From: Paracoccaceae bacterium
GTDB lineage: Bacteria; Pseudomonadota; Alphaproteobacteria; Rhodobacterales; Rhodobacteraceae
Direction of reading: 5' to 3'
Assembly (NCBI GenBank): GCA_039767595.1
Contig: JBDNBY010000080.1
Coordinates: 1 to 58,134, forward strand
DNA length: 58,134 nucleotides
Notes under the pieces: model-generated
Seen by the model: only the letters and a program-made list of their open reading frames with translations
Told to the model about the DNA's origin: nothing
The model's database searches: none
Position numbers and translations under genes: made by a program
Shown: positions 1 through 58,134 of the stretch, in pieces
How the letters are laid out: each line of letters starts with the position of its first letter
Position numbering within the stretch: the stretch's first letter is position 1

Positions 1-101
1 ACATTCGTGTTTGAACATTTTGACAGCCTCATGCACGAAGACAGCTTCATGCAGCGGCTCAAACAATTTCAAGCCCGCAGCACGGCGCAAAAGGGGGATG
101 C

Positions 102-746
102 ATGAGTTACAAATTATATTGTTTTGCCGAATCTGGCCATTCTTACAAAATCGCACTGGCGCTCCAATTGGCTGGCGCCAAATGGGATCCAATTTTCGTG
201 GATTTCTTTGCTGGCGAGACGCGCAGCGCGGAATATTTGGCCGAGGTCAATGAAATGGGCGAGGCGCCTGTGTTTGTGGATGGGGACGTCAAACTCACGC
301 AATCGGGCGTGATCCTAGACTACTTTAACGGCCGCATTGGATCCTATTGGGGCGACACCGAGGCGCAGCGCCGCGAGATCCTGCGCTGGATGTTTTGGGA
401 TACGCATAAATTTTCGTCCAACTTAGGGACCGCTCGCTTTTTGATGAATTTCTTTCCCAAGGAAAAGCGCCCCCAAGAGGCCATCGCCAATTTAAACGCA
501 CGCAATCGCGCGGCGTTGAAAACTCTAGAGACACACTTAGAGGGGCGGGACTGGGTGGCCACAGATCGCGCCTCGGCCGCGGATATCTGCTGTAGCGGCT
601 ACTTATTTTACCCCGAAGACTTTGGATTTGAGCGCAGCGCCTATCCCAATATTGATCGCTGGCTGACGAACCTGCAATCGCTGCCCAAGTGGGCCCACCC
701 CTATGACATGATGCAGCGGGCCTTTCCGACTGCCCCAAAGGAGTAA
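102..746 (+). CDS. glutathione S-transferase family protein
   Basis: 214-aa ORF with a purine-rich RBS (AAAGGGGGA) upstream. It has a thioredoxin-like GST N-domain (APVFVDGDVKLTQSGVILDYF) and a helical C-domain. The stop lies 3 nt before the thiolase ATG. Confidence 0.85.
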   Translation: MSYKLYCFAESGHSYKIALALQLAGAKWDPIFVDFFAGETRSAEYLAEVNEMGEAPVFVDGDVKLTQSGVILDYFNGRIGSYWGDTEAQRREILRWMFWDTHKFSSNLGTARFLMNFFPKEKRPQEAIANLNARNRAALKTLETHLEGRDWVATDRASAADICCSGYLFYPEDFGFERSAYPNIDRWLTNLQSLPKWAHPYDMMQRAFPTAPKE

Positions 747-749
747 GTT

Positions 750-1961
750 ATGACAGATGCCTATATCTATGACGCCGTGCGCAGTCCGCGCGGCAAAGGC
801 CGCAAAGACGGTGCCTTGCACGAAGTGACGGCGCTGAGCCTGTCGGCGCAAATGCTCAATGCGATTAAATCACGCAACGCCCTTGAGGGTCACGCCGTTG
901 AGGATGTGATTTGGGGCAATGTGACCCAAGTCGCCGAACAAGGCGGTTGTTTGGCGCGCTCAGCGGTGTTGGCCTCGGATCTGGATGAGGCGATCCCTGG
1001 ATTGTCGATCAACCGCTTTTGTGCCTCGGGCCTTGAGGCTGCAAACTTAGCCGCGAACCAAGTGCGCGCCGGCGCCGGCCGCGCGTATATCGCCGGCGGC
1101 GTCGAAATGATGAGCCGCGTACCCATGGGCTCCGATGGGGCCGCCATCGCCGTTGACCCCTCATTGGCGATGTCGAGCTATTTCGTGCCCCAAGGGATTT
1201 CCGCCGATATCATCGCAACTGAGTATGGATTTAGCCGCGACGATGCCGACGCCTTTGCCGTCGAAAGCCAACAGCGCGCCAAGGCTGCGTGGGATGACAA
1301 CCGTTTTAGCAAAAGCATTGTGCCCGTACGCGATGTGAACGGGCTGACTATTCTCGAGCATGACGAATATATGCGCCCCCAAACCGATATGCAGGGCCTT
1401 GGCGCCTTGAACGCATCGTTCAAAGATATGGGCGAAGTGATGCCAGGCTTTGATGCCGTCGCGCTCATGAAATACCCTCATCTTGAGCGGATCAACCATA
1501 TCCACCATGCGGGCAATTCATCTGGGATTGTCGATGGTTCTGCGGCAATTTTGATTGGGGACAAGGCCTTTGGCGAGGCTCATGGCCTGCGCCCGCGGGC
1601 CCGTATTCGCGCCACATCCAAAATCGGTACGGACCCGACGATCATGCTCACGGGTCCTGTGCCTGTGACGCATAAGATCCTCGCAGATCATGGGATGGCC
1701 ATCGGCGATATTGATCTGTTTGAAGTCAACGAAGCCTTTGCCTCAGTCGTGCTGCGGTTCATGCAGGCCTTTGATGTCGATGCGTCCAAAGTGAACGTCA
1801 ACGGCGGATCCATCGCCATGGGCCACCCGCTGGGCGCCACAGGGGCGATCATCCTTGGCACGCTGCTGGACGAGTTGGAACGCTCGGACAAAGAAACCGG
1901 CCTCGCCACGCTCTGTATTGCCTCGGGCATGGGCGTCGCGACAATCATCGAACGCGTATAA
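750..1961 (+). CDS. fadA: acetyl-CoA C-acyltransferase (3-ketoacyl-CoA thiolase)
   Basis: 403-aa ORF with thiolase motifs: IYDAVRSPRGKG, the nucleophile context NRFCASGLEA, and the C-terminal NVNGGSIAMGHPLGATG and CIASGMG. Confidence 0.92.
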   Translation: MTDAYIYDAVRSPRGKGRKDGALHEVTALSLSAQMLNAIKSRNALEGHAVEDVIWGNVTQVAEQGGCLARSAVLASDLDEAIPGLSINRFCASGLEAANLAANQVRAGAGRAYIAGGVEMMSRVPMGSDGAAIAVDPSLAMSSYFVPQGISADIIATEYGFSRDDADAFAVESQQRAKAAWDDNRFSKSIVPVRDVNGLTILEHDEYMRPQTDMQGLGALNASFKDMGEVMPGFDAVALMKYPHLERINHIHHAGNSSGIVDGSAAILIGDKAFGEAHGLRPRARIRATSKIGTDPTIMLTGPVPVTHKILADHGMAIGDIDLFEVNEAFASVVLRFMQAFDVDASKVNVNGGSIAMGHPLGATGAIILGTLLDELERSDKETGLATLCIASGMGVATIIERV

Positions 1962-1973
1962 GGAGACGGAACA

Positions 1974-4169
1974 ATGAGCGATTTTACTCTGGATAAACAC
2001 GCCGATGGCGTTGCCGTCATCACGTGGGACACGGCCAAAAAATCTATGAACGTCATGAACGAACAGGGTTTTATCGACCTTGAGGCAATGATTGACGACT
2101 GCCTTGGGGATGAGGCCGTCAAAGGGGTGATATTAACCTCTGGCAAGGAGGGATCCTTTGCCGGCGGCATGGATCTTAATATCATTGCGAAGATGAAAGA
2201 ACTGGCCGGCGACGACCCAGCGCGCGGTCTATTTGATGGGATTATGAACATCCACCGCCTCCTGCGCAAGATTGAGCGCGCGGGCATGGATCCCAAAACG
2301 AACAAAGGCGGCAAGCCGATCGCCTGTGTGATGCCCGGCACTGGGCTTGGCATTGGGTTCGAAGTGCCGCTGGCCTGCCACCGTATTTTTGCTGCCACCA
2401 ACCCCAAGGCGAAAATTGGTCTGCCTGAAATCAAAGTGGGCATTTTCCCAGGTGCTGGCGGCACAACCCGTTTGGTGCGCAAATTGGGCGTGATGGGCGC
2501 ATCGCAATTTTTGCTCGAGGGCAAGCTTTTGACCCCAGCCAAGGCCAAGGCGGCCGGCCTCATTGACGAAGTGTCAGACGATCCGATGGCCGATGCCCGC
2601 GCTTGGGTGCTCTCGGCAACCGATGCCGATATCCTCAAACCATGGGACGCCAAGGGCTATAAAATGCCAGGCGGCACGCCCTATCATCCTGCGGGCTTTA
2701 TGACATTCGTGGGCGCATCGGCCATGGTCCATGGCAAAACCAAAGGGGTCTATCCTGCGGCCAAAGCCATGCTCAGCGCCGTCTACGAAGGGGCGCAAGT
2801 GCCCTTTGACACCGCCCTTAAAATCGAAGCGCGCTGGTTCAGCAATATTTTGATGAACCCAAGCTCTTCGGCGATGATCCGCAGCCTCTTTATCAACAAA
2901 GAGGCCCTCGAAAAGGGCGCGTCGCGCCCTGCTGGGGTTGCTGATCAATGTGTGCGCAAGCTGGGCATCTTGGGTGCCGGCATGATGGGCGCGGGCATTG
3001 CGCTTGTCTCCGCCCAAGCGGGGATTGAGGTCGTGTTGATCGACCAATCCCAAGAGGCGGCCGACAAAGGCAAAGCCTATAGCGCGGCCTATCTCGACAA
3101 AGGAATGAAGCGCGGCAAAACCACCACCGATCAAAAAGAGGCTATTTTAGCGCGTATCACTGCAACGCCCGATTATGCGGCCCTTGCGGATGCCGATTTA
3201 ATCATTGAGGCCGTCTTTGAAGATCCAAAAATCAAAGCTCAAGTGACCCAAGAGGTCCTCAAACATGCGCCGCAAGATGTGATTTTTGCCTCCAACACCT
3301 CGACATTGCCGATCAGCGAATTGGCCAAAGCCTCGAACAATCAAGAGCAGTTTATCGGCATTCACTTCTTCTCCCCTGTTGAGAAAATGCTCTTGGTCGA
3401 AATCATCAAAGGCGCGAACACCGGCGATCGCGCCGTGGCCAAAGCCTTGGATTATGTGCGGCAAATCAAAAAGACACCGATCGTTGTCAATGACGAGCGG
3501 TTCTTTTATGCCAATCGCTGTATCATCCCCTACCTCAACGAAGGGATGCGGATGGTTGCCGAGGGGATCAATCCCAACTTGATTGAGAACGCCGCCGCGC
3601 AACTTGGCTTCCCTGTGGGGCCGTTGCAATTGGTGGATGAGACATCTATCGAATTGGGCGCAAAAATCGCCCGCGCCACACGTGCGGCGATGGGCGATGC
3701 CTATCCCGATGGCGCCGTGGACGAAGTGATCTTTTGGCTAGAGGGGCTGGGCCGTTTGGGGCGCAAAACGCACCAAGGGTTCTATGATTATGACGACAAA
3801 GGTAAACGCACAGGTATCTGGCCCGGCCTTGCCGATCAATACCCTCTCGCCGCCGACCAGCCCGATCTGCAAGAGATCAAAGATCGACTGATCTTTGTCC
3901 AAGCCCTCGAAGCTGTGCGCGCCTTAGAGCAATCTGTCCTAGAGGATATCCGCGAAGGCGACGTAGGCGCCATTCTAGGCTGGGGGTTTGCGCCGTGGTC
4001 TGGTGGACCGTTCTCATGGCTCGATATGCTCGGCAGCCCCTATGCCGCCGAACGTGCAACGCAATTGGCAGCGGCGCATGGCCCGCGGTTCAGCTGTCCC
4101 CCGCTGTTGCAAAGCATGGCAGATACAGGCGCTTCATTTTACAAAGGCATATCGGCCCAAGCGGCATAA
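1974..4169 (+). CDS. fadB: bifunctional enoyl-CoA hydratase / 3-hydroxyacyl-CoA dehydrogenase (FadB/FadJ-type)
   Basis: 731-aa ORF. An N-terminal crotonase domain is followed by an NAD Rossmann motif (LGILGAGMMGAGIA) and a 3HCDH C-domain. The gene starts 12 nt after the thiolase stop. Confidence 0.9.
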   Translation: MSDFTLDKHADGVAVITWDTAKKSMNVMNEQGFIDLEAMIDDCLGDEAVKGVILTSGKEGSFAGGMDLNIIAKMKELAGDDPARGLFDGIMNIHRLLRKIERAGMDPKTNKGGKPIACVMPGTGLGIGFEVPLACHRIFAATNPKAKIGLPEIKVGIFPGAGGTTRLVRKLGVMGASQFLLEGKLLTPAKAKAAGLIDEVSDDPMADARAWVLSATDADILKPWDAKGYKMPGGTPYHPAGFMTFVGASAMVHGKTKGVYPAAKAMLSAVYEGAQVPFDTALKIEARWFSNILMNPSSSAMIRSLFINKEALEKGASRPAGVADQCVRKLGILGAGMMGAGIALVSAQAGIEVVLIDQSQEAADKGKAYSAAYLDKGMKRGKTTTDQKEAILARITATPDYAALADADLIIEAVFEDPKIKAQVTQEVLKHAPQDVIFASNTSTLPISELAKASNNQEQFIGIHFFSPVEKMLLVEIIKGANTGDRAVAKALDYVRQIKKTPIVVNDERFFYANRCIIPYLNEGMRMVAEGINPNLIENAAAQLGFPVGPLQLVDETSIELGAKIARATRAAMGDAYPDGAVDEVIFWLEGLGRLGRKTHQGFYDYDDKGKRTGIWPGLADQYPLAADQPDLQEIKDRLIFVQALEAVRALEQSVLEDIREGDVGAILGWGFAPWSGGPFSWLDMLGSPYAAERATQLAAAHGPRFSCPPLLQSMADTGASFYKGISAQAA

Positions 4170-4195
4170 AACGGCGCCTGCGCAGTATCAACACA

Positions 4196-4230
4196 TTTTG
4201 AAATGGCCCCTCTCATAGGGGGCCATTTTC
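4196..4230. terminator. bidirectional intrinsic terminator between fadB-type gene and DMT transporter gene
   Basis: A perfect 10-bp stem (AAATGGCCCC at 4201-4210 with GGGGCCATTT at 4219-4228) encloses an 8-nt loop. It is flanked by TTTTG on the left and TTTTC on the right, and sits between two convergent stop codons (4169 and 4241). Confidence 0.8.
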
Positions 4231-4240
4231 ATGCCGCGCT

Positions 4241-5152
4241 CTAGCGTTCGGCGCGCTGTGTGCGCAGTGAAATGGTCGCCGAAGCCATGACAATCACGCC
4301 AATGCCGATCATCTGAACAACATCGATCACCTGCCCCAGCCATAGAAATGCGAAAAACGGACCAAAAACAAACACCGTATTTTCAAGCACGGCAATCTCT
4401 GCTGTCTCGCCCAATTGATAGGCTTTGGTCACGAAAACAGTGATCAACACCGATCCAAACATCTGTAAAATCAGCTCATTTTGAACGGCGCTCACATCCC
4501 AGACCCACCCACGGCTCAGATACTCGGGAAGTCCCGCCAAAAGAGCCGGATCAATGACAGACACCGTCATCAGGCCAAGTACGCCCCAGATCCCTTGGAC
4601 CGCGACCATTGCCACCACCAAGGTCAAAGCACTCTCTCCCGCGCAGCGTTGCCGCGTGATAATCGCCGCACAGGCATACAGAAACCCAGCGCTCAGCGCG
4701 GCAAAGACACTTGGATGCACTTGGGTGATATTCAGCTTTTGCACCATTAAAATCCCGCAAAACCCTAAAACGGCTGCCCCCACGCGCACAGGGCCAATCG
4801 CACTGCGCAAGAAAAACAGCGTGATCAGAGCGACAAAAATCGGCGAGGCATACATGCCCGCCAAGGCCTGCGCCAAGGGCATCACGCCAAGCGCGCCAAA
4901 ATAAATACTGAGCCCCGTCCCAAAGAGTGCCGAGCGCAGCACCACCCAGCGCCACTGCCCCACTTCTAAGCGCCCCAAATGAAACAGACGCGCGCACAGT
5001 AAGGCCAGCGGGATCATGCAAACCGCCCGAAGTAAAAGCAATTGCCACAGCCCCATCACTTGGGAAATCGAGGCGACAAACACGTCAATGACGCCGATCG
5101 TCAACATCGCACCTAAGATAAAGAGCCGCGCGCGCGTATTGAATGTGCTCAT
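4241..5152 (-). CDS. DMT (EamA-like) family transporter
   Basis: 303-aa very hydrophobic ORF with about 10 predicted TM segments in two similar halves, which is typical of EamA/RhaT-type permeases. Confidence 0.7.
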   Translation of the reverse strand: MSTFNTRARLFILGAMLTIGVIDVFVASISQVMGLWQLLLLRAVCMIPLALLCARLFHLGRLEVGQWRWVVLRSALFGTGLSIYFGALGVMPLAQALAGMYASPIFVALITLFFLRSAIGPVRVGAAVLGFCGILMVQKLNITQVHPSVFAALSAGFLYACAAIITRQRCAGESALTLVVAMVAVQGIWGVLGLMTVSVIDPALLAGLPEYLSRGWVWDVSAVQNELILQMFGSVLITVFVTKAYQLGETAEIAVLENTVFVFGPFFAFLWLGQVIDVVQMIGIGVIVMASATISLRTQRAER

Positions 5153-5236
5153 GTCAAAATTGCCTCTTTTTCATCGTTGAAATATTCCTTATGCATTTTG
5201 CAACGCAACAACAATTGAAACTATAAGGAAACCGAC

Positions 5237-6862
5237 ATGGGATGGCTTCGTGATGAAACGGGACTGGACAAAAACGCGGCAAATTACGTTGCCCTTTCTC
5301 CGCTGAGCTTTTTGCAGCGGGCCGTTACGATTTACCCACAGCATCCTGCGACAATCTACGGCAAAACCACGCAGACGTATCAGCAATATTACAAACGGAT
5401 CACCAAGCTTGCCGCCGCCCTCAGCGCCGCAGGCATCCAAGCGGGTGATGTTGTCTCAACCCTTTTGCCGAACATCCCGCAGCATGCCGAGGCGCATTTT
5501 GCCATTCCCGCCACGGGCGCGGTGATCAACGCGATCAACACCCGCCTTGATGTAAGCACAGTGGCCTATATTTTCGATCACTCCGAATGTAAAATTGTTC
5601 TATGTGACAGCGCCTTGGTGCCCCTCGCCGAAGAGGCGATCGCCCAGATGGACGGCGCCGCGCCGCGCATCATCGAAGTTGTCGATCTTGAGGCCAATTG
5701 CACCGCATCAGGGCGTCATGACACTTATGAAGATTTCTTGGCCAAGGGCGATGATGGCTATGCATGGGTTTTGCCCCAAGACGAATGGGAAAGCATTGCT
5801 CTGAATTATACATCTGGCACAACGGGCCGCCCCAAGGGCGTCGTCTATCATCATCGCGGCGCCTATTTAAACGCGATGGGTCAGGTGATCTCGCTGCGCA
5901 TGGTGCTGCATCCGGTCTATTTGGCGATTGTGCCGCTGTTCCATTGCAACAACTGGTGCCACACTTGGATGATGCCGGTCATTGGCGGTACTTTTGTGGG
6001 ATGCCGCGATATCACCGCCAAGAATATCTATGATGCCATCAGGGATCACGGCGTCACGCATTTCTCAGGCGCGCCGATTGTCTTGAACATGATCGTCAAC
6101 GCCAAAGAGGACGAGCGCCGCCCCTTCGATCATATCGTCGAAGTGGGCACCGCAGGCGCCCCGCCCGCCGCCGCCACATTGGCCGCGATCGAGCCTTTGG
6201 GCTTTAACGTCACGCAGCTCTATGGCCTCACAGAAACCTATGGCCCCGCCGTCGAATGCTATTGGAACGATGAGCAATGGGGCGATCTACAAGGCGAGGC
6301 ACGCGCAGCTATGAAAGCGCGCACAGGGATCGCCATGCCCTTTATGGAGCCGATCCAAGTGTGGGACAGCGCCCATAACACGATCCCCATGGACGGCGAG
6401 GCCACGGGCGAAGTGGTCTTTCGCGGCAATGGCGTGATGAAAGGCTATTTCAAAAACCCACAAGCCACGGCCGAGGCCTTTGCCGGCGGCATGTTCCACT
6501 CGGGCGATATCGCCAAACACCATCCCGACAGCTATATCCAAATCGCCGATCGCGCCAAGGATATCATCATTTCAGGGGGCGAGAATATTTCCTCTGTCGA
6601 AGTCGAAGGCGTCCTGATGGGCCACCCCGCCGTGAGCCTTTGCTCCGTCGTGGCCAAACCAGATGAGAAATGGGGCGAAGTGCCTTGTGCCTTTATCGAA
6701 TTAAAAGACGGCGCTGACGTGAGCAAAGAGGAGTTAAATAGCTTTGCACGCAGCAAGCTGGCTGGCTTTAAAACGCCCAAAGACTACCGTTTTCAAGAGC
6801 TGCCCAAAACCTCAACTGGAAAAATCCAGAAATTCGAACTCCGCAAACAGTTCAAGACATAA
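5237..6862 (+). CDS. AMP-forming acyl-CoA synthetase (short/medium-chain acyl-activating enzyme family)
   Basis: 541-aa ORF with the AMP-binding motif YTSGTTGRPKGV, the TETYG motif, GDIA..DRAKDIIISGGENISS, and a terminal PKTSTGKIQK lysine loop. An AAGGAA RBS lies 7 nt upstream. Confidence 0.88.
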   Translation: MGWLRDETGLDKNAANYVALSPLSFLQRAVTIYPQHPATIYGKTTQTYQQYYKRITKLAAALSAAGIQAGDVVSTLLPNIPQHAEAHFAIPATGAVINAINTRLDVSTVAYIFDHSECKIVLCDSALVPLAEEAIAQMDGAAPRIIEVVDLEANCTASGRHDTYEDFLAKGDDGYAWVLPQDEWESIALNYTSGTTGRPKGVVYHHRGAYLNAMGQVISLRMVLHPVYLAIVPLFHCNNWCHTWMMPVIGGTFVGCRDITAKNIYDAIRDHGVTHFSGAPIVLNMIVNAKEDERRPFDHIVEVGTAGAPPAAATLAAIEPLGFNVTQLYGLTETYGPAVECYWNDEQWGDLQGEARAAMKARTGIAMPFMEPIQVWDSAHNTIPMDGEATGEVVFRGNGVMKGYFKNPQATAEAFAGGMFHSGDIAKHHPDSYIQIADRAKDIIISGGENISSVEVEGVLMGHPAVSLCSVVAKPDEKWGEVPCAFIELKDGADVSKEELNSFARSKLAGFKTPKDYRFQELPKTSTGKIQKFELRKQFKT

Positions 6863-6873
6863 AGGGTCACAAT

Positions 6874-7773
6874 GTGACGGCCATAACGCATTATAGCTCA
6901 CTCGAGGGGATCGGAAAATGGCGCAGTGATGCCTTGTCTGTCCCCATGGGTGTTGCGGTGGTCTTGGGAAAACGGTCCTTGATGATCCAAGATATCGTCG
7001 CCCCAGATCGTCTGATTGCGCATTGGGATTTGGCGGCCATCACGCGGCGGCGGGCCGATCCCGAATGGGGTGTATGCTATTCCACGGGTCCCACACGCGA
7101 CGAAGAGCTTTGGATTTCCGCAGATCAAACCGACCTGATCGCAGCGCTCGACACTCTCGAGGATGTCTTGCGCCCGCCTGTCATTCCCCACAATCGCCCA
7201 TGGGGGCGGATCATTGGGCTTGCTCTGGGCGCCTGTGTGATGGGCTATGCGGTGTGGACCGCGCCGTCATGGAAGACCACGCTGCTACAAGATAGCCTGA
7301 CACCGCCGATGCGCCAATCGATCACCCAAGGCTTGATTAGCGAACTCACCGAACAAGGGGCACTGTGCTCCCTGCCCCAAAATGACACGTTACTGGCCGA
7401 GCTGAACACAAGCTTTGGCCATGATGCGACGGTCTATATTGATCAACGTCCTGCGCAACCGGCCACGTTTCTCAGCCGCACCGCCCTGTTATTGCCGCGC
7501 GACGCATTTGAGAGCATGAATGATCAAGAGGCTCGCGCTGTGCTGCCGCAACTCGCGGCGCAAGATGATCCATTGGCAAACGCGATGATCAAGCTGGACT
7601 TTATTCAAGCCGTCCGATTTTGGCTCTCTGGTCATCTCACCCATGACGCGCAGACAGACGTGCTCGATCACATCACCGCGGCCCCGCAAATCAGCACACA
7701 GACCACCAGTAAAAAGATAACAGGCGCTCTTTACGAACGCCTGCTGTCAAAATGCTTCTCACATACGGACTAA
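6874..7773 (+). CDS. hypothetical membrane-anchored protein
   Basis: 299-aa ORF with a GTG start and one central hydrophobic helix (IIGLALGACVMGYAVW). I recognise no motif and there is no competing long ORF. The call rests on ORF length and position only. Confidence 0.5.
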   Translation: MTAITHYSSLEGIGKWRSDALSVPMGVAVVLGKRSLMIQDIVAPDRLIAHWDLAAITRRRADPEWGVCYSTGPTRDEELWISADQTDLIAALDTLEDVLRPPVIPHNRPWGRIIGLALGACVMGYAVWTAPSWKTTLLQDSLTPPMRQSITQGLISELTEQGALCSLPQNDTLLAELNTSFGHDATVYIDQRPAQPATFLSRTALLLPRDAFESMNDQEARAVLPQLAAQDDPLANAMIKLDFIQAVRFWLSGHLTHDAQTDVLDHITAAPQISTQTTSKKITGALYERLLSKCFSHTD

Positions 7774-7780
7774 AGCGGCC

Positions 7781-9280
7781 CTAGCGGACAAACGCATCGG
7801 CAAACCCAGCCGACCGCGCCGCAGATAGGGCGCGCGGCACAGACTGCGGCGCCACTGGCCCCACCATCACAACAGTCAATCCTCGTGCAGCCGTTTGCGC
7901 CACAGGCAACCCTTGGGCATTCAACCGCTGCATGGTGCGCGCAGCATTGCCTGCATTCTTAAAGGACGCCACTTGGATATACCGCCCCGCACTGGTCTGC
8001 GGCTCTGCCGCAAATCCAAGCCGTGTTGGCGCCACCTGTGCCGTCGGCGCGGCCTGACGAGGCACAGTGTTCGTCCAAACTTGCTGCATGCTGGGCGTTG
8101 TGGCCGTTGGCACGGACCGTTCAAACCGACCGTCATTATAGGCAGCTTTGTATTTCTGCGCCGCTATATTTTGGCGTGTTGCAGTGCCAAATCCAAAATG
8201 CGAAGTGGTCCCAATTGCGTTGGCCTGCCGGCGCTCGGCGCGTCTAGACACGGCGCGCATCGCAGGTGCTGCACCGTACGACACTGCAACAGTGTTCATC
8301 GGAGCTGTTTTCGCCGCGGCCGCACGGGGCGAAGAGGTGATACCGCTGACACGCGATGGCGCCGCTCCATATACCATGGTGACAGGCGATTGCGACTGCG
8401 GCGTGCAGCGAATTTGGTAGCCCTGAACATCATCAAGATAACGGGCTGACACAGCCGTCACATTGCCGCACGCGCTGCGGACGTCATTGGCTTGCTGCGG
8501 TGACAAGGTCACTGGCGCAATTTTCGGCGCGGCCCCTTTTGCCGTACCAGCGGCGCCAGCCGCCATCGTGCGGTTGCCCTTGGCAATCGTTCTATATTCT
8601 GGTGGCACACTGCCAGTTGCGGAATCAAAAACGCGCATCATTGGCTCTGCCATGCTGAGCGTTGCGGCATTATTCGATGACGGCAGACGCGGCGCGGGTG
8701 GCTCACTTGTAACGATGTCTTCCATCCCGCCGATGGTATTCTCACTCGCCCCAGTCACAGTCCCCATCAACGCGGCCATATCCGCCTCTGACAAAGCGGT
8801 AACAGCCCCGCTTGCGGAAGCTACGGGGGTGTCGGCCGGCGTATTGATTGCGTCATCTGCGAAAATAGTCACGGCTTCATTCGTATCGACAGTTGGTGTG
8901 TCTGCCACTGTTGCGGCGGCAGGCGCAGCTGGAGCTGCGTCTGATCCCGTGGGTGCGTCGAACAAGCTGCTCAAGTCCGTTTCTTGTGCAGCGGCGGCAG
9001 CCTCGGGCGATGGGGTCGCTTCAGCAATAGCTGTATCGAGGACATCATTGGTCGGCGTCAGGCCACATAAATGCGTTTTATCACGGCGCATCCGTGGCAC
9101 CCAGACGACATTATTGTCGACACCGGCACGAATAAACGCACAGCCATTGGTATCCACATATTGCGTCCCGGTATAGGATGTCGGTGGCACTTCCGCAGGA
9201 ATTTCAGATTGCGCCCATGCTGATCCAACGCTCAGCGCGATACCGCCAACTGCCCCCCAAATCTTTGACCGATGATCCAT
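7781..9280 (-). CDS. SPOR domain-containing periplasmic protein
   Basis: 499-aa ORF with an N-terminal signal peptide ([17 protein letters not shown]), a long Ala/Thr/Pro-rich linker, and a C-terminal SPOR-like peptidoglycan-binding domain ([29 protein letters not shown]). Confidence 0.8.
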
Positions 9281-9400
9281 ACCTTACTCCGCCTTTACCG
9301 ATTTGCGCCCAAAATTCCTGATCTTGTGTCTCAAGTAAAGATCTTGTGGAGAGTCGGCGAGGTTTAACTCAATCTAGTAGTGTAAATTATGGGGTGAAAC

Positions 9401-10030
9401 TCATTTGGTACCAAAAATCCGATCCCCTGCATCGCCCAACCCAGGGACAATATAGCCATTCTCGTTCAAATGACGATCCAAGGCAGCCGTGACCAATTTC
9501 ACATCTGGATGCGCTTTTGACACTTGCGCAACGCCCTCGGGCGCGGCCACAAGGCTCATGAATATGATCTGTTGTGCGCCCTTTGCCTTGATTAAATCAA
9601 TGGCAGCGCAGGCACTAAATCCAGTGGCAAGCATTGGATCGAGCAAGACAACCAAACGGTCGGATAACTGATCGGGCAGCTTGCAATAGTATTGCTCGGG
9701 GCGCAACGTCTCTTCATTGCGCTGTAGCCCAACGAAGCCCACACGCGCCGAAGGAAGTAAATCCAACACGCCATCCAGCATGCCATTGCCCGCGCGCATG
9801 ATCGAGATCAACGCCAGCTTTTTACCATCCAAAACAGGGGCATCAATGGTGGTCAACGGGGTTGTAATGGGCCGCGTGGTCAAGGGCATGTCGCGCGTCA
9901 CTTCATAGGCCATCAATTGCGCAATCTCACGCAAGAGCCGCCGAAACGCATTGGTCGACGTCTCGATATCGCGCATAATGCTCAGCTTGTGTTGAATAAG
10001 GGGGTGATCTGTGACGGTAATGTCCGGCAT
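9401..10030 (-). CDS. upp: uracil phosphoribosyltransferase
   Basis: The Upp signature is present ([17 protein letters not shown], and the PRPP loop [13 protein letters not shown]). The ORF track starts at a TTG (10042). I prefer the ATG at 10030, which has GGAGAG upstream. Confidence 0.93.
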
Positions 10031-10042
10031 AACGCTCTCCAA

Positions 10043-11260
10043 TTAGTTTTCCGAAAACGGGCGCCCTTCGCCCAAGTGTGGAATATGTAAATGCGCAGCC
10101 ACTTGCGCGGCCACATCTGCAAAGGCCCGCTGTCCCAGCGCGCCGGCTAGTCCCGCACCGTAAGTCAAAATCGGCACTTGTTCGCGCGTGTGATCTGTCC
10201 CGATCCATGTTGGATCATTTCCATGATCGGCCGTGAAAATCATCAAATCATCGGGCCGCATGGACGGGTATATCGACGCCATTGCCTGATCAAACCATTC
10301 CAAATGACGCGCGTACCCGCTGACATCGCGGCGGTGACCGTAGAGGCTGTCGAACTCGACGAAATTCGCCATAATCAGTGCGCCATCGTCTGCGGTGTTC
10401 AAACTCTCTTCTAGCGCCGTCATGACCTGTACATCAGAGCCTTTGTGCACCTCATCAAATCCCTGATGGGCATAAATATCCGAGATTTTCCCTAGGCCAA
10501 TGACCTTGCGCCCCGCCTGCTGCGCCCAGACGGGCAAGAGCGGCTTGGGCGGGCGCATCGCATAATCGCGCCGCTTCAAGCTTCGCACAAATCCGCTCTC
10601 TTGTGTCCCGACAAAAGGACGCGCGATCACGCGGCCCACCCCCATGTCATGCAGCATTGGCGCCATGGCCTCACATAGATGATAGAGCGCATCGAGGCCA
10701 AAGACCTCTTCATGCGCGGCGATTTGGAAAACACTATCCGCAGAGGTATAGCAAATCGGGCGCCCCGTGCGGCAATGCGCATCGCCCAAGTCCTCAAGGA
10801 TCGCCGTGCCGGACGCGTGGCAATTCCCCAACATCGGCTGACCGCAAAGGGCCGTGACCCGATCAAGGATGGGTTGGGGAAAGGAGTGCGCCGTTTGAGT
10901 GAAATAATGCCATTCAAATGGCACGCGGCGGCCCGCGAGCTCCCAATGGCCCGATGGGGTGTCTTTGCCACGCGAGGCCTCAACCCCATGCCCCCATGCG
11001 CCCAAGGTAGTGGCGGGCATTAGCAACGCTGCGAGGCCTGAGGCCTGTGCAAGCGCGTGACCAATCCCCAAGGCCGATAAAAAAGGCACAGCCAGTGGGC
11101 CCGATCGTCCCTCATCGGCCTGCCCTGCGTCACAGGCCTTGGCGATGTGACCTAGCGTATTGGCCCCTGTGTCGGGCTTAGATTGGTTAAAATACTGATC
11201 TGCATCTGGCGCACCGCCGATACCGACACTGTCCATGACAATCACAAAGGCGCGCGGCAT
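10043..11260 (-). CDS. deoB: phosphopentomutase
   Basis: 405-aa ORF with the N-terminal [16 protein letters not shown] and the C-terminal [10 protein letters not shown] metal-binding motifs of DeoB. Confidence 0.93.
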
Positions 11261-12564
11261 TACGACACCTCTTGGAAAATGAGGGGCGGCGGCGTGACAG
11301 GCTGATCACTCAGCGTGATCGCGCGCTCCACCGCGTGGAAGAGATCGGCATCAATGGGCCCGCGCGCATGGATCCTCGCGATCACGCGACCTGTCTCAAG
11401 CCTATCGCCGACACTGGGTAGATCACTAAGCCCGACGGTCAGATCAATTTGATCCTTGCGGTGCATTTTTGCCCCGCCTAAACCGGCCACGATCTCGGCC
11501 AAGGCCAATGGATCCACGGCGGCAACATATCCGCCGTGTTTGGCGTAAACTGCGTCTTGAATAGGGGCGCTAGGGCAGCTGCGTTCAAATTGTGATAGAA
11601 CATCTCCCCCACCTTGGGCGATGACCGCTTGATTAAACCTCTGCGCCGCCGCACCAGAGGTGATGGCCCTGCGCGCCATCTGATCGGCCTGCTCAGGATC
11701 ATGGGCCAGATCACTTAAAATCAACGCCCGCGCGGCCAAGGCGACCGAGAGCTGCGCTAAGCGAGAGGTGAGGTCTTGGGCATGCAGAACTCTCAATGCC
11801 GCCTCGAGCTCGACGCGGTGCCCAATCGCGCTGGCCAAAGGTTGTGACATATCCGAGATCACAGCATGACAGCGCACGCCGGCCTCTTGTGCGGTTGAAA
11901 CCATAGCCTCAGCCAGATCGCGGGCGGCCGCGGCATCCGTCAAAAAGGACGCGGCCCCGAGTTTGACATCCAACACCAGCGACTGCGCCCCTTCGGCCAG
12001 TTTCTTTGACAAAATGGATGATGTAATCAAATCAATTGACGGGACGCAGGCCGTCTCGTCGCGAATCCGATAGAGCCGTTTGTCGGCGGGGGCCATATCC
12101 GCACTTGCCGACACAATCGCAAGGCCAATGTCATTGACTTGATCCTGAAACACCTCAGCCGTTTGATCGACGTTGAGGCCTGTAATGGCCTCTAATTTAT
12201 CCAGTGTCCCGCCTGTGTGCCCCAAGCCACGCCCCGAAATCATTGGCACGCGCAGCCCGCAGGCAGCTAAAATCGGCGCCACGATGAACGACGTTGCATC
12301 CCCCACACCGCCCGTGGAATGCTTATCAGCCACGACGGGCCCCGCGCCCCACTCTAGCACGCGGCCACTGTCGCGCATCGCGCAGGTCAACGCAGTGCGT
12401 AAGGCCGGCGAGAGCGGACGCAAGAGCACCGCCATCGCAAAGCTGGCGATTTGCGCATCGGTGAACGCACCCTGCCCGATCTGATCGATGAACTGGCCAA
12501 GAGCCTGCGCCTCAACAGGGTGGCCATCGCGTAGGGCACTAATGATATCTCTGGGATCCTTCAC
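11260..12564 (-). CDS. deoA: thymidine (pyrimidine-nucleoside) phosphorylase
   Basis: 434-aa ORF with the motifs [10 protein letters not shown] and [15 protein letters not shown]. Its GTG start overlaps the cdd stop (GTGA), and its stop overlaps the deoB start (TAATG). Confidence 0.93.
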
Positions 12565-12962
12565 GTTTCAGCGCGGTCCATATGGTGATCGCTAAACGCG
12601 CCTGGCAAAAGGTCCGCCATAGACATCTGCATCTCGACCCCGTCGAGCGTGCCCATGGTGACTTGAGCATCTTTGGCGCAGAATTCCGCCAGTTTTTGTC
12701 GGCACCCGCCGCAGGGTGTGACGGGCGTATCGGCATCCGCAACAACATAGACTTTGCGAATTTTGGCGGCCCCTCCCTTTGCCACCATCGCCGCAATAGC
12801 CCCCGCTTCGGCGCAAGTGCCCTCAGGATAGGCGACGTTTTCAACGTTGACACCTGTGAACACTGTCCCATCCTCGACTTCGATCGCGGCGCCGACTTTG
12901 AACCCCGAATAAGGCGCGTAGGCGTTTTCTCTGACGTGCACTGCGTGCTCTCTCAAATTCAT
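12561..12962 (-). CDS. cdd: cytidine deaminase
   Basis: Zn-deaminase motifs are present: CAEAGAI and PCGGCRQKLAEF. The ORF track extends to 12989. The ATG at 12962 (MNLREHAV) gives the usual N-terminus. Confidence 0.9.
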   Translation of the reverse strand: MNLREHAVHVRENAYAPYSGFKVGAAIEVEDGTVFTGVNVENVAYPEGTCAEAGAIAAMVAKGGAAKIRKVYVVADADTPVTPCGGCRQKLAEFCAKDAQVTMGTLDGVEMQMSMADLLPGAFSDHHMDRAET

Positions 12963-13098
12963 TTCGACCTCACGGATAGCGCATCTCAATACGATGCCGT
13001 TTGCCCTAAGGTGCGCTCAGTTCGCGCAAAGGTCAACTCTTGCAATTTCCCTCACGTCTCATGATAAGGGCGTCAAACGATAAACATATGAGGCCGTC

Positions 13099-15378
13099 AT
13101 GTCCGAGACCCCAATCGATCACGCAAAAAACGCCGCTTTGAATTATCATGAATTCCCCAAGCCCGGAAAATTAGAAATCCGCGCCACCAAACCCTTGGCC
13201 AATGGGCGTGATCTGGCGCGGGCCTATTCGCCCGGTGTCGCGGATGCCTCGACCGAGATTGCCAAAGATCCCTCTACGGCCAGCCGCTACACGGCGCGGG
13301 GCAACTTAGTGGCGGTGGTCTCCAATGGTTCGGCGGTTTTGGGCCTTGGCAATATCGGTGCGCTCGCGTCCAAACCAGTGATGGAGGGCAAGGCTGTCTT
13401 GTTCAAAAAATTCGCTGGCATCGATTGTTTTGACCTCGAGGTGGACGAGAGCGACCCTGAAAAGCTGGCCGATATTGTCTGCGCGCTCGAGCCGACGTTT
13501 GGCGCGATAAACTTAGAGGACATCAAAGCGCCCGATTGCTTTATTGTTGAGAAAATCTGCCGCGAGCGGATGAATATCCCTGTGTTTCATGATGACCAAC
13601 ACGGCACGGCCATTGTTGTGGGCGCGGCGATCTTCAACGCATTGCATGTGGCCGGCAAAAAGTTCGAAGACATCAAACTTGTCTCAACCGGCGGCGGCGC
13701 GGCGGGGATCGCGTGTTTGAATATGCTCATCAAACTGGGCGTCAAACGCGAGAATATCTGGCTGTGTGATTTGCAGGGCCTTGTGTACGAGGGGCGCACG
13801 GCGGATATGACCGATCAAAAGGCCGCCTTCGCGCAGCCCTCAGATCTACGCAGTTTGGACGATGTGATCGACGGGGCTGACATCTTTTTGGGCCTCTCTG
13901 GGCCTGGTGTTCTCAAACCTGAGATGGTCGGCAAAATGGCTGATCGGCCCATTTTATTTGCCCTCGCCAATCCAACGCCTGAAATCATGCCCGATCTCGC
14001 CCGCGCGCAAAATCCCAAGGCGATCATCGCCACAGGGCGCAGTGATTTTCCCAACCAAGTTAATAACGTCTTGTGCTTTCCGTTCATTTTCCGCGGCGCG
14101 TTGGATGTGGGGGCGACGGAAATCAATGATGCTATGCAAATCGCCTGTGTCGAGGCAATTGCAGAGCTGGCGCGCGCCAGCACCTCGGCCGAGGCCGCCG
14201 CAGCCTATCAAGGCGAGAGCCTGACCTTTGGGCCCGAGTATTTGATCCCCAAACCCTTTGATCCGCGTCTGTCTGGTATTGTGTCCACCGCCGTCGCCAA
14301 TGCGGCGATGCAAAGCGGGGTCGCCACGCGCCCGATTGAGGATCTTGAGGCGTATAAAGCAAAGCTCGATAGCAATGTCTTCCGCTCGGCCATGTTGATG
14401 CGTCCAGTCTTTGAGGCCGCCGCCACCACGCAGCGCCGCATTGTATTCGCCGAAGGCGAGGACGAACGTGTCTTGCGCGCCGCGCAAGCCATTTTGGAAG
14501 AAACCACCGAGCGCCCCATTTTGATCGGCCGTCCGGACGTCATTCAAATGCGCTGCGAGAAAATTGGCGTGCAATTGCGACTGGGCCAAGATTGCGCAGT
14601 GGTCGATCCCAACAACGATCACCGCTATCGCACCTATTGGAGCAGCTATCACGAATTAATGGCCCGTAATGGCGTGACGCCAGACTTGGCCAAGGCGATT
14701 TTGCGCACCAATACCACGGCGATTGCCGCTGTGATGGTGCATTTGGGCGAGGCCGATAGCATGGTCTGCGGCACGTTTGGCCAATACAATTGGCACCTAA
14801 AATATATCACGCAAATCTTAGGCGGCGCGGACCACCAGCCCCACGGCGCCCTGTCGATGATGATCATGGAAGATGGGCCGTTATTCATCGCAGACACGCA
14901 TATCAAAGTCACACCAACCCCCGAGGAAATCGTTGAAACGGTCTTGGGCGCGGCCCGACATGTGCGCCGTTTTGGAGTTGAGCCGAACATTGCGCTGTGC
15001 GCCCAATCTCAATTTGGATCAATGAACACAGATACCGGCGCCCGTATGCGCGAGGCGATCAAAATGCTCGATCAAATGAATGTCGATTTCGCCTATGAGG
15101 GGGAAATGAATATCGACAGCGCCTTGGATCCTGAATTGCGTGATCGTATTTTCCCGCAAAACCGCATGAAAGGCAAAGCGAACGTCATGATCTTTGGCCA
15201 TGTGGATGCCGCCTCAGGGGTACGCAACATCCTAAAGGCCACAGGCGGTGGATTAGAAGTGGGGCCAATTTTGATGGGCATGGGCAACCGCGCGCATATC
15301 GTCACCCCTGCGATCACACCGCGCGGATTGCTCAATATGGCGGCCGTGGCGGGGACCCCAGTGGCGCATTACGGCTAA
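13099..15378 (+). CDS. maeB: NADP-dependent malic enzyme (malic enzyme + phosphotransacetylase-like domain)
   Basis: 759-aa ORF. The N-terminal malic-enzyme core ([37 protein letters not shown]) is followed by a C-terminal PTA-like domain. Confidence 0.95.
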
Positions 15379-15574
15379 GATAATCAAGGATACGCAAAGC
15401 ACGATCGCGCCCTCATGCGCGGCCGTGTTTGGCGTATCTGACACAGCGGCCTACGCCAAAACCGACATGATAGCGTTAAAGGCGACCCGTTGATCTTGAA
15501 TATCACGGCGCTTCGTGCATAAACCGTGACCACTTCAAAGGTAATATCGGCGTTTATGCGCTAAAGAGGATCAC

Positions 15575-17464
15575 ATGAAATATTCAGACGTTTATGCAAG
15601 CTGGCAGCGCGACCCAGAACAGTATTGGATGACGGCCGCCGCGCCCATTTCTTGGGACAAAGCGCCCAGCAAAGCCTTGGACGACACCAACGCTCCGCTC
15701 TACGAATGGTACGCCGATGCGATGGTCAACACATGCTATAACGCTGTGGACCGCCACGTCGAGGCCGGCCATGGCGAACGTCTGGCGATCATTTACGACA
15801 GCCCTGTGACGAACACAGTCACCAAGATCACCTACGCAGAGCTTCAAGAGAAAACAGCACGTTTGGCCGGCGCCCTGCGCGACAAAGGCGTGGTCAAAGG
15901 CGACCGTGTCATCATCTATATGCCGATGATCGCCGAGTCTGTGATCGCCATGCTGGCCTGCGCGCGCATTGGGGCGATCCACTCTGTGGTCTTTGGCGGG
16001 TTTGCCGGAAGTGAATTGGCCGTTCGGATCAATGACGCGCAGCCCAAAGTGATCCTCGCCGGATCGTGCGGGATCGAACCCAACCGCGTGGTTGAATACA
16101 AACCGATGATCGACCAAGCCATCGAGATGGCTGATCACAAACCAGACGCCGTGATCATCTATCAACGCGAAAAGGCGCCCGCAGATTTGATCGAGGGCCG
16201 CGATTTTGATTGGGCCACTTGCGTCGCACAGGCCCAGCCCGCAGACTGCGTCAGCGTTGAAGGCAATCACCCCGCCTATATCCTCTATACCTCGGGCACC
16301 ACTGGCGCCCCAAAAGGGGTCGTGCGCGCCACGGCGGGCCATTTGGTCGCGCTCAATTGGACCATGAAAAATATCTATGACGTGAACCCGGGCGATGTAT
16401 TTTGGGCCGCCTCGGATGTGGGTTGGGTCGTTGGGCATTCCTATATTTGCTATGCCCCATTGATCCACGGCAACACGACCATTGTCTTTGAAGGCAAGCC
16501 GATTGGCACCCCCGATGCCGGCACATTTTGGCGCGTCATCGAAGAGCATAAGGTCAAAGTCCTCTTTACCGCGCCGACAGCCTTTCGGGCCATCAAACGC
16601 GAAGACCCAAAATGCGAGTACAAGGCGAAATATGATCTAAGCTCATTGCAATCTTTGTTCTTGGCCGGTGAACGCGCCGATCCAGACACGATTGAATGGG
16701 CGCAACAGCACCTTGGTGTGCCCGTGATCGACCATTGGTGGCAGACAGAAACCGGCTATGCCATTGCCGGCAACCCGATGGGTATTGAGAAACTCCCTGT
16801 CAAAATCGGCTCGCCCTCGGTGGCGATGCCCGGCTATGATATCCAGATCCTCGATGATGCGGGACATCCGGTGCAAAACGGTGAATTGGGCGCGATTGCG
16901 ATTAAATTACCGCTACCTCCCGGAACATTGCCAACGCTGTGGAACGCACAAGAGCGGTTTAAGAAAAGCTATCTCAACACATTCCCCGGCTATTACGAAA
17001 CGGGCGATGCAGGGATGAAGGATGACGACGGCTATGTCTATATCATGGCGCGCACCGATGATGTGATCAATGTCGCGGGCCACCGCCTGTCCACAGGCGG
17101 CATGGAAGAAGTCCTCGCCGCCCATCCCGATGTCGCCGAATGCGCCGTGATCGGGGTCACAGATCAGCTCAAAGGACAGCTGCCAGTTGGTTTTTTATGC
17201 CTCTCCAAAGGCGCCGAGCGTGACCACGCAGATGTGGTCAAAGAATGCGTAACACTGGTCAGAGAGAAAATCGGCGCCGTCGCCGCCTTTAAATTGGCCA
17301 TCGTCGTCGATCGCTTGCCCAAAACACGCTCTGGCAAAATTCTTCGCGGCACCATGGTCAAAATTGCCGATGGCGCAGAGTTCAAAATGCCCGCAACAAT
17401 TGATGATCCTGCCATTTTGGATGAAATCAAATCTGCCCTGCAAACCATTGGCTATGCTCAGTAA
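15575..17464 (+). CDS. prpE: propionate-CoA ligase (acetyl-CoA synthetase family)
   Basis: 629-aa ORF with a PrpE-like N-terminus (YWMTAAAPISWDK..NTCYNAVDRHV) and the motifs YTSGTTGAPKGV, WWQTETG and PKTRSGKILR. Confidence 0.85.
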   Translation: MKYSDVYASWQRDPEQYWMTAAAPISWDKAPSKALDDTNAPLYEWYADAMVNTCYNAVDRHVEAGHGERLAIIYDSPVTNTVTKITYAELQEKTARLAGALRDKGVVKGDRVIIYMPMIAESVIAMLACARIGAIHSVVFGGFAGSELAVRINDAQPKVILAGSCGIEPNRVVEYKPMIDQAIEMADHKPDAVIIYQREKAPADLIEGRDFDWATCVAQAQPADCVSVEGNHPAYILYTSGTTGAPKGVVRATAGHLVALNWTMKNIYDVNPGDVFWAASDVGWVVGHSYICYAPLIHGNTTIVFEGKPIGTPDAGTFWRVIEEHKVKVLFTAPTAFRAIKREDPKCEYKAKYDLSSLQSLFLAGERADPDTIEWAQQHLGVPVIDHWWQTETGYAIAGNPMGIEKLPVKIGSPSVAMPGYDIQILDDAGHPVQNGELGAIAIKLPLPPGTLPTLWNAQERFKKSYLNTFPGYYETGDAGMKDDDGYVYIMARTDDVINVAGHRLSTGGMEEVLAAHPDVAECAVIGVTDQLKGQLPVGFLCLSKGAERDHADVVKECVTLVREKIGAVAAFKLAIVVDRLPKTRSGKILRGTMVKIADGAEFKMPATIDDPAILDEIKSALQTIGYAQ

Positions 17465-17476
17465 ATTTTTAGCTTC

Positions 17477-17505
17477 AAAAGGCGCCAGAGTTTTGGCGCC
17501 TTTTT
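17477..17505. terminator. bidirectional intrinsic terminator between prpE and nadK
   Basis: A perfect 10-bp stem (AAAAGGCGCC at 17477-17486 with GGCGCCTTTT at 17495-17504) encloses an 8-nt loop, with a T-run on the plus strand and an A-run mirror. It lies between convergent stops. Confidence 0.85.
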
Positions 17506-18267
17506 CTATGTAAACTGCTCGGCGATGATCCGCTCTTCTAATCCGTGACCCGGATCGAAGAGGAGCTTATGCATCACTGATGGGTCTGAGCGCACTTTGA
17601 CATGTGTGACATTGGGCACCGACCGGCTATCAGCCTCGGCCATCACGGGGCGTTTTTTCGGCTCGATCACGTGAAATTCAACAACGGCCGATTGCGGCAA
17701 TAACGCGCCGCGCCAGCGCCGTGGGCGAAACGCTGACATCGCCGTGAGGGCCAATACTTCGGATTGGATCGGCAAAATAGGCCCGTGCGCTGAATAGTTA
17801 TAGGCGGTCGAGCCCGCAGGCGTCGCCACCAGCGCCCCATCGGCGACAAGGTGATCTAGCCGCAGTTTGCCGTCAATTGAAATCTGCAATTTCGCCGCCT
17901 GTGGCCCCATCCGCAATAGGGACACTTCGTTAATGGCCAACGCTGTGTAGATCTGACCGCTTTGTGTCGTGGCCTCCATATGCAGCGGGTGGATCTCGGC
18001 CAGCTCGGCCTCGGCCAATCGGCGATCGAGCGCGTCCAAATCAAAATCATTCATCAAAAACCCGACAGTGCCGCGATTCATCCCGTAGACCGGCAGATCA
18101 AGGTGCTGCGTGCGCTGCAGCGTTTCCAACATGAAGCCATCCCCACCCAATGCCACGAGCACCTGAGCCTGATCTTCGGGGACAAATTCGTAGAGTTGCG
18201 CCAGCTCGGCCAACGCCTGTTGCGCGTTTGGATGGGCACTTGCAGTGATGGCGATCTTCTCGGTCAT
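17506..18267 (-). CDS. nadK: NAD kinase
   Basis: The GGDGFML motif and the NAD-kinase C-domain (ATPAGSTAYNYSAHGPI) are present. The ORF track begins at 18327. The ATG at 18267 (MTEKIAIT), with AGGAA upstream, fits the family N-terminus. Confidence 0.9.
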   Translation of the reverse strand: MTEKIAITASAHPNAQQALAELAQLYEFVPEDQAQVLVALGGDGFMLETLQRTQHLDLPVYGMNRGTVGFLMNDFDLDALDRRLAEAELAEIHPLHMEATTQSGQIYTALAINEVSLLRMGPQAAKLQISIDGKLRLDHLVADGALVATPAGSTAYNYSAHGPILPIQSEVLALTAMSAFRPRRWRGALLPQSAVVEFHVIEPKKRPVMAEADSRSVPNVTHVKVRSDPSVMHKLLFDPGHGLEERIIAEQFT

Positions 18268-18300
18268 GGCGAGGGTTCCTATGGGCGGCATTTTGTCCCA

Positions 18301-18320
18301 TTGGAAACATAAATTTCCAA
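18301..18320. promoter_or_regulatory. inverted repeat TTGGAAA-N6-TTTCCAA in nadK/glyA divergent region
   Basis: Perfect 7-bp arms read directly from the sequence, lying in the non-coding region once nadK is started at 18267. Confidence 0.35.
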
Positions 18321-18384
18321 AGAACACCAGATCTGGCGTGATTAAAGGATAAAGGGACGTTTATTGCGTTTGACATCACGAAAG

Positions 18385-18398
18385 TTTCCTATAGGAAA
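18385..18398. promoter_or_regulatory. perfect 14-bp palindrome TTTCCTATAGGAAA upstream of glyA
   Basis: Read directly from the sequence, 31 nt upstream of the glyA ATG and 10 nt downstream of a TTGACA hexamer (18370-18375). It is a candidate operator. Confidence 0.4.
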
Positions 18399-18428
18399 TT
18401 TACTTAATGACAAGATTGAGGACCCCTT

Positions 18429-19715
18429 ATGACTGATACAAACGCTTTTTTCACGCAATCCCTTGCAAGTCGTGACCCAGAATTGTTCGGATCAATCCAA
18501 TCTGAATTGGGCCGCCAGCGCGATGAAATCGAGCTGATCGCTTCGGAAAATATTGTCTCTGCCGCCGTTATGGAAGCCCAAGGCAGCGTGATGACCAACA
18601 AATACGCCGAAGGCTATCCAGGCCGCCGCTATTATGGGGGCTGCCAATATGTCGATATCGCAGAGAACCTCGCGATTGCGCGCGCCAAAGAGCTGTTTAG
18701 CTGCGAATTTGCCAATGTTCAGCCGAACTCAGGATCGCAGGCCAACCAAGGCGTGTTCCAAGCGCTTGTCAAACCCGGTGAGACGATTTTGGGCATGAGC
18801 CTTGATGCCGGCGGTCACTTGACCCACGGCGCGGCACCAAACCAATCGGGTAAGTGGTTCAACGCCGTGCAATACGGTGTGCGCAAACAAGATAACTTGA
18901 TCGATTATGATCAAATGCGGGAATTGGCTCTTGAGCATAAACCCAAGCTGATCATTGCCGGCGGATCGGCGATACCCCGCGTCATTGATTTTGCCAAAAT
19001 TCGCGAAATTGCGGATGAAGTGGGCGCCTATGTGCTGGCTGATGTGGCGCATTTTGCTGGATTGATTGCGGCGGGTGAATACCCATCCCCCTTCCCACAT
19101 TGCCATGTGGCCACCACAACGACGCATAAAACATTGCGCGGCCCACGCGGCGGGATGATCTTGACCAACGATGGCGATTTGGCGAAAAAGTTTAATTCGG
19201 CCATTTTCCCAGGCATTCAAGGTGGCCCCTTGATGCATGTGATCGCGGCAAAAGCCGTGGCCTTTGGCGAGGCGCTCCAGCCTGAGTTTAAAACATACAT
19301 TCAGCAAGTGATCAAAAATGCCCAAGCCTTGTCAGATCAGCTGATCAAAGGTGGATTGGATACGGTCACGCATGGCACAGATACGCATGTGTTGCTCGTT
19401 GATTTGCGCCCCAAAGGCGTAAAAGGCAATGCAACGGAAAAAGCCCTCGAGCGCGCGCATATCACATGTAATAAAAATGGTGTGCCCTTTGATCCAGAAA
19501 AACCAATGGTCACATCGGGTATCCGCCTAGGGTCACCTGCTGGCACAACCCGCGGGTTTGGTGAGGCCGAGTTCCGCCAGATCGCAGATTGGATCATCGA
19601 AGTTGTCGATGGTTTGGCCACAAATGGCGAGGACGGCAACGCCGCTGTTGAAGCCAAGGTGAAGGCAGAAGTCGAAGCCATGTGTGCCAAGTTCTCGATG
19701 TATCCAAACCTCTAG
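18429..19715 (+). CDS. glyA: serine hydroxymethyltransferase
   Basis: 428-aa ORF with the canonical SHMT sequence ([27 protein letters not shown]-lysine motif). Confidence 0.97.
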
Positions 19716-19765
19716 GCATTTGGCTGGTGCTGCGCCAGTGAGTATATGAAAAACAAAGTTGATCA

Positions 19766-19798
19766 GGGGCGTTCCATTGCGAATGCCCTTTTTCTTTT
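19766..19798 (+). terminator. intrinsic terminator after glyA
   Basis: The stem GGGGCGTTC / GAATGCCC (one G-U pair) has a 6-nt loop and is followed by TTTTTCTTTT. Confidence 0.75.
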
Positions 19799-19826
19799 GT
19801 AGCTGTTGGAAAATGGCGGAGGCAAC

Positions 19827-20582
19827 ATGTTACATTATTATGAATACGGCGCGGAGCATGGCGGGCGGCCTATTGTCATTGTTCATGGGCTGTTTGGCTC
19901 CGGGAAAAATTGGGGCACCGTGGCCAAGGCCCTGAGCGTCACGCGGCATGTCATCTGTGTGGATCAGCGGAACCATGGGCATAGCCCGTGGCATGATGTG
20001 CATGATTACCCAAGCATGGCACAAGATATCGCGGAGGTCATTGATCACTTTGGGGGGTGTGCAGACCTTATCGGGCACTCCATGGGCGGCAAAGCGGCCA
20101 TGTACCTTGCGCTGAGCATGCCGCAGCGGGTTGGCACCCTTTTGGTCGCGGATATCGCGCCTGTGGCTTATGGCCATTCGCAAAGCCAACATATTGAGGC
20201 AATGCGCCAAGTGCCCGCAGAGGCGCTGGCAAAGCGCAGCACAGCCATCGCGGCATTATTAGAAGCGACCCAAGATCGGAATTTGGCAGCGTTTTTTGGG
20301 CAATCCATTGATGTGGCACAGGGGCGTTGGCTGTTGAATTTAGATGTTCTGGAGACGGAGATGCCAAAAGTCTTGGAGTTTCCACAAGTGAGGGGCCACT
20401 TTGAGGGGCGCACGCTCTTTCTATCGGGGGGGCTGTCGGATTATGTTTTGCCGGACCATCGCCCACGTATCAAAGAGCTCTTTGCGCAGGCACAATTTGC
20501 TAAGCTAAGCGGTGCGGGTCATTGGCTTCATGCAGAAAAGCCTGCAGCATTCATCGCAACGGCGCAAAATTTCCTCAATTAA
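19827..20582 (+). CDS. alpha/beta hydrolase (YbfF-like esterase family)
   Basis: The nucleophile elbow GHSMGG and the C-terminal AGHWLH histidine motif are present. The ATG at 19827 has a GGAGG RBS, whereas the ORF track uses a TTG at 19806. Confidence 0.8.
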   Translation: MLHYYEYGAEHGGRPIVIVHGLFGSGKNWGTVAKALSVTRHVICVDQRNHGHSPWHDVHDYPSMAQDIAEVIDHFGGCADLIGHSMGGKAAMYLALSMPQRVGTLLVADIAPVAYGHSQSQHIEAMRQVPAEALAKRSTAIAALLEATQDRNLAAFFGQSIDVAQGRWLLNLDVLETEMPKVLEFPQVRGHFEGRTLFLSGGLSDYVLPDHRPRIKELFAQAQFAKLSGAGHWLHAEKPAAFIATAQNFLN

Positions 20583-21622
20583 CTGGCAAAATCTGTGACA
20601 ACCGTGATGCCCGCGGGTTGCGCGCCATCCATTGCGGCCAAAGCGCCTGCGACCTCAGACAGGGCGATGCGCTGTGTGATGAGAGGTGCGAAATCCAACA
20701 CCCCTTGGGCCATCAGATTCAACAACGGGGCAAACCCTTGGGCCGATAGGCCGCGCATGCCCATAATCGTCAACTGCCGCGCATAAACGAGTTCAAGGAG
20801 CGGCAAAGGCACCGTTTCATGCGCCCCCGTTGGCATTCCGATTTGCACATAACGCCCCATTTTACGCAAGCTGCGCAGACCGAGCTCATAGCTTGATGTG
20901 AGGCCAACGGCCTCGATCGCGACATGCGCCCCGCCCCCTGTGATATCATAGAGGGTTGGGAGAATATCCTGCGTTGGGTCGAGGGCATGATCCGCCCCTT
21001 GGCTCAGCGCCAAGGCGCGGGCCTGAGGAGAGGGATCGACGGCAATTACATGAGCGCCCAGTGCCTTGGCAATCATTAGGGCCGATAGTCCAGCGCCGCC
21101 AACACCGAAGATCGTGACCCACTCCCCTGCGCGCAGCTGCGCCCGATCGGACACGGCGCGCCAAGCCGTCGTGACACGGCAGCCCATCGCCGCCGCAACG
21201 TCAAAAGAAATCGCATCGGGCAGAGGCACGACATTGGCGTGTGCATGCGGGATCGCAAGATATTGCGCGAATGCGCCCCACATCGTGAATCCAATGACGT
21301 CTTGCGTGGCGCAGGTCGTTGGCTCGCCTGTCTTGCACTGTGAACACGTGCCGCAACTAAGGATAAAGGGCGCGGTCACCCGCTGGCCCATCTGCAGGCC
21401 CGTCACCTGCGGCCCAATTTGTGTGATGACGCCTGAGAATTCGTGCCCCATCACATGCGGCAACATCACATCAGGGTCGACCCCGCGCCATGCATGATGA
21501 TCCGAGCGGCACACACCGCAGGCGGCCAGTTTGACGATGATCCCATCGGCTGGACAGGTGGGATCAGGCACCTCTTCCATCATAGGCGGCGTGCCGAACT
21601 GGCGCAACACACTGGCCCGCAT
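20579..21622 (-). CDS. zinc-binding medium-chain alcohol dehydrogenase
   Basis: 347-aa ORF with the Zn motifs CGVCRSDHH and GHEFSGVI, the structural-Zn Cys cluster CGTCSQC, and the Rossmann motif IFGVGGAG. Its start overlaps the lcdH stop (TAATG), so it is the last gene of the carnitine operon. Confidence 0.85.
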   Translation of the reverse strand: MRASVLRQFGTPPMMEEVPDPTCPADGIIVKLAACGVCRSDHHAWRGVDPDVMLPHVMGHEFSGVITQIGPQVTGLQMGQRVTAPFILSCGTCSQCKTGEPTTCATQDVIGFTMWGAFAQYLAIPHAHANVVPLPDAISFDVAAAMGCRVTTAWRAVSDRAQLRAGEWVTIFGVGGAGLSALMIAKALGAHVIAVDPSPQARALALSQGADHALDPTQDILPTLYDITGGGAHVAIEAVGLTSSYELGLRSLRKMGRYVQIGMPTGAHETVPLPLLELVYARQLTIMGMRGLSAQGFAPLLNLMAQGVLDFAPLITQRIALSEVAGALAAMDGAQPAGITVVTDFAS

Positions 21623-23043
21623 TAGCGTTGCCCAACAGCGCGCCCTGCCCCGTCAGGCAGGGGCAGCTCGGCGTGACGCGCCGCCCATTGTGCGATGTTT
21701 TCGGCCACGCTGGCCTGAGGCAGCGACGTTTTCCGCGTGCTCATATCAATATGCAACATCAAGCTTTCGACAGTTGCGCTCAGCGTACCATCTGCTTTGT
21801 GAATAACATGGAATAAGTGCAGCTTTTTGCCCTCACCGCTGAGCAGCTGGGTCGTTACGCTGACCCGCTCGCCAATATGCAATTCATCCAAATAGCGAAT
21901 ATGATTTTCAACTGTGAAATAGGAATAGCCCGCCGCGACATAATCTAAGTCTGCGCCGATCATCTCCATAAAGCGGTCGTTCGCTTGGCCGCCAAGCTCG
22001 GCATAATGCGCCTCGTTCATATGGCCGTTATAGTCCACCCAAGAGGGCGGGATCACTCGGTCCACGGTGACGGGGAGCGCGGCGCTTTGCGCCATGGGCA
22101 ACTGGGCCTCGTGGGCGGCGATCACGGCGCCGGCGCCATGGTTGTTTTTACGCAAAATGCGCATCATACCGACGAGATTATCATCGCGCTGACGCTCTAA
22201 TTCGCGGATGGAATATTGGCCTGATTGGGCATCCGATTGCCCTGCGATGAGATCAACCAACTCATCCGTAAACTCTGGCACATCCATCAGCTTTGTCCAC
22301 GGCCATGACAAGGCGGGGCCAAATTGCTCCATGAAATGTTTCATGCCAACCTCGCCGCCCGCAATGCGATAGGTTTCAAATAGCCCCATCTGTGCCCAGC
22401 GAAGGCCAAATCCCATTCGGATCGCTTCGTCGATTTCCTCTGTGGTGGCAATGCCGTCCTTGACCAACCAGAGGCTCTCTCGCCAGACAGCTTCGAGGAG
22501 GCGATCGGCGATATGCGCGTCGATTTCCTTGCGCACATGCAGCGGATACATGCCAACGCCGCGCAGGATCGCTGAGGCACGTTTGCACATGCCAGCATCG
22601 CCCACCAGCTCGATCAGCGGCAACAGATAGACGGGATTAAACGGATGGGCGACGATCACTCGCGCGCCCTGCTGCGTCAGCTCTGAGGGCCGAAATCCTG
22701 AGGTGGACGAGGCAATCACCGCGTCACTTGGGGCCAGCTGTGTGATCTGCGCATGAACAGTGTGTTTGATCTCAAGTCGCTCTGGAACGCTTTCTTGAAC
22801 CCAAGCCGCGCCATCCAGAGCGGCGGCCAAATCGGTATGAAAGCTGAGCCTTCCCTCATCCGGCATCGCTCTATCGTAGAGCGCCGGTAACGCGCGCCGC
22901 GCATTTCCCAGCACTTCGCCAATTTTCCGCTCTGCCTCTGGGTCGGGATCAAAGACCGCGACATCCCATCCATTGAGCAAAAACCGAGCGGCCCAGCCGC
23001 CCCCAATCACGCCGCCGCCAACTATAGTTGCTTTCATCTGCAT
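21622..23043 (-). CDS. lcdH: L-carnitine 3-dehydrogenase fused to a hotdog thioesterase domain
   Basis: 473-aa ORF. The N-terminal 3-hydroxyacyl-CoA-dehydrogenase-type Rossmann motif (IVGGGVIGGGWA) is followed by a C-terminal domain of about 150 aa in the 4HBT-like thioesterase family (WVDYNGHMNEAHY). This long form is known for carnitine dehydrogenases. Confidence 0.85.
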   Translation of the reverse strand: MQMKATIVGGGVIGGGWAARFLLNGWDVAVFDPDPEAERKIGEVLGNARRALPALYDRAMPDEGRLSFHTDLAAALDGAAWVQESVPERLEIKHTVHAQITQLAPSDAVIASSTSGFRPSELTQQGARVIVAHPFNPVYLLPLIELVGDAGMCKRASAILRGVGMYPLHVRKEIDAHIADRLLEAVWRESLWLVKDGIATTEEIDEAIRMGFGLRWAQMGLFETYRIAGGEVGMKHFMEQFGPALSWPWTKLMDVPEFTDELVDLIAGQSDAQSGQYSIRELERQRDDNLVGMMRILRKNNHGAGAVIAAHEAQLPMAQSAALPVTVDRVIPPSWVDYNGHMNEAHYAELGGQANDRFMEMIGADLDYVAAGYSYFTVENHIRYLDELHIGERVSVTTQLLSGEGKKLHLFHVIHKADGTLSATVESLMLHIDMSTRKTSLPQASVAENIAQWAARHAELPLPDGAGRAVGQR

Positions 23044-23667
23044 TTATCCTTTTGAACGCGAGGCGGCCACGGCCTCGTTTTTGAGGGGGATCCGCGTGCC
23101 CACTTGTGTCACGTTGGGATCGTGCGCTTTGCGGGCAAAGACGTCTCGGACCATATCGGCGAAAAAGGCCAATGGCTTTGAGGGATACTCTGGGTCAAAG
23201 CTGGCTTGGTCCCAAAATTCGCAAAAATCGGCGCAATCTTGGTAATAGGGATGCTCGCGGTAAGCATCGCGCGCATGCGGGTCGCTGCCAACGTGATGCG
23301 CATAATACAGCCGTTGAAATAGCCCATGCTTTTCCACCACCCATGCGCATTGCTCGCGCACGAAGGGGCGCAATATCGCCGCCGCATATTCATCATGGTT
23401 ATAGGGCGCGTAGATATCGCCGATGTCATGCAACAGCGCCGAGACGATCCAATCTTGATCCGCCCCATCATTATAGGCACGCGTCGCCGATTGAATAGAA
23501 TGCCCGAGCCGTGTGACCTGATAGCCAGAGAGTGAGGCATCCAAATCCTCCATTGCGCTGAGCAGTCGATCGGCGGTGCCCGCCGCATATTCGCGCTCAT
23601 GCACGTCCAAAAAGGCGTAATCCTCGGCGTCGCCGTCTTTCATTTGTGTGAACTTGACTTGATCCAT
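23044..23667 (-). CDS. HD-domain metalloprotein, PhnZ/TmpB/MIOX-like (candidate diiron oxygenase)
   Basis: The ligand-like pattern is LGHS .. LLHDIGD .. YNHDEY .. VEKHG .. FWDQ, i.e. H, HD, H, H, D. The ATG at 23667 has GAAGAGAG upstream, whereas the ORF track uses a GTG at 23694. The stop abuts the lcdH ATG. Confidence 0.7.
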   Translation of the reverse strand: MDQVKFTQMKDGDAEDYAFLDVHEREYAAGTADRLLSAMEDLDASLSGYQVTRLGHSIQSATRAYNDGADQDWIVSALLHDIGDIYAPYNHDEYAAAILRPFVREQCAWVVEKHGLFQRLYYAHHVGSDPHARDAYREHPYYQDCADFCEFWDQASFDPEYPSKPLAFFADMVRDVFARKAHDPNVTQVGTRIPLKNEAVAASRSKG

Positions 23668-23681
23668 GACACTCTCTTCTT

Positions 23682-24095
23682 TTATTCCATGCACAATATC
23701 GGCATTGCGCCATTTTCAACGACTTTGTGACATCCCAAATATGGGGTTTGCGGCGCGCACTGGCCTGCTGATACTTCGCTGTCTGCCTCTTTTGGGGCGA
23801 GGCAGATTCTATCACAGTCCGCGGAGGAGGTGCAGCTTGCGCCTGCATCCTTTGTCTCAAAGACACAGACCGCGCGCATGAACGCGCCGCTCATGCTCGG
23901 CTTGCCACCTGTGTCACGGCACGCGGCGTGCGCGGCTTCGATCTCTTGGATCGACGGGCCAGACGAGGTCTGAGCCGTGACCACAGGGGCGGGAGTGACC
24001 GTTGCGTTTGCCGCATCGTCCCCCTGCGGTGCGGCCTCTTTGCATCCGCTGACCAATAGGGTCGCGATGATAAGTTTAAACAGAGCGCGGCGCAC
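23682..24095 (-). CDS. small Cys-rich lipoprotein, unknown function
   Basis: 137-aa ORF that exactly fills the BKACE-HD gap. It has a signal peptide with a lipobox (LLVSGC) and seven further Cys residues in the mature part. Confidence 0.6.
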   Translation of the reverse strand: MRRALFKLIIATLLVSGCKEAAPQGDDAANATVTPAPVVTAQTSSGPSIQEIEAAHAACRDTGGKPSMSGAFMRAVCVFETKDAGASCTSSADCDRICLAPKEADSEVSAGQCAPQTPYLGCHKVVENGAMPILCME

Positions 24096-24993
24096 GTTTT
24101 TGCAATCCCAATTTTTCGCGCACCTCAGCTGGCCCGATCACTTTGGCGCCCAAATTTTCAATGATGGTCACGCTGCGCTCAACCAACTGGGCGTTTGTTG
24201 CCAAAACGCCTTTATCTAAAAAGAGGTTATCTTCAAGGCCCACGCGCACATTGCCGCCGCCCAAAACGGCCGCCGCAACATATGGCATCTGATCACGGCC
24301 CAGACTAAAGGCCGACCAATGCCAATCCTGCGGGACATTATTGGCCATCGCCATAAAGGTATTGAGGTCATTGGGCGCCCCCCACGGCACCCCCATGCAC
24401 AGTTGAACCAAGGCAGGCGATGTTAAAATCCCCTCTTTGACCAATTGCGTCGCAAACCATAGGTGCCCTGTATCAAAGGCCTCGATCTCAGGTTTGACCC
24501 CGAGATCCGTCATCATCTGTCCCATCGTACGCAGCATACCTGGGAAGTTGGTCATGACATAGTCAGCCTCGGCAAAGTTCATGGTGCCGCAATCTAGTGT
24601 GCAGATTTCAGGCAGGCACTCCACAATATGCGCCATACGCTCCGTCGCGCCGATCATATCCGTGGCCGCCTCATTGACCGGAAAGGGGGCCTCCACCCCG
24701 CCAAACACGATATCGCCGCCCATACCAGCGGTGAGGTTCAAAACCACATCGACCTCAGCGTCGCGAATGCGATCGGTGACTTCGCGGTAATACTCTAATT
24801 TACGCGAGGGCGCCCCAGTTTCGGGATCGCGCACATGGCAATGCACAACGGCCGCCCCTGCTTTGGCGGCGTCAATGGCGCTATTGGCGATCTCCTTGGG
24901 GCTGCGCGGGACATGCGGGCTGCGATCTTGGGTGCCGCCCGAGCCGGTCACGGCACAGGTAACAAAAACTTCGCGGTTCATGTGTAATGGCAT
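24076..24993 (-). CDS. 3-keto-5-aminohexanoate cleavage (BKACE) family enzyme, dehydrocarnitine cleavage candidate
   Basis: A BKACE/DUF849 TIM-barrel N-terminus (FVTCAVTGSGGT, VVHCHVRDPETG) is present. I prefer the start at 24993 (TAAGATG junction with caiD). The ORF-track start at 25089 would overlap caiD by 95 nt. Confidence 0.85.
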   Translation of the reverse strand: MPLHMNREVFVTCAVTGSGGTQDRSPHVPRSPKEIANSAIDAAKAGAAVVHCHVRDPETGAPSRKLEYYREVTDRIRDAEVDVVLNLTAGMGGDIVFGGVEAPFPVNEAATDMIGATERMAHIVECLPEICTLDCGTMNFAEADYVMTNFPGMLRTMGQMMTDLGVKPEIEAFDTGHLWFATQLVKEGILTSPALVQLCMGVPWGAPNDLNTFMAMANNVPQDWHWSAFSLGRDQMPYVAAAVLGGGNVRVGLEDNLFLDKGVLATNAQLVERSVTIIENLGAKVIGPAEVREKLGLQKRAPRSV

Positions 24994-24994
24994 C

Positions 24995-25780
24995 TTAGCG
25001 TCCTTTCCAAACAGGGTCGCGCTTGTCGGCAAAGGCCCGCGCCCCCTCGAGTTGATCTTCCGAACGATAGAGCCGCTCGACGGTTTCAAATTGTGATTTC
25101 GTGATTTTATTCATCGCATCTTGGAATTTCATATCTTCGGCCTCGCGCACGATTTCCTTGATCGCCGCCATCACCAATGGGGGGCCTGCTGCGATCTCAT
25201 CGGCCAGCGCGCGCGCGCGATCCAAGAGGTCCTCGGCAGGGTGGATTTGATTGATCATCCCCCAGCGCGCGGCCTCTTCGACATCGAGCCACCGGCCCGT
25301 CATCAACAGCTCCATCGCGATGTGATAAGGGATCCGTTTGGGCAACTTCACCGAGGCCGCATCCGCCACCGTACCCGATCGGATCTCGGGCAAGGCAAAG
25401 GTGGCATGACGCGCCGCCAGAATGATATCGCATGACAGGGCCAGCTCGAGGCCCCCGCCACAGCAAATGCCGTTGACGGCGCAGATCACTGGCTTGTTCA
25501 AACCGCGCAGCTCTTGCAAGCCGCCAAATCCGCCCACGCCGTAATCTCCATCCACCGCATCCCCCTCAGCCGCGGCCTTAAGATCCCATCCGGGGCAGAA
25601 AAACTTCTCGCCCGCAGCTGTTAGAATCGCAACGCGCAGATCGGGATCATCGCGAAATTGAGTGAACACATCGCCCATGATCCGCGACGTCGCCAGATCA
25701 ATCGCATTGGCCTTGGGCCGGTCCAGCGTCACCTCTAAAACATGACCGCGCCGATGGGTCTTAATGGGGTTATCTGTCAT
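24995..25780 (-). CDS. caiD: carnitinyl-CoA dehydratase / crotonobetainyl-CoA hydratase
   Basis: 261-aa crotonase that resembles E. coli CaiD as I recall it, along its length (LEVTLDRPKANAID, AGEKFFCPGWDLKAAAEG, terminal KRDPVWKGR). Confidence 0.85.
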   Translation of the reverse strand: MTDNPIKTHRRGHVLEVTLDRPKANAIDLATSRIMGDVFTQFRDDPDLRVAILTAAGEKFFCPGWDLKAAAEGDAVDGDYGVGGFGGLQELRGLNKPVICAVNGICCGGGLELALSCDIILAARHATFALPEIRSGTVADAASVKLPKRIPYHIAMELLMTGRWLDVEEAARWGMINQIHPAEDLLDRARALADEIAAGPPLVMAAIKEIVREAEDMKFQDAMNKITKSQFETVERLYRSEDQLEGARAFADKRDPVWKGR

Positions 25781-27807
25781 AGGCTCTCTCCTGTTTCGAC
25801 CAACGCATCAACGGCCACAGCCCGCGTTGGCGTGCACATCAGCGGGTTCACTTCCAAACTATGCCACTGATCTAAATGATCCCCCATCGCGCGCACGAGT
25901 GCAAGGATAGACGACGTTACGATCCCCAGATCCACAGCAGGCGCACCGCGAAATCCACGAAACAGCGGCGCCATGTTCAACGACAGGAGCGCAGTTTCAA
26001 TTTCGTCCTGTGTTGTGGGCAACAAAAGCTGCGCGGTGTCTTGCAAAATTTCGGTCATCACGCCCCCAGCCCCAAGGGTCAGAACATAGCCATGCGCCGG
26101 ATCGCAGGTGATCCCGACAATCACCTCAGCCACGGCATCGCTGACCATCTCTTCGATCAAGTAGGCATCGACCTGCATTTGGTTCGCTGCAGCCGGAATA
26201 TCTTCTGCCCTCAGCCCAAGGCGCACCAATCCAGCCTCTGATTTATGCGCCGCGCCCATCCCCTTGAGGACAAGAGGCGCGCGCAAAACCTGCGCCGCAG
26301 CAGCAAGGTCGTCACCGCGGGTGGCACGGCGCGCCTCGGGCACATCAACGCCATAGTCTTTGAGCACGGATTTAGCGGCATATTCATCCAGAACCGCCTG
26401 AGCGGCCAACGCGCGCGGCGGCCACAGTCGCCTTGAGTGCGGCGCTTGCCTCTGCCCCATGGCCGCAATCGCCTCAAGGGCAAGGCTCATGTCAACTAAG
26501 GGGATCAGCCCTTGATCCAAAATGCGGCGCGCCGCCGCCTCATGCATCGTATCCCCCATAGAGGCGAGGATCGCGATCGGCCGGCCCGAGCGCGCCTGCG
26601 CCCGCGCACAGGCGGATATGACAATCTCCCACGCCGCCCCGTCGCAGCGATCTGGCCTTGGGAAATCAAGAACCACCACGCCCAGCGCGACATCGCCTTG
26701 TAGCATCGCCGTAAAGGTTTGTGCGATTTTATCTTCATCGCCCCAAATATATGTGTGATAATCAAGCGGATTGGCCAAGGCGACCTTTGGCCCCAATGCC
26801 GTTGCTAAATCCTGCGCCTGCGCGCGATTGAGCGGCGGATACACTACACCGGCCGCCATGCCCAAATCGGCCATTAATGAAGCCTCTCCACCAGAACACG
26901 ACAAGGACGCAATCTGCGCAGAGGGCAAATACCCAGCGACATGGGCAATCTTCAATGCCTCCAACAGGGATGACAGGCTGCGCACCTGCGCAAACCCAAG
27001 GCGCCGCAGCAATGCTTGCGCCCCCGCATGCGAGCCCGCCAGCGAAGCCGTGTGCGATACAGTGGCCACTTGTGCCTGCTCTGAGGCGCCCACTTTAAGC
27101 GCGACAATCGGTTTGCCCATCGCCTCGGCCTGCTTCGCGAGATCTTGGAACCCCTCGAGGTGGCTGATCCCTTCTATGTGCAGTCCAATCGCGGTGATCC
27201 GCGGATCCGACAGCAACGCCTGTGCCAGCTGCGGGATGTCCACGACCGCCTGATTGCCCACCGTGGCCAGCATCGCAATCGGCAATCCTCGGGACTGCAT
27301 CGACAGATTGATCGCCATATTCGAGGATTGCGTTATGATCGCCACGCCGCGATCCACAGGCTCAGCGCCATGTTGATCAGGCCACACCGCCACACGGTCA
27401 AGCGCATTGACAAACCCATAGCAATTGGGCCCCAAAAACGGCATATCGCCTGCCGCCGCCACGAGAGCGGCCTGCAGATCGTCGCCATCCTCTAATTCTG
27501 CGCGCGCCTCTTTGAACCCCGAGGCAAAGAAGACTGCACCGCCTGCGCCCATATCGGCGAGCTGTGCGGCAATCGTCACACTGGCCGAGCGATTAACCCC
27601 AACAAACACTGCATCGGGCGCGATCGGCAGATCCATCACCGACAACACGGCGCGTAGACCAGAAATCTCAACCTTGGTCGGATGAACAACGAACACCTCG
27701 CCGCCGAACCCGATCTTGCGGCATTCTTCAATTATATTGGCGCACCATACGCCGCCGCCAATGACGGCCAAGGATTTTGGGCGCAACAGGCGATCCAGCC
27801 GTCCCAT
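25777..27807 (-). CDS. ADP-forming acyl-CoA synthetase (CoA-binding + ATP-grasp), gamma-butyrobetaine-CoA ligase candidate
   Basis: An N-terminal CoA-binding domain (PKSLAVIGGG..) and a C-terminal ATP-grasp domain are present. The true start is probably ATG 27807 (MGRLDRLL, TAAGATG junction with the ACAD stop). The track ORF extends to 27966, inside the ACAD gene. Confidence 0.8.
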   Translation of the reverse strand: MGRLDRLLRPKSLAVIGGGVWCANIIEECRKIGFGGEVFVVHPTKVEISGLRAVLSVMDLPIAPDAVFVGVNRSASVTIAAQLADMGAGGAVFFASGFKEARAELEDGDDLQAALVAAAGDMPFLGPNCYGFVNALDRVAVWPDQHGAEPVDRGVAIITQSSNMAINLSMQSRGLPIAMLATVGNQAVVDIPQLAQALLSDPRITAIGLHIEGISHLEGFQDLAKQAEAMGKPIVALKVGASEQAQVATVSHTASLAGSHAGAQALLRRLGFAQVRSLSSLLEALKIAHVAGYLPSAQIASLSCSGGEASLMADLGMAAGVVYPPLNRAQAQDLATALGPKVALANPLDYHTYIWGDEDKIAQTFTAMLQGDVALGVVVLDFPRPDRCDGAAWEIVISACARAQARSGRPIAILASMGDTMHEAAARRILDQGLIPLVDMSLALEAIAAMGQRQAPHSRRLWPPRALAAQAVLDEYAAKSVLKDYGVDVPEARRATRGDDLAAAAQVLRAPLVLKGMGAAHKSEAGLVRLGLRAEDIPAAANQMQVDAYLIEEMVSDAVAEVIVGITCDPAHGYVLTLGAGGVMTEILQDTAQLLLPTTQDEIETALLSLNMAPLFRGFRGAPAVDLGIVTSSILALVRAMGDHLDQWHSLEVNPLMCTPTRAVAVDALVETGESL

Positions 27808-27808
27808 C

Positions 27809-28969
27809 TTAGGCCCCCAGAGGGCGGAATACATCACGGCTGATGATGTGACGTTGAATTTCCGAAGTGCCATCCCAGATCCGCTCGACCCGCGCATCAC
27901 GCCAGAACCGCTCGATTGGGAAATCCGCCATGAGGCCCATACCGCCATAGATTTGCAACGTCGCATCGGTCACACGCGCCAGCATTTCCGAGGCATAAAG
28001 CTTGGCGCTCGCGATCTCTCGATTGGCCGGCATGCCTTGATCCAATCGCCACGCACCATTGAGCGTGAGCAAATCCGCCGCATCAATTTCAGTGATCATA
28101 TCGGCGATTTGAAAACTGATGCCTTGGAATTTGGCAATCTGCTGGCCGAACTGTTTACGCTCCGCCGCATAGTTCACCGCATAGTCATAACAGCGCCGCG
28201 CCCGCCCGACACTAAAGGCCGCAACCGTCAGACGCGTTGCATAGAGCCACTCATTCATCACATCAAAACCGCCATTTACTTGCCCCAACACTTGGGCATC
28301 AGGCAGCCGGCATTGATCAAAATACAAAATGTAGTTTTTATACCCTTTGTGCGAGACAGATTGATATCCCTCGCGCACTTCGAACCCCGGCGTTCCACGA
28401 TCGACTAAAAAGCATGTGATCCGCTTTTTCGGGCCTTTGGGTGTGTCATCAACACCAGTTGCGACGAATACAATAAAGAAATCAGCATGCTCGGCACCCG
28501 AGATAAAATGCTTGGATCCATGCAGCACCCAATCGCCGCCATCGCGCGTGGCGGTGCATTTCATCCCGCGCACATCGGATCCGGCGTCGGGCTCGGTCAT
28601 GGCCAATGCATCCATTTTCTCGCCGCGCACGGCAGGCAAAAGATACCGCTCTTTTTGATCCCCCTCGCAGGCCATCAAAATATTTTGCGGACGGCCAAAG
28701 AAATGGGTCAGCGCCATTGAGCCGCGGCCCAGCTCGCGCTCAACCAATGTAAAATCCATATGGCTCAATCCCGCGCCGCCCACAGATTCGGGAAAGTTAC
28801 AGGCATAAAAGCCCATATCGATGACCTTTTGCTTGATCTCTTGGCCAAGCTCGATGGGCACATGCCCCGTGCGCTCGACCATATCTTCATGCGGATAAAT
28901 TTCATTCTCAACAAAGGATCGAACGGTCGAAACGATCATCTCTTGCTCTGAGCTTAAGCCAAAATCCAT
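27809..28969 (-). CDS. acyl-CoA dehydrogenase (gamma-butyrobetainyl-CoA dehydrogenase candidate)
   Basis: 386-aa ORF with ACAD family motifs (ALAMTEPDAGSD, the C-terminal YGGMG...RIWDGTSEI). It is the first gene of the operon. Confidence 0.88.
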   Translation of the reverse strand: MDFGLSSEQEMIVSTVRSFVENEIYPHEDMVERTGHVPIELGQEIKQKVIDMGFYACNFPESVGGAGLSHMDFTLVERELGRGSMALTHFFGRPQNILMACEGDQKERYLLPAVRGEKMDALAMTEPDAGSDVRGMKCTATRDGGDWVLHGSKHFISGAEHADFFIVFVATGVDDTPKGPKKRITCFLVDRGTPGFEVREGYQSVSHKGYKNYILYFDQCRLPDAQVLGQVNGGFDVMNEWLYATRLTVAAFSVGRARRCYDYAVNYAAERKQFGQQIAKFQGISFQIADMITEIDAADLLTLNGAWRLDQGMPANREIASAKLYASEMLARVTDATLQIYGGMGLMADFPIERFWRDARVERIWDGTSEIQRHIISRDVFRPLGA

Positions 28970-29018
28970 GACACCCTCACTTGATTTTGCTTAGGCTGCG
29001 CGATAATTGCAATGAACA

Positions 29019-29055
29019 CCATGCAAAGTTGACCCAAAACCATGCAGAATTTGAC
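29019..29055. promoter_or_regulatory. direct repeat CCATGCA[A/G]A-N-TTGAC x2, 21-bp spacing, in ACAD/cdhR divergent region
   Basis: CCATGCAAAGTTGAC (29019-29033) and CCATGCAGAATTTGAC (29040-29055) are read directly from the sequence. The second copy covers the regulator ATG. Confidence 0.35.
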
Positions 29056-29989
29056 AAATTTTTCGACCCGCTACCGCGTGGGTGTTTTACTCTTTGATGA
29101 GTTTTCGAACCTATGCCTAGCAAATACAATCGAGCCGTTGCGCGCCGTGAACCGGATCTTGGGGCAAGAGATCTATGACTGGCAGTTCCTCTCAATGGAT
29201 GGGGCGGCGCTACGGTCCTCAAGCGGGCTACCTGTCCAGCCTGACGCCGCGCTGCGCGATCACGAGGGCGGCGATATGCTGGTTTTAATGCCGTCATATG
29301 GGTACAAAAACCTTGTGACACCCGATCTGTGTAAAACGTTACGGGCCCGCTGCGCGCTCTATGCGCATATTTTGGCGCTCGACATGGGCGCATGGCTGGT
29401 GGCTGCGGCTGGCTTGCCGGCCACACAGTTGACAGTGCATTGGGACGCCTTTGATGAATTGGCCGAGCAGTTTCCACAGATCAACGTCACGCCTGAGCGG
29501 TATGTCATCGATGGAAAATGGATCAGCTCAGGGGGCGCTATGACCACGCTTGAATTGATGCTTGAGTGGATCACACGCCGCCATGGGGCCAAACTCGCAA
29601 TCGAAGTTGCATCGCTGTTTATGCACGGCGAGCGGGATCCGCATTTGGATCCGCATCAGCGCACACCGCGCGATCGCCTTGTCTATGCGGCCACAGCCAA
29701 AATGCGCCGTGCGCTTGAGGAGCCCCTCCAGATCCCGCAATTGGCCAAGTCCCTTGGCACAACTCAGCGTAAATTAGAGACGCAATTTCAAGCAGTTCTT
29801 GGCGCCACGCCGCATCAGATTTACACAAGCATGCGCATGCATGAGGCCCGCCGCCTTGTGGCCACCACACAGCTGAGCATCAGTGAAATCGCAGGGCGCT
29901 GTGGCTACCTAGATCCGACCGCCCTCACCCGTAGGTTTCGCCAAGAATTCGGTCAATCCCCACAAGAGCTGCGCCGTCAACTCCCTTAA
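29042..29989 (+). CDS. GlxA/AraC-family regulator with DJ-1/PfpI-like N-domain (CdhR/GbdR-like)
   Basis: 315-aa ORF. The N-terminal amidotransferase-like domain (VGVLLFDEFSNL) is followed by a C-terminal AraC HTH (ISEIAGRCGYLDPTALTRRFRQEFGQSP). It is divergent from the carnitine operon. Confidence 0.8.
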   Translation: MQNLTNFSTRYRVGVLLFDEFSNLCLANTIEPLRAVNRILGQEIYDWQFLSMDGAALRSSSGLPVQPDAALRDHEGGDMLVLMPSYGYKNLVTPDLCKTLRARCALYAHILALDMGAWLVAAAGLPATQLTVHWDAFDELAEQFPQINVTPERYVIDGKWISSGGAMTTLELMLEWITRRHGAKLAIEVASLFMHGERDPHLDPHQRTPRDRLVYAATAKMRRALEEPLQIPQLAKSLGTTQRKLETQFQAVLGATPHQIYTSMRMHEARRLVATTQLSISEIAGRCGYLDPTALTRRFRQEFGQSPQELRRQLP

Positions 29990-31032
29990 TCCACGGGCTG
30001 CGGATCTTGTAAAATCGACGCTTCCCACGAGGTCAGGAATTTATTGCGTTTGTATTGATCCAAATAAACCAACAAACTTGGCCCCAAACGAATGCGGTTG
30101 ATCGGCACGTCTTGCGTGCCGTCTTGGGCGGTGGTTTGAAAGCTTTGGCCAAAAATCGGACGCTCTGACATGGCGCGCTGGATCAACGTGTCAATAAACT
30201 TGCCGGCATCTTTGGGGTTTTGCGCCGCACTCGGGATAAAGGCTGTGCGCAGCATCACCGTCTCAAAATCTGTGGGCCGCAAAATGACAAAGGCCTCGGC
30301 ATCGCGGCGCGCGGCCGCATAACTGCCGAGCACATTATACGCAACGAGCGCGCTGCCTTGGGCGACGGCATCAATCATATCAGATGAACAGCAGGACAAT
30401 TTCGCCTTCGCCTGCCCCATCACTTCGGTCAAGCGCCAATAGGCCTCTGAGCTGCGGGCATCTTGCGTGGCAAACAAATAGCCCAGCCCCGATTGGCGCA
30501 AATCATACGTAATCACGCGGCCGGCAAAATCATCTGGGTGCGCGCGCATCACGGCGATCAATTCTTGGCGCGAGCGGGGCACAGCGCGCGCTTCAAAATA
30601 TGAGCGTGACAGCACAATCGCCGCCGGCTCTTGGGTAAAAGCAAACAAATGATCGCGCCACGTGGCCCACGATGGCAACGCCCCTGTGGCCACAGATTGA
30701 TAGGACTGTGCATAGCCGTCATTGACGAGCTTCATCTGCAAATCCATCGCACTGGAAATCGCAACATCAAAGGCCGCGCCTTGTTCAATCGCCCGCTTGA
30801 CCTGCGACGAGCTGGCGACTGTATACTCAATCCCAAGGTTTGGATGCTGCGTCATAAACTCTGTGATCACGGGCGCAAAGAGATCGATATCAACCGTTGA
30901 AATCACCGCAATGCGCGCGGATGCATCCGCAGGACCAAATCGCTCAAACGCCTCAATCTCGAACGCCGCACCGCGCAGTGCGCTCAGTGCCACGCCCAAA
31001 ATCAAACAGGCGGAAAATGCAAAGTGACGCAT
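29986..31032 (-). CDS. orphan periplasmic solute-binding protein (type II PBP, Fe3+/polyamine-like fold)
   Basis: 348-aa ORF with a signal peptide (FSACLILGVALSALRGAAF). It has no adjacent permease or ATPase. Its start overlaps the last 31 nt of the sensor kinase gene. Confidence 0.65.
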   Translation of the reverse strand: MRHFAFSACLILGVALSALRGAAFEIEAFERFGPADASARIAVISTVDIDLFAPVITEFMTQHPNLGIEYTVASSSQVKRAIEQGAAFDVAISSAMDLQMKLVNDGYAQSYQSVATGALPSWATWRDHLFAFTQEPAAIVLSRSYFEARAVPRSRQELIAVMRAHPDDFAGRVITYDLRQSGLGYLFATQDARSSEAYWRLTEVMGQAKAKLSCCSSDMIDAVAQGSALVAYNVLGSYAAARRDAEAFVILRPTDFETVMLRTAFIPSAAQNPKDAGKFIDTLIQRAMSERPIFGQSFQTTAQDGTQDVPINRIRLGPSLLVYLDQYKRNKFLTSWEASILQDPQPVD

Positions 31033-32378
31033 GCGCCCGCTCCTTTTTTATTGTCCAAGCTCAGACGCCCCCCATGGGCGATCATCACCTCTTGGACAAT
31101 CGTGAGCCCCAAACCAGAGCCGATCACCCCCTCACTGCCGCGCCCGCGTGCAAAACGGTCGATCATTTGGGATTGCTCGGCGCTGTCGAACCCCGCGCCA
31201 TAATCTACAACGTTCACCCGTGCCCCTTGGTCGGTTTCCCGTACGCTGAGGTGAACATCCGTCTCAATAGGGGCGTATTTGATTGCGTTATCCAGCACAT
31301 TGCTCAGGGCATTATGCAGCAAAATCGCATCTGCGCGCACGATCACCGGCCCCGTCGTAAAGACAGTGATTTGAATATCGCGTAACATTGCCACAGGTTC
31401 CAACCGCTCCACCACATCATGAACAAGATGCGTTAGATCAAGATCTTGTTGAGCCAAATGATCGGTCCGCAAGCTGACCATCGCATGATCCAAGATTTGC
31501 CCTGCTGCGCGGCTGCTTTGATCAATCGCGCGGATCATATGCCTTAGGCGCTGTTTGTTTTCGTCTTTGGACACATGGCGCAAGGCCACCTCGGCTTGGG
31601 ATCGTACGGTGGCCAAAGGGGTGCGGATGCGATGGGCGGCCTCTGTGATGAAATCTTCTGACCGCTGAAGCGAGCGTGTCAATCGCCCCATAAATCCATT
31701 AAGCGCATGCACCAATGGCACCATTTCGCGCGGCACAGGCGCGCCCACAGGGCGCAGATCCGTCGGCCCACGCCGCGCCACCGAAGCCGTCAGGCGATTG
31801 ATCGGCTCAACCGCCAGTGCCGACACGCCATACCCCAAAGCACCCAGCAAAATCGCCATCATCACCCCCACCATCCCCGCGCGCAACGACATGCGCCGCA
31901 GCAATGCCGCCTGTGCCGTCCGCGTTTGGGCAACGATAACGGTGATCACATGCGAAGTTGCGCCAATCACGACCGTGCGCGAGACCGTGCCAACCCGCGT
32001 CTCTTCGCCGCGATACGGCACTGTGACAAAGCGCGCGGCGGCTTGCGCCGGCGCGGGGCGGGGTAAATCGTCGTAGCCGGTGATAAACTGGTCGTCTTGA
32101 AGCACGGCATAAAAGACGCGCTCATCGCTGATCGTGCCGAGCATTGTAAAGGCAGAGACAGGAATATCGATATCGATCTGACCCTCTCGCCCGCGGATAT
32201 TCTCCAAAATGGCAGTGGCCGAAGCGGCGATAATTTCGTCTTGGCTTTCTTCGATGACTGTCGCGGAAAATTCACGCAACAACATAAAAATCACAAGGCT
32301 CAGTCCAAATGTCCCAAGCAACAAAACCGCCAATAGACGATACAGGATGGATCCCTTTTGATGGACTGCAGGGGTCAT
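31002..32378 (-). CDS. sensor histidine kinase (TctE-like)
   Basis: Two TM segments flank a periplasmic domain. The H-box (EAAHRIRTPLATV), N-box (DNAIKYAP) and G2 box (GSGLGLTIV) are present. The ATG at 32378 overlaps the regulator stop (ATGA), whereas the track uses a GTG at 32384. Confidence 0.9.
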   Translation of the reverse strand: MTPAVHQKGSILYRLLAVLLLGTFGLSLVIFMLLREFSATVIEESQDEIIAASATAILENIRGREGQIDIDIPVSAFTMLGTISDERVFYAVLQDDQFITGYDDLPRPAPAQAAARFVTVPYRGEETRVGTVSRTVVIGATSHVITVIVAQTRTAQAALLRRMSLRAGMVGVMMAILLGALGYGVSALAVEPINRLTASVARRGPTDLRPVGAPVPREMVPLVHALNGFMGRLTRSLQRSEDFITEAAHRIRTPLATVRSQAEVALRHVSKDENKQRLRHMIRAIDQSSRAAGQILDHAMVSLRTDHLAQQDLDLTHLVHDVVERLEPVAMLRDIQITVFTTGPVIVRADAILLHNALSNVLDNAIKYAPIETDVHLSVRETDQGARVNVVDYGAGFDSAEQSQMIDRFARGRGSEGVIGSGLGLTIVQEVMIAHGGRLSLDNKKGAGACVTLHFPPV

Positions 32379-33040
32379 GTGCACACCAATTTATAGCCAA
32401 GACCGCGTTCGGTTTTGATGTGCACCCCAGTGCCCTCTAGATGCTTGCGCAAGCGGCCAACATACACTTCGATCGCGTTTTCGGTGACTTCGGTGTCTAG
32501 GGAAAACAACCTATCCACTAAATGAGATTTTGAAAAAATCTGTTGAGGGGCGGCCGCAAAGACTTCGAACAAACGCAACTCGCGATTGCGCAACTGCACG
32601 CGGCGCGCGTCAGATGTCAGCGTGCCTGCCACGGGGTCAAAGGCGACATCCGACAAAGTGATGACATTTTGAGCCGCCCCTCCGATTCGGCGCACAACAG
32701 CACGGCAGCGCGCGTTCAGCTCGGTAAAGTCAAAAGGTTTGGTTAAATAATCATCCGCCCCCAGATCAAGCAAAGACACGCGATCAGAGACCTCTGAGCG
32801 CGCCGTTAAAACGATCACTGGCGTTTTTTGTGACGTTGCCCGCAAAGAGGCTAACACGTCACGCCCATCGCCATCAGGCAGCATTACATCCAGCAAGATC
32901 AGGTCATACGACTCTGTTTTTAAATATGAAAACGCGTCAGACACACTGGCCGCATGATCCACACCATGCCCATCAAGCGATAGATGCTCTTTGACCGCTT
33001 GGGCCAAATCGAGATGATCTTCGACGAGTAGAAATCGCAT
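32375..33040 (-). CDS. OmpR-family response regulator (TctD-like)
   Basis: 221-aa ORF with a receiver domain (LILLDVMLPDGDG) and a winged-helix output domain (VYVGRLRKHL..GLGYKL). Confidence 0.9.
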   Translation of the reverse strand: MRFLLVEDHLDLAQAVKEHLSLDGHGVDHAASVSDAFSYLKTESYDLILLDVMLPDGDGRDVLASLRATSQKTPVIVLTARSEVSDRVSLLDLGADDYLTKPFDFTELNARCRAVVRRIGGAAQNVITLSDVAFDPVAGTLTSDARRVQLRNRELRLFEVFAAAPQQIFSKSHLVDRLFSLDTEVTENAIEVYVGRLRKHLEGTGVHIKTERGLGYKLVCT

Positions 33041-33100
33041 GTACAGTCCCTCGCATGCTCACACCACGCTTTACCACACTTAGGGCGTATAACCTTGTAG

Positions 33101-33120
33101 TGTCAGGTTCTTGTCAGGTT
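33101..33120. promoter_or_regulatory. tandem direct repeat TGTCAGGTT x2 (11-bp period) upstream of tctC
   Basis: The copies at 33101-33109 and 33112-33120 are read directly from the sequence, 59 nt upstream of the tctC ATG. The geometry is typical for OmpR-family binding. Confidence 0.45.
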
Positions 33121-33178
33121 TCACCCGCACCAACATCGCGCAAGTGGCAAGAAATGTCACCGTCAAAGGGAGGATACT

Positions 33179-34162
33179 ATGACGAAATTTTCAATGGGCC
33201 GACGCGCCCTACTCGCTGCAACAGTGGCCGTCAGCATGGCCGGATCGGCCTTTGCCGGTGGACATCAAGTTGTCGAGAGCATTCACTTTATCATTCCAGG
33301 TGGCGCCGGTGGCGGCTGGGATGGCACAGCACGCGGCACAGGCGAAGCGCTGACGGGCGCGGGCCTTGTTGGCAGCGCCTCGTATGAGAACATGTCAGGC
33401 GGCGGCGGCGGCAAGGCGATCGGCTATCTGATCGAAAACGCAGAGAGCAATCATGGCTCTTTGATGGTCAACTCGACACCGATTGTCATTCGCTCGCTCA
33501 CAGGCGTGTTCCCGCACAACTTCCGTGATCTGACACTTGTGGCCGGCACGATTGGTGATTACGCGGCAATGGTCGTGGGCAAAGACAGCCCAATCAACTC
33601 CATGACAGATTTGGTTGCAGCCTACCAAGCGGACCCACGCGGCACCGCGATTGGCGGCGGCTCGGTCCCGGGCGGCATGGATCACCTCGTTGCGGCGATG
33701 GCGATGCAAGCGGCAGGCGAAGATCCAACAGCTGTGAAATACATCCCCTATGATGCAGGCGGCAAAGCCATGGCGGCGTTGCTCTCGGGCGAAATCCAAG
33801 CTCTGTCCACAGGTTTCTCCGAAGCGGTCGCTTTGGCAGAGGCGGGCGAAGTGAAGATTATCGGCGTCACAGCTGACGACCGTGTGCCTGCCTATGCAGA
33901 CGCGCCAACGATGAAAGAGCAAGGCATCGACACAAGCTTTGTCAACTGGCGCGGGTTCTTTGCGGCCCCTGGTCTGCCTGCGGACAAACTTGCGGCCTAT
34001 CAAGACGCGATTGCCAAAATGTATGACACCCCAGAGTGGGAAGCCGTGCGCGCGCGCAACGGTTGGGTCAACATTCACAACTCTGGCGACGATTTTGCAG
34101 CCTTCTTGGAAAACCAAGAAAAAGTCATCGCTGATTTGATGAAGCAGTTGGGCTTTCTCTAA
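33179..34162 (+). CDS. tctC: tripartite tricarboxylate transporter substrate-binding protein (Bug family)
   Basis: 327-aa ORF with a signal peptide and Bug/TctC motifs (IIPGGAGGGWDGTARG, VNWRGFFAAPGLP). Confidence 0.9.
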   Translation: MTKFSMGRRALLAATVAVSMAGSAFAGGHQVVESIHFIIPGGAGGGWDGTARGTGEALTGAGLVGSASYENMSGGGGGKAIGYLIENAESNHGSLMVNSTPIVIRSLTGVFPHNFRDLTLVAGTIGDYAAMVVGKDSPINSMTDLVAAYQADPRGTAIGGGSVPGGMDHLVAAMAMQAAGEDPTAVKYIPYDAGGKAMAALLSGEIQALSTGFSEAVALAEAGEVKIIGVTADDRVPAYADAPTMKEQGIDTSFVNWRGFFAAPGLPADKLAAYQDAIAKMYDTPEWEAVRARNGWVNIHNSGDDFAAFLENQEKVIADLMKQLGFL

Positions 34163-34222
34163 GTCATAACACTGATGGCGCGTCCGGCACAGGTGTTGGG
34201 CGCGTCTCATTTTTTTAAGGAT

Positions 34223-34720
34223 ATGACCATGGCGCTTGATCGGTGGATAGCATTGGCTATCCTGTCAATCTCATTGATTTATGGCTACACGGCGTTTTTT
34301 ACGATGGATGCGCTGCTACCGCCCTTCATGAAATTTAATCCAGTTTGGCCCAGCACCTTTCCCAAAGTACTCTCTGTGTTGGCTGTTGTGACGTCTTTAG
34401 TGATCGTTTTGGGCATTGAAAAGGCCCCGCCAAGCGACAAAACGCCCGACATCGATTACCGCCGCCTAGGAGAGTATCATCTGATCCCAGCGCTGGCGCT
34501 CTTGGCGATGATGGTGGCCTATGCATTGTTGCTGCGTCCCTTGGGGTTTTTGGCCTCAACATTTCTATTTCTCTCACTCTCATCGCTGATCCTAGGGGAG
34601 CGGCGCTATGTGATTATTGTTCTGGCCAGTTCGATTGCCGCGGGCGGCATTTGGTATTTGGTCGAACAGGTTTTGGGCATTTTCTTGCGCCCTTGGCCCC
34701 TATTTATCGTTGGAGGCTGA
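34223..34720 (+). CDS. tctB: tripartite tricarboxylate transporter small membrane subunit
   Basis: A 4-TM protein of about 165 aa lying between tctC and tctA. The ATG at 34223 has an AAGGA RBS, whereas the track ORF starts at 34175. Confidence 0.7.
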   Translation: MTMALDRWIALAILSISLIYGYTAFFTMDALLPPFMKFNPVWPSTFPKVLSVLAVVTSLVIVLGIEKAPPSDKTPDIDYRRLGEYHLIPALALLAMMVAYALLLRPLGFLASTFLFLSLSSLILGERRYVIIVLASSIAAGGIWYLVEQVLGIFLRPWPLFIVGG

Positions 34721-34721
34721 C

Positions 34722-36239
34722 ATGCTTGAAGGTTTTTTAATGGGCCTATCGGCGGCCTTTTCGCTGACCAATATCTTAATGGTGATCGCAGGGTGTTTGA
34801 TCGGTACGTTTATCGGCATGCTGCCCGGCCTTGGCCCCATGTCGATCATCGCGATCATGATCCCCGTGGCCATTACCTTGGGCGACCCCTCAGCGGCCCT
34901 TATTCTATTGGCGGGCGTCTATTACGGCGCGATTTTTGGCGGCTCGACCTCGTCTATTTTGCTCAATGCGCCGGGGGTGGCCGGCACGGTCGCCAGTAGT
35001 TTTGACGGCTATCCAATGGCCCGCAAAGGCCAAGCCGGCAAAGCGCTGACCATTGCGGCGATTTCGTCATTTGCGGGCGGCACAATCGGTGCGCTGCTGC
35101 TCATGATATTTGCCCCCATGCTGTCATCCGTGGCGCTCTTGTTTCATTCTGCTGAATATTTTGCCCTGATGGTTGTCGGCCTTTCTGCCATTGCGGCCTT
35201 TGCCGGCACCGGTAATGTGGCTAAGGCTGTGCTCATGACACTGCTTGGGTTGATCATGGCGACGGTGGGCGAAGGCGCCTTGTTTAATATGCCGCGATTT
35301 ACCATGGGCCTGATGGATTTGCAGTCTGGCTTTAGCTTTATCACTTTGGCGATGGCGATGTTTGCCTTGCCCGAGGCAATTTTTCTCGTTCTCAACCCAT
35401 CGCGCGTGGCCCAAGATAAGTCCCAAGGTGAGATCAAAGATCTACGCATCACCAGAGCCGAGGCGCGTGCCATTGCCCCAGTGATTGGCCGCCAATCACT
35501 CCAAGGGTTTTTCATTGGCGTCCTGCCCGGGGCCGGCGCGACGATCGCCTCATTTCTGGGATACGCCGTGGAACGCAACATCGCCACCAAAGACGAACAG
35601 GCCGAGTTTGGCAAAGGCTCGATCAAAGGGCTCGCAGCCCCTGAGACGGCTAATAACGCCGCCTGCACGGGGTCATTTGTGCCATTGCTGACATTGGGGA
35701 TCCCTGGCTCGGGCACAACGGCCATTCTATTGGGCGCGTTGATTGCGCTCAATGTCACGCCAGGTCCGCGGTTAATGATCGATAACCCTCAGATTTTCTG
35801 GGCCGTGATCATTTCAATGTATATCGGGAACTTAGTGCTGTTGGTGCTCAACCTTCCTTTGATCCCTTATATCGCGAAAATTCTGACGATCCCGCGGAGC
35901 TTTTTGATCCCGTTTATTTTGTTCTTCACCCTCATGGGCAGCTATATCGGACAAAACAACGCGACAGAGCTGTTGATCCTTGTCGGATTTGGCGTGGCGG
36001 CGACTATCTTGCGATTTGCCGACTATCCGCTCGCGCCCTTGCTGATTGGGTTCATTTTGGGCCGCATGCTAGAGGATAATTTCTCGCGCTCCATGCAGCT
36101 CTATGATGGGTTGGGCTTTATCTTAGAGCGGCCGATGACCGTGGGGCTTTTGGTGATTGCCGTGCTACTTGTTGTCGTGCCCTCTTATCGCGCACGGCGC
36201 GCCAGAGCCCGCAGCGCAGGGATTGCCGATGGCGATTAA
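34722..36239 (+). CDS. tctA: tripartite tricarboxylate transporter large permease
   Basis: A polytopic protein of about 505 aa with the TctA N-terminus MLEGFLMGL. It starts 1 nt after the tctB stop, whereas the track ORF begins at 34617 inside tctB. Confidence 0.9.
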   Translation: MLEGFLMGLSAAFSLTNILMVIAGCLIGTFIGMLPGLGPMSIIAIMIPVAITLGDPSAALILLAGVYYGAIFGGSTSSILLNAPGVAGTVASSFDGYPMARKGQAGKALTIAAISSFAGGTIGALLLMIFAPMLSSVALLFHSAEYFALMVVGLSAIAAFAGTGNVAKAVLMTLLGLIMATVGEGALFNMPRFTMGLMDLQSGFSFITLAMAMFALPEAIFLVLNPSRVAQDKSQGEIKDLRITRAEARAIAPVIGRQSLQGFFIGVLPGAGATIASFLGYAVERNIATKDEQAEFGKGSIKGLAAPETANNAACTGSFVPLLTLGIPGSGTTAILLGALIALNVTPGPRLMIDNPQIFWAVIISMYIGNLVLLVLNLPLIPYIAKILTIPRSFLIPFILFFTLMGSYIGQNNATELLILVGFGVAATILRFADYPLAPLLIGFILGRMLEDNFSRSMQLYDGLGFILERPMTVGLLVIAVLLVVVPSYRARRARARSAGIADGD

Positions 36240-37425
36240 GCCGCTTAGTGGGATCCGCGTGCTCGATCTAACCAATGTGCTCGCGGGTCCGTTTTGCTGT
36301 CACCAACTGGCGCATATGGGCGCCGATGTTATCAAGGTCGAAGCGCCACATCGCGGGGATCTGGCACGCAATCTCGGGGCGGATGCCGCGCTGAATGCCA
36401 AGCGCATGGGCGTATCGTTCCTAGCGCAAAACGCTGGCAAAAAATCCGTCACTGTGAACTTAAAATCTCCGCAAGGCAAAGCTCTGTTCAAACGTCTTGT
36501 GGCCACGGCAGATGTCGTTGTTGAAAATTTCCGCCCCTCGGTGATGGCGCGGCTTGGCCTTGAGTATGACATCCTCAAAGACGTGCAACCTACGCTGATT
36601 TACTGCGCGATCTCTGGCTTTGGTCAAGATGGGCCATGGGTGGATCGCCCCGCCTATGATCAAATCATTCAAGGCGCGGCAGGGGTCATGTCGATCACCG
36701 GCGATGCGCAGAGCGCGCCACTGCGCACGGGATATCCTGTGGCGGACACGATGGGTGGAATGACGGCGGCTTTTGCGATTTGTGCTGCACTCAATGCGCG
36801 CCCGCGCGGGGCATTTTTGGATGTATCCATGATGGAAGCCGTGATGGCCAGCATGGGCTGGGTGATCTCGAATTTTGCCATCGCAGGTCAAGCGCCCTGC
36901 CCCAATGGCAATGAAAATCCGACCTCGGCCCCCTCTGGCACATTTGACACGCTAGATCGCCCCCTCAACATCGCGGCCAATAAAGATGAGCAATGGGTCG
37001 CATTATGCGCACATCTTGGCCTAAGCGCGCTGTGCGACGATCCGCTGTATCACACGCGCGAGGCGCGCAAAGCCAACCGGCTTGCCTTAAAGGCCGAGCT
37101 AGAAAGCGTGCTGCGCACTCAGCCCGCGGCACAATGGGAAGACGAGCTGAACGCCATAGGCGTACCGGCGGGCGCCGTGCTCAGCGTTCAAGATGCCCTC
37201 GCCCATCCGCAGATTTCACAGCGCGGCTTTATGGCGCATTTCGCCGATGTGCCAGGCGTCGGCCGCGACATCGAGCTGGTCAGCACTGGGATCAAATTCA
37301 ACGGCGCGCCTTTGTCCGTGGACACCCCGCCGCCGCAACTGGACCAAGATGCCACGTCCGTCTGGGGCGCGCTCGGGCTAAGTGCGGAAGAAATTCAAGA
37401 GTATAAATCAATAGGTGCCCTATGA
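36229..37425 (+). CDS. family III (CaiB/BaiF) CoA-transferase
   Basis: The N-terminus is LSGIRVLDLTNVLAGPFC and the catalytic Asp context is GYPVADTMGG. The ATG at 36229 overlaps the tctA end by 11 nt. Confidence 0.9.
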   Translation: MAIKPLSGIRVLDLTNVLAGPFCCHQLAHMGADVIKVEAPHRGDLARNLGADAALNAKRMGVSFLAQNAGKKSVTVNLKSPQGKALFKRLVATADVVVENFRPSVMARLGLEYDILKDVQPTLIYCAISGFGQDGPWVDRPAYDQIIQGAAGVMSITGDAQSAPLRTGYPVADTMGGMTAAFAICAALNARPRGAFLDVSMMEAVMASMGWVISNFAIAGQAPCPNGNENPTSAPSGTFDTLDRPLNIAANKDEQWVALCAHLGLSALCDDPLYHTREARKANRLALKAELESVLRTQPAAQWEDELNAIGVPAGAVLSVQDALAHPQISQRGFMAHFADVPGVGRDIELVSTGIKFNGAPLSVDTPPPQLDQDATSVWGALGLSAEEIQEYKSIGAL

Positions 37426-38231
37426 GTGATGTTGCCGATTGGTGGACAACCGCCATTATCGATATGGAGCCGGGGAAAATCGATTTGCGCGGCCATCCCA
37501 TTCAAAGTTTAATTGGCACGCTCAGCTTTGCGCAAATGGTCTGGTTGATGACCCGTGGTGATCTGCCCACGGATGGCCAAAGCGTTCTGTTTGAGGCGGC
37601 GCTTGTCTCGGCGGTCGATCATGGCCCGCAGGCCCCATCGATTGCCGCGGCGCGCATGGCGGTGACCTGCGGCCTGCCGCTCAATAACGCGATGGCGACA
37701 GGGGTTAATATGCTGGGCGATGTGCATGGCGGCGCAGGCGAACAAGCGATCGAGCTTTATCACATCATCGCAGAGCTTGATCACAGCGGCATTGAGATGC
37801 CCCACGCCATCGCCCAAGGGATTGCACAGTGGCAACAGACACGCTCGCCCTATCTGCCTGGGTTTGGTCATAGGTTCCACAAACCTGTTGATCCACGCGC
37901 CCCGCGATTGATGCAGCTTGTGCAGGAGGCCGCACAAGCGGGCGTCATCCACGGTACATTTCGCGAGATTGCATTGGGTGTTGAGGCGCATCTCAGCGCT
38001 ACCAAAAAGCGGCCCATCCCCATGAATATAGATGGGGCCACAGCAGTGATCTACGCCGAGCTGGGCTTTGCCCCGCCATTGGCACGCGGGCTGTTTTGTA
38101 TATCGCGCTCGGTTGGCATCTTGGCCCATGCATGGGAACAACAACAGCAAGGCGGCCGAAACAAAGGCCCGACACCGCCTCAGTACCGCTGGACATACGT
38201 GCCCAATGCAGCGCCCGAGGGTCACGAGTAG
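37422..38231 (+). CDS. short citrate-synthase-family protein (citryl-CoA lyase type)
   Basis: 269 aa, corresponding to the catalytic part of citrate synthase. The equivalents of the three catalytic residues are seen (DVHGGAGE, PGFGHRFHKPVDPR, MNIDGATAV). There is an ATGA overlap with the CoA-transferase gene. Confidence 0.75.
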   Translation: MSDVADWWTTAIIDMEPGKIDLRGHPIQSLIGTLSFAQMVWLMTRGDLPTDGQSVLFEAALVSAVDHGPQAPSIAAARMAVTCGLPLNNAMATGVNMLGDVHGGAGEQAIELYHIIAELDHSGIEMPHAIAQGIAQWQQTRSPYLPGFGHRFHKPVDPRAPRLMQLVQEAAQAGVIHGTFREIALGVEAHLSATKKRPIPMNIDGATAVIYAELGFAPPLARGLFCISRSVGILAHAWEQQQQGGRNKGPTPPQYRWTYVPNAAPEGHE

Positions 38232-38236
38232 AGATC

Positions 38237-38698
38237 TCAGATACCGATCGCGCCGCAAATTCGGTGAAGTGTTTCATACTCATCGGCGCTAAGCACTGCA
38301 GAGGTCAGGGCCTCATAGGCAAACGCGGGCATCGGAGTGATATGCGCTTTGGGATGCTGGGTGACGTGTACTTCTAACGCCTCGGCGATGCACACGGGTC
38401 GGCCGGCCTGTAGCATCGTTTGATGGATATGAAACCGCTGCGCATCGACGCCCAAAACGCGCGTCTGCACGACAAGATCCGCCCCCTCATGCACTTCTTT
38501 AAGGAACTTGCGGTGATCTTCGACAACATAGATCGTCGCCCCTGTGCGATCTCGATAGGCTTGATCAAAGCCGACGGCATCTTGGACGTGATCCACTGCG
38601 TAGGAAAAGACCAACCCGTAGTAGGCATCTTGCATATGCCCGTTGTAATCAATCCACTCGGGCCGCACACGATCGTGATACTCAAACACGCCCCCCAT
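38237..38698 (-). CDS. hotdog-fold acyl-CoA thioesterase (4HBT_2-like; paralog of the lcdH C-terminal domain)
   Basis: 153 aa from the ATG at 38698 (MGGVFEYHD..). The motif WIDYNGHMQDAYY parallels WVDYNGHMNEAHY in lcdH. The track ORF (to 38839) runs into the amidohydrolase gene. Confidence 0.75.
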   Translation of the reverse strand: MGGVFEYHDRVRPEWIDYNGHMQDAYYGLVFSYAVDHVQDAVGFDQAYRDRTGATIYVVEDHRKFLKEVHEGADLVVQTRVLGVDAQRFHIHQTMLQAGRPVCIAEALEVHVTQHPKAHITPMPAFAYEALTSAVLSADEYETLHRICGAIGI

Positions 38699-38699
38699 G

Positions 38700-39578
38700 T
38701 CAGAGCTCCATGCGGTAAAATCGATTTGCGGTGGCGAAAAATACATCCGCTTGCGCCGCCTCGGGGATGATTGCGCGATACGCCTCGGCCAAGGTCGCGT
38801 AATCGGAATAGAGCAAATCAACAGGGAAATTTGAGCCAAACATCACCCGTTGCGCCCCAAAGAGATCAAGGCAAATATCTACAATCGGGCGCATACTCTC
38901 AATGCTCCAATCATGGTCAAACATCCCCAAACCAGAAAGCTTGCAGGTGACATTGGGCAGATCGGCTAATCGCTTCAAATTCGAGGCCCAAATACCGATA
39001 TGCGCCATCTCGCGATTTTGCGGACTGCCCGCGTGACATAGGGCGAATTGCGTGTTGGGGCACTCTTGGATCAGCTCTGCCATCGCGGGGATCAACGCAG
39101 GCGTCAATTGCACATCAAACGACAGGCCCCGCTCTCCCAAAGCGGCCAGATGCGCCCGAAACATGGGATCGCTGATCAATGCATTGGTGCCATTGCGCGC
39201 GTCCTCGCCCGCGGCACGGCCAACAATCTGGCGCACCCCGCGCACAGAAGGCAGACGGCTCAGCCGGTCCAACTGCGCGCCGGCATCTGGGGCGGAGAGA
39301 TCGGCAAAACTAACTTGCACCATCGACCAATCGGGATGGGCCTGCGCCTGTGCATCGATCCACGCGGCCTCGGCCCAGCCGTCCTGCGCACCCACTTGAA
39401 CATGGACGGATCCAACGCCGCCTTGCGCGCGGACATCACCGCAGAACTCATCCATCAGGTAATTGCGTTGGATCGGCGTCGGATCACCAAAGAACCGCTC
39501 TACCCCCGTTTCCATCAACCAAGGATACTCAACGGCATTGAGATCCCAAAGGTGATGATGGGCATCAATCCAACTCAT
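38700..39578 (-). CDS. amidohydrolase_2 family metal hydrolase (lactonase/decarboxylase type)
   Basis: 292 aa from the ATG at 39578. The N-terminal IDAHHHLWD metal motif is typical of the PF04909 lactonase-type clade. There is an ATGA overlap with the upstream SnoaL gene. Confidence 0.8.
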   Translation of the reverse strand: MSWIDAHHHLWDLNAVEYPWLMETGVERFFGDPTPIQRNYLMDEFCGDVRAQGGVGSVHVQVGAQDGWAEAAWIDAQAQAHPDWSMVQVSFADLSAPDAGAQLDRLSRLPSVRGVRQIVGRAAGEDARNGTNALISDPMFRAHLAALGERGLSFDVQLTPALIPAMAELIQECPNTQFALCHAGSPQNREMAHIGIWASNLKRLADLPNVTCKLSGLGMFDHDWSIESMRPIVDICLDLFGAQRVMFGSNFPVDLLYSDYATLAEAYRAIIPEAAQADVFFATANRFYRMEL

Positions 39579-40579
39579 GTGCGCGGCACCTGTTGCATCC
39601 GCTCTAAAATATCCACGCCCAGCCCCTTCCAAAAATGCAAGACATCCATGAAAATCCAGTTTTCCGCCAATTTATCCCCATCGCGGCGGTACATGTCAAT
39701 CACGCGCATTTCGCCGCGCCCCTCCGAGGCCGGCATCCCCATAAAGCCGCCGTCATGCCGGGCTGTGAAATTCGGCCACCCGAAAAAGCCGCCATAGGCA
39801 CCTTCGGCAAGGCGGCAAATGTGCTGCGTTTTTGACCGATCGGAAAAGGCCGCGCGAAATGGGCCAGAATGCTGTTTGGCGTAACGCTCGATCGTGTAGC
39901 TCGAGCCGATCCCCGCTGGCCCCCACCACAGCATGTCATCATGCCATGTGCGGGCCAGTTCCTCCTCTAGCGGCAGACCCGATTGCCATGTGCCCAAATC
40001 GTTGATCATCGCATCGATCACCGCCCATGTCTGATCCCCCTCGTGGCGCGCGCGCGCCTGATACATCAGGCCATCATGGGTCAGTGGCCCCGGTTGAACC
40101 AAATGAGCCCCTGTTTGCGGCGCAAAGGGCATCAGCCCCGCTTGGATCATCACATGGGGGATATCAAAATACATCGCCGTCTCAACAATTCGGTCGCCCT
40201 CGACACGGTGAAATTCGCAATATCGTAGCATCGTCAGCTTGCCCGTTGGCGCGATCCCCAACCATGGCGCATCAAAGAGCCCCATCAGATGGCCCATTGA
40301 AACAACCCAGACATCGTCCTCTTGGCCTTGGACACGATTGTGCCCCGCCATGAAAATATCCATACGCCGCTGGATCCGCGTCAACGAGGTCAAAAGCGGT
40401 TGCCAAAACTGCGCCACGACGGCATTGGGGTCGCGAATCTCGTTAAAGGGATGAAACCCGCGCCACAGCGCATCAGGGGCGACATAGCGCGCAAACGCAG
40501 CGCTGGGATCATCAAAGAGCTGATCATAAAATGCGCGCACTAATGTTTTTTGTGCTGAAAAATCAAACATATGTCTCAC
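39575..40579 (-). CDS. double SnoaL/NTF2-like (ester-cyclase-like) protein, paralog 1
   Basis: 334 aa containing two NTF2-like halves. The C-half has GPAGIG..F..PF..AFSDR..GWPN..ENW..D.L..G.D.L.RM, shared with the 47531-48550 protein. The start is either the GTG at 40579 or the ATG at 40570. Confidence 0.7.
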   Translation of the reverse strand: MRHMFDFSAQKTLVRAFYDQLFDDPSAAFARYVAPDALWRGFHPFNEIRDPNAVVAQFWQPLLTSLTRIQRRMDIFMAGHNRVQGQEDDVWVVSMGHLMGLFDAPWLGIAPTGKLTMLRYCEFHRVEGDRIVETAMYFDIPHVMIQAGLMPFAPQTGAHLVQPGPLTHDGLMYQARARHEGDQTWAVIDAMINDLGTWQSGLPLEEELARTWHDDMLWWGPAGIGSSYTIERYAKQHSGPFRAAFSDRSKTQHICRLAEGAYGGFFGWPNFTARHDGGFMGMPASEGRGEMRVIDMYRRDGDKLAENWIFMDVLHFWKGLGVDILERMQQVPRT

Positions 40580-40594
40580 TCACCCTGCCAGTTT

Positions 40595-40608
40595 TGCATA
40601 CGCATTCA
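40595..40608. promoter_or_regulatory. weaker LacI-type half-palindrome TGCATACGCATTCA
   Basis: It shares the 10-mer TTTGCATACG (40593-40602) with the reverse complement of 40656-40665. It lies in the divergent control region. Confidence 0.3.
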
Positions 40609-40649
40609 AAAAAGAGTTGCCAAAACTTTACCGATAAGTCTAGTGTTTT

Positions 40650-40663
40650 TGCAAACGTATGCA
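40650..40663. promoter_or_regulatory. LacI-family-type operator palindrome TGCAAACGTATGCA
   Basis: A 14-bp CG-centred palindrome with 6 of 7 symmetric pairs (outer TTTGCA/TGCAAA arms are perfect). It lies 35 nt upstream of the ABC ATPase ATG, and a LacI gene is encoded in the same operon. Confidence 0.5.
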
Positions 40664-40697
40664 AATCAATTCACGACTTGGCACGGAGGCCTGTCAC

Positions 40698-41750
40698 ATG
40701 GCAGAAATACAACTGCGAAATGTCTCAAAACGGTGGGGCAATTTTGTCGGTGTTGATAAATTTGATCTGACCATCGCGGATCGTGAATTTTTGGTTCTGC
40801 TTGGCCCGTCGGGCTGCGGCAAAACCACGACGATGCGGATGATCGCAGGGCTCGAAGAGCCAACCGAAGGCGAGATTATCATTGATGGCAAAGTCATCAA
40901 CGACCTTGAACCCAAGGACCGCGATGTCGCCATGGTGTTTCAAAGCTATGCCCTCTATCCCAATAAAAACGTCTACGAAAACATCCGCTTTCCTCTCAAA
41001 GTGCGCGGCATTGATCCTAAGACACACGATGAAAAAGTGCGCCGCGCCTCGGCCATGGTCGAGCTGGATGAATTTTTACATCGCAAACCCGCCGAATTGT
41101 CCGGTGGTCAGCGTCAGCGCGTAGCCCTTGCCCGTGCCATTGTGCGCGAGCCGAACGCGTTTTTAATGGATGAGCCTTTGTCGAACTTAGATGCGAAATT
41201 ACGCGTCTCGACGCGGGCGCAGATCAAGAACCTCTCTCACGAGCTTAATGTCACCACGGTCTATGTCACCCATGACCAGATCGAGGCGATGACCCTCGCC
41301 GACCGCGTGGTCGTTATGGAAAAGGGCGTTGTTCAACAAGTGGGCAGCCCGACTGAAATTTATGACCGTCCGGCAAATACCTTTGTTGCGGGGTTTATCG
41401 GATCGCCCGCGATGAACTTAATGGAAGGGACGGCCGCAGCGGGCGTCTTTACATGCACGGATGCCGTATCCATCCCCGCGGCGCGCGCCGTTGATGGGGC
41501 GATCACCTTGGGGTTTCGGGCCGAGGACGCGCAGGTCGTTGAGACGGGCGGTCACATTAACGCGCCGATCTACACGCTCGAGTTATTGGGCGATGCGACG
41601 ATGGTCACGGTCAAAATCGCGGGGCGCTTAATCTCGGTACGTGCTGATAAAAATTATCGGGCGGCGATTGGCGATATGGTGTCAATCGCGGTCCCTGACG
41701 AAATTTGCCATCTGTTTGATCGCCAAACAGGTGCGCGGATCGAAGCCTAA
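40698..41750 (+). CDS. ABC transporter ATP-binding protein (MalK/UgpC, CUT1 type)
   Basis: Walker A (GPSGCGKTT), signature (LSGGQRQR) and Walker B (FLMDEPLSNLD) motifs are present, with a C-terminal TOBE-like domain. The ATG at 40698 has a GGAGG RBS, whereas the track uses 40659. Confidence 0.93.
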   Translation: MAEIQLRNVSKRWGNFVGVDKFDLTIADREFLVLLGPSGCGKTTTMRMIAGLEEPTEGEIIIDGKVINDLEPKDRDVAMVFQSYALYPNKNVYENIRFPLKVRGIDPKTHDEKVRRASAMVELDEFLHRKPAELSGGQRQRVALARAIVREPNAFLMDEPLSNLDAKLRVSTRAQIKNLSHELNVTTVYVTHDQIEAMTLADRVVVMEKGVVQQVGSPTEIYDRPANTFVAGFIGSPAMNLMEGTAAAGVFTCTDAVSIPAARAVDGAITLGFRAEDAQVVETGGHINAPIYTLELLGDATMVTVKIAGRLISVRADKNYRAAIGDMVSIAVPDEICHLFDRQTGARIEA

Positions 41751-41782
41751 GGCTTTGGCAATCGGCCCTTGGGCCAAGACAA

Positions 41783-41807
41783 CAGTGCGCGGTTGCAAGG
41801 CGCACTG
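41783..41807 (+). promoter_or_regulatory. intercistronic stem-loop after ATPase gene
   Basis: A perfect 8-bp stem (CAGTGCGC / GCGCACTG) has a 9-nt loop and no T-run. Confidence 0.4.
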
Positions 41808-41831
41808 AATACATAAACAGGGAGACACTTG

Positions 41832-43058
41832 ATGTTCTTACGTAAACTTATCCTCGCCAGTGGCCTGTCCATCACAGCTGGGACAGCCGCACTCGCATGT
41901 GACGTCGGTGCACGAGTTAGCATCGTCGGAAACGAATTTCCAGCCATCCAAACTGTGGGCGCCGAAGCGGCCGCTTGCTCGGGTGCAGAGGTCAAAACCA
42001 ACCTGACGGCTGACCACCAAAAGATCAACTTGCCAGGCATGCAAGGCAATCCAGCGGAATACACATCCGCGATTGTTGCCAACTCTTCAATTGTTGCGTT
42101 GATGAACGAAGACGTGATCCGCCCCTTGGATGATCTCGTGGCCAAACATGGCAGCAGCCTGAAGAAAAACCAACTGATCACCATTGATGGCAAAGTGATG
42201 GCCGTCGCCTTTATGGCCAATGCACAGCATTTGGTCTATCGCGCCGACGTGCTCGAGGCTGCTGGCCTCACGCCGCCAAAAACCTACGAAGAGATGCTCT
42301 CAGCCGCGCAAACCATTCGCGACAAAGGCCTGATGCAAAACCCAGTGGGCGGCGCCTACATGGCGGGTTGGAACCTGGCCCAAGAGTTCAACAACATGTA
42401 CCTTGGCATGGGCGGTGCGTTCTTCAAAGCCGGCACAGCCGAGCCGAGCATTAACTCAGAAGCGGGCGTCAAAACACTTGAGATGATGAAAGCCTTGTCA
42501 GAGTATATGAACCCCGACTTCCTCACACATGACAGCAATGCCACAAACGCCGAATTCCGTGCAGGCAATGTCGCGCTGATGAACATGTGGGGCAGCCGCG
42601 CTGCAACACTTGTCGATGCCGAGGGCGTGCCACAAGAAGTGGTCGATGGCTTTGCAATCGATGGCCCGATGACTGTAGGCGGGGGATCAACACCTGCGTC
42701 AACACTGTGGTGGGACGGCTGGACCGTTGCCAAGAATATCTCGGACGCCGAAGCAGAGGCTACGTTTATCGCCATGATGAACGGCATTCGCCCAGAGTTG
42801 ATGGCAAGCGAAGAGATCCGCACACAGGCTGTTTGGCTCATCGATGGCTATACGCCAACGGATGCCGCCAAAGGTGTTTTTGCCGCTGCGCAACAGAACA
42901 CAATTCCCTATCCAATGCTGCCCTTCATGGGCTTAATGCACACAGCACTGGGCGCAGAATTGTCTGACTTTATGCAAGGCAAAGAAAGCGCCGAGCAAGC
43001 TCTGGCTGATGTCGAGGCCGCATACCGCGCCGCAGCCAAAGAAAAAGGCTTCCTCTAA
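41832..43058 (+). CDS. ABC transporter extracellular solute-binding protein (family 1, sugar/CUT1 type)
   Basis: About 408 aa with a signal peptide (LILASGLSITAGTAALA). An SBP_bac_1-like sequence follows. GGGAGA lies upstream of the ATG at 41832. Confidence 0.85.
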   Translation: MFLRKLILASGLSITAGTAALACDVGARVSIVGNEFPAIQTVGAEAAACSGAEVKTNLTADHQKINLPGMQGNPAEYTSAIVANSSIVALMNEDVIRPLDDLVAKHGSSLKKNQLITIDGKVMAVAFMANAQHLVYRADVLEAAGLTPPKTYEEMLSAAQTIRDKGLMQNPVGGAYMAGWNLAQEFNNMYLGMGGAFFKAGTAEPSINSEAGVKTLEMMKALSEYMNPDFLTHDSNATNAEFRAGNVALMNMWGSRAATLVDAEGVPQEVVDGFAIDGPMTVGGGSTPASTLWWDGWTVAKNISDAEAEATFIAMMNGIRPELMASEEIRTQAVWLIDGYTPTDAAKGVFAAAQQNTIPYPMLPFMGLMHTALGAELSDFMQGKESAEQALADVEAAYRAAAKEKGFL

Positions 43059-43066
43059 GTACCAAC

Positions 43067-43097
43067 GCAGGTGGCCAGATCCGCTCTGGCCACCTGC
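43067..43097 (+). promoter_or_regulatory. strong intercistronic stem-loop after binding-protein gene
   Basis: A perfect 12-bp GC-rich stem (GCAGGTGGCCAG / CTGGCCACCTGC) has a 7-nt loop. It starts 9 nt after the SBP stop and has no T-run. Confidence 0.55.
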
Positions 43098-43150
43098 CCG
43101 GTGCACGATTGCCATTCATCTGATATCATGTCTTTGATCATAGGATCCTC

Positions 43151-44182
43151 ATGAAACATAGAACGTTTTTTTGGTTCTTTTTACCAACTGGGCTTGCGAT
43201 GCTATTATTCATCGCATTGCCGATTGTGTCAGTTGTGTTGCAATCCTTATTCACCCCGCACGAAGCGGTTTTTGTGACCGTCGAGAGTTGCACGCCCTTT
43301 GCATGCACCCAAGAAACCACCATTGACCATAGCGCGACCGAGGCGCTGCGCGAAGCGGCGCCGATGGGGCGATTTGCCGGTCTTGATATCTATTTTGATC
43401 GTGGGCATTTGGCCGTCGCAGAAGTCGGCGCCTTGTGGCGCGATAGCCCAAGCTGGGCGCATTTCTTTGATCGGCTTGGCAATTTACCCTTTTATCGCGC
43501 CATGGGATTTACCCTGACCTACACGTTTGTCGTGACCCCGCTCTTGATCATCCTTGGCTTGATGATTGCGCTGGCGGTCAATGCATTGCACCGCAAACTC
43601 AAGGGGTTGGTCATTTTCTTTTCACTCTTGCCAATGATTGTGCCGCCTCTTGTTGGGTCGCTTGTCCTCTTTTGGATGCTCGACAGTCGCGGGATTTTAG
43701 GCTCGTTTTTGCAATGGCTTGCCGATGACCCTGACCTGTCGCTCAAGGCGTCGACGGGGCTAACGTGGATCATGCTCATTGTGTATGGCGTATGGCATTC
43801 GGCGCCCTTTGCCTTTGTCGTCTTTTATGCGGGGCTTCAGACCCTGCCCCAAGACCAGATCGAGGCGGCGCGCATTGATGGGGCCAGCCGCTGGCAACAG
43901 GTGATGCATGTCATTGTGCCGCATTTGATGCCTTTGGTGACATTCGTCGCGCTGATACAATTGATGGATAACTTCCGCGTCTTTGAGCCGATTGTCGGCT
44001 TCAACGCAGAGGCACATGCGACATCCTTGTCGTGGATTATTTTCAACGATTTGGGCGGCGAGACACAGCAATTGTCAGCAGCCTCAGCGACCTCTGTGAT
44101 GACCATCATCGGCGTTTCGATTTTACTCACCCCCGTCTTGATCCGAACATGGCGCGATTTCAAAGGAAAATCTCATGCATAA
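43151..44182 (+). CDS. ABC transporter permease (MalF-like, with large periplasmic loop)
   Basis: 343-aa polytopic ORF with the EAA loop EAARIDGASRWQQVMHVIVP. An extended loop follows TM1. Confidence 0.9.
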   Translation: MKHRTFFWFFLPTGLAMLLFIALPIVSVVLQSLFTPHEAVFVTVESCTPFACTQETTIDHSATEALREAAPMGRFAGLDIYFDRGHLAVAEVGALWRDSPSWAHFFDRLGNLPFYRAMGFTLTYTFVVTPLLIILGLMIALAVNALHRKLKGLVIFFSLLPMIVPPLVGSLVLFWMLDSRGILGSFLQWLADDPDLSLKASTGLTWIMLIVYGVWHSAPFAFVVFYAGLQTLPQDQIEAARIDGASRWQQVMHVIVPHLMPLVTFVALIQLMDNFRVFEPIVGFNAEAHATSLSWIIFNDLGGETQQLSAASATSVMTIIGVSILLTPVLIRTWRDFKGKSHA

Positions 44183-45056
44183 CGCCATTCACAAACGTCC
44201 CTTGGGCCTGCGCCTGATGGCGAACGGGTTTGTTCTAATGTGGCTCGTGGCGGCGGCCTTTCCATTTATTTGGACGCTCTGGGGCAGCTTTAAGGTCGAG
44301 CTGGATTTCTTTTCCATCGCGGATTGGACAAATGCGATTTTCGGGCGCAACACCCAAGAGACCTATGGCAGCCCCTTCACCAGCACGGGATATTACGGCG
44401 CTTGGATCCAAGAGGAGTTTTGGCGCGCCTTTATCAACACGACGATCGTGTGCTTTTGCGTGGTGTGCACTTCTTTGACCATCGGCACGTTGGGCGGCTA
44501 TGCGCTGTCACGCTCTGGATTTCGCTATGTGTTTTGGCTGTTGCTGGCGGCGCTGATTTTCCGCGCCATGCCGCCGATCACATTGGTGGCCGGCTATATG
44601 CTGCCGTTCTTTGAGTGGAACGTATGGGGCATTTTGCCGACGACGATCATTGTCCTCGTGGCGATCAATCAGCCCTTTACCCTATGGATGCTACACTCCT
44701 TTTTCCAAAGCATTCCCAAGGAATTGGACGAGAGTGCCAAGGTCGATGGCTGCACGCAGTTCCAAGCCTTTCGCCATGTTATCATTCCTGTGATGTGGCC
44801 TGGGGTCATCACGACGGGCCTGTTTAGTTTTCTGCTGGCCTATAATGATTTTGCAGTGACCTCGATGCTCTTGAGCGAGGATAATCGCACAATGGTTCCC
44901 GAAATTGCAGCCTTTTTGGGCACAACATACACAGAAGGAAACGTCATGTTTGCAGTGGCTTCAGTCGTCTCGGCCACGGCGCCGCTCTTTGTGCTCGTCC
45001 TGTTTTTTCAGCGGCAGATCGTCAGCGGCCTGACCGCAGGGGCCGTCAAAGGATGA
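44175..45056 (+). CDS. ABC transporter permease (MalG-like)
   Basis: 293-aa ORF with the EAA loop ESAKVDGCTQFQAFRHVIIP. It overlaps the previous gene by 8 nt. Confidence 0.9.
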   Translation: MHNAIHKRPLGLRLMANGFVLMWLVAAAFPFIWTLWGSFKVELDFFSIADWTNAIFGRNTQETYGSPFTSTGYYGAWIQEEFWRAFINTTIVCFCVVCTSLTIGTLGGYALSRSGFRYVFWLLLAALIFRAMPPITLVAGYMLPFFEWNVWGILPTTIIVLVAINQPFTLWMLHSFFQSIPKELDESAKVDGCTQFQAFRHVIIPVMWPGVITTGLFSFLLAYNDFAVTSMLLSEDNRTMVPEIAAFLGTTYTEGNVMFAVASVVSATAPLFVLVLFFQRQIVSGLTAGAVKG

Positions 45057-45592
45057 AGGGCGCCAGACCAGAGCAAGCGGCCCTGACCCGCGACACAGAC
45101 CTGAGTAAAACCGACGCCACCCGCGCGGTGATTGAGGGCATGGTCGACGGGCTCAATGATCACCGCATTGATGATATCGGCGCGTTTTTCGCCCAAAGCT
45201 TTCGCTGGATGGGCAATTTTGGCTGCGGCACAAAAAATGGTCTGCAAGAGTTCCAAGACAATTGGCAACGCCCCTTTCAAGCGGCATTTTCAGATAAAGT
45301 CTGCATTGATGAGGCGCGGCTTTATATGGGCGAATGGGCCGCGGCCTTTGGCCGGCAGGAGGCCGTGCATTCAGGTGAATTCATGGGAGTTGCCCCAACC
45401 GGCAAGACCGTTGAAATCCGCTATATGGATTTTTGGAAAGTCGAAGACGGCAAAATCACCGACAATTATGTGATGGTCGATTTTCCGCATGTGCTCTCGC
45501 AATTAGGGGTGGATGTCTTTGGCGGTGAGGGCTGGGAGGCCTATGACCGCGGCACAAAAACGCCCCCGACACCAACTCAAAAGGACGCGTAA
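45053..45592 (+). CDS. single-domain SnoaL-like ester cyclase family protein
   Basis: 179-aa ORF with the ester-cyclase pattern ..W..PF..AFSD.. G.F.GV.PTGK.V....MDFW.V.DGKI..N.V..D....L.QLG. There is an ATGA overlap with the permease stop. Confidence 0.75.
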
Positions 45593-45594
45593 CG

Positions 45595-46905
45595 ATGGCT
45601 GTTGAATACCTAAAGACTCGCAAATCCGCCGAAGAAATCCGCGACGATGACGCAAAAACACGCGCAGTGGTCGAGGAAACCCTTGCCGACATCGAAGAAC
45701 GCGGCGATGACGCCGTTCGCGATCTGAGCCAGAAATTTGACGGCTATGCCCCGCACAGCTTTCGCCTAAGCCCCAGCGAAATCGAAGCGGCCATGCAAAA
45801 GGTCAGCGCGCGCGACATGGACGATATCAAATTCGCCCAAACGCAAATCCGCCGCTTTGCCCAAGAGCAGCGCGCCTCGATGACAGATATCGAAGTTGAA
45901 ACAATGCCGGGCGTCATTTTGGGCCATAAAAATATCCCTGTGCAATCCGTGGGCTGTTATGTGCCTGGCGGGAAATTCCCAATGGTAGCCTCTGCGCATA
46001 TGTCCGTGCTGACCGCCTCTGTGGCGGGTGTGCCGCGGATCATCGCCTCGGCCCCGCCCGTGAACGGTGCACCGCATCCGGCGATTGTGGCGGCGATGCA
46101 TATGGGCGGCGCGCATGAAATCTATGTTCTGGGCGGCATCCAAGCGGTGGGCGCGATGGCCATTGGCACGCAAACGATTGAGCCTGTGCATATGCTTGTG
46201 GGCCCTGGAAATGCCTTTGTCGCCGAGGCGAAGCGCCAGCTTTATGGACGCGTGGGCATTGATCTGTTTGCAGGGCCAACTGAAACGATGGTGATCGCCG
46301 ATGACACCGTGGACGCAGAGCTGTGTGCCACTGACCTCTTAGGTCAGGCTGAGCACGGCTATAATTCCCCTGCGGCGATGATCACCAATAGCCGCAAATT
46401 AGCCGAGGCGACATTGGCTGAGATTGACCGCCTGCTTGAGATCATCCCAACCGCTGATACTGCCGCCGCCAGTTGGCGCGATTACGGCGATATGATCGTG
46501 TGTGACAACCATGCGCAGATGCTCGATGTGGCCAATGACATGGCCTATGAACATGTCCAAGTGATGACCGATCGCGATGAGTGGTACCTTGAGAATATGC
46601 ATTCTTATGGTGCGCTGTTCCTTGGTCCGCGCACGAATGTGGCCAATGGTGATAAGGTGATCGGCACCAACCATACTTTGCCCACGAAAAAAGCAGGGCG
46701 CTATACGGGCGGCCTATGGGTTGGGAAGTTTCTCAAGACCCACTCCTATCAAAAAATCACAACCGACGAGGCCGCGACATTGGTCGGAGAGTATGGCTCG
46801 CGCCTTTGTATGCTTGAGGGGTTTGTCGGCCATGCAGAACAGTGTAACGTGCGCGTACGCCGCTATGGCGGAAAAAATGTCCCCTATGGAGAAGCCGCAG
46901 AATGA
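45595..46905 (+). CDS. histidinol-dehydrogenase-family NAD-dependent dehydrogenase (HisD paralog, not in a his operon)
   Basis: 436-aa ORF. The HisD Zn/catalytic positions are recognisable ([28 protein letters not shown]). The context is catabolic. Confidence 0.85.
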
Positions 46906-47534
46906 TCAAAGTTTATGGAAGAGCCACCTCAGTCAACGTCCAGGCGGTGATGTGGTGCATCACAGAGCTGGGGCTAGAGCATGAACGTGAGGACGTCGGC
47001 GGCGCCTATGGGGGGACAGATACCCCAGAGTTTTTGGCCAAGAACCCAATGGGCCTGATCCCTGTGATCGAAGATGGGGCTGTGACCCTCTTTGAAACAC
47101 CCACGATCCTGCGCTATGTGATACGCAGATATGGCACGCACCCTGCCGATCCTGCGGCAGCCGCGCAGCTAGAACTCTGGGCCGATTGGACACGGTCGCA
47201 TTTTTACAAACCCATGACCTATGGCGTCTTTTGGCAATTGATCCGCACACCAAAGAACGAGCGGAACCATGCGCAATTTGACAAAGATCGCCAAGAGATC
47301 AACGCCCTCACGCACACGATCGGCGCACAGATGCAAGGCCCGTATATCAATGGGGATACGCTCAGCATCGCGGATTTTGCCTTTGGCACGTTGCTTCATC
47401 GCTATTTCGAGCTGGAGTTTGAGCGCGACGCCCACCCCGCCGTCACCGCATATTACGAGGCGCTGAGACAGCGGCCGGCCTATCGGGCCCATGTCATGAA
47501 GGATCCCAATGACCTCAAAGTCGAGGGTGCATGA
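46902..47534 (+). CDS. glutathione S-transferase family protein
   Basis: 210-aa ORF with a GST N-domain ([25 protein letters not shown]) and a helical C-domain. It has ATGA overlaps at both ends. Confidence 0.8.
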
Positions 47535-48550
47535 ACGACCCGCACTCTGAGCATAAGTCGCGCATCGCGCCATTGCGCCGCGCCCTTTATAATTTTGAGG
47601 GCGCGCAAGTTGCGCTTGCGCTCAGAGATCTCTTTGCACCTGATGCCCAATGCCACATCTGCCATCCCTTTGGCACGATTGAGGGGCCTGAGGCGCTTTA
47701 TGATATGCTCTATGCTCCGTTGTGCGCGGCGCTCCCTGATCTAGAGTTTCGCGACGCCATTGTCATGGCGGGCCTTGATGATCATGGGCATCACTGGGTC
47801 GGGTGCAGCGGTCATATCATGGGCACCTTCAGCGCGCCTTGGCTCGATATTCCTGCAACGGGGCATGTGATCCACATGCGCTATCACGAGTTTTACCGAT
47901 TTAAAGAGGGTCGCGTCGTCGAAGTCCAAGCGATTTGGGACATTCCAGAACTCATGATGCAAGCCCGCGCATGGCCCATGGTGCCGTCCCTTGGGCGCGA
48001 GATGTGCGTGCCCTGCCCTGCGCCGCAAAATGGCCATGTGCCCCCGCCATGGGATGCCGAGCACGCTGAGGCCAGCAAGCGCCATATCACCGCGATGTTG
48101 CATCACATGATTAAATTTCCCGGCCAAGGCGGCCCAGAGGTGATGGAAATGCCGCGATTTTGGCATCCTAAAATGAATTGGTACGGGCCCGCAGGCATTG
48201 GCACCGCGCGCGGCATTTCTGGATTTCGAAAATGGCATCAAACTCCGTTTCTCAATGCAATGCCCGATCGCGGGCAGTTCAATGATCAAATCACCTTTCA
48301 TTTCTTTGGAGATGGGGATTTCGCCGCCGTCACCGGATGGCCCAATATGATCCAAACGATCACTGGGGATGGGTGGCTTGGCATTGCGCCGGCAGGACAA
48401 AGTATATCTTTGCGCAGTTTAGATTTTTGGCGCCTTGAAGAGGGCCTCATTCGGGAAAACTGGGTTTTGATCGATTTGCTCGATATCTATAGCCAAGTCG
48501 GGATTGATGTCTTGGCACGCATGCGCGCACTCACCGCGGCAGGGGTGTAA
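47531..48550 (+). CDS. double SnoaL/NTF2-like protein, paralog 2
   Basis: 339 aa, collinear with the 39575-40579 product (HPF..G.F.APWL.I..TG..., then W..M.WYGPAGIG ... GWPN ... ENWVLIDLL). Confidence 0.7.
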   Translation: MNDPHSEHKSRIAPLRRALYNFEGAQVALALRDLFAPDAQCHICHPFGTIEGPEALYDMLYAPLCAALPDLEFRDAIVMAGLDDHGHHWVGCSGHIMGTFSAPWLDIPATGHVIHMRYHEFYRFKEGRVVEVQAIWDIPELMMQARAWPMVPSLGREMCVPCPAPQNGHVPPPWDAEHAEASKRHITAMLHHMIKFPGQGGPEVMEMPRFWHPKMNWYGPAGIGTARGISGFRKWHQTPFLNAMPDRGQFNDQITFHFFGDGDFAAVTGWPNMIQTITGDGWLGIAPAGQSISLRSLDFWRLEEGLIRENWVLIDLLDIYSQVGIDVLARMRALTAAGV

Positions 48551-48556
48551 CGATCG

Positions 48557-49579
48557 ATGGGCACAGTGCACTCCACAAAAATCACATCGTCCCAAGTGGC
48601 CCAGCGCGCCGGCGTCAGCCAATCGGCCGTCAGCCGCGTCTTTACCCCGGGGGCGTCCGTATCGCATAAAACCAAGGAAAAAGTCCTCGAAGCGGCCAAA
48701 GACCTCGGCTATCGCCCCAACTCTTTGGCGCGGGCGATGGTGTCGGGGCGCTCGATGATCATTGGGCTGGTCGTGGCCTATTTCGACAATCAATTCTATC
48801 CCGAGGCCCTTGAAAAGCTATCAAATTCGTTACAGGCTAAAGGCTATCACGTGCTCATCTTTACCGCGGCGCGCACGGCGGCGGACACGTTGGATCAAGT
48901 GATCGACGAAATCTTGGATTACCAAGTGGATGGCATCATCGCCGCCTCCGTGGCCCTGTCGTCAGATCTGTCCGAACGGTGCCGCGCGGCCAATATTCCG
49001 ATTGTGTTTTTCAACCGCTCGCAAGACGGGCATGATATCTCCGCCGTCACGTCGGACAACTATGCCGGCGGCTCAAAAGTGGCCGCCCATTTGATCGCAT
49101 GCGGTCATAGATCCATCGGCTATATCGCCGGTTGGGAAGGCGCCTCTACTCAGCGAGATCGCGAAGCAGGGTTTATCGCAGGGCTGCAGGCCCATGGTCT
49201 GAGCCTGTATAAACGTGAGGTTGGCAATTTTCGCATGGATCAAGCGCGCGATGCGACGCTACGCATGTTTGCCACTGCGCCGCCCACTGCCGTCTTTGTC
49301 GCCAATGATCACATGGCCTTGGCGGTGATGGACTGTTTGCGCTATGATCTTGGGCTGCGCATTCCCAAGGATGTGGCCGTCGTCGGTTACGATGATGTGC
49401 CGGCCGCGGCATGGCCGTCGTATAACCTCACGACCGTGCGGCAACCGGCCAACCGCATGGTGGCTGCGGCCATCGACACGCTGTTGGCAAAGATCGACAA
49501 CCAAGACATCGCCCCCCAACATATACAAATCGACGGTCCTTTGGTGATCCGTCGGTCCACTCAATGTGACGAAGGATAG
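48557..49579 (+). CDS. LacI-family transcriptional regulator
   Basis: 340-aa ORF. The N-terminal HTH (ITSSQVAQRAGVSQSAVSRVF) is followed by a periplasmic-binding-protein-like effector domain. Confidence 0.9.
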   Translation: MGTVHSTKITSSQVAQRAGVSQSAVSRVFTPGASVSHKTKEKVLEAAKDLGYRPNSLARAMVSGRSMIIGLVVAYFDNQFYPEALEKLSNSLQAKGYHVLIFTAARTAADTLDQVIDEILDYQVDGIIAASVALSSDLSERCRAANIPIVFFNRSQDGHDISAVTSDNYAGGSKVAAHLIACGHRSIGYIAGWEGASTQRDREAGFIAGLQAHGLSLYKREVGNFRMDQARDATLRMFATAPPTAVFVANDHMALAVMDCLRYDLGLRIPKDVAVVGYDDVPAAAWPSYNLTTVRQPANRMVAAAIDTLLAKIDNQDIAPQHIQIDGPLVIRRSTQCDEG

Positions 49580-49583
49580 CGCC

Positions 49584-50573
49584 ATGAAAGGGTTTGACCC
49601 AAAGTTTACGGATTTCCCCGACTACATCATCGGCATCACCAAAGAAATTTGGGAAGATCGCGGCATAGCCACGCTTCATCATTATTATGCGCCCGATATT
49701 ATCGTCCGCTCACCCAGCAGTATCGTGCAGGGCAACCAAGGTGTGATTGCCGCGACAATGGCCACTTTGGCCGAGTTCCCCGACCGGACACTCCTCGGCG
49801 AGGATGTGATTTGGAACGGCACGCCAGAGACCGGCATGCTCTCGTCCCATCGCCTGCATTCGACGGCGACCCATGCCAATTCTGGCGTGTATGGTGCGGC
49901 GACGGGCAAACAGCTGCGCTATCGGATTATCGCAGATTGCCACGCCCGCGATAATCAAATCGATGACGAATGGCTGATCCGCGATCAAGGGGCGATTGTG
50001 CGCCAATTGGGCTGGACCCCGCGCGAGTTTGCCCGCGACTTAATTCAGCGCGAAGGCGGCCCAGATCACTGCGCCCATCCCTTTAACCCCAAAGATGATC
50101 TCCAAGGCCCCTATACGGGCACAGGCAATGATAACGAATGGGGCGCGCGCTATGCCGACATCCTCAATCAAATCATGAAGGCAGACTTCTCGGTTATTCC
50201 AAATGCATATGATCGGGCCGCCAATCTGGCTTATGCTGGGGGTATTGAGGCTCTTTCCCATGAGGGGGCTGATCAATTCTGGATGGGCCTGCGCGCCTCG
50301 TTCCCCAATGCGCGCTTTACCATTCACCATCAGATCGGCCGCTCGGATCCCATGATGCCGCCCCGCGCCGCCCTGCGTTGGAGCCTGACCGGCCTTCATG
50401 ATGGTTGGGGCAGCTTTGGCGCCCCCACGGGCGCGCCCGTGCATATCATGGGCGCCTCACATGCCGAATTTGGCGCCGTGATCAGCGGACAGCCTAAACT
50501 GCGCCGTGAATGGGCGCTCTTTGATGAAACAGCCGTTTGGAAACAGATTTTATTACACACAGGTGAGCTATGA
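49584..50573 (+). CDS. double SnoaL/NTF2-like protein, divergent paralog 3
   Basis: About 329 aa from the ATG at 49584 (GAAGGA RBS). It has two ester-cyclase-like halves (LAEFPDR .. G.YG.ATGK; LRASFPNA .. GWGSFGAPTGAPV). Confidence 0.65.
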   Translation: MKGFDPKFTDFPDYIIGITKEIWEDRGIATLHHYYAPDIIVRSPSSIVQGNQGVIAATMATLAEFPDRTLLGEDVIWNGTPETGMLSSHRLHSTATHANSGVYGAATGKQLRYRIIADCHARDNQIDDEWLIRDQGAIVRQLGWTPREFARDLIQREGGPDHCAHPFNPKDDLQGPYTGTGNDNEWGARYADILNQIMKADFSVIPNAYDRAANLAYAGGIEALSHEGADQFWMGLRASFPNARFTIHHQIGRSDPMMPPRAALRWSLTGLHDGWGSFGAPTGAPVHIMGASHAEFGAVISGQPKLRREWALFDETAVWKQILLHTGEL

Positions 50574-51535
50574 CCCCAGATGATATGACCCCGCGAATTG
50601 TCCGCTATGGCGATCTCAAGCCGTGCAAAACTGCGTTTATCGATGCGCATACACCAGGCAGTGATCAAAAAGAGAATTTCACAATCATTGGCGGCGGCGT
50701 CTCAGAGAGCCCTGACCAACATGTCCATATCACCATCCCGCACGGCTTTAACATCGGCGCGGCGGGTCAGCCCCCCAAATGCCGCAATTCGCTGCATTCG
50801 CACCGAACGGCCGAAGTGTTCTTTGTCCTGTCGGGGCGCTGGCGCTTTTTCTGGGGGCAATATGGGGACGCAGGTGAAGTCGTTCTAGACGAGGGCGACA
50901 TTATCAACATCCCCACTGGCATGTTCCGCGGCTTTGAAAATATTGGCCAAGACTACGGAATGATCATGGCAATCTTGGGCGGGGACGATGCGGGCGGCGG
51001 TGTGATTTGGGCCCCTCAAGTGATCAAAGACGCATCCGACCATGGCCTTATCCTTGGGGAAAATGGCGTGCTATACGATAGCAAACAGGGCCAGTCCCTG
51101 CCCGTAGGTGTTCGTCCGATGCCAATCATGTCTAACGAAGAGGCCGCAGACTACCCAACGCCCAGCGCCATGCAAGTCGTGGGCGGCTATGTGCGGCGCT
51201 ATTGGGATCTTGTGGCGATCTCGGACAAAAAACCGATCAAAGTCATCGGCGAACGCGGCGTGATCCGTGACAAACCGGGGTTTGAAGTGGATTTCGTCTC
51301 GCGCAAGAGCGCCAGCTCAACGATGCACGCCCATGATCGACCCAGTGTCCTGATGCCTGTCAAAGGACATTGGCGCGTCACATGGGAGGGGGGCGAGACA
51401 ACATTGGCCCCGGGCGACACGATGTCCGTGCCCGAACACCTCATGCATTGCGCTGTGCCCTCAATGACTGGCGAGGCCGCGCTCTATCACGTCATCGCCA
51501 CGGACGATCCCGCCGGCGAGACTTGGAAAGGATAA
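50570..51535 (+). CDS. bicupin protein
   Basis: 321 aa with two cupin barrels. N-barrel: HSHRTAEVFFVLSG, then GDIINIPTGMFRGFEN. C-barrel: HAHDRPSVLMPVKG, then GDTMSVPEHLMH. Confidence 0.7.
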   Translation: MTPDDMTPRIVRYGDLKPCKTAFIDAHTPGSDQKENFTIIGGGVSESPDQHVHITIPHGFNIGAAGQPPKCRNSLHSHRTAEVFFVLSGRWRFFWGQYGDAGEVVLDEGDIINIPTGMFRGFENIGQDYGMIMAILGGDDAGGGVIWAPQVIKDASDHGLILGENGVLYDSKQGQSLPVGVRPMPIMSNEEAADYPTPSAMQVVGGYVRRYWDLVAISDKKPIKVIGERGVIRDKPGFEVDFVSRKSASSTMHAHDRPSVLMPVKGHWRVTWEGGETTLAPGDTMSVPEHLMHCAVPSMTGEAALYHVIATDDPAGETWKG

Positions 51536-51538
51536 ATT

Positions 51539-52660
51539 ATGACGATTAAAACAACTCATGTCGGATCGCTCCCACGCACCCAGGATGTGGTGGATTTCAT
51601 TTTCGCGCGCGAACAGGGCCAAGACTATGACCAAGCGGCATTTGATGCCGCCATGACCCGCGCGGTCAGTGAAACGGTCAAAAAACAAGTGGACGCCGGC
51701 GTAGATATCGTTAGCGATGGCGAGACCTCTAAAATCAGCTACGCCACTTATGTCAAAGATCGCTACACGGGGTTTGGCGGCGACAGCCCGCGCAATGCCC
51801 CCGCTGATCTCAAGCAATTTCCGACCTTTCTCAAACGCTTGGCCGAAGATGGGGGCACGCCGAAATATGCCCGCCCCATGTGCGTCGGTGAAGTGAAATC
51901 CAAAGGACAGGGCGAGTTAGAAAAAGACATCAACAATCTAAAATCCGCGATGGCCGAACATGGCGCGCAGCGCGGCTTTATGAATGCCGCCTCTCCGGGT
52001 GTGATATCGCTATTTTTACAAAATGATTTCTATCCTACGCGCGAGGCCTATCTCGCGGCGCTCGCCGATGCGATGAAGGCAGAGTATGAGACGATCATTG
52101 CAGCTGGCCTCGATGTGCAACTCGATTGCCCTGACCTCGCGCTCTCGCGGCACATGCTGTTTAACGATTTGTCGGACGAAGAGTTTATCAAAATCGCCAA
52201 TTCCCATGTCGAGGCTCTCAATCATGCCCTCAGCGATGTGCCTGCGGACAGAGTGCGCGTGCACATCTGCTGGGGCAATTATGAAGGGCCGCATGTGTGC
52301 GATATTCCCATGGCGAAAATGTTTGATACGCTCATGGCGACCAAATCGCGCTATGTTCTATTTGAGACCTCTAATCCTCGCCATGGCCATGAATGGGCCG
52401 TGTTCCGCGATCGCAAAGCGGATATCCCGGAGGACAAAGTTTTGGTGCCCGGCGTTGTGGATACAACGACCAATTTCGTCGAACATCCCGACCTTGTGGC
52501 GCAGCGCCTTGAGCGGTTTGTTGATATCGTCGGGGCGCAGCGTGTGATCGCCGGATCAGATTGCGGCTTTGGCACGTTTGCGGGCTTTGGTACAGTGGAT
52601 CCTGAAATCGCCTATGCCAAGCTGAGCGCCCTAAGCGCAGGGGCGCGGCAACTCTCGTGA
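51539..52660 (+). CDS. cobalamin-independent methionine synthase (MetE C-terminal domain)-like Zn protein
   Basis: 373-aa ORF with a Meth_synt_2-like N-terminus (TTHVGSLPR). Putative Zn-ligand contexts are VHICWGN and AGSDCGFG. Confidence 0.8.
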   Translation: MTIKTTHVGSLPRTQDVVDFIFAREQGQDYDQAAFDAAMTRAVSETVKKQVDAGVDIVSDGETSKISYATYVKDRYTGFGGDSPRNAPADLKQFPTFLKRLAEDGGTPKYARPMCVGEVKSKGQGELEKDINNLKSAMAEHGAQRGFMNAASPGVISLFLQNDFYPTREAYLAALADAMKAEYETIIAAGLDVQLDCPDLALSRHMLFNDLSDEEFIKIANSHVEALNHALSDVPADRVRVHICWGNYEGPHVCDIPMAKMFDTLMATKSRYVLFETSNPRHGHEWAVFRDRKADIPEDKVLVPGVVDTTTNFVEHPDLVAQRLERFVDIVGAQRVIAGSDCGFGTFAGFGTVDPEIAYAKLSALSAGARQLS

Positions 52661-53397
52661 CGCCCACTCTGCATGCAACACCGACAACTCTTGTGTTCCT
52701 GCCTGGGATGATGTGCGATGAACGCTTGTTTGCCGCGCAGATCACCGCCCTTGGGGATCAGTTTGTGACCAAGACCGCTGACTTTGGCTCCGCTGGCACA
52801 ATTGCGGATATGGCGCGCGCAGCGCTGGCGCTGTGCGAGGGGCCCATCATTCCGGTTGGCCTCTCGATGGGCGGCATTGTTGCCATCGAGATCGCCGTGC
52901 AGGCCCCAAAACGGGTCCAAAAACTCGCCTTGATGGATACAAATGCCCGCGCCGAAAAAACCCATATCGCCGCGCGGCGCGATCCACAAATCGCAGCGGC
53001 CCGCGCAGGGCAATTGGCCCGCGTGATGCGCGACGAGCTAAAGCCCAATTACCTCGCAGATACCCCAAATCGAGGCGCAATTCTCGATCTGTGCATGGAT
53101 ATGGCGATGGATTTGGGGGCCGAGGTATTTGTGCGCCAATCAAACGCCTTGCGCAGCCGCCCCGATTATGTGGAACGGTTGGGTCAGATCACCGTGCCGA
53201 CGATGGTGCTATATGGGCAATATGATCGTTTGTGTCCAGCCAAAAATCATCATGATATCGCCGCCGCCGTGCCAAACAGCACGCTGATCGAAATCCCAAA
53301 TGCGGGGCATTTACCGACGCTGGAAACCCCCGATACAGTCACCGACCACCTCAAGAGATTTGTCATGCAGGAGAATGCCCATGTCCCGTCACGCTAA
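52657..53397 (+). CDS. alpha/beta hydrolase
   Basis: 246-aa ORF with a GTG start overlapping the previous stop (GTGA). The nucleophile elbow GLSMGG and the NAGHLP histidine motif are present. Confidence 0.8.
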   Translation: MTPTLHATPTTLVFLPGMMCDERLFAAQITALGDQFVTKTADFGSAGTIADMARAALALCEGPIIPVGLSMGGIVAIEIAVQAPKRVQKLALMDTNARAEKTHIAARRDPQIAAARAGQLARVMRDELKPNYLADTPNRGAILDLCMDMAMDLGAEVFVRQSNALRSRPDYVERLGQITVPTMVLYGQYDRLCPAKNHHDIAAAVPNSTLIEIPNAGHLPTLETPDTVTDHLKRFVMQENAHVPSR

Positions 53398-54148
53398 TTT
53401 CAAACAGCGCCTTTTGAACCGCGATGCGATGAGCGGCACGTTTTTAAAAACGCCGCATTATGTCTTGGTCGAAGTGCTGGCGCAGTCTGGCCTTGATTTC
53501 ATTTGCCTTGATGCCGAGCATGCTCCGTTTGATCGGGCGGCCATCGATCAATGCTGTGCGATAGCGCGCGCTTTGGATTTCCCCCTGCTAGTGCGCGTCG
53601 CGGGGCCCGAGGCCAAAGAAATCCTCAGCGCAATGGATTGCGGCGCCGTCGGCGTTGTCATTCCTCATGTCGATAGCGTCGAGACGGCCCAAGCGATGGC
53701 GCAGGGGGCGCGCTTTGGCCTAGGCGGGCGCGGCTATGCCGGATCCTCGCGATGGGCTGGCTATGCCACCCGTCCGATGAACGAGGTGATGGATCAATCG
53801 CGCGATGAAACCGTCGTCATTGCCCAGATCGAAGAGCCCTATGCCGTGCCCTTGGCGGATCAAATTGCCGCGATCGACGGGATTGATGCCCTCTTTGCGG
53901 GGCCGGCGGATTTATCTGTGGGCATGGGGTATCGTGATCAATCATCGGATGATCTCAAACAGGCGCTCGCGCATGTGGGCGCGGCGGCGCAAGCGGCTGG
54001 AAAAACCTATGCCAGCTGGGTTGCCACCACACAGGCGATGAGCGATTGGCACGAAAAATATGGGGTCAATATGTTCTTTGTCTCGTCCGAACATGCATGG
54101 ATGCGCAGCGCTGCCAAAGAGATCGCGCAAACGGCTCAGGCGCTTTAG
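53381..54148 (+). CDS. HpcH/HpaI-family 2-keto-3-deoxy/4-hydroxy-2-oxoacid aldolase
   Basis: About 255 aa from the ATG at 53381 (GGAGA RBS). The motifs are LDAEHAP, IAQIEEP and FAGPADLS. Confidence 0.85.
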   Translation: MSRHANFKQRLLNRDAMSGTFLKTPHYVLVEVLAQSGLDFICLDAEHAPFDRAAIDQCCAIARALDFPLLVRVAGPEAKEILSAMDCGAVGVVIPHVDSVETAQAMAQGARFGLGGRGYAGSSRWAGYATRPMNEVMDQSRDETVVIAQIEEPYAVPLADQIAAIDGIDALFAGPADLSVGMGYRDQSSDDLKQALAHVGAAAQAAGKTYASWVATTQAMSDWHEKYGVNMFFVSSEHAWMRSAAKEIAQTAQAL

Positions 54149-55008
54149 CGGCTGTGCTGAATGTGATCGCAGAGTTCTTGATAGGCCTGCATGATATAGT
54201 CGTGGTTCGTACTGTGCCGGCGCGCATAGAAATACACTGTGCGCGTGGCCGCGAGGCCCGCGACATCCCGAAACATTACATCCGCATAGGCCGCCTCAAG
54301 GATCGTGCGCGGTAAAATGCTCACCCACGGCCCCGCCGCCACCATCGACAAAAGCGTGAAACTATTGTGCACAAACAAAGGCACCTGCGCCGGTGCCAAA
54401 TCAATACGCCCCTGCGCAACGGGGTTATGCACATACTGCGCGTGCAGCACGTCTGAGATCGTAACCTGTGCCTGTTGCGCGAGGGTATGATCCACGCGGC
54501 AGATCAGCCCAAGATCATCATGCGTGACGTGATACCGCTCCACCCCATCAATATCAGCCTCAAGCGCCGAGATCCCAAAATCAATTTGACCGCGCAGCAA
54601 CCAATCGAGGACTTGGCGACTATCGCTATCGCGCAGATCCACTTGGGTATGCGGGAAATGCTGCTGCATACGGTGTAGCACTTGCGGAAAATACCCCCCC
54701 GATACCGAAGGAATGGCCGCCCCGCGCACGGTGCCCGCAGGGTTTTGCGCCAACGTGCTCAACGAGGAAATCGTCGCATCAAAATGCGCAACCTCTTGTT
54801 TTGCCAAGTCAAACACCCTCTCACCAAACTCTGACAGGCGGCTTTTGCGATCGGTTTGAAACAAGGCGCTGCCCAGCTCTTCTTCAAGCTGCTTAAGGGT
54901 CATTGACAGCGCAGATTGCGACCGGCCCATGCTCTGAGCCGCCTCAGCCAGATTGCCACTGCGCGCCACGGCGCAAAAGGTTTTGAGCATTTCCAGTTTA
55001 ATCGCCAC
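54145..55008 (-). CDS. LysR-family transcriptional regulator
   Basis: 287-aa ORF with a GTG start, an N-terminal wHTH (LKTFCAVARSGNLAEAAQSMGRSQSALSMTLKQLE) and a LysR substrate-binding domain. Confidence 0.9.
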   Translation of the reverse strand: MAIKLEMLKTFCAVARSGNLAEAAQSMGRSQSALSMTLKQLEEELGSALFQTDRKSRLSEFGERVFDLAKQEVAHFDATISSLSTLAQNPAGTVRGAAIPSVSGGYFPQVLHRMQQHFPHTQVDLRDSDSRQVLDWLLRGQIDFGISALEADIDGVERYHVTHDDLGLICRVDHTLAQQAQVTISDVLHAQYVHNPVAQGRIDLAPAQVPLFVHNSFTLLSMVAAGPWVSILPRTILEAAYADVMFRDVAGLAATRTVYFYARRHSTNHDYIMQAYQELCDHIQHSR

Positions 55009-55023
55009 GTGCCAACCCTATAT

Positions 55024-55038
55024 TTCAGAAAATCTGAA
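55024..55038. promoter_or_regulatory. LysR-type T-N11-A box TTCAG-N5-CTGAA
   Basis: A perfect 5-bp inverted repeat lies in the 108-bp LysR/ALDH divergent region. A third TTCAG half-site is at 55044-55048. Confidence 0.5.
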
Positions 55039-55116
55039 TTTACCTTCAGTAATTTGAGTTTGACACAAATGGACCCTTTAGGCCAGATGGCATTCAAGAA
55101 CAGAAAGTAGGATAGA

Positions 55117-56565
55117 ATGAGCGCACATTTGAACTTGATCGCCGGCCAATGGACGGATGGCATTGATACGATTGATAATATCAACCCGTCGGACACGTCA
55201 GATGTCATCGGGCAGTTCGCCCAAGCCAGCCGCGCACAACTGGACGACACCCTCGCCGCGGCGCATGTGGCCCAACGTGAATGGGCCGCCTATGGGCCAG
55301 AGCGTAAACAGGCCGTCTTGATGAACATCGGCAACGAGCTGATGGCACGGGCCGAAGAGCTCGGCGCTCTGCTTGCGCGCGAAGAGGGCAAACCACTGGC
55401 CGAGGGCAAAGGCGAAGTCTATCGCGCCGGTCAATTCTTTACCTATTATGCGGCAGAATGCCTGCGCCAAATTGGAGAGAATGCCGATAGCGTGCGCCCC
55501 AATATCGAAATCGACGTACGCCGCGAACCGGTGGGTGTGGTTGCCGTGATCAGCCCGTGGAACTTTCCCACGGCGACCGCCAGTTGGAAAATCGCGCCCG
55601 CTTTGTGCTATGGCAACGCCGTTGTGTGGAAACCGGCCAATATCACGCCGGCCTCGGCCCATGCCCTGACTGAAATTATTGCCAAGCAAGATATTCCCAA
55701 GGGCCTCTTTTCATTGGTCATGGGCAGCGGTGGCACCATTGGTCAGGCTCTTGTCGAAAGCAAAGCGGTCAATGCCATTTCCTTCACAGGATCCGTGGAT
55801 GTAGGCCGCGGCATTGCCACGGCAGCGGTGCAAAATTTCACTAAAATCCAAATGGAAATGGGATCGAAAAACGCGCTGGCCGTGATGGATGATGGCGATT
55901 TGGACATCGCAGTCTCCGTCGCGCTTGGCGGGGCGTTTGGCGGGACGGGGCAGAAATGCACGGCCTCTTCTCGATTGGTTGTGCACGAGGCGGTGCATGA
56001 CGCCTTTGTTGAAAAACTGATCGCAGGGGCCCAAGCGATGGTCGTGGGTCACGCCCTTGAGGCCGGCACGCAAATTGGCCCTGTGGTCAGCCAAGGGCAG
56101 CTGAGTGAAAATCTCGACTATGTCAAACTTGGCGCATCCGAAGGGGCCGAGCTGGCCTGCGGCGGCGTTCAGGTCGAGCGGGCGACACAAGGCTATTACA
56201 TGACGCCGGGCGTCTTTGTGAACACAACAAACGACATGCGCATCAACCGCGAGGAAATGTTCGCCCCATTGACCTGCGTGATCAAAGTGGGCAGCTATGA
56301 CGAAGCGCTCAGCGTCGTCAATGACACAGAATTTGGCCTGACCTGTGGGATCGTGACGCGCTCGTTGGCGCGGGCCACGCATTTTAGACGCAATGCCCAA
56401 ACCGGTGTGGTCACTGTCAACTTGCCAACGGCAGGTACGGATTATCACGTGCCCTTTGGCGGACGCGGAATATCCTCTTATGGGCCGCGCGAACAAGGCA
56501 AAGCAGCGGCCGAATTCTATACCACTGTCAAAACCGCCTATATCTGCGCAGGAGACCCCTCCTAA
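55117..56565 (+). CDS. NAD(P)-dependent aldehyde dehydrogenase
   Basis: 482-aa ORF. The catalytic Glu (MEMGSKN), the catalytic Cys (GQKCTASSR) and the cofactor motif FTGSVDVG are present. Confidence 0.92.
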   Translation: MSAHLNLIAGQWTDGIDTIDNINPSDTSDVIGQFAQASRAQLDDTLAAAHVAQREWAAYGPERKQAVLMNIGNELMARAEELGALLAREEGKPLAEGKGEVYRAGQFFTYYAAECLRQIGENADSVRPNIEIDVRREPVGVVAVISPWNFPTATASWKIAPALCYGNAVVWKPANITPASAHALTEIIAKQDIPKGLFSLVMGSGGTIGQALVESKAVNAISFTGSVDVGRGIATAAVQNFTKIQMEMGSKNALAVMDDGDLDIAVSVALGGAFGGTGQKCTASSRLVVHEAVHDAFVEKLIAGAQAMVVGHALEAGTQIGPVVSQGQLSENLDYVKLGASEGAELACGGVQVERATQGYYMTPGVFVNTTNDMRINREEMFAPLTCVIKVGSYDEALSVVNDTEFGLTCGIVTRSLARATHFRRNAQTGVVTVNLPTAGTDYHVPFGGRGISSYGPREQGKAAAEFYTTVKTAYICAGDPS

Positions 56566-57557
56566 TGCGGATCGACGCGCTTCAATATGCCAATTGGTCT
56601 GAGAACATCTTTCGCCAAATGCGGCAAGGGCGCGTCGATGCTGTCCATGTGACGATTGCCTATCACGAAAACTTTCGTGAGACCGTGCTGAACATCAAGG
56701 CATGGAACCGGTGGTTCGAACTTTACCCCGATCTCATTATGATGGGCCGCAGCGCAGCGGATATTGACACCGCGCGCGCCACAAATCGCACGGCGATTTT
56801 CTTTGGGTTTCAAAACCCAAGCCCGATCGAAGATGACATTGGATTGGTCGAAATTCTGCACACGCTGGGCGCACGGTTTATGCAACTGAGCTATAATAAC
56901 CAATCGCTCTTGGCGACGGGCTGTTACGAGGCCGAAGACCCCGGGATCACGCGCATGGGCCGCCAAGTGATCAAGGAAATGAACCGCGTCGGATTGGTTG
57001 TCGATATGAGCCACTCGGCCGACCGCTCGACCATCGAGGCAGCGGATATATCCGAACGGCCCATCGCGATCACCCATGCCAATCCTCACGCGTGGCACGC
57101 GGCCCTGCGCAACAAAAACCACCGCGTGATCGAGGCGGTGATTGCCAATGGCGGGATGATGGGATTTTCCCTCTATCCCCATCACTTGGCAGGTAAATCC
57201 GACTGCACCCTCGAAGGGTTTTGCCAAATGATCGCCGATATGGTGGCCCGTTATGGGATCGATCATTTTGGCATTGGATCCGATCTGTGCCAAGATCAAC
57301 CCGATAGCGTGGTCGAATGGATGCGCGTTGGACGTTGGAGCAAAGAGATCGACTATGGCGAAGGCTCTGCTGCCGCCCCAGGTTTTCCACCTCAACCCAA
57401 GTGGTTTGAAAATAATCTCGGATTTGACAATATCGAGACGGGCCTCACATCCTTAGGCATGTCACAAGATGAGGTCAGCGCGATCATGGGTAAAAATTGG
57501 TACCGCTTTTTTGAACAAAACTTTGGGCCGCAGGCCGCCCTCTTGGGGGGCAGATGA
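56565..57557 (+). CDS. membrane-dipeptidase (peptidase M19) family protein
   Basis: 330-aa ORF with an M19 pattern (VDAVHVT, ARFMQLSYNNQS, VVDMSHS, GIGSDL). There is a TAATG overlap with the ALDH stop. Confidence 0.85.
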   Translation: MRIDALQYANWSENIFRQMRQGRVDAVHVTIAYHENFRETVLNIKAWNRWFELYPDLIMMGRSAADIDTARATNRTAIFFGFQNPSPIEDDIGLVEILHTLGARFMQLSYNNQSLLATGCYEAEDPGITRMGRQVIKEMNRVGLVVDMSHSADRSTIEAADISERPIAITHANPHAWHAALRNKNHRVIEAVIANGGMMGFSLYPHHLAGKSDCTLEGFCQMIADMVARYGIDHFGIGSDLCQDQPDSVVEWMRVGRWSKEIDYGEGSAAAPGFPPQPKWFENNLGFDNIETGLTSLGMSQDEVSAIMGKNWYRFFEQNFGPQAALLGGR

Positions 57558-58134
57558 ACCGCGCGGTGCATATCGCCACGCGGCCCGCGACACAGGTGAT
57601 GCGCCTGTCGCGGCTTGGGTCGTTGCACCAATGCCGGCTGAGCTTTATGCGCCAACTCACCCGCCGGATGGCCCGCGAAAACTGGAGCTTTCACTGCGAC
57701 CGCTTTGACATCGACGCCAACGGTGTAGGCGTGGCTTTGCTGCGCGCGCATACTGGCACGCGGGACTACACGCTTGTTGCCTTTTCCCACGACCTGCCCG
57801 CCGAGAAACGCTCCGACCGCGTGATTGCCGAGGCGTGGGATGCGACCTTTACCTTGTTTGACGGGCGCCCAACCGATGCCGATATCGCGCGGCTGCGCGA
57901 AAACGTACCCCTCCAAGAAGCGGGGCGCATCACTCAAAACGAGTTGACCTTGTCCCGCGCCAATCGGTCCGTGCGGCTGTGGTCCTATATTATCGATGCT
58001 CTGGCCAAAGGCACGCAGCCTGATCCGCGCGAAATCGCCAAAGTTGGCTATTTAATGCGCACGACCGCGGTCTATGGATCCGGAAAATTTGGCGCATCAG
58101 ATCGCGAACAAATCGCTGCACGCCCCGAATTCAC
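57554..58134 (+). CDS. conserved hypothetical protein, 3-prime truncated by window end
   Basis: This is my own translation, and the ORF is not in the track because no stop is reached. The ATG at 57554 overlaps the dipeptidase stop (ATGA). The frame stays open for 193 codons to the window edge (MNRAVHIATRPATQ...GYLMRTTAVYGSGKFG). I recognise no motif. Confidence 0.5.
   Translation, partial: MNRAVHIATRPATQVMRLSRLGSLHQCRLSFMRQLTRRMARENWSFHCDRFDIDANGVGVALLRAHTGTRDYTLVAFSHDLPAEKRSDRVIAEAWDATFTLFDGRPTDADIARLRENVPLQEAGRITQNELTLSRANRSVRLWSYIIDALAKGTQPDPREIAKVGYLMRTTAVYGSGKFGASDREQIAARPEF

Follow-up and report, generated by a model that had tools for sequence, protein, structure and literature searches.

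HpsN, the DHPS dehydrogenase, oxidises a 1,2-diol terminus. It is to this enzyme that the HisD-family dehydrogenase of the present locus is nearest (closest PDB relative 8v35, 1.8e-111, as against 3.6e-73 for true HisD), although the HpsN sulfonate-binding motif is lacking: in a motif test, an invariant GGK(F/Y)PM was found to replace GRY(A/S)H. Judged by this signature motif, the enzyme belongs to a separate subfamily in the HpsN-like branch and is neither HisD nor HpsN; its placement in that branch is absent from the preliminary description of this DNA. The claim made there that the locus matches no characterised pathway is borne out: none of the equivalog (enzyme-specific) NCBIfam models reached its cut-off on the cluster enzymes, for which a generic HisD domain model alone passed, the PDB contains no close relatives of the cluster proteins with an assigned role, and a literature search found no paper defining the cluster's pathway.

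The locus lies in a 58-kb window (the whole stretch of DNA analysed, 58,134 nucleotides) and comprises 17 genes, which were confirmed by open reading frames and Pfam domains and match in content what had been described (Table 1). The proposal of a LacI-linked catabolic locus was likewise confirmed in its layout, with two divergent operons flanking a 118-bp intergenic region that holds LacI-type operators. The minus strand encodes a 4HBT_2 thioesterase, a PF04909 amidohydrolase, and a tandem SnoaL protein (A), whereas the divergent plus-strand operon begins with a MalK/UgpC-type ATPase, an SBP_bac_1/8 binding protein, and two BPD_transp_1 permeases, continues with a single SnoaL protein, the PF00815 HisD-family enzyme, a glutathione S-transferase (GST), a second tandem SnoaL protein (B), LacI, and a third tandem SnoaL protein (C), and ends with a bicupin, a PF01717 MetE-like enzyme, an alpha/beta hydrolase, and an HpcH aldolase. 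The genes are as tightly joined as had been reported, with overlaps of 4-23 nt or gaps of at most 93 nt, and Pfam supports the count of seven NTF2 domains in four SnoaL proteins. Several starts were refined, namely those of the ATPase (ATG 40698, with an alternative ATG at 40659 inside an operator), the binding protein (ATG 41832), tandem SnoaL C (49584), and HpcH (53375) on the plus strand, and those of the amidohydrolase (39578) and the thioesterase (ATG 38698) on the minus strand.

Table 1. Genes and operators of the locus, in window coordinates.
Feature	Position	Strand	Evidence or remark
4HBT_2 hotdog thioesterase	38237..38698	-	PF13279 at 2.4e-24
PF04909 amidohydrolase_2	38700..39578	-	PF04909 at 2.7e-38
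Tandem SnoaL/NTF2 protein A	39575..40570	-	two SnoaL stretches (Pfam); core member
Operator O1, LacI-type, TTGCATACGCATTCAA	40594..40609	.	degenerate copy; read directly from sequence
Operator O2, LacI-type, TTGCAAACGTATGCAA	40649..40664	.	one mismatch from perfect 16-bp palindrome
ABC importer ATPase, MalK/UgpC type, OB/TOBE domains	40698..41750	+	PF00005, PF17912, PF08402
CUT1-type periplasmic solute-binding protein	41832..43058	+	PF13416, PF01547; signal peptide
ABC permease 1	43151..44182	+	PF00528
ABC permease 2	44175..45056	+	PF00528
Single-domain SnoaL/NTF2 protein	45053..45592	+	PF07366 at 1.1e-16
HisD-family Zn/NAD four-electron alcohol dehydrogenase	45595..46905	+	PF00815 at 1.5e-131
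Glutathione S-transferase	46902..47534	+	GST_N, GST_C domains
Tandem SnoaL/NTF2 protein B	47531..48550	+	Pfam; core member
LacI-family repressor	48557..49579	+	PF00356 + PF13377; encoded inside plus-strand operon
Tandem SnoaL/NTF2 protein C	49584..50573	+	two Pfam stretches; core member
Bicupin	50570..51535	+	Cupin_2 twice; core member
MetE-like single-barrel Zn enzyme	51539..52660	+	PF01717 at 1.3e-12
Alpha/beta-fold hydrolase	52657..53397	+	PF12697, PF00561; frequent member
HpcH/HpaI class II pyruvate aldolase	53375..54148	+	PF03328 at 3.9e-23

All comparative searches were seeded with tandem SnoaL B, which has 5472 homologues and whose relatives span 567 or more GTDB species. Gene order is kept in most of the 80 loci fetched, from many Rhodobacteraceae genera, a degree of synteny that is not chance and that upholds the expected conservation of the neighbourhood in related genomes. 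The conserved core consists of the importer, the three tandem and one single SnoaL/NTF2 proteins, the HisD-family dehydrogenase, LacI, and the bicupin; frequent members are the MetE-like Zn enzyme, the alpha/beta hydrolase, the PF04909 hydrolase, and a pyruvate aldolase (RraA or HpcH). Variants of the cluster occur in SAR116 and Thiotrichaceae, in Vibrio, Microbulbifer, Pseudoalteromonas, Thalassotalea, and Halioglobus, and in Ensifer, Mesorhizobium, and one haloarchaeon. Regulation is conserved as well: O1 lies 55 bp upstream of O2, the latter being the sole match in the window, and most of 16 loci inspected carry an operator pair TTGCAnnCGnnTGCAA, spaced 54-55 bp apart, in the corresponding intergenic region, with both sequence and spacing kept across genera, while LacI sits at the equivalent position in 59 of the 80 loci. 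Conserved operators and synteny together bear out the view of these genes as one LacI-linked catabolic locus, and taken as a whole it is probably a catabolic island that its substrate induces, its own LacI repressing the two divergent operons.

What enters the cell can be approached through the importer. Its ATPase scores 452 bits against NCBIfam NF008653, above the cut-off of 432, and the binding protein, whose N-terminus is MFLRKLILASGLSITAGTAALA, has only remote PDB relatives (best E 1e-12). Among the loci, the binding proteins form classes with about 42%, 50%, 75%, and 83-84% identity, whereas the HisD-like enzyme stays at 75-91%, which suggests that variable imported forms converge on one core intermediate.

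The NTF2-fold proteins are of more than one kind. A is a paralogue of B (32% identity by BLASTP), with orthologues of 55-73% identity in most full clusters; C showed no significant BLASTP similarity to A or B, represents a different subfamily, and is present in 68 of 80 loci. In its AF2 model, B has two NTF2 domains, and Foldseek matches this model best to epoxide hydrolases that likewise have two, namely Lsd19 (fused) and MonBI-MonBII (complex). Minimal SAR116-type clusters retain just the transporter together with B and C, so that the imported compound is probably the direct substrate of these two proteins. The single-domain protein always adjoins the HisD-like gene (orthologues 76-87% identical across genera) and differs from SnoaL in lacking its catalytic residues, Q105, H107, H119, and D121 being replaced by Y, D, N, and V in an alignment to 1sjw.

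The remaining enzymes resemble known families at some distance. The MetE-like protein lacks the N-terminal MetE domain and falls far below the cut-offs of the NCBIfam methionine-synthase models; its thiol-alkylation site is conserved and, judging from the motifs VHICWGN, ETSNPRHGHE, and GSDCGFG, the Zn site is kept. Its gene is found in 44 of 80 loci and also in Halioglobus and Halobellus. The bicupin, about 80% identical across roseobacter genera, has invariant H76, H78, E82, and H255, with H253 and H293 conserved in at least 90% of sequences. The fold in its AF2 model (pLDDT 77) comes closest to those of oxalate decarboxylase and of dioxygenases that cleave rings, the best Foldseek matches being quercetin 2,3-dioxygenase YxaG, MncA, oxalate decarboxylase, and salicylate or gentisate dioxygenase; it is probably a metal-dependent oxygenase or isomerase. 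The PF04909 protein (31 of 80 loci and three of four gammaproteobacterial clusters examined) is probably a lactonase or hydratase, with L-fucono-1,5-lactonase as its best NCBIfam match (120 bits vs a cut-off of 400) and 4dlf as its best PDB match (7e-17). The alpha/beta hydrolase, weakly PcaD-like (TIGR02427, 102 bits vs a cut-off of 256), may act as an esterase, a lactonase, or a C-C hydrolase. For the aldolase step, different lineages draw on two families that are not homologous: HpcH is rare in roseobacters, where an RraA-family protein mostly occupies the equivalent position, and is found in all four gammaproteobacterial clusters examined. The HpcH of the window is 69-70% identical to those of loci L007 and L011 and 43% identical to that of the Microbulbifer cluster. 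This two-family filling is a further feature absent from the preliminary description.

On our best reading, the locus encodes a pathway under LacI repression, and the imported compounds that it serves vary in decoration but are constant in their core. LacI would bind the 16-bp palindromic operator pair in the shared promoter region and repress both operons. The CUT1 ABC importer would bring in a compound that is small, polar, and sugar- or cyclitol-like, probably one of a family that shares a common core under variable decoration. The three tandem NTF2-fold proteins would act first, on the imported form, and for these we infer a chemistry in which substituents are removed or rearranged via hydrolysis, elimination, or tautomerisation. 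In the order of steps that we infer, the HisD-family enzyme would oxidise a primary alcohol beside a hydroxyl- or amino-bearing carbon to the carboxylate with the use of two NAD+, the MetE-like Zn enzyme would demethylate the substrate, with a thiol as methyl acceptor, the bicupin would cleave or isomerise the oxidised core, the PF04909 and alpha/beta hydrolases would open a lactone or ester, and the class II aldolase would release pyruvate as the terminal step.

The idea of a decorated substrate had been put forward before, and it stands in so far as the binding-protein classes contrast with the constant HisD-like enzyme. It had also been argued from the GST and the thioesterase as key clues to thiol-conjugate or epoxide chemistry; that part falls away, both being lineage-specific accessories outside the conserved set. 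The thioesterase, similar to the thioesterase domain at the C-terminus of carnitine dehydrogenase, occurs in 7 of 80 loci, and the GST, a weak match to MaiA (33.8 bits vs a cut-off of 171), in 2 of 80, at the same position in L024 only and near the cluster in L068 and in Marinovum.

The leading candidates for such a compound family, though doubtful ones, are the mycosporine-like amino acids (MAAs) and gadusol, methoxylated C7 cyclohexenones with C(OH)-CH2OH and variable amino-acid substituents. Dissolved MAAs are present in seawater, and on paper the proposed reaction types would lead from the MAA/gadusol core to 4-carboxy-4-hydroxy-2-oxoadipate and thence to pyruvate and oxaloacetate. A literature search turned up no catabolic pathway for MAAs or gadusol, and a published report describes marine bacteria that turn shinorine and porphyra-334 into mycosporine-glycine and 4-deoxygadusol with enzymes that were not identified (PMC3083659). 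Several observations, however, speak against these compounds. The rhizobial clusters lack the MetE-like gene, as do three of the four clusters examined in Gammaproteobacteria, so demethylation is not common to all versions; the RraA-family protein bears no more than a remote similarity to the CHA aldolase LigK (30 bits vs a cut-off of 304); and of neighbours that would serve amino-acid catabolism, serine dehydratase, amidase, and sarcosine oxidase appear only once each among 94 loci. Vibrio harveyi, a reported MAA hydrolyser, is outside the best 120 homologues of the Vibrio tandem SnoaL protein, and the TonB-dependent receptors in two of four gammaproteobacterial versions could indicate a larger substrate. 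The window also lacks the SDR carried by 41 of 80 related loci, and its pathway may thus differ in detail from those of its relatives. A non-phosphorylative sugar or sugar-acid backbone, suggested earlier, is a weak reading because a sugar 1-dehydrogenase, an acid-sugar dehydratase (enolase or IlvD type), a mutarotase, and a kinase are all missing from the locus.

The reading that we prefer remains that of a pathway for compounds differing in decoration around a constant core, and an enzyme set without a described pathway, carried by many marine bacteria, marks a new and probably common route of marine carbon flow.

The locus is organized as two divergent operons, with three genes on the minus strand and fourteen on the plus strand, the junctions within which are either overlaps of 4-23 nt or gaps of no more than 93 nt after start-codon refinement. 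An ORF map, together with Pfam and NCBIfam scans, reproduced the gene list of the preliminary description, and the products are compiled in the table below along with the operator sites, the flanking features, and the representation of each gene among related loci. The uptake system is of the CUT1 type, as it comprises an SBP_bac_1 protein, two BPD_transp_1 permeases, and a MalK/UgpC-type ATPase with a C-terminal OB/TOBE region, and a PDB search places solved sugar-binding proteins as remote relatives of the binding protein at most.

Features of the catabolic locus and its flanks, with the number of related loci carrying each gene
Feature	Position	Strand	Source	Related loci
AraC/GlxA-type regulator (DJ-1/PfpI + HTH_18) beside a solute-binding protein	29042-31032			
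TctE/TctD-like two-component system, TctC, TctA, CoA-transferase, citryl-CoA lyase operon	31002-38231			
tctA	34617-36239			
RF02646 match	35763-35890	minus	Rfam	
4HBT_2 thioesterase	38237-38698	minus	ORF map, Pfam	7/80
PF04909 amidohydrolase	38700-39578	minus	ORF map, Pfam	31/80
Tandem SnoaL/NTF2 protein A	39575-40570	minus	ORF map, Pfam	
Degenerate operator copy	40594-40609			
LacI-type palindrome TTGCAAACGTATGCAA	40649-40664			
MalK/UgpC-type ATPase	40698-41750	plus	ORF map, Pfam/NCBIfam	55/80
SBP_bac_1/8 binding protein with signal peptide	41832-43058	plus	ORF map, Pfam	65/80
Two permeases (BPD_transp_1)	between binding protein and single SnoaL	plus	Pfam	65/80
Single-domain SnoaL protein	45053-45592	plus	ORF map, Pfam	
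PF00815 HisD-family dehydrogenase	45595-46905	plus	ORF map, Pfam 1.5e-131	55/80
GST	46902-47534	plus	ORF map, Pfam	2/80
Tandem SnoaL B	47531-48550	plus	ORF map, Pfam	
LacI	48557-49579	plus	PF00356 + PF13377	59/80
Tandem SnoaL C	49584-50573	plus	ORF map, Pfam	68/80
Bicupin	50570-51535	plus	ORF map, Pfam	48/80
PF01717 MetE-like protein	51539-52660	plus	ORF map, Pfam	44/80
Alpha/beta hydrolase	52657-53397	plus	ORF map, Pfam	31/80
HpcH aldolase	53375-54148	plus	ORF map, Pfam	2/80
LysR (minus), KGSADH-like aldehyde dehydrogenase, M19 dipeptidase, ORF running off window end	54145-58134			
SDR (not in window)				41/80 (ORF clustering, under-counts relative to tblastn)
RraA (not in window)				17/80 (ORF clustering, under-counts relative to tblastn)

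The 118-bp region between the two operons had been said to hold a LacI-type palindrome, and it does: the site is the sole match to the palindrome in the 58-kb window, and the degenerate copy lies 55 bp upstream of it. The pair is conserved in relatives, since most of the 16 loci inspected carry copies of the operator TTGCAnnCGnnTGCAA spaced 54-55 bp apart in the same intergenic region, and these paired operators are a phylogenetic footprint of predicted LacI control over both operons. The features of a LacI-repressor operon are therefore present together, namely a repressor with PF00356 and PF13377, a palindromic putative operator in a divergent promoter, and an arrangement that relatives have kept; promoter and terminator consensus scans of the locus gave no clear signal. 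The solute-binding protein, the two permeases, the MalK-type ATPase, the LacI repressor, the palindromic operator, and the divergent promoter layout are all shared with the LacI-regulated CUT1 sugar operons of the mal, thu, and agl types, but unlike those operons the locus is without a glycoside hydrolase, kinase, or isomerase of sugar metabolism. The organization is thus a familiar one, that of a repressor-controlled, transporter-linked catabolic operon, whereas the enzyme set, with its seven NTF2 domains, new HisD subfamily, and catabolic MetE-fold enzyme, is unfamiliar.

Conservation of the neighborhood in related genomes, on which the preliminary description had made its proposal depend, was examined in 80 loci carrying SnoaL-B homologs, which were fetched with 10-kb flanks from a GTDB scan and searched by tblastn with all window proteins; the SDR and RraA genes of relatives were counted by separate ORF clustering. 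SnoaL-B has 5472 homologs, and its relatives are found in at least 567 GTDB species in the scan, which used one genome per species. The gene order recurs: SnoaL-A and the amidohydrolase run in one direction, and diverging from them are the ATPase, binding protein, two permeases, single SnoaL, and HisD-like genes, followed by SnoaL-B, (SDR), LacI, SnoaL-C, bicupin, MetE-like, alpha/beta hydrolase, and (RraA). The same order is present in Ruegeria, Phaeobacter, Leisingera, Aliiroseovarius, Actibacterium, Pelagimonas, Cognatishimia, Marivivens, HIMB11, and many MAGs. The binding protein forms classes of about 42%, 50%, 75%, and 83% identity, whereas little variation across loci is seen in the HisD-like enzyme (75-91%) or, where a locus has one, in the MetE-like enzyme (76-90%), a pattern to be expected if imports that differ in decoration feed into a single core intermediate. 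The single SnoaL protein retains 76-87% identity wherever its gene adjoins a HisD-like gene, and the bicupin about 80% across genera.

Beyond these genera the cluster is found in several genomic settings and in variants that differ in transporter, aldolase, and accessory enzymes. Plasmid- or chromid-borne clusters occur in Ruegeria conchae, three Ruegeria sp. strains, Tritonibacter mobilis, Marinovum algicola (pMaD9), and Paracoccus alcaliphilus. Ensifer adhaerens and Mesorhizobium sp. carry the HisD-like, single SnoaL, SDR, bicupin, and hydrolase genes at 69-79% identity, with RraA in addition in Mesorhizobium, and the MetE-like gene is missing from both clusters, while in Mameliella alba an amidase has been added. 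The Vibrio pelagius cluster, next to soxBDAG and purU, combines an ABC system with four tandem SnoaL genes, and the haloarchaeon Halobellus limi has four tandem SnoaL genes, one single SnoaL, and genes for a MetE-like protein, an ALDH, an oxidoreductase, and an MBL hydrolase. In the gammaproteobacteria Microbulbifer, Pseudoalteromonas, Thalassotalea, and Halioglobus (loci L090, L092, L093, and L094) an SSF symporter replaces the ABC system, a TonB-dependent receptor is present in two of the four clusters (L092 and L093), and the MetE-like gene is found in Halioglobus and absent from the other three. The aldolase is HpcH in all four, that of Microbulbifer being 43% identical to the one in the window; the aldolase position is accordingly held by either of two unrelated families, RraA or HpcH, which indicates that the step is integral to the pathway. 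These clusters also encode proteins with weak or no Pfam match, one of 471 aa in Microbulbifer and one of 287 aa in Pseudoalteromonas and Thalassotalea. Minimal clusters, in SAR116 and other MAGs, consist of a transporter with SnoaL B, usually C, and a LysR regulator, and the unrelated neighbors of the reduced SAR116-type loci are PDH or acetoin-type E1 genes and LysR.

The SnoaL proteins of the locus all match PF07366 or PF12680 in Pfam, and for protein B the NTF2-like fold was also recovered from an AF2 model (pLDDT 76), which contains two NTF2 domains, and from Foldseek. Proteins A and B are paralogs with 32% identity, C belongs to a separate subfamily, and the single-domain protein is similar to the C-terminal half of A and of B. 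Foldseek matched B best with Lsd19 (fused) and MonBI-MonBII (a complex), both epoxide hydrolases with two NTF2 domains, and next with assorted SnoaL-like proteins; B thus has its two-domain architecture in common with these epoxide hydrolase/cyclases, but they and the SnoaL-type cyclases share just 12-25% sequence identity with the locus proteins. The single-domain protein, the sole NTF2 protein in which catalytic residues were compared, aligns over its full length with SnoaL (1sjw), and SnoaL residues Gln105, His107, His119, and Asp121 are replaced in it by Tyr, Asp, Asn, and Val.

The HisD-like enzyme has as its closest PDB relatives the DHPS dehydrogenases 8v35 and 8wwe (HpsN, the (R)-DHPS 3-dehydrogenase), both at E about 1e-111 and the former aligning over its full length at E 1.8e-111, compared with 3.6e-73 for true HisD in the PDB; it passes the generic HisD domain model TIGR00069 (425 bits against a cut-off of 244) and does not pass NF010343. 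The PF00815 fold and the catalytic Glu-His pair are common to HpsN and the window's enzyme, in which GQAEHG aligns with Glu318 and His319 of CpHpsN, but HpsN loci have a TRAP transporter, unlike the present locus, where uptake is by an ABC system (an SSF symporter in gammaproteobacterial clusters). The subfamilies are told apart by a motif that reads G-R-Y-A/S-H in HpsN, its His126 binding both sulfonate and Zn, and G-S-A-P-L in HisD (PMC11382572). Aligned at the HpsN signature position, the window's enzyme has G-K-F-P-M, which is neither motif, and GGK(F/Y)PMVAS is invariant in 55 HisD-like orthologs. Neither the window locus nor any of the related loci inspected contains hpsO, hpsP, or the sulfolyase genes (SuyAB, CuyA, Xsc). 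An HpsN/DHPS reading of the locus was rejected because both the signature motif and the genomic context differ, and the GKFPM motif, together with a context free of hpsOP and sulfolyase genes, sets the enzyme apart as a third subfamily. Given the conserved Glu-His pair and the kinship with HpsN, the enzyme probably performs, by analogy with the family mechanism, a four-electron oxidation of a primary alcohol, CH2OH, beside a hydroxyl- or amino-bearing carbon. Outside its cluster, Mameliella carries a further PF00815 gene.

The MetE-like protein is a single barrel of 373 aa, and its motifs VHICWGN, ETSNPRHGHE, and GSDCGFG would, by their position, supply the putative His-x-Cys, Glu, and Cys Zn ligands. 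The single PF01717 barrel and the Zn-ligand motifs are shared with the core MetE/short cobalamin-independent methionine synthases (1ypx, 3rpd), among which the MesA-D type families belong, but unlike those synthases the MetE-like gene is embedded in a catabolic operon. The protein has neither the two-barrel form of about 750 aa nor a score at any methionine-synthase cut-off: it gains no more than 88 bits against NCBIfam models with cut-offs of 258-930, the best being 88 against 406. Its absence from many orthologous clusters indicates that it is not a housekeeping enzyme, and from the retained motifs we infer a Zn-thiolate alkyl (methyl) transferase that would use the pathway substrate as donor. 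A PDB search with the bicupin gave no informative sequence match. Its AF2 model (pLDDT 77) has its nearest folds at TM about 0.45-0.5, with quercetin 2,3-dioxygenase YxaG, MncA, oxalate decarboxylase, 3-HAO, and salicylate or gentisate dioxygenases as Foldseek neighbors. The structure searches with the bicupin and SnoaL-B confirmed generic folds only, a bicupin and a tandem NTF2 protein. Residues H76, H78, E82, and H255 of the bicupin are invariant, and H253 and H293 are kept in at least 90% of sequences. A bicupin ortholog at 81% identity, protein P0177, is recorded in an MMETSP algal-culture transcriptome, which points to its expression by bacteria that accompany microalgae in culture. Among the remaining enzymes, the PF04909 protein matches only 4dlf and 6uvz in the PDB and lies nearest the L-fucono-1,5-lactonase 4dlf, well under threshold; in NCBIfam the alpha/beta hydrolase is weakly PcaD-like, HpcH weakly GarL/HpaI/RhmA-like, and the RraA of relatives remotely LigK-like (30 bits, where TIGR02798 requires 304), and the GST gains 33.8 bits where the MaiA model requires 171. 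For none of the locus enzymes is the cut-off of an NCBIfam equivalog (release June 2026) attained; the generic HisD domain model TIGR00069 alone is passed.

The view that the locus corresponds to no characterized pathway was borne out in the literature searched, where no paper defines this gene set, and in NCBIfam. The homarine operon homABCDER, with its FAD enzyme, peptidase, and ALDH, was excluded as different in composition (PMC13236597), as was the cobalamin-dependent MtgBCD system of glycine-betaine demethylation. The gentisate pathway was rejected as well, given that the bicupin matches no gentisate dioxygenase in the PDB, that no FAH-family gene is present, and that the GST, besides falling far short of the MaiA cut-off, is absent from 78 of the 80 loci. 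The gallate/PCA-4,5 lower pathway (LigI, LigJ, LigK; GalB, GalC, GalD) shares late-step families with the locus, namely a PF04909 hydrolase/hydratase, an RraA-family aldolase (in relatives), an isomerase step, and a pyruvate product, but its LigB-type dioxygenase is absent from the locus, no enzyme matches at family thresholds, and it has no counterpart to the half formed by the importer, NTF2, HisD-like, and MetE-like proteins. Orthologs of LigI/LigJ and LigK/GalC were not found, and the window has HpcH in place of RraA. The feature is real, its conservation is strong, and it is explained by no pathway in the sources consulted.

The locus combines a LacI-type operator pair that would control it, a linked importer, and a terminal pyruvate aldolase, and we consider it likely that it encodes a LacI-repressed catabolic pathway in which import is followed by the steps set out here. 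The tandem NTF2 enzymes, placed early because they persist in minimal clusters, would trim or rearrange the imported compound, the HisD-like enzyme would convert CH2OH to COOH, the MetE-like enzyme would remove a methyl group, and the bicupin would cleave or isomerize the core, leaving ester or lactone hydrolysis and aldol cleavage to pyruvate as the final steps. As to the substrate, we tentatively put forward mycosporine-like amino acids (MAAs) and gadusol, as a hypothesis with a low probability and not as a finding. These compounds are natural sunscreens of algae, cyanobacteria, corals, and fish eggs; MAAs occur dissolved in seawater. The proposed compounds combine variable amino-acid substituents with a constant core, which bears a 2-methoxy enol ether and, at C5, a tertiary alcohol with CH2OH, a 1,2-diol terminus as oxidized by HpsN. 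In the route envisaged, the tandem NTF2 enzymes would strip the amino-acid substituents, the new HisD subfamily would oxidize the C5 hydroxymethyl group, the MetE-fold enzyme would move the enol methyl ether onto a thiol, and the bicupin would open the ring by cleavage between C2 and C3. The product of oxidation, demethylation, and cleavage would be HOOC-CO-CH2-C(OH)(COOH)-CH2-COOH, that is, 4-carboxy-4-hydroxy-2-oxoadipate, which is the substrate class of RraA-type aldolases and from which the aldolase would yield pyruvate and oxaloacetate. If this were true, the minimal clusters of a transporter and two NTF2 proteins, as in SAR116, would harvest just the amino acids.

Bacteria have been reported to turn shinorine and porphyra-334 into mycosporine-glycine and 4-deoxygadusol, the enzymes being left unnamed (PMC3083659), and no catabolic pathway for MAAs or gadusol was found in the literature searched, nor any paper linking DHMBA with gadusol. 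Against the candidate, the rhizobial clusters are devoid of the MetE-like gene, as are three of the four gammaproteobacterial clusters examined, and the RraA of relatives is no LigK ortholog. Two further observations also tell against it: Vibrio harveyi is missing from the 120 best homologs of the Vibrio tandem SnoaL, and amino-acid catabolic genes do not recur as neighbors of the clusters. That the locus is the first described catabolic pathway for MAAs and gadusol, by the route outlined, is rather unlikely.

A comparably doubtful reading is a non-phosphorylative sugar, sugar-acid, or uronate pathway, in which a sugar, polyol, or glycoside would be taken up and oxidized, the HisD-like enzyme would form a uronic or aldonic acid, a lactone would be opened, and KdgF/KduI/KduD-like cupin and SDR steps would lead to a 2-keto-3-deoxy acid and, through the aldolase, to pyruvate. 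The CUT1 importer, the LacI regulator, the proximity of the PF04909 protein to L-fucono-1,5-lactonase, the best score of the relatives' SDR against KduD (214 bits), the weak match of the C-terminal cupin domain to KdgF, and the closeness of HpcH to GarL, HpaI, and RhmA are all in keeping with it, but the supporting matches lie far under family cut-offs, and known sugar routes give no role to seven NTF2 domains or to a MetE-like enzyme. Moreover, an acid-sugar dehydratase, sugar 1-dehydrogenase, mutarotase, kinase, and glycoside hydrolase are absent from every cluster version, and of the components of Weimberg/Dahms, L-fucose, or L-rhamnose type routes the window contains a lactonase-like PF04909 protein and an HpcH aldolase only. 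The interpretation in the preliminary description is thus borne out in part: a LacI-linked locus outside characterized pathways stands, whereas the sugar-acid backbone is poorly supported, the dehydratase and sugar 1-dehydrogenase being missing.

There is a slimmer chance that a methoxylated hydroxymethyl aromatic or hydroaromatic compound (a benzyl-alcohol-type phenolic, or quinate-like) is channeled into a gallate/protocatechuate-type meta-cleavage lower pathway by alcohol oxidation, O-demethylation, ring cleavage by the bicupin, isomerization by the GST or an NTF2 protein, hydration or lactone opening, and aldol cleavage. The PF04909 family includes LigI and LigJ, the LigK/GalC CHA aldolase belongs to the RraA family, where TIGR02798 gives its weak match, the modeled bicupin fold appears closest to quercetin, salicylate, and gentisate dioxygenases, the alpha/beta hydrolase and the GST weakly resemble PcaD and MaiA, and homoprotocatechuate genes adjoin the Mameliella cluster. 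Yet a CUT1 or SSF importer under LacI is atypical for aromatic acids, and PDB searches matched neither the amidohydrolase sequence to LigI, LigJ, or LigW nor the bicupin sequence to gentisate dioxygenase or quercetinase. HisD-family enzymes bind their substrates via a 2-OH or 2-NH2 group, which a benzyl alcohol does not have (PMC11382572), and the scheme overlaps the lower half of the MAA/gadusol proposal.

It is highly unlikely that the substrate is a methylated onium osmolyte (betaine or sulfonium) with a 2,3-dihydroxypropyl-like or amino-alcohol terminus, demethylated by the MetE-like enzyme and oxidized at its alcohol end by the HisD-like enzyme. The putative Zn-thiolate site of the MetE-like enzyme would suit such chemistry, the thioesterase is similar to the betainyl-CoA thioesterase domain found in carnitine dehydrogenase, a choline-dehydrogenase-like GMC oxidoreductase occurs in some loci, and clusters adjoin soxBDAG and purU in Vibrio pelagius, dmdA and SBP56 in Marinovum, and, in the case of the Phaeobacter piscinae mini-cluster, SBP56; but each supporting neighbor was seen just once or twice, the transporter is of the CUT1 or SSF and not the BCCT or ProU type, the MetE-like gene and the thioesterase are not universal, and the seven NTF2 domains, the bicupin, and the aldolase are left without a role. 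Biosynthesis of a polyketide-like secondary metabolite, with SnoaL "ester cyclases" acting alongside a thioesterase, a methyltransferase-like enzyme, and tailoring oxidoreductases, is scarcely credible, for although the Pfam/NCBI names (SnoaL polyketide cyclase or ester cyclase) and the polyketide and polyether enzymes among the Foldseek neighbors recall it, SnoaL-type cyclases belong to PKS clusters, whereas the context here is an importer-linked catabolic operon that ends in a pyruvate aldolase, with no PKS genes in the window or any related locus, no NRPS, acyl carrier protein, or exporter in any cluster version, an importer with periplasmic binding protein and a LacI repressor always present, and the SnoaL catalytic residues not kept in the single-domain protein, the only one compared.

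Several features of the flanks are recorded here in their own right. A separate operon abuts the thioesterase 3' end and encodes, besides the TctE/TctD-like system and the tricarboxylate transporter components TctC and TctA, a family III CoA-transferase and a citryl-CoA lyase above the cut-off of NF004864; the TctA, CoA-transferase, and lyase trio also adjoins the cluster in HIMB11 (locus L034, 15248-18775) at 58-83% identity. A functional link to the pathway, for example through a citrate-like end product, is possible on the strength of this adjacency; the operon is equipped with a two-component regulator and an uptake system of its own. Antisense within tctA lies the match to the RF02646 "Ruegeria cis8 sRNA" family, at 70.5 bits against a gathering score of 58. 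GlxA-family regulators, like the one upstream in the window, also flank the Ruegeria conchae and Vibrio pelagius clusters. Downstream, the aldehyde dehydrogenase and the peptidase superficially recall, as a pairing, homD and homC of the homarine operon (PMC13236597). An SBP56-type (methanethiol-oxidase-like) gene and a small ORF adjoin the cluster or mini-cluster on two unrelated plasmids, Marinovum algicola pMaD9 (L081, together with dmdA and dmdB) and Phaeobacter piscinae pP14_a (L086); on catabolic plasmids such adjacency may be accidental, or it may hint at methyl-sulfur chemistry.

Hundreds of species carry the cluster or a close variant of it, and among them are abundant marine groups, namely Roseobacter-group genera, HIMB11, SAR116, and OM60/Halioglobus, as well as the algal polysaccharide degraders Microbulbifer, Pseudoalteromonas, and Thalassotalea. 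The high identity of the enzymes across genera points to a substrate that is widespread and of ecological relevance, and for which current annotation has no name. The binding protein, the LacI repressor, and the operator are conserved and usable at once for ligand fishing, and identification of the substrate would assign a function to the HisD subfamily with the GKFPM motif, to catabolic tandem NTF2 enzymes, and to a non-biosynthetic MetE-fold enzyme, and would provide a new currency for models of carbon flux from phytoplankton to bacteria.

Follow-up and report, generated by a model that had tools for sequence, protein, structure and literature searches.

Described systems closest to the cluster

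Two NTF2-fold domains in one chain are found in Lsd19, the lasalocid polyether epoxide hydrolase/cyclase, and in MonBI and MonBII, and the chemistry of these enzymes is cofactor-free acid/base catalysis. Lsd19, a biosynthetic enzyme of an actinomycete PKS cluster, falls in the limonene-epoxide-hydrolase branch of the NTF2 fold. SnoaL, AknH and DnrD are anthracycline methyl-ester (aldol) cyclases, and NTF2 folds also act as non-catalytic binding modules. On the catabolic side, the lower protocatechuate 4,5-cleavage/gallate pathway (LigI/LigJ/LigK) and non-phosphorylative deoxy-sugar pathways pair a lactonase-type enzyme of the Amidohydro_2 family with a hydrolase and a pyruvate aldolase. The DHPS and cysteinolate pathways employ the R-DHPS 3-dehydrogenase HpsN, whose defining motif is G-R-Y-A/S-H and whose His126 binds the sulfonate (PMC11382572).

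The window analysed here, a stretch of 58,134 nucleotides from a Paracoccaceae bacterium, carries four SnoaL/NTF2 genes, P1–P4, in an operon with a sugar-type ABC importer. Comparison with related loci indicates that P1–P4 are probably separate enzymes that do not duplicate one another, all belonging to a single conserved catabolic regulon of marine Alphaproteobacteria under LacI repression.

Core NTF2-like proteins

The four core genes are:
39575–40570, − strand: P1, two-domain SnoaL/NTF2 protein, 331 aa
45053–45592, + strand: P4, SnoaL protein of 179 aa with a single domain that resembles the C-terminal half of P1/P2
47531–48550, + strand: P2, two-domain SnoaL/NTF2 protein, 339 aa (Pfam, AlphaFold model)
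49584–50573, + strand: P3, two-domain SnoaL/NTF2 protein, 329 aa; its lineage is separate and very conserved

An earlier note on this DNA had proposed these four reading frames and described their halves as NTF2/SnoaL-like. All four are real where it placed them. In public gene calls, P3 starts at 49584 (329 aa), as in that note, and P1, whose transcription diverges from that of the ABC operon, starts at 40570 (331 aa) rather than at the GTG at 40579 to which its ORF extends. The nature of the halves is borne out by both Pfam and structure. Pfam (PF07366/PF12680, NTF2-like clan) assigns two SnoaL/SnoaL_2 stretches to P1, to P2 and to P3, and a single one to P4, with E-values of 1e-10 to 2e-23 and every score (55–83 bits) above the gathering cut-off of 28.4. 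AlphaFold models of P2 (pLDDT 86.5, pTM 0.89) and P3 (pLDDT 85.8, pTM 0.87) each display two alpha+beta cone domains, and a Foldseek search with these AF2 models found that the individual domains resemble the single-domain NTF2 enzymes IdmH, AclR, SnoaL2 and ChaU (TM 0.75–0.86). Database names for the four proteins are generic (ester cyclase, polyketide cyclase, NTF2 family), none of the four reaches the cut-off of a curated NCBIfam family, and no close solved relative was found in the PDB for any of them. A literature search found no study of the cluster. Consistent with the earlier note, nothing that explains the cluster was found among characterised families, solved structures or papers.

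Full-length alignment of P1 with P2 gives 32% identity (E 1e-50), and the motifs HPF, APWL.I..TG, W.GPAGIG, GWPN and ENW..D.L, listed in that note, occur in both and are conserved family-wide; by this alignment, the two are true collinear paralogs, as had been proposed. P3 had been described as a more divergent paralog. It is indeed divergent, but its BLASTP match to P1/P2 is not significant (E 0.6), and by this comparison P3 is a separate two-domain lineage without demonstrable paralogy to P1/P2. Nor do the four genes represent an expansion in this genome: they form an old, fixed set, each with orthologs at 60–85% identity (P2 63–70%, P1 66–74%, P3 76–85%). As judged from these identities, each of P1–P4 is its own orthologous group and all are under strong constraint; in an alignment of 25 sequences 76–85% identical to P3, the mean column identity is 84%. 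Complete loci normally have seven domains, a number that had seemed unusual, and ten occur in some loci.

Among 71 members with 29–66% identity, the conserved polar residues are R117, D137, D298, E309, N310, W311 and D315. E309, N310, W311 and D315 are common to P4 as well, and the N-terminal halves of P1/P2 retain only R117 and D137. The probable catalytic set is the conserved Asp...Glu/Asp-Asn-Trp...Asp constellation of the C-terminal-type domain.

Gene neighbourhood and predicted regulation

The neighbouring features of the window are:
38237–38698, − strand: 4HBT_2 thioesterase-fold protein, 153 aa (Pfam PF13279; gene call on identical public contigs)
38700–39578, − strand: Amidohydro_2 protein, 292 aa (Pfam PF04909, 2.7e-38)
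40594–40609: predicted LacI-type operator 1, TTGCATACGCATTCAA
40649–40664: predicted LacI-type operator 2, palindrome TTGCAAACGTATGCAA
40698–41750, + strand: ABC transporter ATPase, UgpC/MalK type, 350 aa (ABC_tran and OB_MalK domains)
41832–43058, + strand: periplasmic solute-binding protein, SBP_bac_1/8, sugar/polyol/glyceryl-conjugate type
43151–45056, + strand: two ABC permeases, 343 and 293 aa (BPD_transp_1)
45595–46905, + strand: HpsN-like NAD/Zn four-electron alcohol-to-acid dehydrogenase, 436 aa (GKFPM for GRY(A/S)H of HpsN)
46902–47534, + strand: glutathione S-transferase (GST), 210 aa, a lineage-variable extra gene
48557–49579, + strand: LacI-family repressor, 340 aa
50570–51535, + strand: bicupin, 321 aa
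51539–52660, + strand: MetE-like (Meth_synt_2) protein, 373 aa; H-I-C and D-C-G motifs conserved
52657–53397, + strand: alpha/beta hydrolase, PcaD-like (3-oxoadipate enol-lactonase-like, below cut-off)
53381–54148, + strand: HpcH/HpaI-family pyruvate aldolase, 255 aa

A scan confirmed 567 relatives, and the best 80 loci belong to marine Alphaproteobacteria (Roseobacter group, SAR116) and a few Gammaproteobacteria. Culturable carriers of the cluster include Phaeobacter italicus CECT 7645, Leisingera aquaemixtae and Aliiroseovarius marinus. Across the loci examined, the four NTF2 genes keep the same order within a directly observed syntenic cluster of ABC importer, HpsN-like dehydrogenase, LacI repressor, cupin, MetE-like zinc enzyme, hydrolases and pyruvate aldolase. 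In the 48 fully flanked loci, the transporter, including its permeases, is present in 45, P3 in 43, P1 in 35 and P4 in 34, followed by the HpsN-like dehydrogenase (33), an SDR (32), the cupin (32) and the MetE-like protein (31); the repressor gene is found in 35. Some loci contain minimal operons, SBP-permease-permease-P2 alone, with or without P3, from which the HpsN-like dehydrogenase is absent. Since these consist of the transporter and P2 only, with or without P3, the cluster appears to have P2 as its signature enzyme. GST is restricted to two of the 48 loci (L024 and L068), and in most loci an SDR follows P2 instead. The 4HBT_2 gene, the last of the divergent P1 operon, occurs in only 6/48.

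Start and stop codons overlap by 4 nt at Perm2/P4, HpsN-like/GST, GST/P2, P3/cupin and MetE-like/hydrolase, an arrangement that indicates translational coupling. The two predicted operators are separated by 55 bp in the divergent region between P1 and the ABC genes; as many matches were obtained in only 1/100 shuffles, and the same pairing is present in related loci. The motif TGCAWACGYWTGCA was detected in 41 of 81 loci, and at every locus for which the map was checked it falls within the cluster's divergent promoter region. This conserved predicted operator pair ties P1 to the main operon in one LacI regulon.

The Amidohydro_2 protein, syntenic in 22/48 loci, is probably a lactonase of the LigI/fuconolactonase group by its family matches: its top PDB match is 4dlf (6.7e-17), and it scores 120 bits with the NCBIfam model of L-fucono-1,5-lactonase, short of the cut-off of 400. 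The solute-binding protein is only remotely related to proteins in the PDB, with no match better than E 1e-12. Conservation of the bicupin is limited to the N-terminal barrel, which bears the HxHxxxE motif. In the MetE-like protein, the H-I-C and D-C-G motifs presumably provide the Zn ligands, as in MetE. Most related loci have an RraA-like aldolase at the position held by the HpcH aldolase in the window, and this exchange points to a terminal, pyruvate-forming aldol cleavage.

Comparison with known enzymes and alternative functions

The statement in the earlier note that no fused two-domain form had been characterised was too strong, since structures have been solved for Lsd19, an epoxide-opening enzyme made of two fused NTF2 domains. 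Indeed, Lsd19/MonB are the top whole-chain Foldseek matches to P2 (3rga, 4rzm and 9kw6; E 1e-8 to 1e-10), and cofactor-free acid/base chemistry may be common to them and P1–P3. However, P2 is only ~15% identical to Lsd19, and the whole-chain TM is 0.29–0.32 with an rmsd of 16–17 Å even though both domains align; therefore, the domain packing differs. Furthermore, unlike Lsd19, P1–P4 match the Pfam SnoaL/SnoaL_2 models and are encoded in a catabolic importer operon.

The Pfam SnoaL matches place P1–P4 in the same family as SnoaL, AknH and DnrD, and SnoaL itself (1sjw) is the top PDB match and best solved relative of P4 (E 9e-9, whole domain aligned). Together with the source names "ester cyclase" or "polyketide cyclase", this would make P1–P4 cyclases of secondary (polyketide) metabolism, a reading that we regard as scarcely credible. 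No PKS or tailoring genes are found nearby, the context being an importer and catabolic enzymes, and the cluster proteins are mostly fused doublets. P4 scores 36.6 bits with NCBIfam SnoaL_meth_ester (NF033407) against a cut-off of 200, and P1, P2 and P3 do not match this model. Moreover, at Gln105, His107, His119 and Asp121 of SnoaL, which we take to be its catalytic positions, P4 has Tyr, Asp, Asn and Val, and the C-terminal domains of P1 and P2 follow the same pattern as judged by shared motifs. Alternatively, some or all of the NTF2 proteins might be non-catalytic, either binding or sequestering a ligand or serving as structural partners of the cupin, MetE-like enzyme or dehydrogenase. The frequent use of NTF2 folds as binding modules and the few conserved polar residues of the P1/P2 N-terminal halves would agree with such a role, but we consider it improbable: P2 is the sole non-transport protein in minimal operons and hence must be useful alone, the acidic constellation of the C-terminal-type domain is conserved, and P3 is extremely conserved along its whole length.

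The protein named "histidinol dehydrogenase" raises the question of whether the cluster is a pathway for DHPS or another C3-sulfonate with a true HpsN. In the PDB, it matches sulfopropanediol 3-dehydrogenases best (376 and 374 bits, versus 250 for true HisD); CpHpsN and RpHpsN are the most similar solved structures over the whole 436 aa, and the Gln/His/His Zn ligands, the catalytic Glu-His pair and the Asp-Lys pair are all kept, with QaeH, EH, GDK and the C-terminal His matching in the alignment. An HpsO-like SDR also adjoins in most loci. By contrast, G-K-F-P-M replaces the sulfonate-binding motif in the window protein as well as in all of its 42 syntenic orthologs, with loss of the sulfonate-binding His; the genes annotated in the cluster include no desulfonation gene, with no Pfam family of desulfonating enzymes (SuyAB, Xsc, CuyA) and no sulfite exporter; and the dehydrogenase is missing from minimal operons, where P2 is the sole enzyme. 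Sulfonate degradation is thus very unlikely. A variant non-phosphorylative route for deoxy- or modified sugars or unsaturated uronates is unlikely as well. In such a route, an SDR or GMC enzyme would oxidise the sugar to a lactone for the LigI/fuconolactonase-type lactonase, the NTF2 proteins and cupin would take over the steps usually left to an isomerase or dehydratase, and cleavage by a 2-keto-3-deoxy-acid aldolase would yield pyruvate and an aldehyde, the latter oxidised by the HpsN-like enzyme, whose hydrophobic GKFPM pocket (His to Met, Tyr to Phe) would suit lactaldehyde or propanediol. The CUT1-type importer and LacI-family repressor fit this scheme, as do the fuconolactonase-like amidohydrolase, the SDRs of the relatives (best scores with KduD, gluconate-5-dehydrogenase, glucose-1-dehydrogenase and rhamnose-1-dehydrogenase models), the aldolase (closest to 2-dehydro-3-deoxyglucarate and 2-keto-3-deoxy-rhamnonate aldolases) and a weak cupin match to KdgF. 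Also as in the LigI/LigJ/LigK and deoxy-sugar pathways, the cluster has an Amidohydro_2 lactonase-type enzyme, a hydrolase and, at the operon end, an RraA-like or HpcH-type pyruvate aldolase. However, the operon lacks several enzymes needed by any known sugar route, and the cluster contains no glycoside hydrolase, kinase or sugar-acid dehydratase of a known family. It has no extradiol dioxygenase either. No curated family score reaches its cut-off, the upper route consists of NTF2 proteins, cupin and MetE-like enzyme, the last without a role in such routes, and minimal operons have P2 only. We know of no NTF2 enzyme that dehydrates sugar acids.

Proposed pathway

If P1–P4 are distinct enzymes of one catabolic regulon, the CUT1 (sugar-type) importer would take up a polar metabolite, and P2 would catalyse the first, committing step, as it is always present with the transporter, unlike the other enzymes. 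P3, and then P4 and P1, would act on later intermediates, an order based on gene co-occurrence only. P1–P4 may act on carbonyl, enol or imine intermediates by acid/base chemistry that needs no cofactor, for example bond cleavage by hydrolysis or elimination, opening of a ring, tautomerisation or dehydration. The HpsN-like dehydrogenase would convert a CH2OH next to a C-OH into a carboxylate; the SDR (or GST), metal cupin and MetE-like zinc enzyme could modify the skeleton, the lactonase and alpha/beta hydrolase open or cleave it, and the class II aldolase (RraA-like; HpcH in the window) release pyruvate. We infer that the cluster encodes a new catabolic route with cofactor-free acid/base steps. 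Because the sugar-type uptake operon is conserved in hundreds of marine bacteria, P1–P4, read as enzymes of this regulon, would mark a widespread marine nutrient-degradation pathway.

Two lineages of double-domain NTF2 proteins

An earlier note on this DNA had reported three two-domain SnoaL/NTF2 proteins of about 330 aa (P1–P3) and one single-domain SnoaL protein of 179 aa (P4), and all four ORFs are present where it had placed them:

39575-40579 (-), P1, two-domain SnoaL/NTF2 ORF
45053-45592 (+), P4, single-domain SnoaL ORF
47531-48550 (+), P2, two-domain SnoaL/NTF2 ORF
49566/49584-50573 (+), P3, two-domain SnoaL/NTF2 ORF

In public gene calls on identical metagenomic contigs, P1 starts at 40570 (331 aa) and P3 at 49584 (329 aa). 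The Pfam check of the halves identified two SnoaL/SnoaL_2 stretches each in P1, P2 and P3 and one in P4, all above gathering scores. AlphaFold2 models of P2 (pLDDT 86.5, pTM 0.89) and P3 (pLDDT 85.8, pTM 0.87) consist of two alpha+beta cone domains connected by a linker of lower confidence, and Foldseek matched each of these domains to single-domain NTF2 enzymes such as IdmH, AclR, SnoaL2 and ChaU with TM scores of 0.75-0.86. The proposal that the halves are NTF2/SnoaL-like is thus borne out by Pfam, the models and the structural matches.

P1 and P2 are collinear, as had been claimed (32% identity, E 1e-50, BLASTP), and the shared motifs quoted for them were found and are conserved. P4 displays 28-30% identity to the C-terminal halves of P1/P2 (BLASTP). 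P3 has no significant BLASTP similarity to P1 or P2, in agreement with its suggested divergence. Profile-profile comparison of seven domain families (hhalign) gave scores of 221 for P2-N/P1-N, 206 for P2-C/P1-C, 184 for P4/P2-C, 122 for P4/P1-C and 40 for P3-N/P3-C, the links of the P3 domains to other families being weak. These scores indicate that the fusion of the two domains predates the P1/P2 split, that P4 groups with the C-terminal-type domain and that P3 represents a separate two-domain lineage, so that P3 is not a clear paralog of P1/P2. For each of P1–P4 there is a separate, strongly constrained set of orthologs, with ortholog identities of 63-70% for P2, 66-74% for P1 and 76-85% for P3 (mean column identity of close P3 orthologs 84%, alignment, n=25). 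A recent, genome-specific paralog expansion can be rejected, since the orthologs of every copy form a deep set of their own and the seven-domain complement recurs across loci.

In a 50%-identity library, a cut-off of E <= 1e-30 gives 177 representatives for the P1/P2-type family, most of them 320-370 aa long and collinear and a few about 700 aa. The library includes relatives of P2 of twice its length with two or three matched stretches (P0374, 711 aa; P0386, 692 aa; P0383, 538 aa), which are probably chains of four NTF2 domains. In 71 P1/P2-type members, polar conservation falls on R117 and D137 of the N-terminal half and on D298, E309, N310, W311 and D315 of the C-terminal half. The C-terminal polar set is also found in P4, suggesting that catalysis is more likely to reside in the C-terminal-type domain.

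The earlier note knew of no functionally characterised fused two-domain form, but Lsd19 is one. Whole-chain Foldseek matching of P2 ranks Lsd19 (3rga, 4rzm) and the MonBI-MonBII complex (9kw6, 9kw8) highest, but their domain arrangement differs (whole-chain TM about 0.3, rmsd about 17 A), identity is about 15%, and their context, polyether biosynthesis, is unrelated to that of P2. Against PDB sequences, P2 and P4 matched only remote or unnamed relatives. The literature, family and structure libraries searched gave no assignment for the NTF2 family, consistent with the view that its domains lack a characterised function, although one may exist elsewhere; the full-text literature searched contained no study of the cluster, which is not proof that none exists. 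In that literature, the term ‘ester cyclase’ leads mostly to the chlorophyll Mg-protoporphyrin cyclase. Overall, fused double-NTF2 enzymes are already known, and the P2 cluster appears to encode an uncharacterised pathway.

A conserved cluster in marine bacteria

A scan with P2 against one genome per species yielded 567 confirmed relatives. Among these, the best 80 loci belong to the Roseobacter group (Aliiroseovarius, Ruegeria, Phaeobacter, Leisingera, Shimia, Cognatishimia, HIMB11), SAR116, Ahrensia, Oceaniradius, Maritalea and a few Thiotrichales MAGs. When window proteins were mapped onto related loci and all ORFs of these were clustered, one gene order was found to recur among the loci mapped:

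Left arm: Amidohydro_2 (-), P1 (-), divergent from the ABC operon
Right arm, first half: ABC ATPase, solute-binding protein (SBP), two permeases, P4, HisD-like dehydrogenase, P2
Right arm, after P2: SDR, LacI, P3, bicupin, MetE-like, alpha/beta hydrolase, RraA-like aldolase

Gene presence among the 48 loci with full 10-kb flanks
Transporter: 45/48
P3: 43/48
P1: 35/48
LacI: 35/48
P4: 34/48
Dehydrogenase: 33/48
SDR: 32/48
Cupin: 32/48
MetE-like: 31/48
Hydrolase: 26/48
RraA-like aldolase: 23/48, plus 2 with HpcH

Five loci contain a LysR gene and SBP-permease-permease-P2 and nothing more, and five further loci, from SAR116 and relatives, have the same minimal set plus P3. That a dedicated importer is paired with a single NTF2 protein implies that P2 can by itself convert the imported compound to a usable product. 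These minimal operons provide the strongest argument that P2 is a self-sufficient, cofactor-free first-step enzyme and that the other modules extend the route.

Seven SnoaL domains is the commonest count in complete loci, and ten are found in two. The latter (L053 and L060, about 750-13800) each encode six SnoaL proteins, the extras being another P4-like gene and a double protein of 382 aa, both halves of which resemble the N-terminal half of P3. Two other loci (L034 and L049) have an additional P1/P2-type double protein, and some loci a GMC oxidoreductase. The window lineage is devoid of SDR, has a GST ahead of P2 and carries an HpcH aldolase at the position occupied in most loci by the RraA-like aldolase; these GST and HpcH variants are also met in a few other loci. 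A family III CoA-transferase and a short citrate-synthase-like protein (36157-38231) adjoin the window cluster, and the same pair lies in another arrangement beside the cluster of HIMB11 (L034, 15248-17256), which may reflect a functional link or chance. A Thiolinea MAG (L066, 16541-18022) has a cluster without the transporter, with an aldo/keto reductase before it and a phospholipase-D-family gene after it; an aldo/keto reductase is also near the Ahrensia copy.

DNA searches of a plasmid collection returned only fragments and one decayed copy, on Phaeobacter inhibens plasmid pDOK1-1-2 (L081, NZ_CP019309.1, about 162900-166400). This remnant includes a LysR gene, an ABC ATPase, an unannotated P2-like stretch and an ‘ester cyclase’, and several IS elements are found in the same stretch. 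In marine metagenome data the cluster is frequent, with thousands of protein clusters and up to 588-765 members in single 90% clusters.

Elsewhere in the window, positions 20579-29989 hold a second catabolic cluster that looks like one for carnitine or gamma-butyrobetaine degradation, with genes for a BKACE beta-keto-acid cleavage enzyme, a 3-hydroxyacyl-CoA-dehydrogenase/4HBT thioesterase fusion, a Zn alcohol dehydrogenase, an enoyl-CoA hydratase, an ADP-forming CoA ligase, an acyl-CoA dehydrogenase and a DJ-1/AraC-type regulator. A match to the ‘Ruegeria cis8 sRNA’ (RF02646, 35763-35890 (-), 70.5 bits versus a cut-off of 58, Rfam) lies antisense within the TctA transporter ORF 34617-36239 and fits a Roseobacter-group origin of the window.

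Regulation

P1 and the ABC ATPase gene are separated by a divergent region of 118 bp, which contains two predicted LacI-type operators 55 bp apart:

40594-40609, predicted LacI-type operator 1, TTGCATACGCATTCAA
40649-40664, predicted LacI-type operator 2, palindrome, TTGCAAACGTATGCAA

This length follows from the ABC ATPase start in public gene calls, 40698 (MAEIQLRNVS...); the longest-ORF start, 40659, falls within the operator palindrome. A degenerate motif, TGCAWACGYWTGCA, is found in 41/81 loci, in the divergent region of every locus whose map was checked and often as a pair with equal spacing; in the transporter-less Thiolinea locus it is located in front of the dehydrogenase gene. Many cluster genes overlap by 4 nt. 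Shared operators and gene overlaps point to co-regulation of P1, the lactonase-like Amidohydro_2 gene and the long operon, very probably by the LacI protein encoded at 48557-49579. Rfam searches detected no riboswitch in the cluster; its promoter scan was close to chance level, and the terminator scan gave matches mostly within genes, so that both were uninformative.

Neighbouring enzymes

The cluster is built around the four NTF2 proteins and three further enzymes that do not pass the tests set by their closest characterised families. For the neighbour proteins no curated family cut-off was reached and no close solved relative was found, and the SBP encoded at 41832-43058, the cupin and the MetE-like protein matched only remote or unnamed relatives among PDB sequences. 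The ‘histidinol dehydrogenase’ scores 376 and 374 bits to the DHPS 3-dehydrogenase HpsN versus 250 bits to true HisD, and it retains the Zn ligands as well as the Glu-His and Asp-Lys pairs. The HpsN signature is G-R-Y-A/S-H, in which the last His binds the sulfonate, and its HisD counterpart is G-S-A-P-L (PMC11382572). The window enzyme has G-K-F-P-M, invariant in 42/42 syntenic orthologs. On the bit scores and the signature motif, both a true histidinol dehydrogenase and a true HpsN are rejected. Given the retained catalytic residues and the changed motif, the enzyme should still oxidise a CH2OH beside C-OH or C-NH2 to the carboxylate, on a substrate that should be other than DHPS or cysteinolate and is possibly less polar; a DHPS-type sulfonate route for the cluster as a whole seems highly improbable to us.

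The Amidohydro_2 protein is probably a lactonase, since it is nearest to L-fucono-1,5-lactonase and PDB 4dlf, and the window aldolase is nearest to 2-dehydro-3-deoxyglucarate aldolase; a variant sugar-acid or uronate route is, in our estimate, unlikely. The occurrence of two unrelated pyruvate aldolase families at one operon position argues that the route ends in aldol cleavage to pyruvate. The alpha/beta hydrolase is PcaD-like, with a score below the curated cut-off. In the bicupin, conservation is limited to the N-terminal barrel, which has an HxHxxxE motif, and the MetE-like protein retains the H-x-C and D-C-G motifs, which are zinc-binding in MetE.

Proposed route and candidate substrates

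The direct results are the transporter class, the repressor and its operators (binding is predicted), four distinct NTF2 orthogroups, an HpsN-like dehydrogenase with an altered pocket, enzymes of lactonase and hydrolase type, and a terminal aldolase. We consider it reasonably probable that the NTF2 enzymes act in one catabolic route. In this route, P2 and then P3 would cleave the imported compound by hydrolysis or elimination, or open a ring in it, and P4 and P1 would act on later keto/enol intermediates; the HpsN-like dehydrogenase would form a carboxylate, modification or cleavage of the skeleton would fall to the cupin and the MetE-like enzyme, and the lactonase, hydrolase and aldolase would deliver pyruvate. 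A biosynthetic ‘polyketide cyclase’ function is very unlikely, because PKS genes are absent, the SnoaL catalytic residues are missing and the SnoaL subfamily score is 36.6 versus a cut-off of 200.

Any specific substrate is much less probable than this general picture. The cluster might supply the bacterial route, so far missing, for a phytoplankton metabolite that is abundant but lacks known catabolic genes. The candidates we favour are the methoxy-cyclohexenones of the mycosporine-like amino acid/gadusol class, a speculative reading that is itself quite unlikely to be correct. P2 and then P3 would represent a new kind of cofactor-free hydrolase, cutting imine and enaminone C-N bonds and freeing the amino acids, which would account for operons in which the transporter is accompanied by P2 alone or by P2 and P3. 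The MetE-like zinc enzyme would take off the vinylogous-ester methyl, the HpsN-like enzyme would oxidise the hydroxymethyl beside the tertiary alcohol, the cupin would split the resulting reductone, and the lactonase, hydrolase and RraA/HpcH aldolase would give pyruvate. The head group of a glyceryl conjugate is an alternative, similarly novel candidate.

Roseobacter-group and SAR116 bacteria handle a large share of phytoplankton-derived carbon, and their ‘sugar’ ABC transporters are in many cases without a known substrate. In these ecologically important marine bacteria the cluster is widespread, tightly conserved and enzymatically unusual, and the question of its substrate is directly testable thanks to the SBP, the conserved LacI operator and culturable carriers such as Phaeobacter italicus CECT 7645, Leisingera aquaemixtae, Aliiroseovarius marinus and Ruegeria sediminis. 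Identification of the substrate would place a further pathway on the map of the marine carbon cycle, provide a function for a large family now labelled ‘ester cyclase’ and probably reveal new reactions for the NTF2 fold, an HpsN-like dehydrogenase and a MetE-like zinc enzyme.
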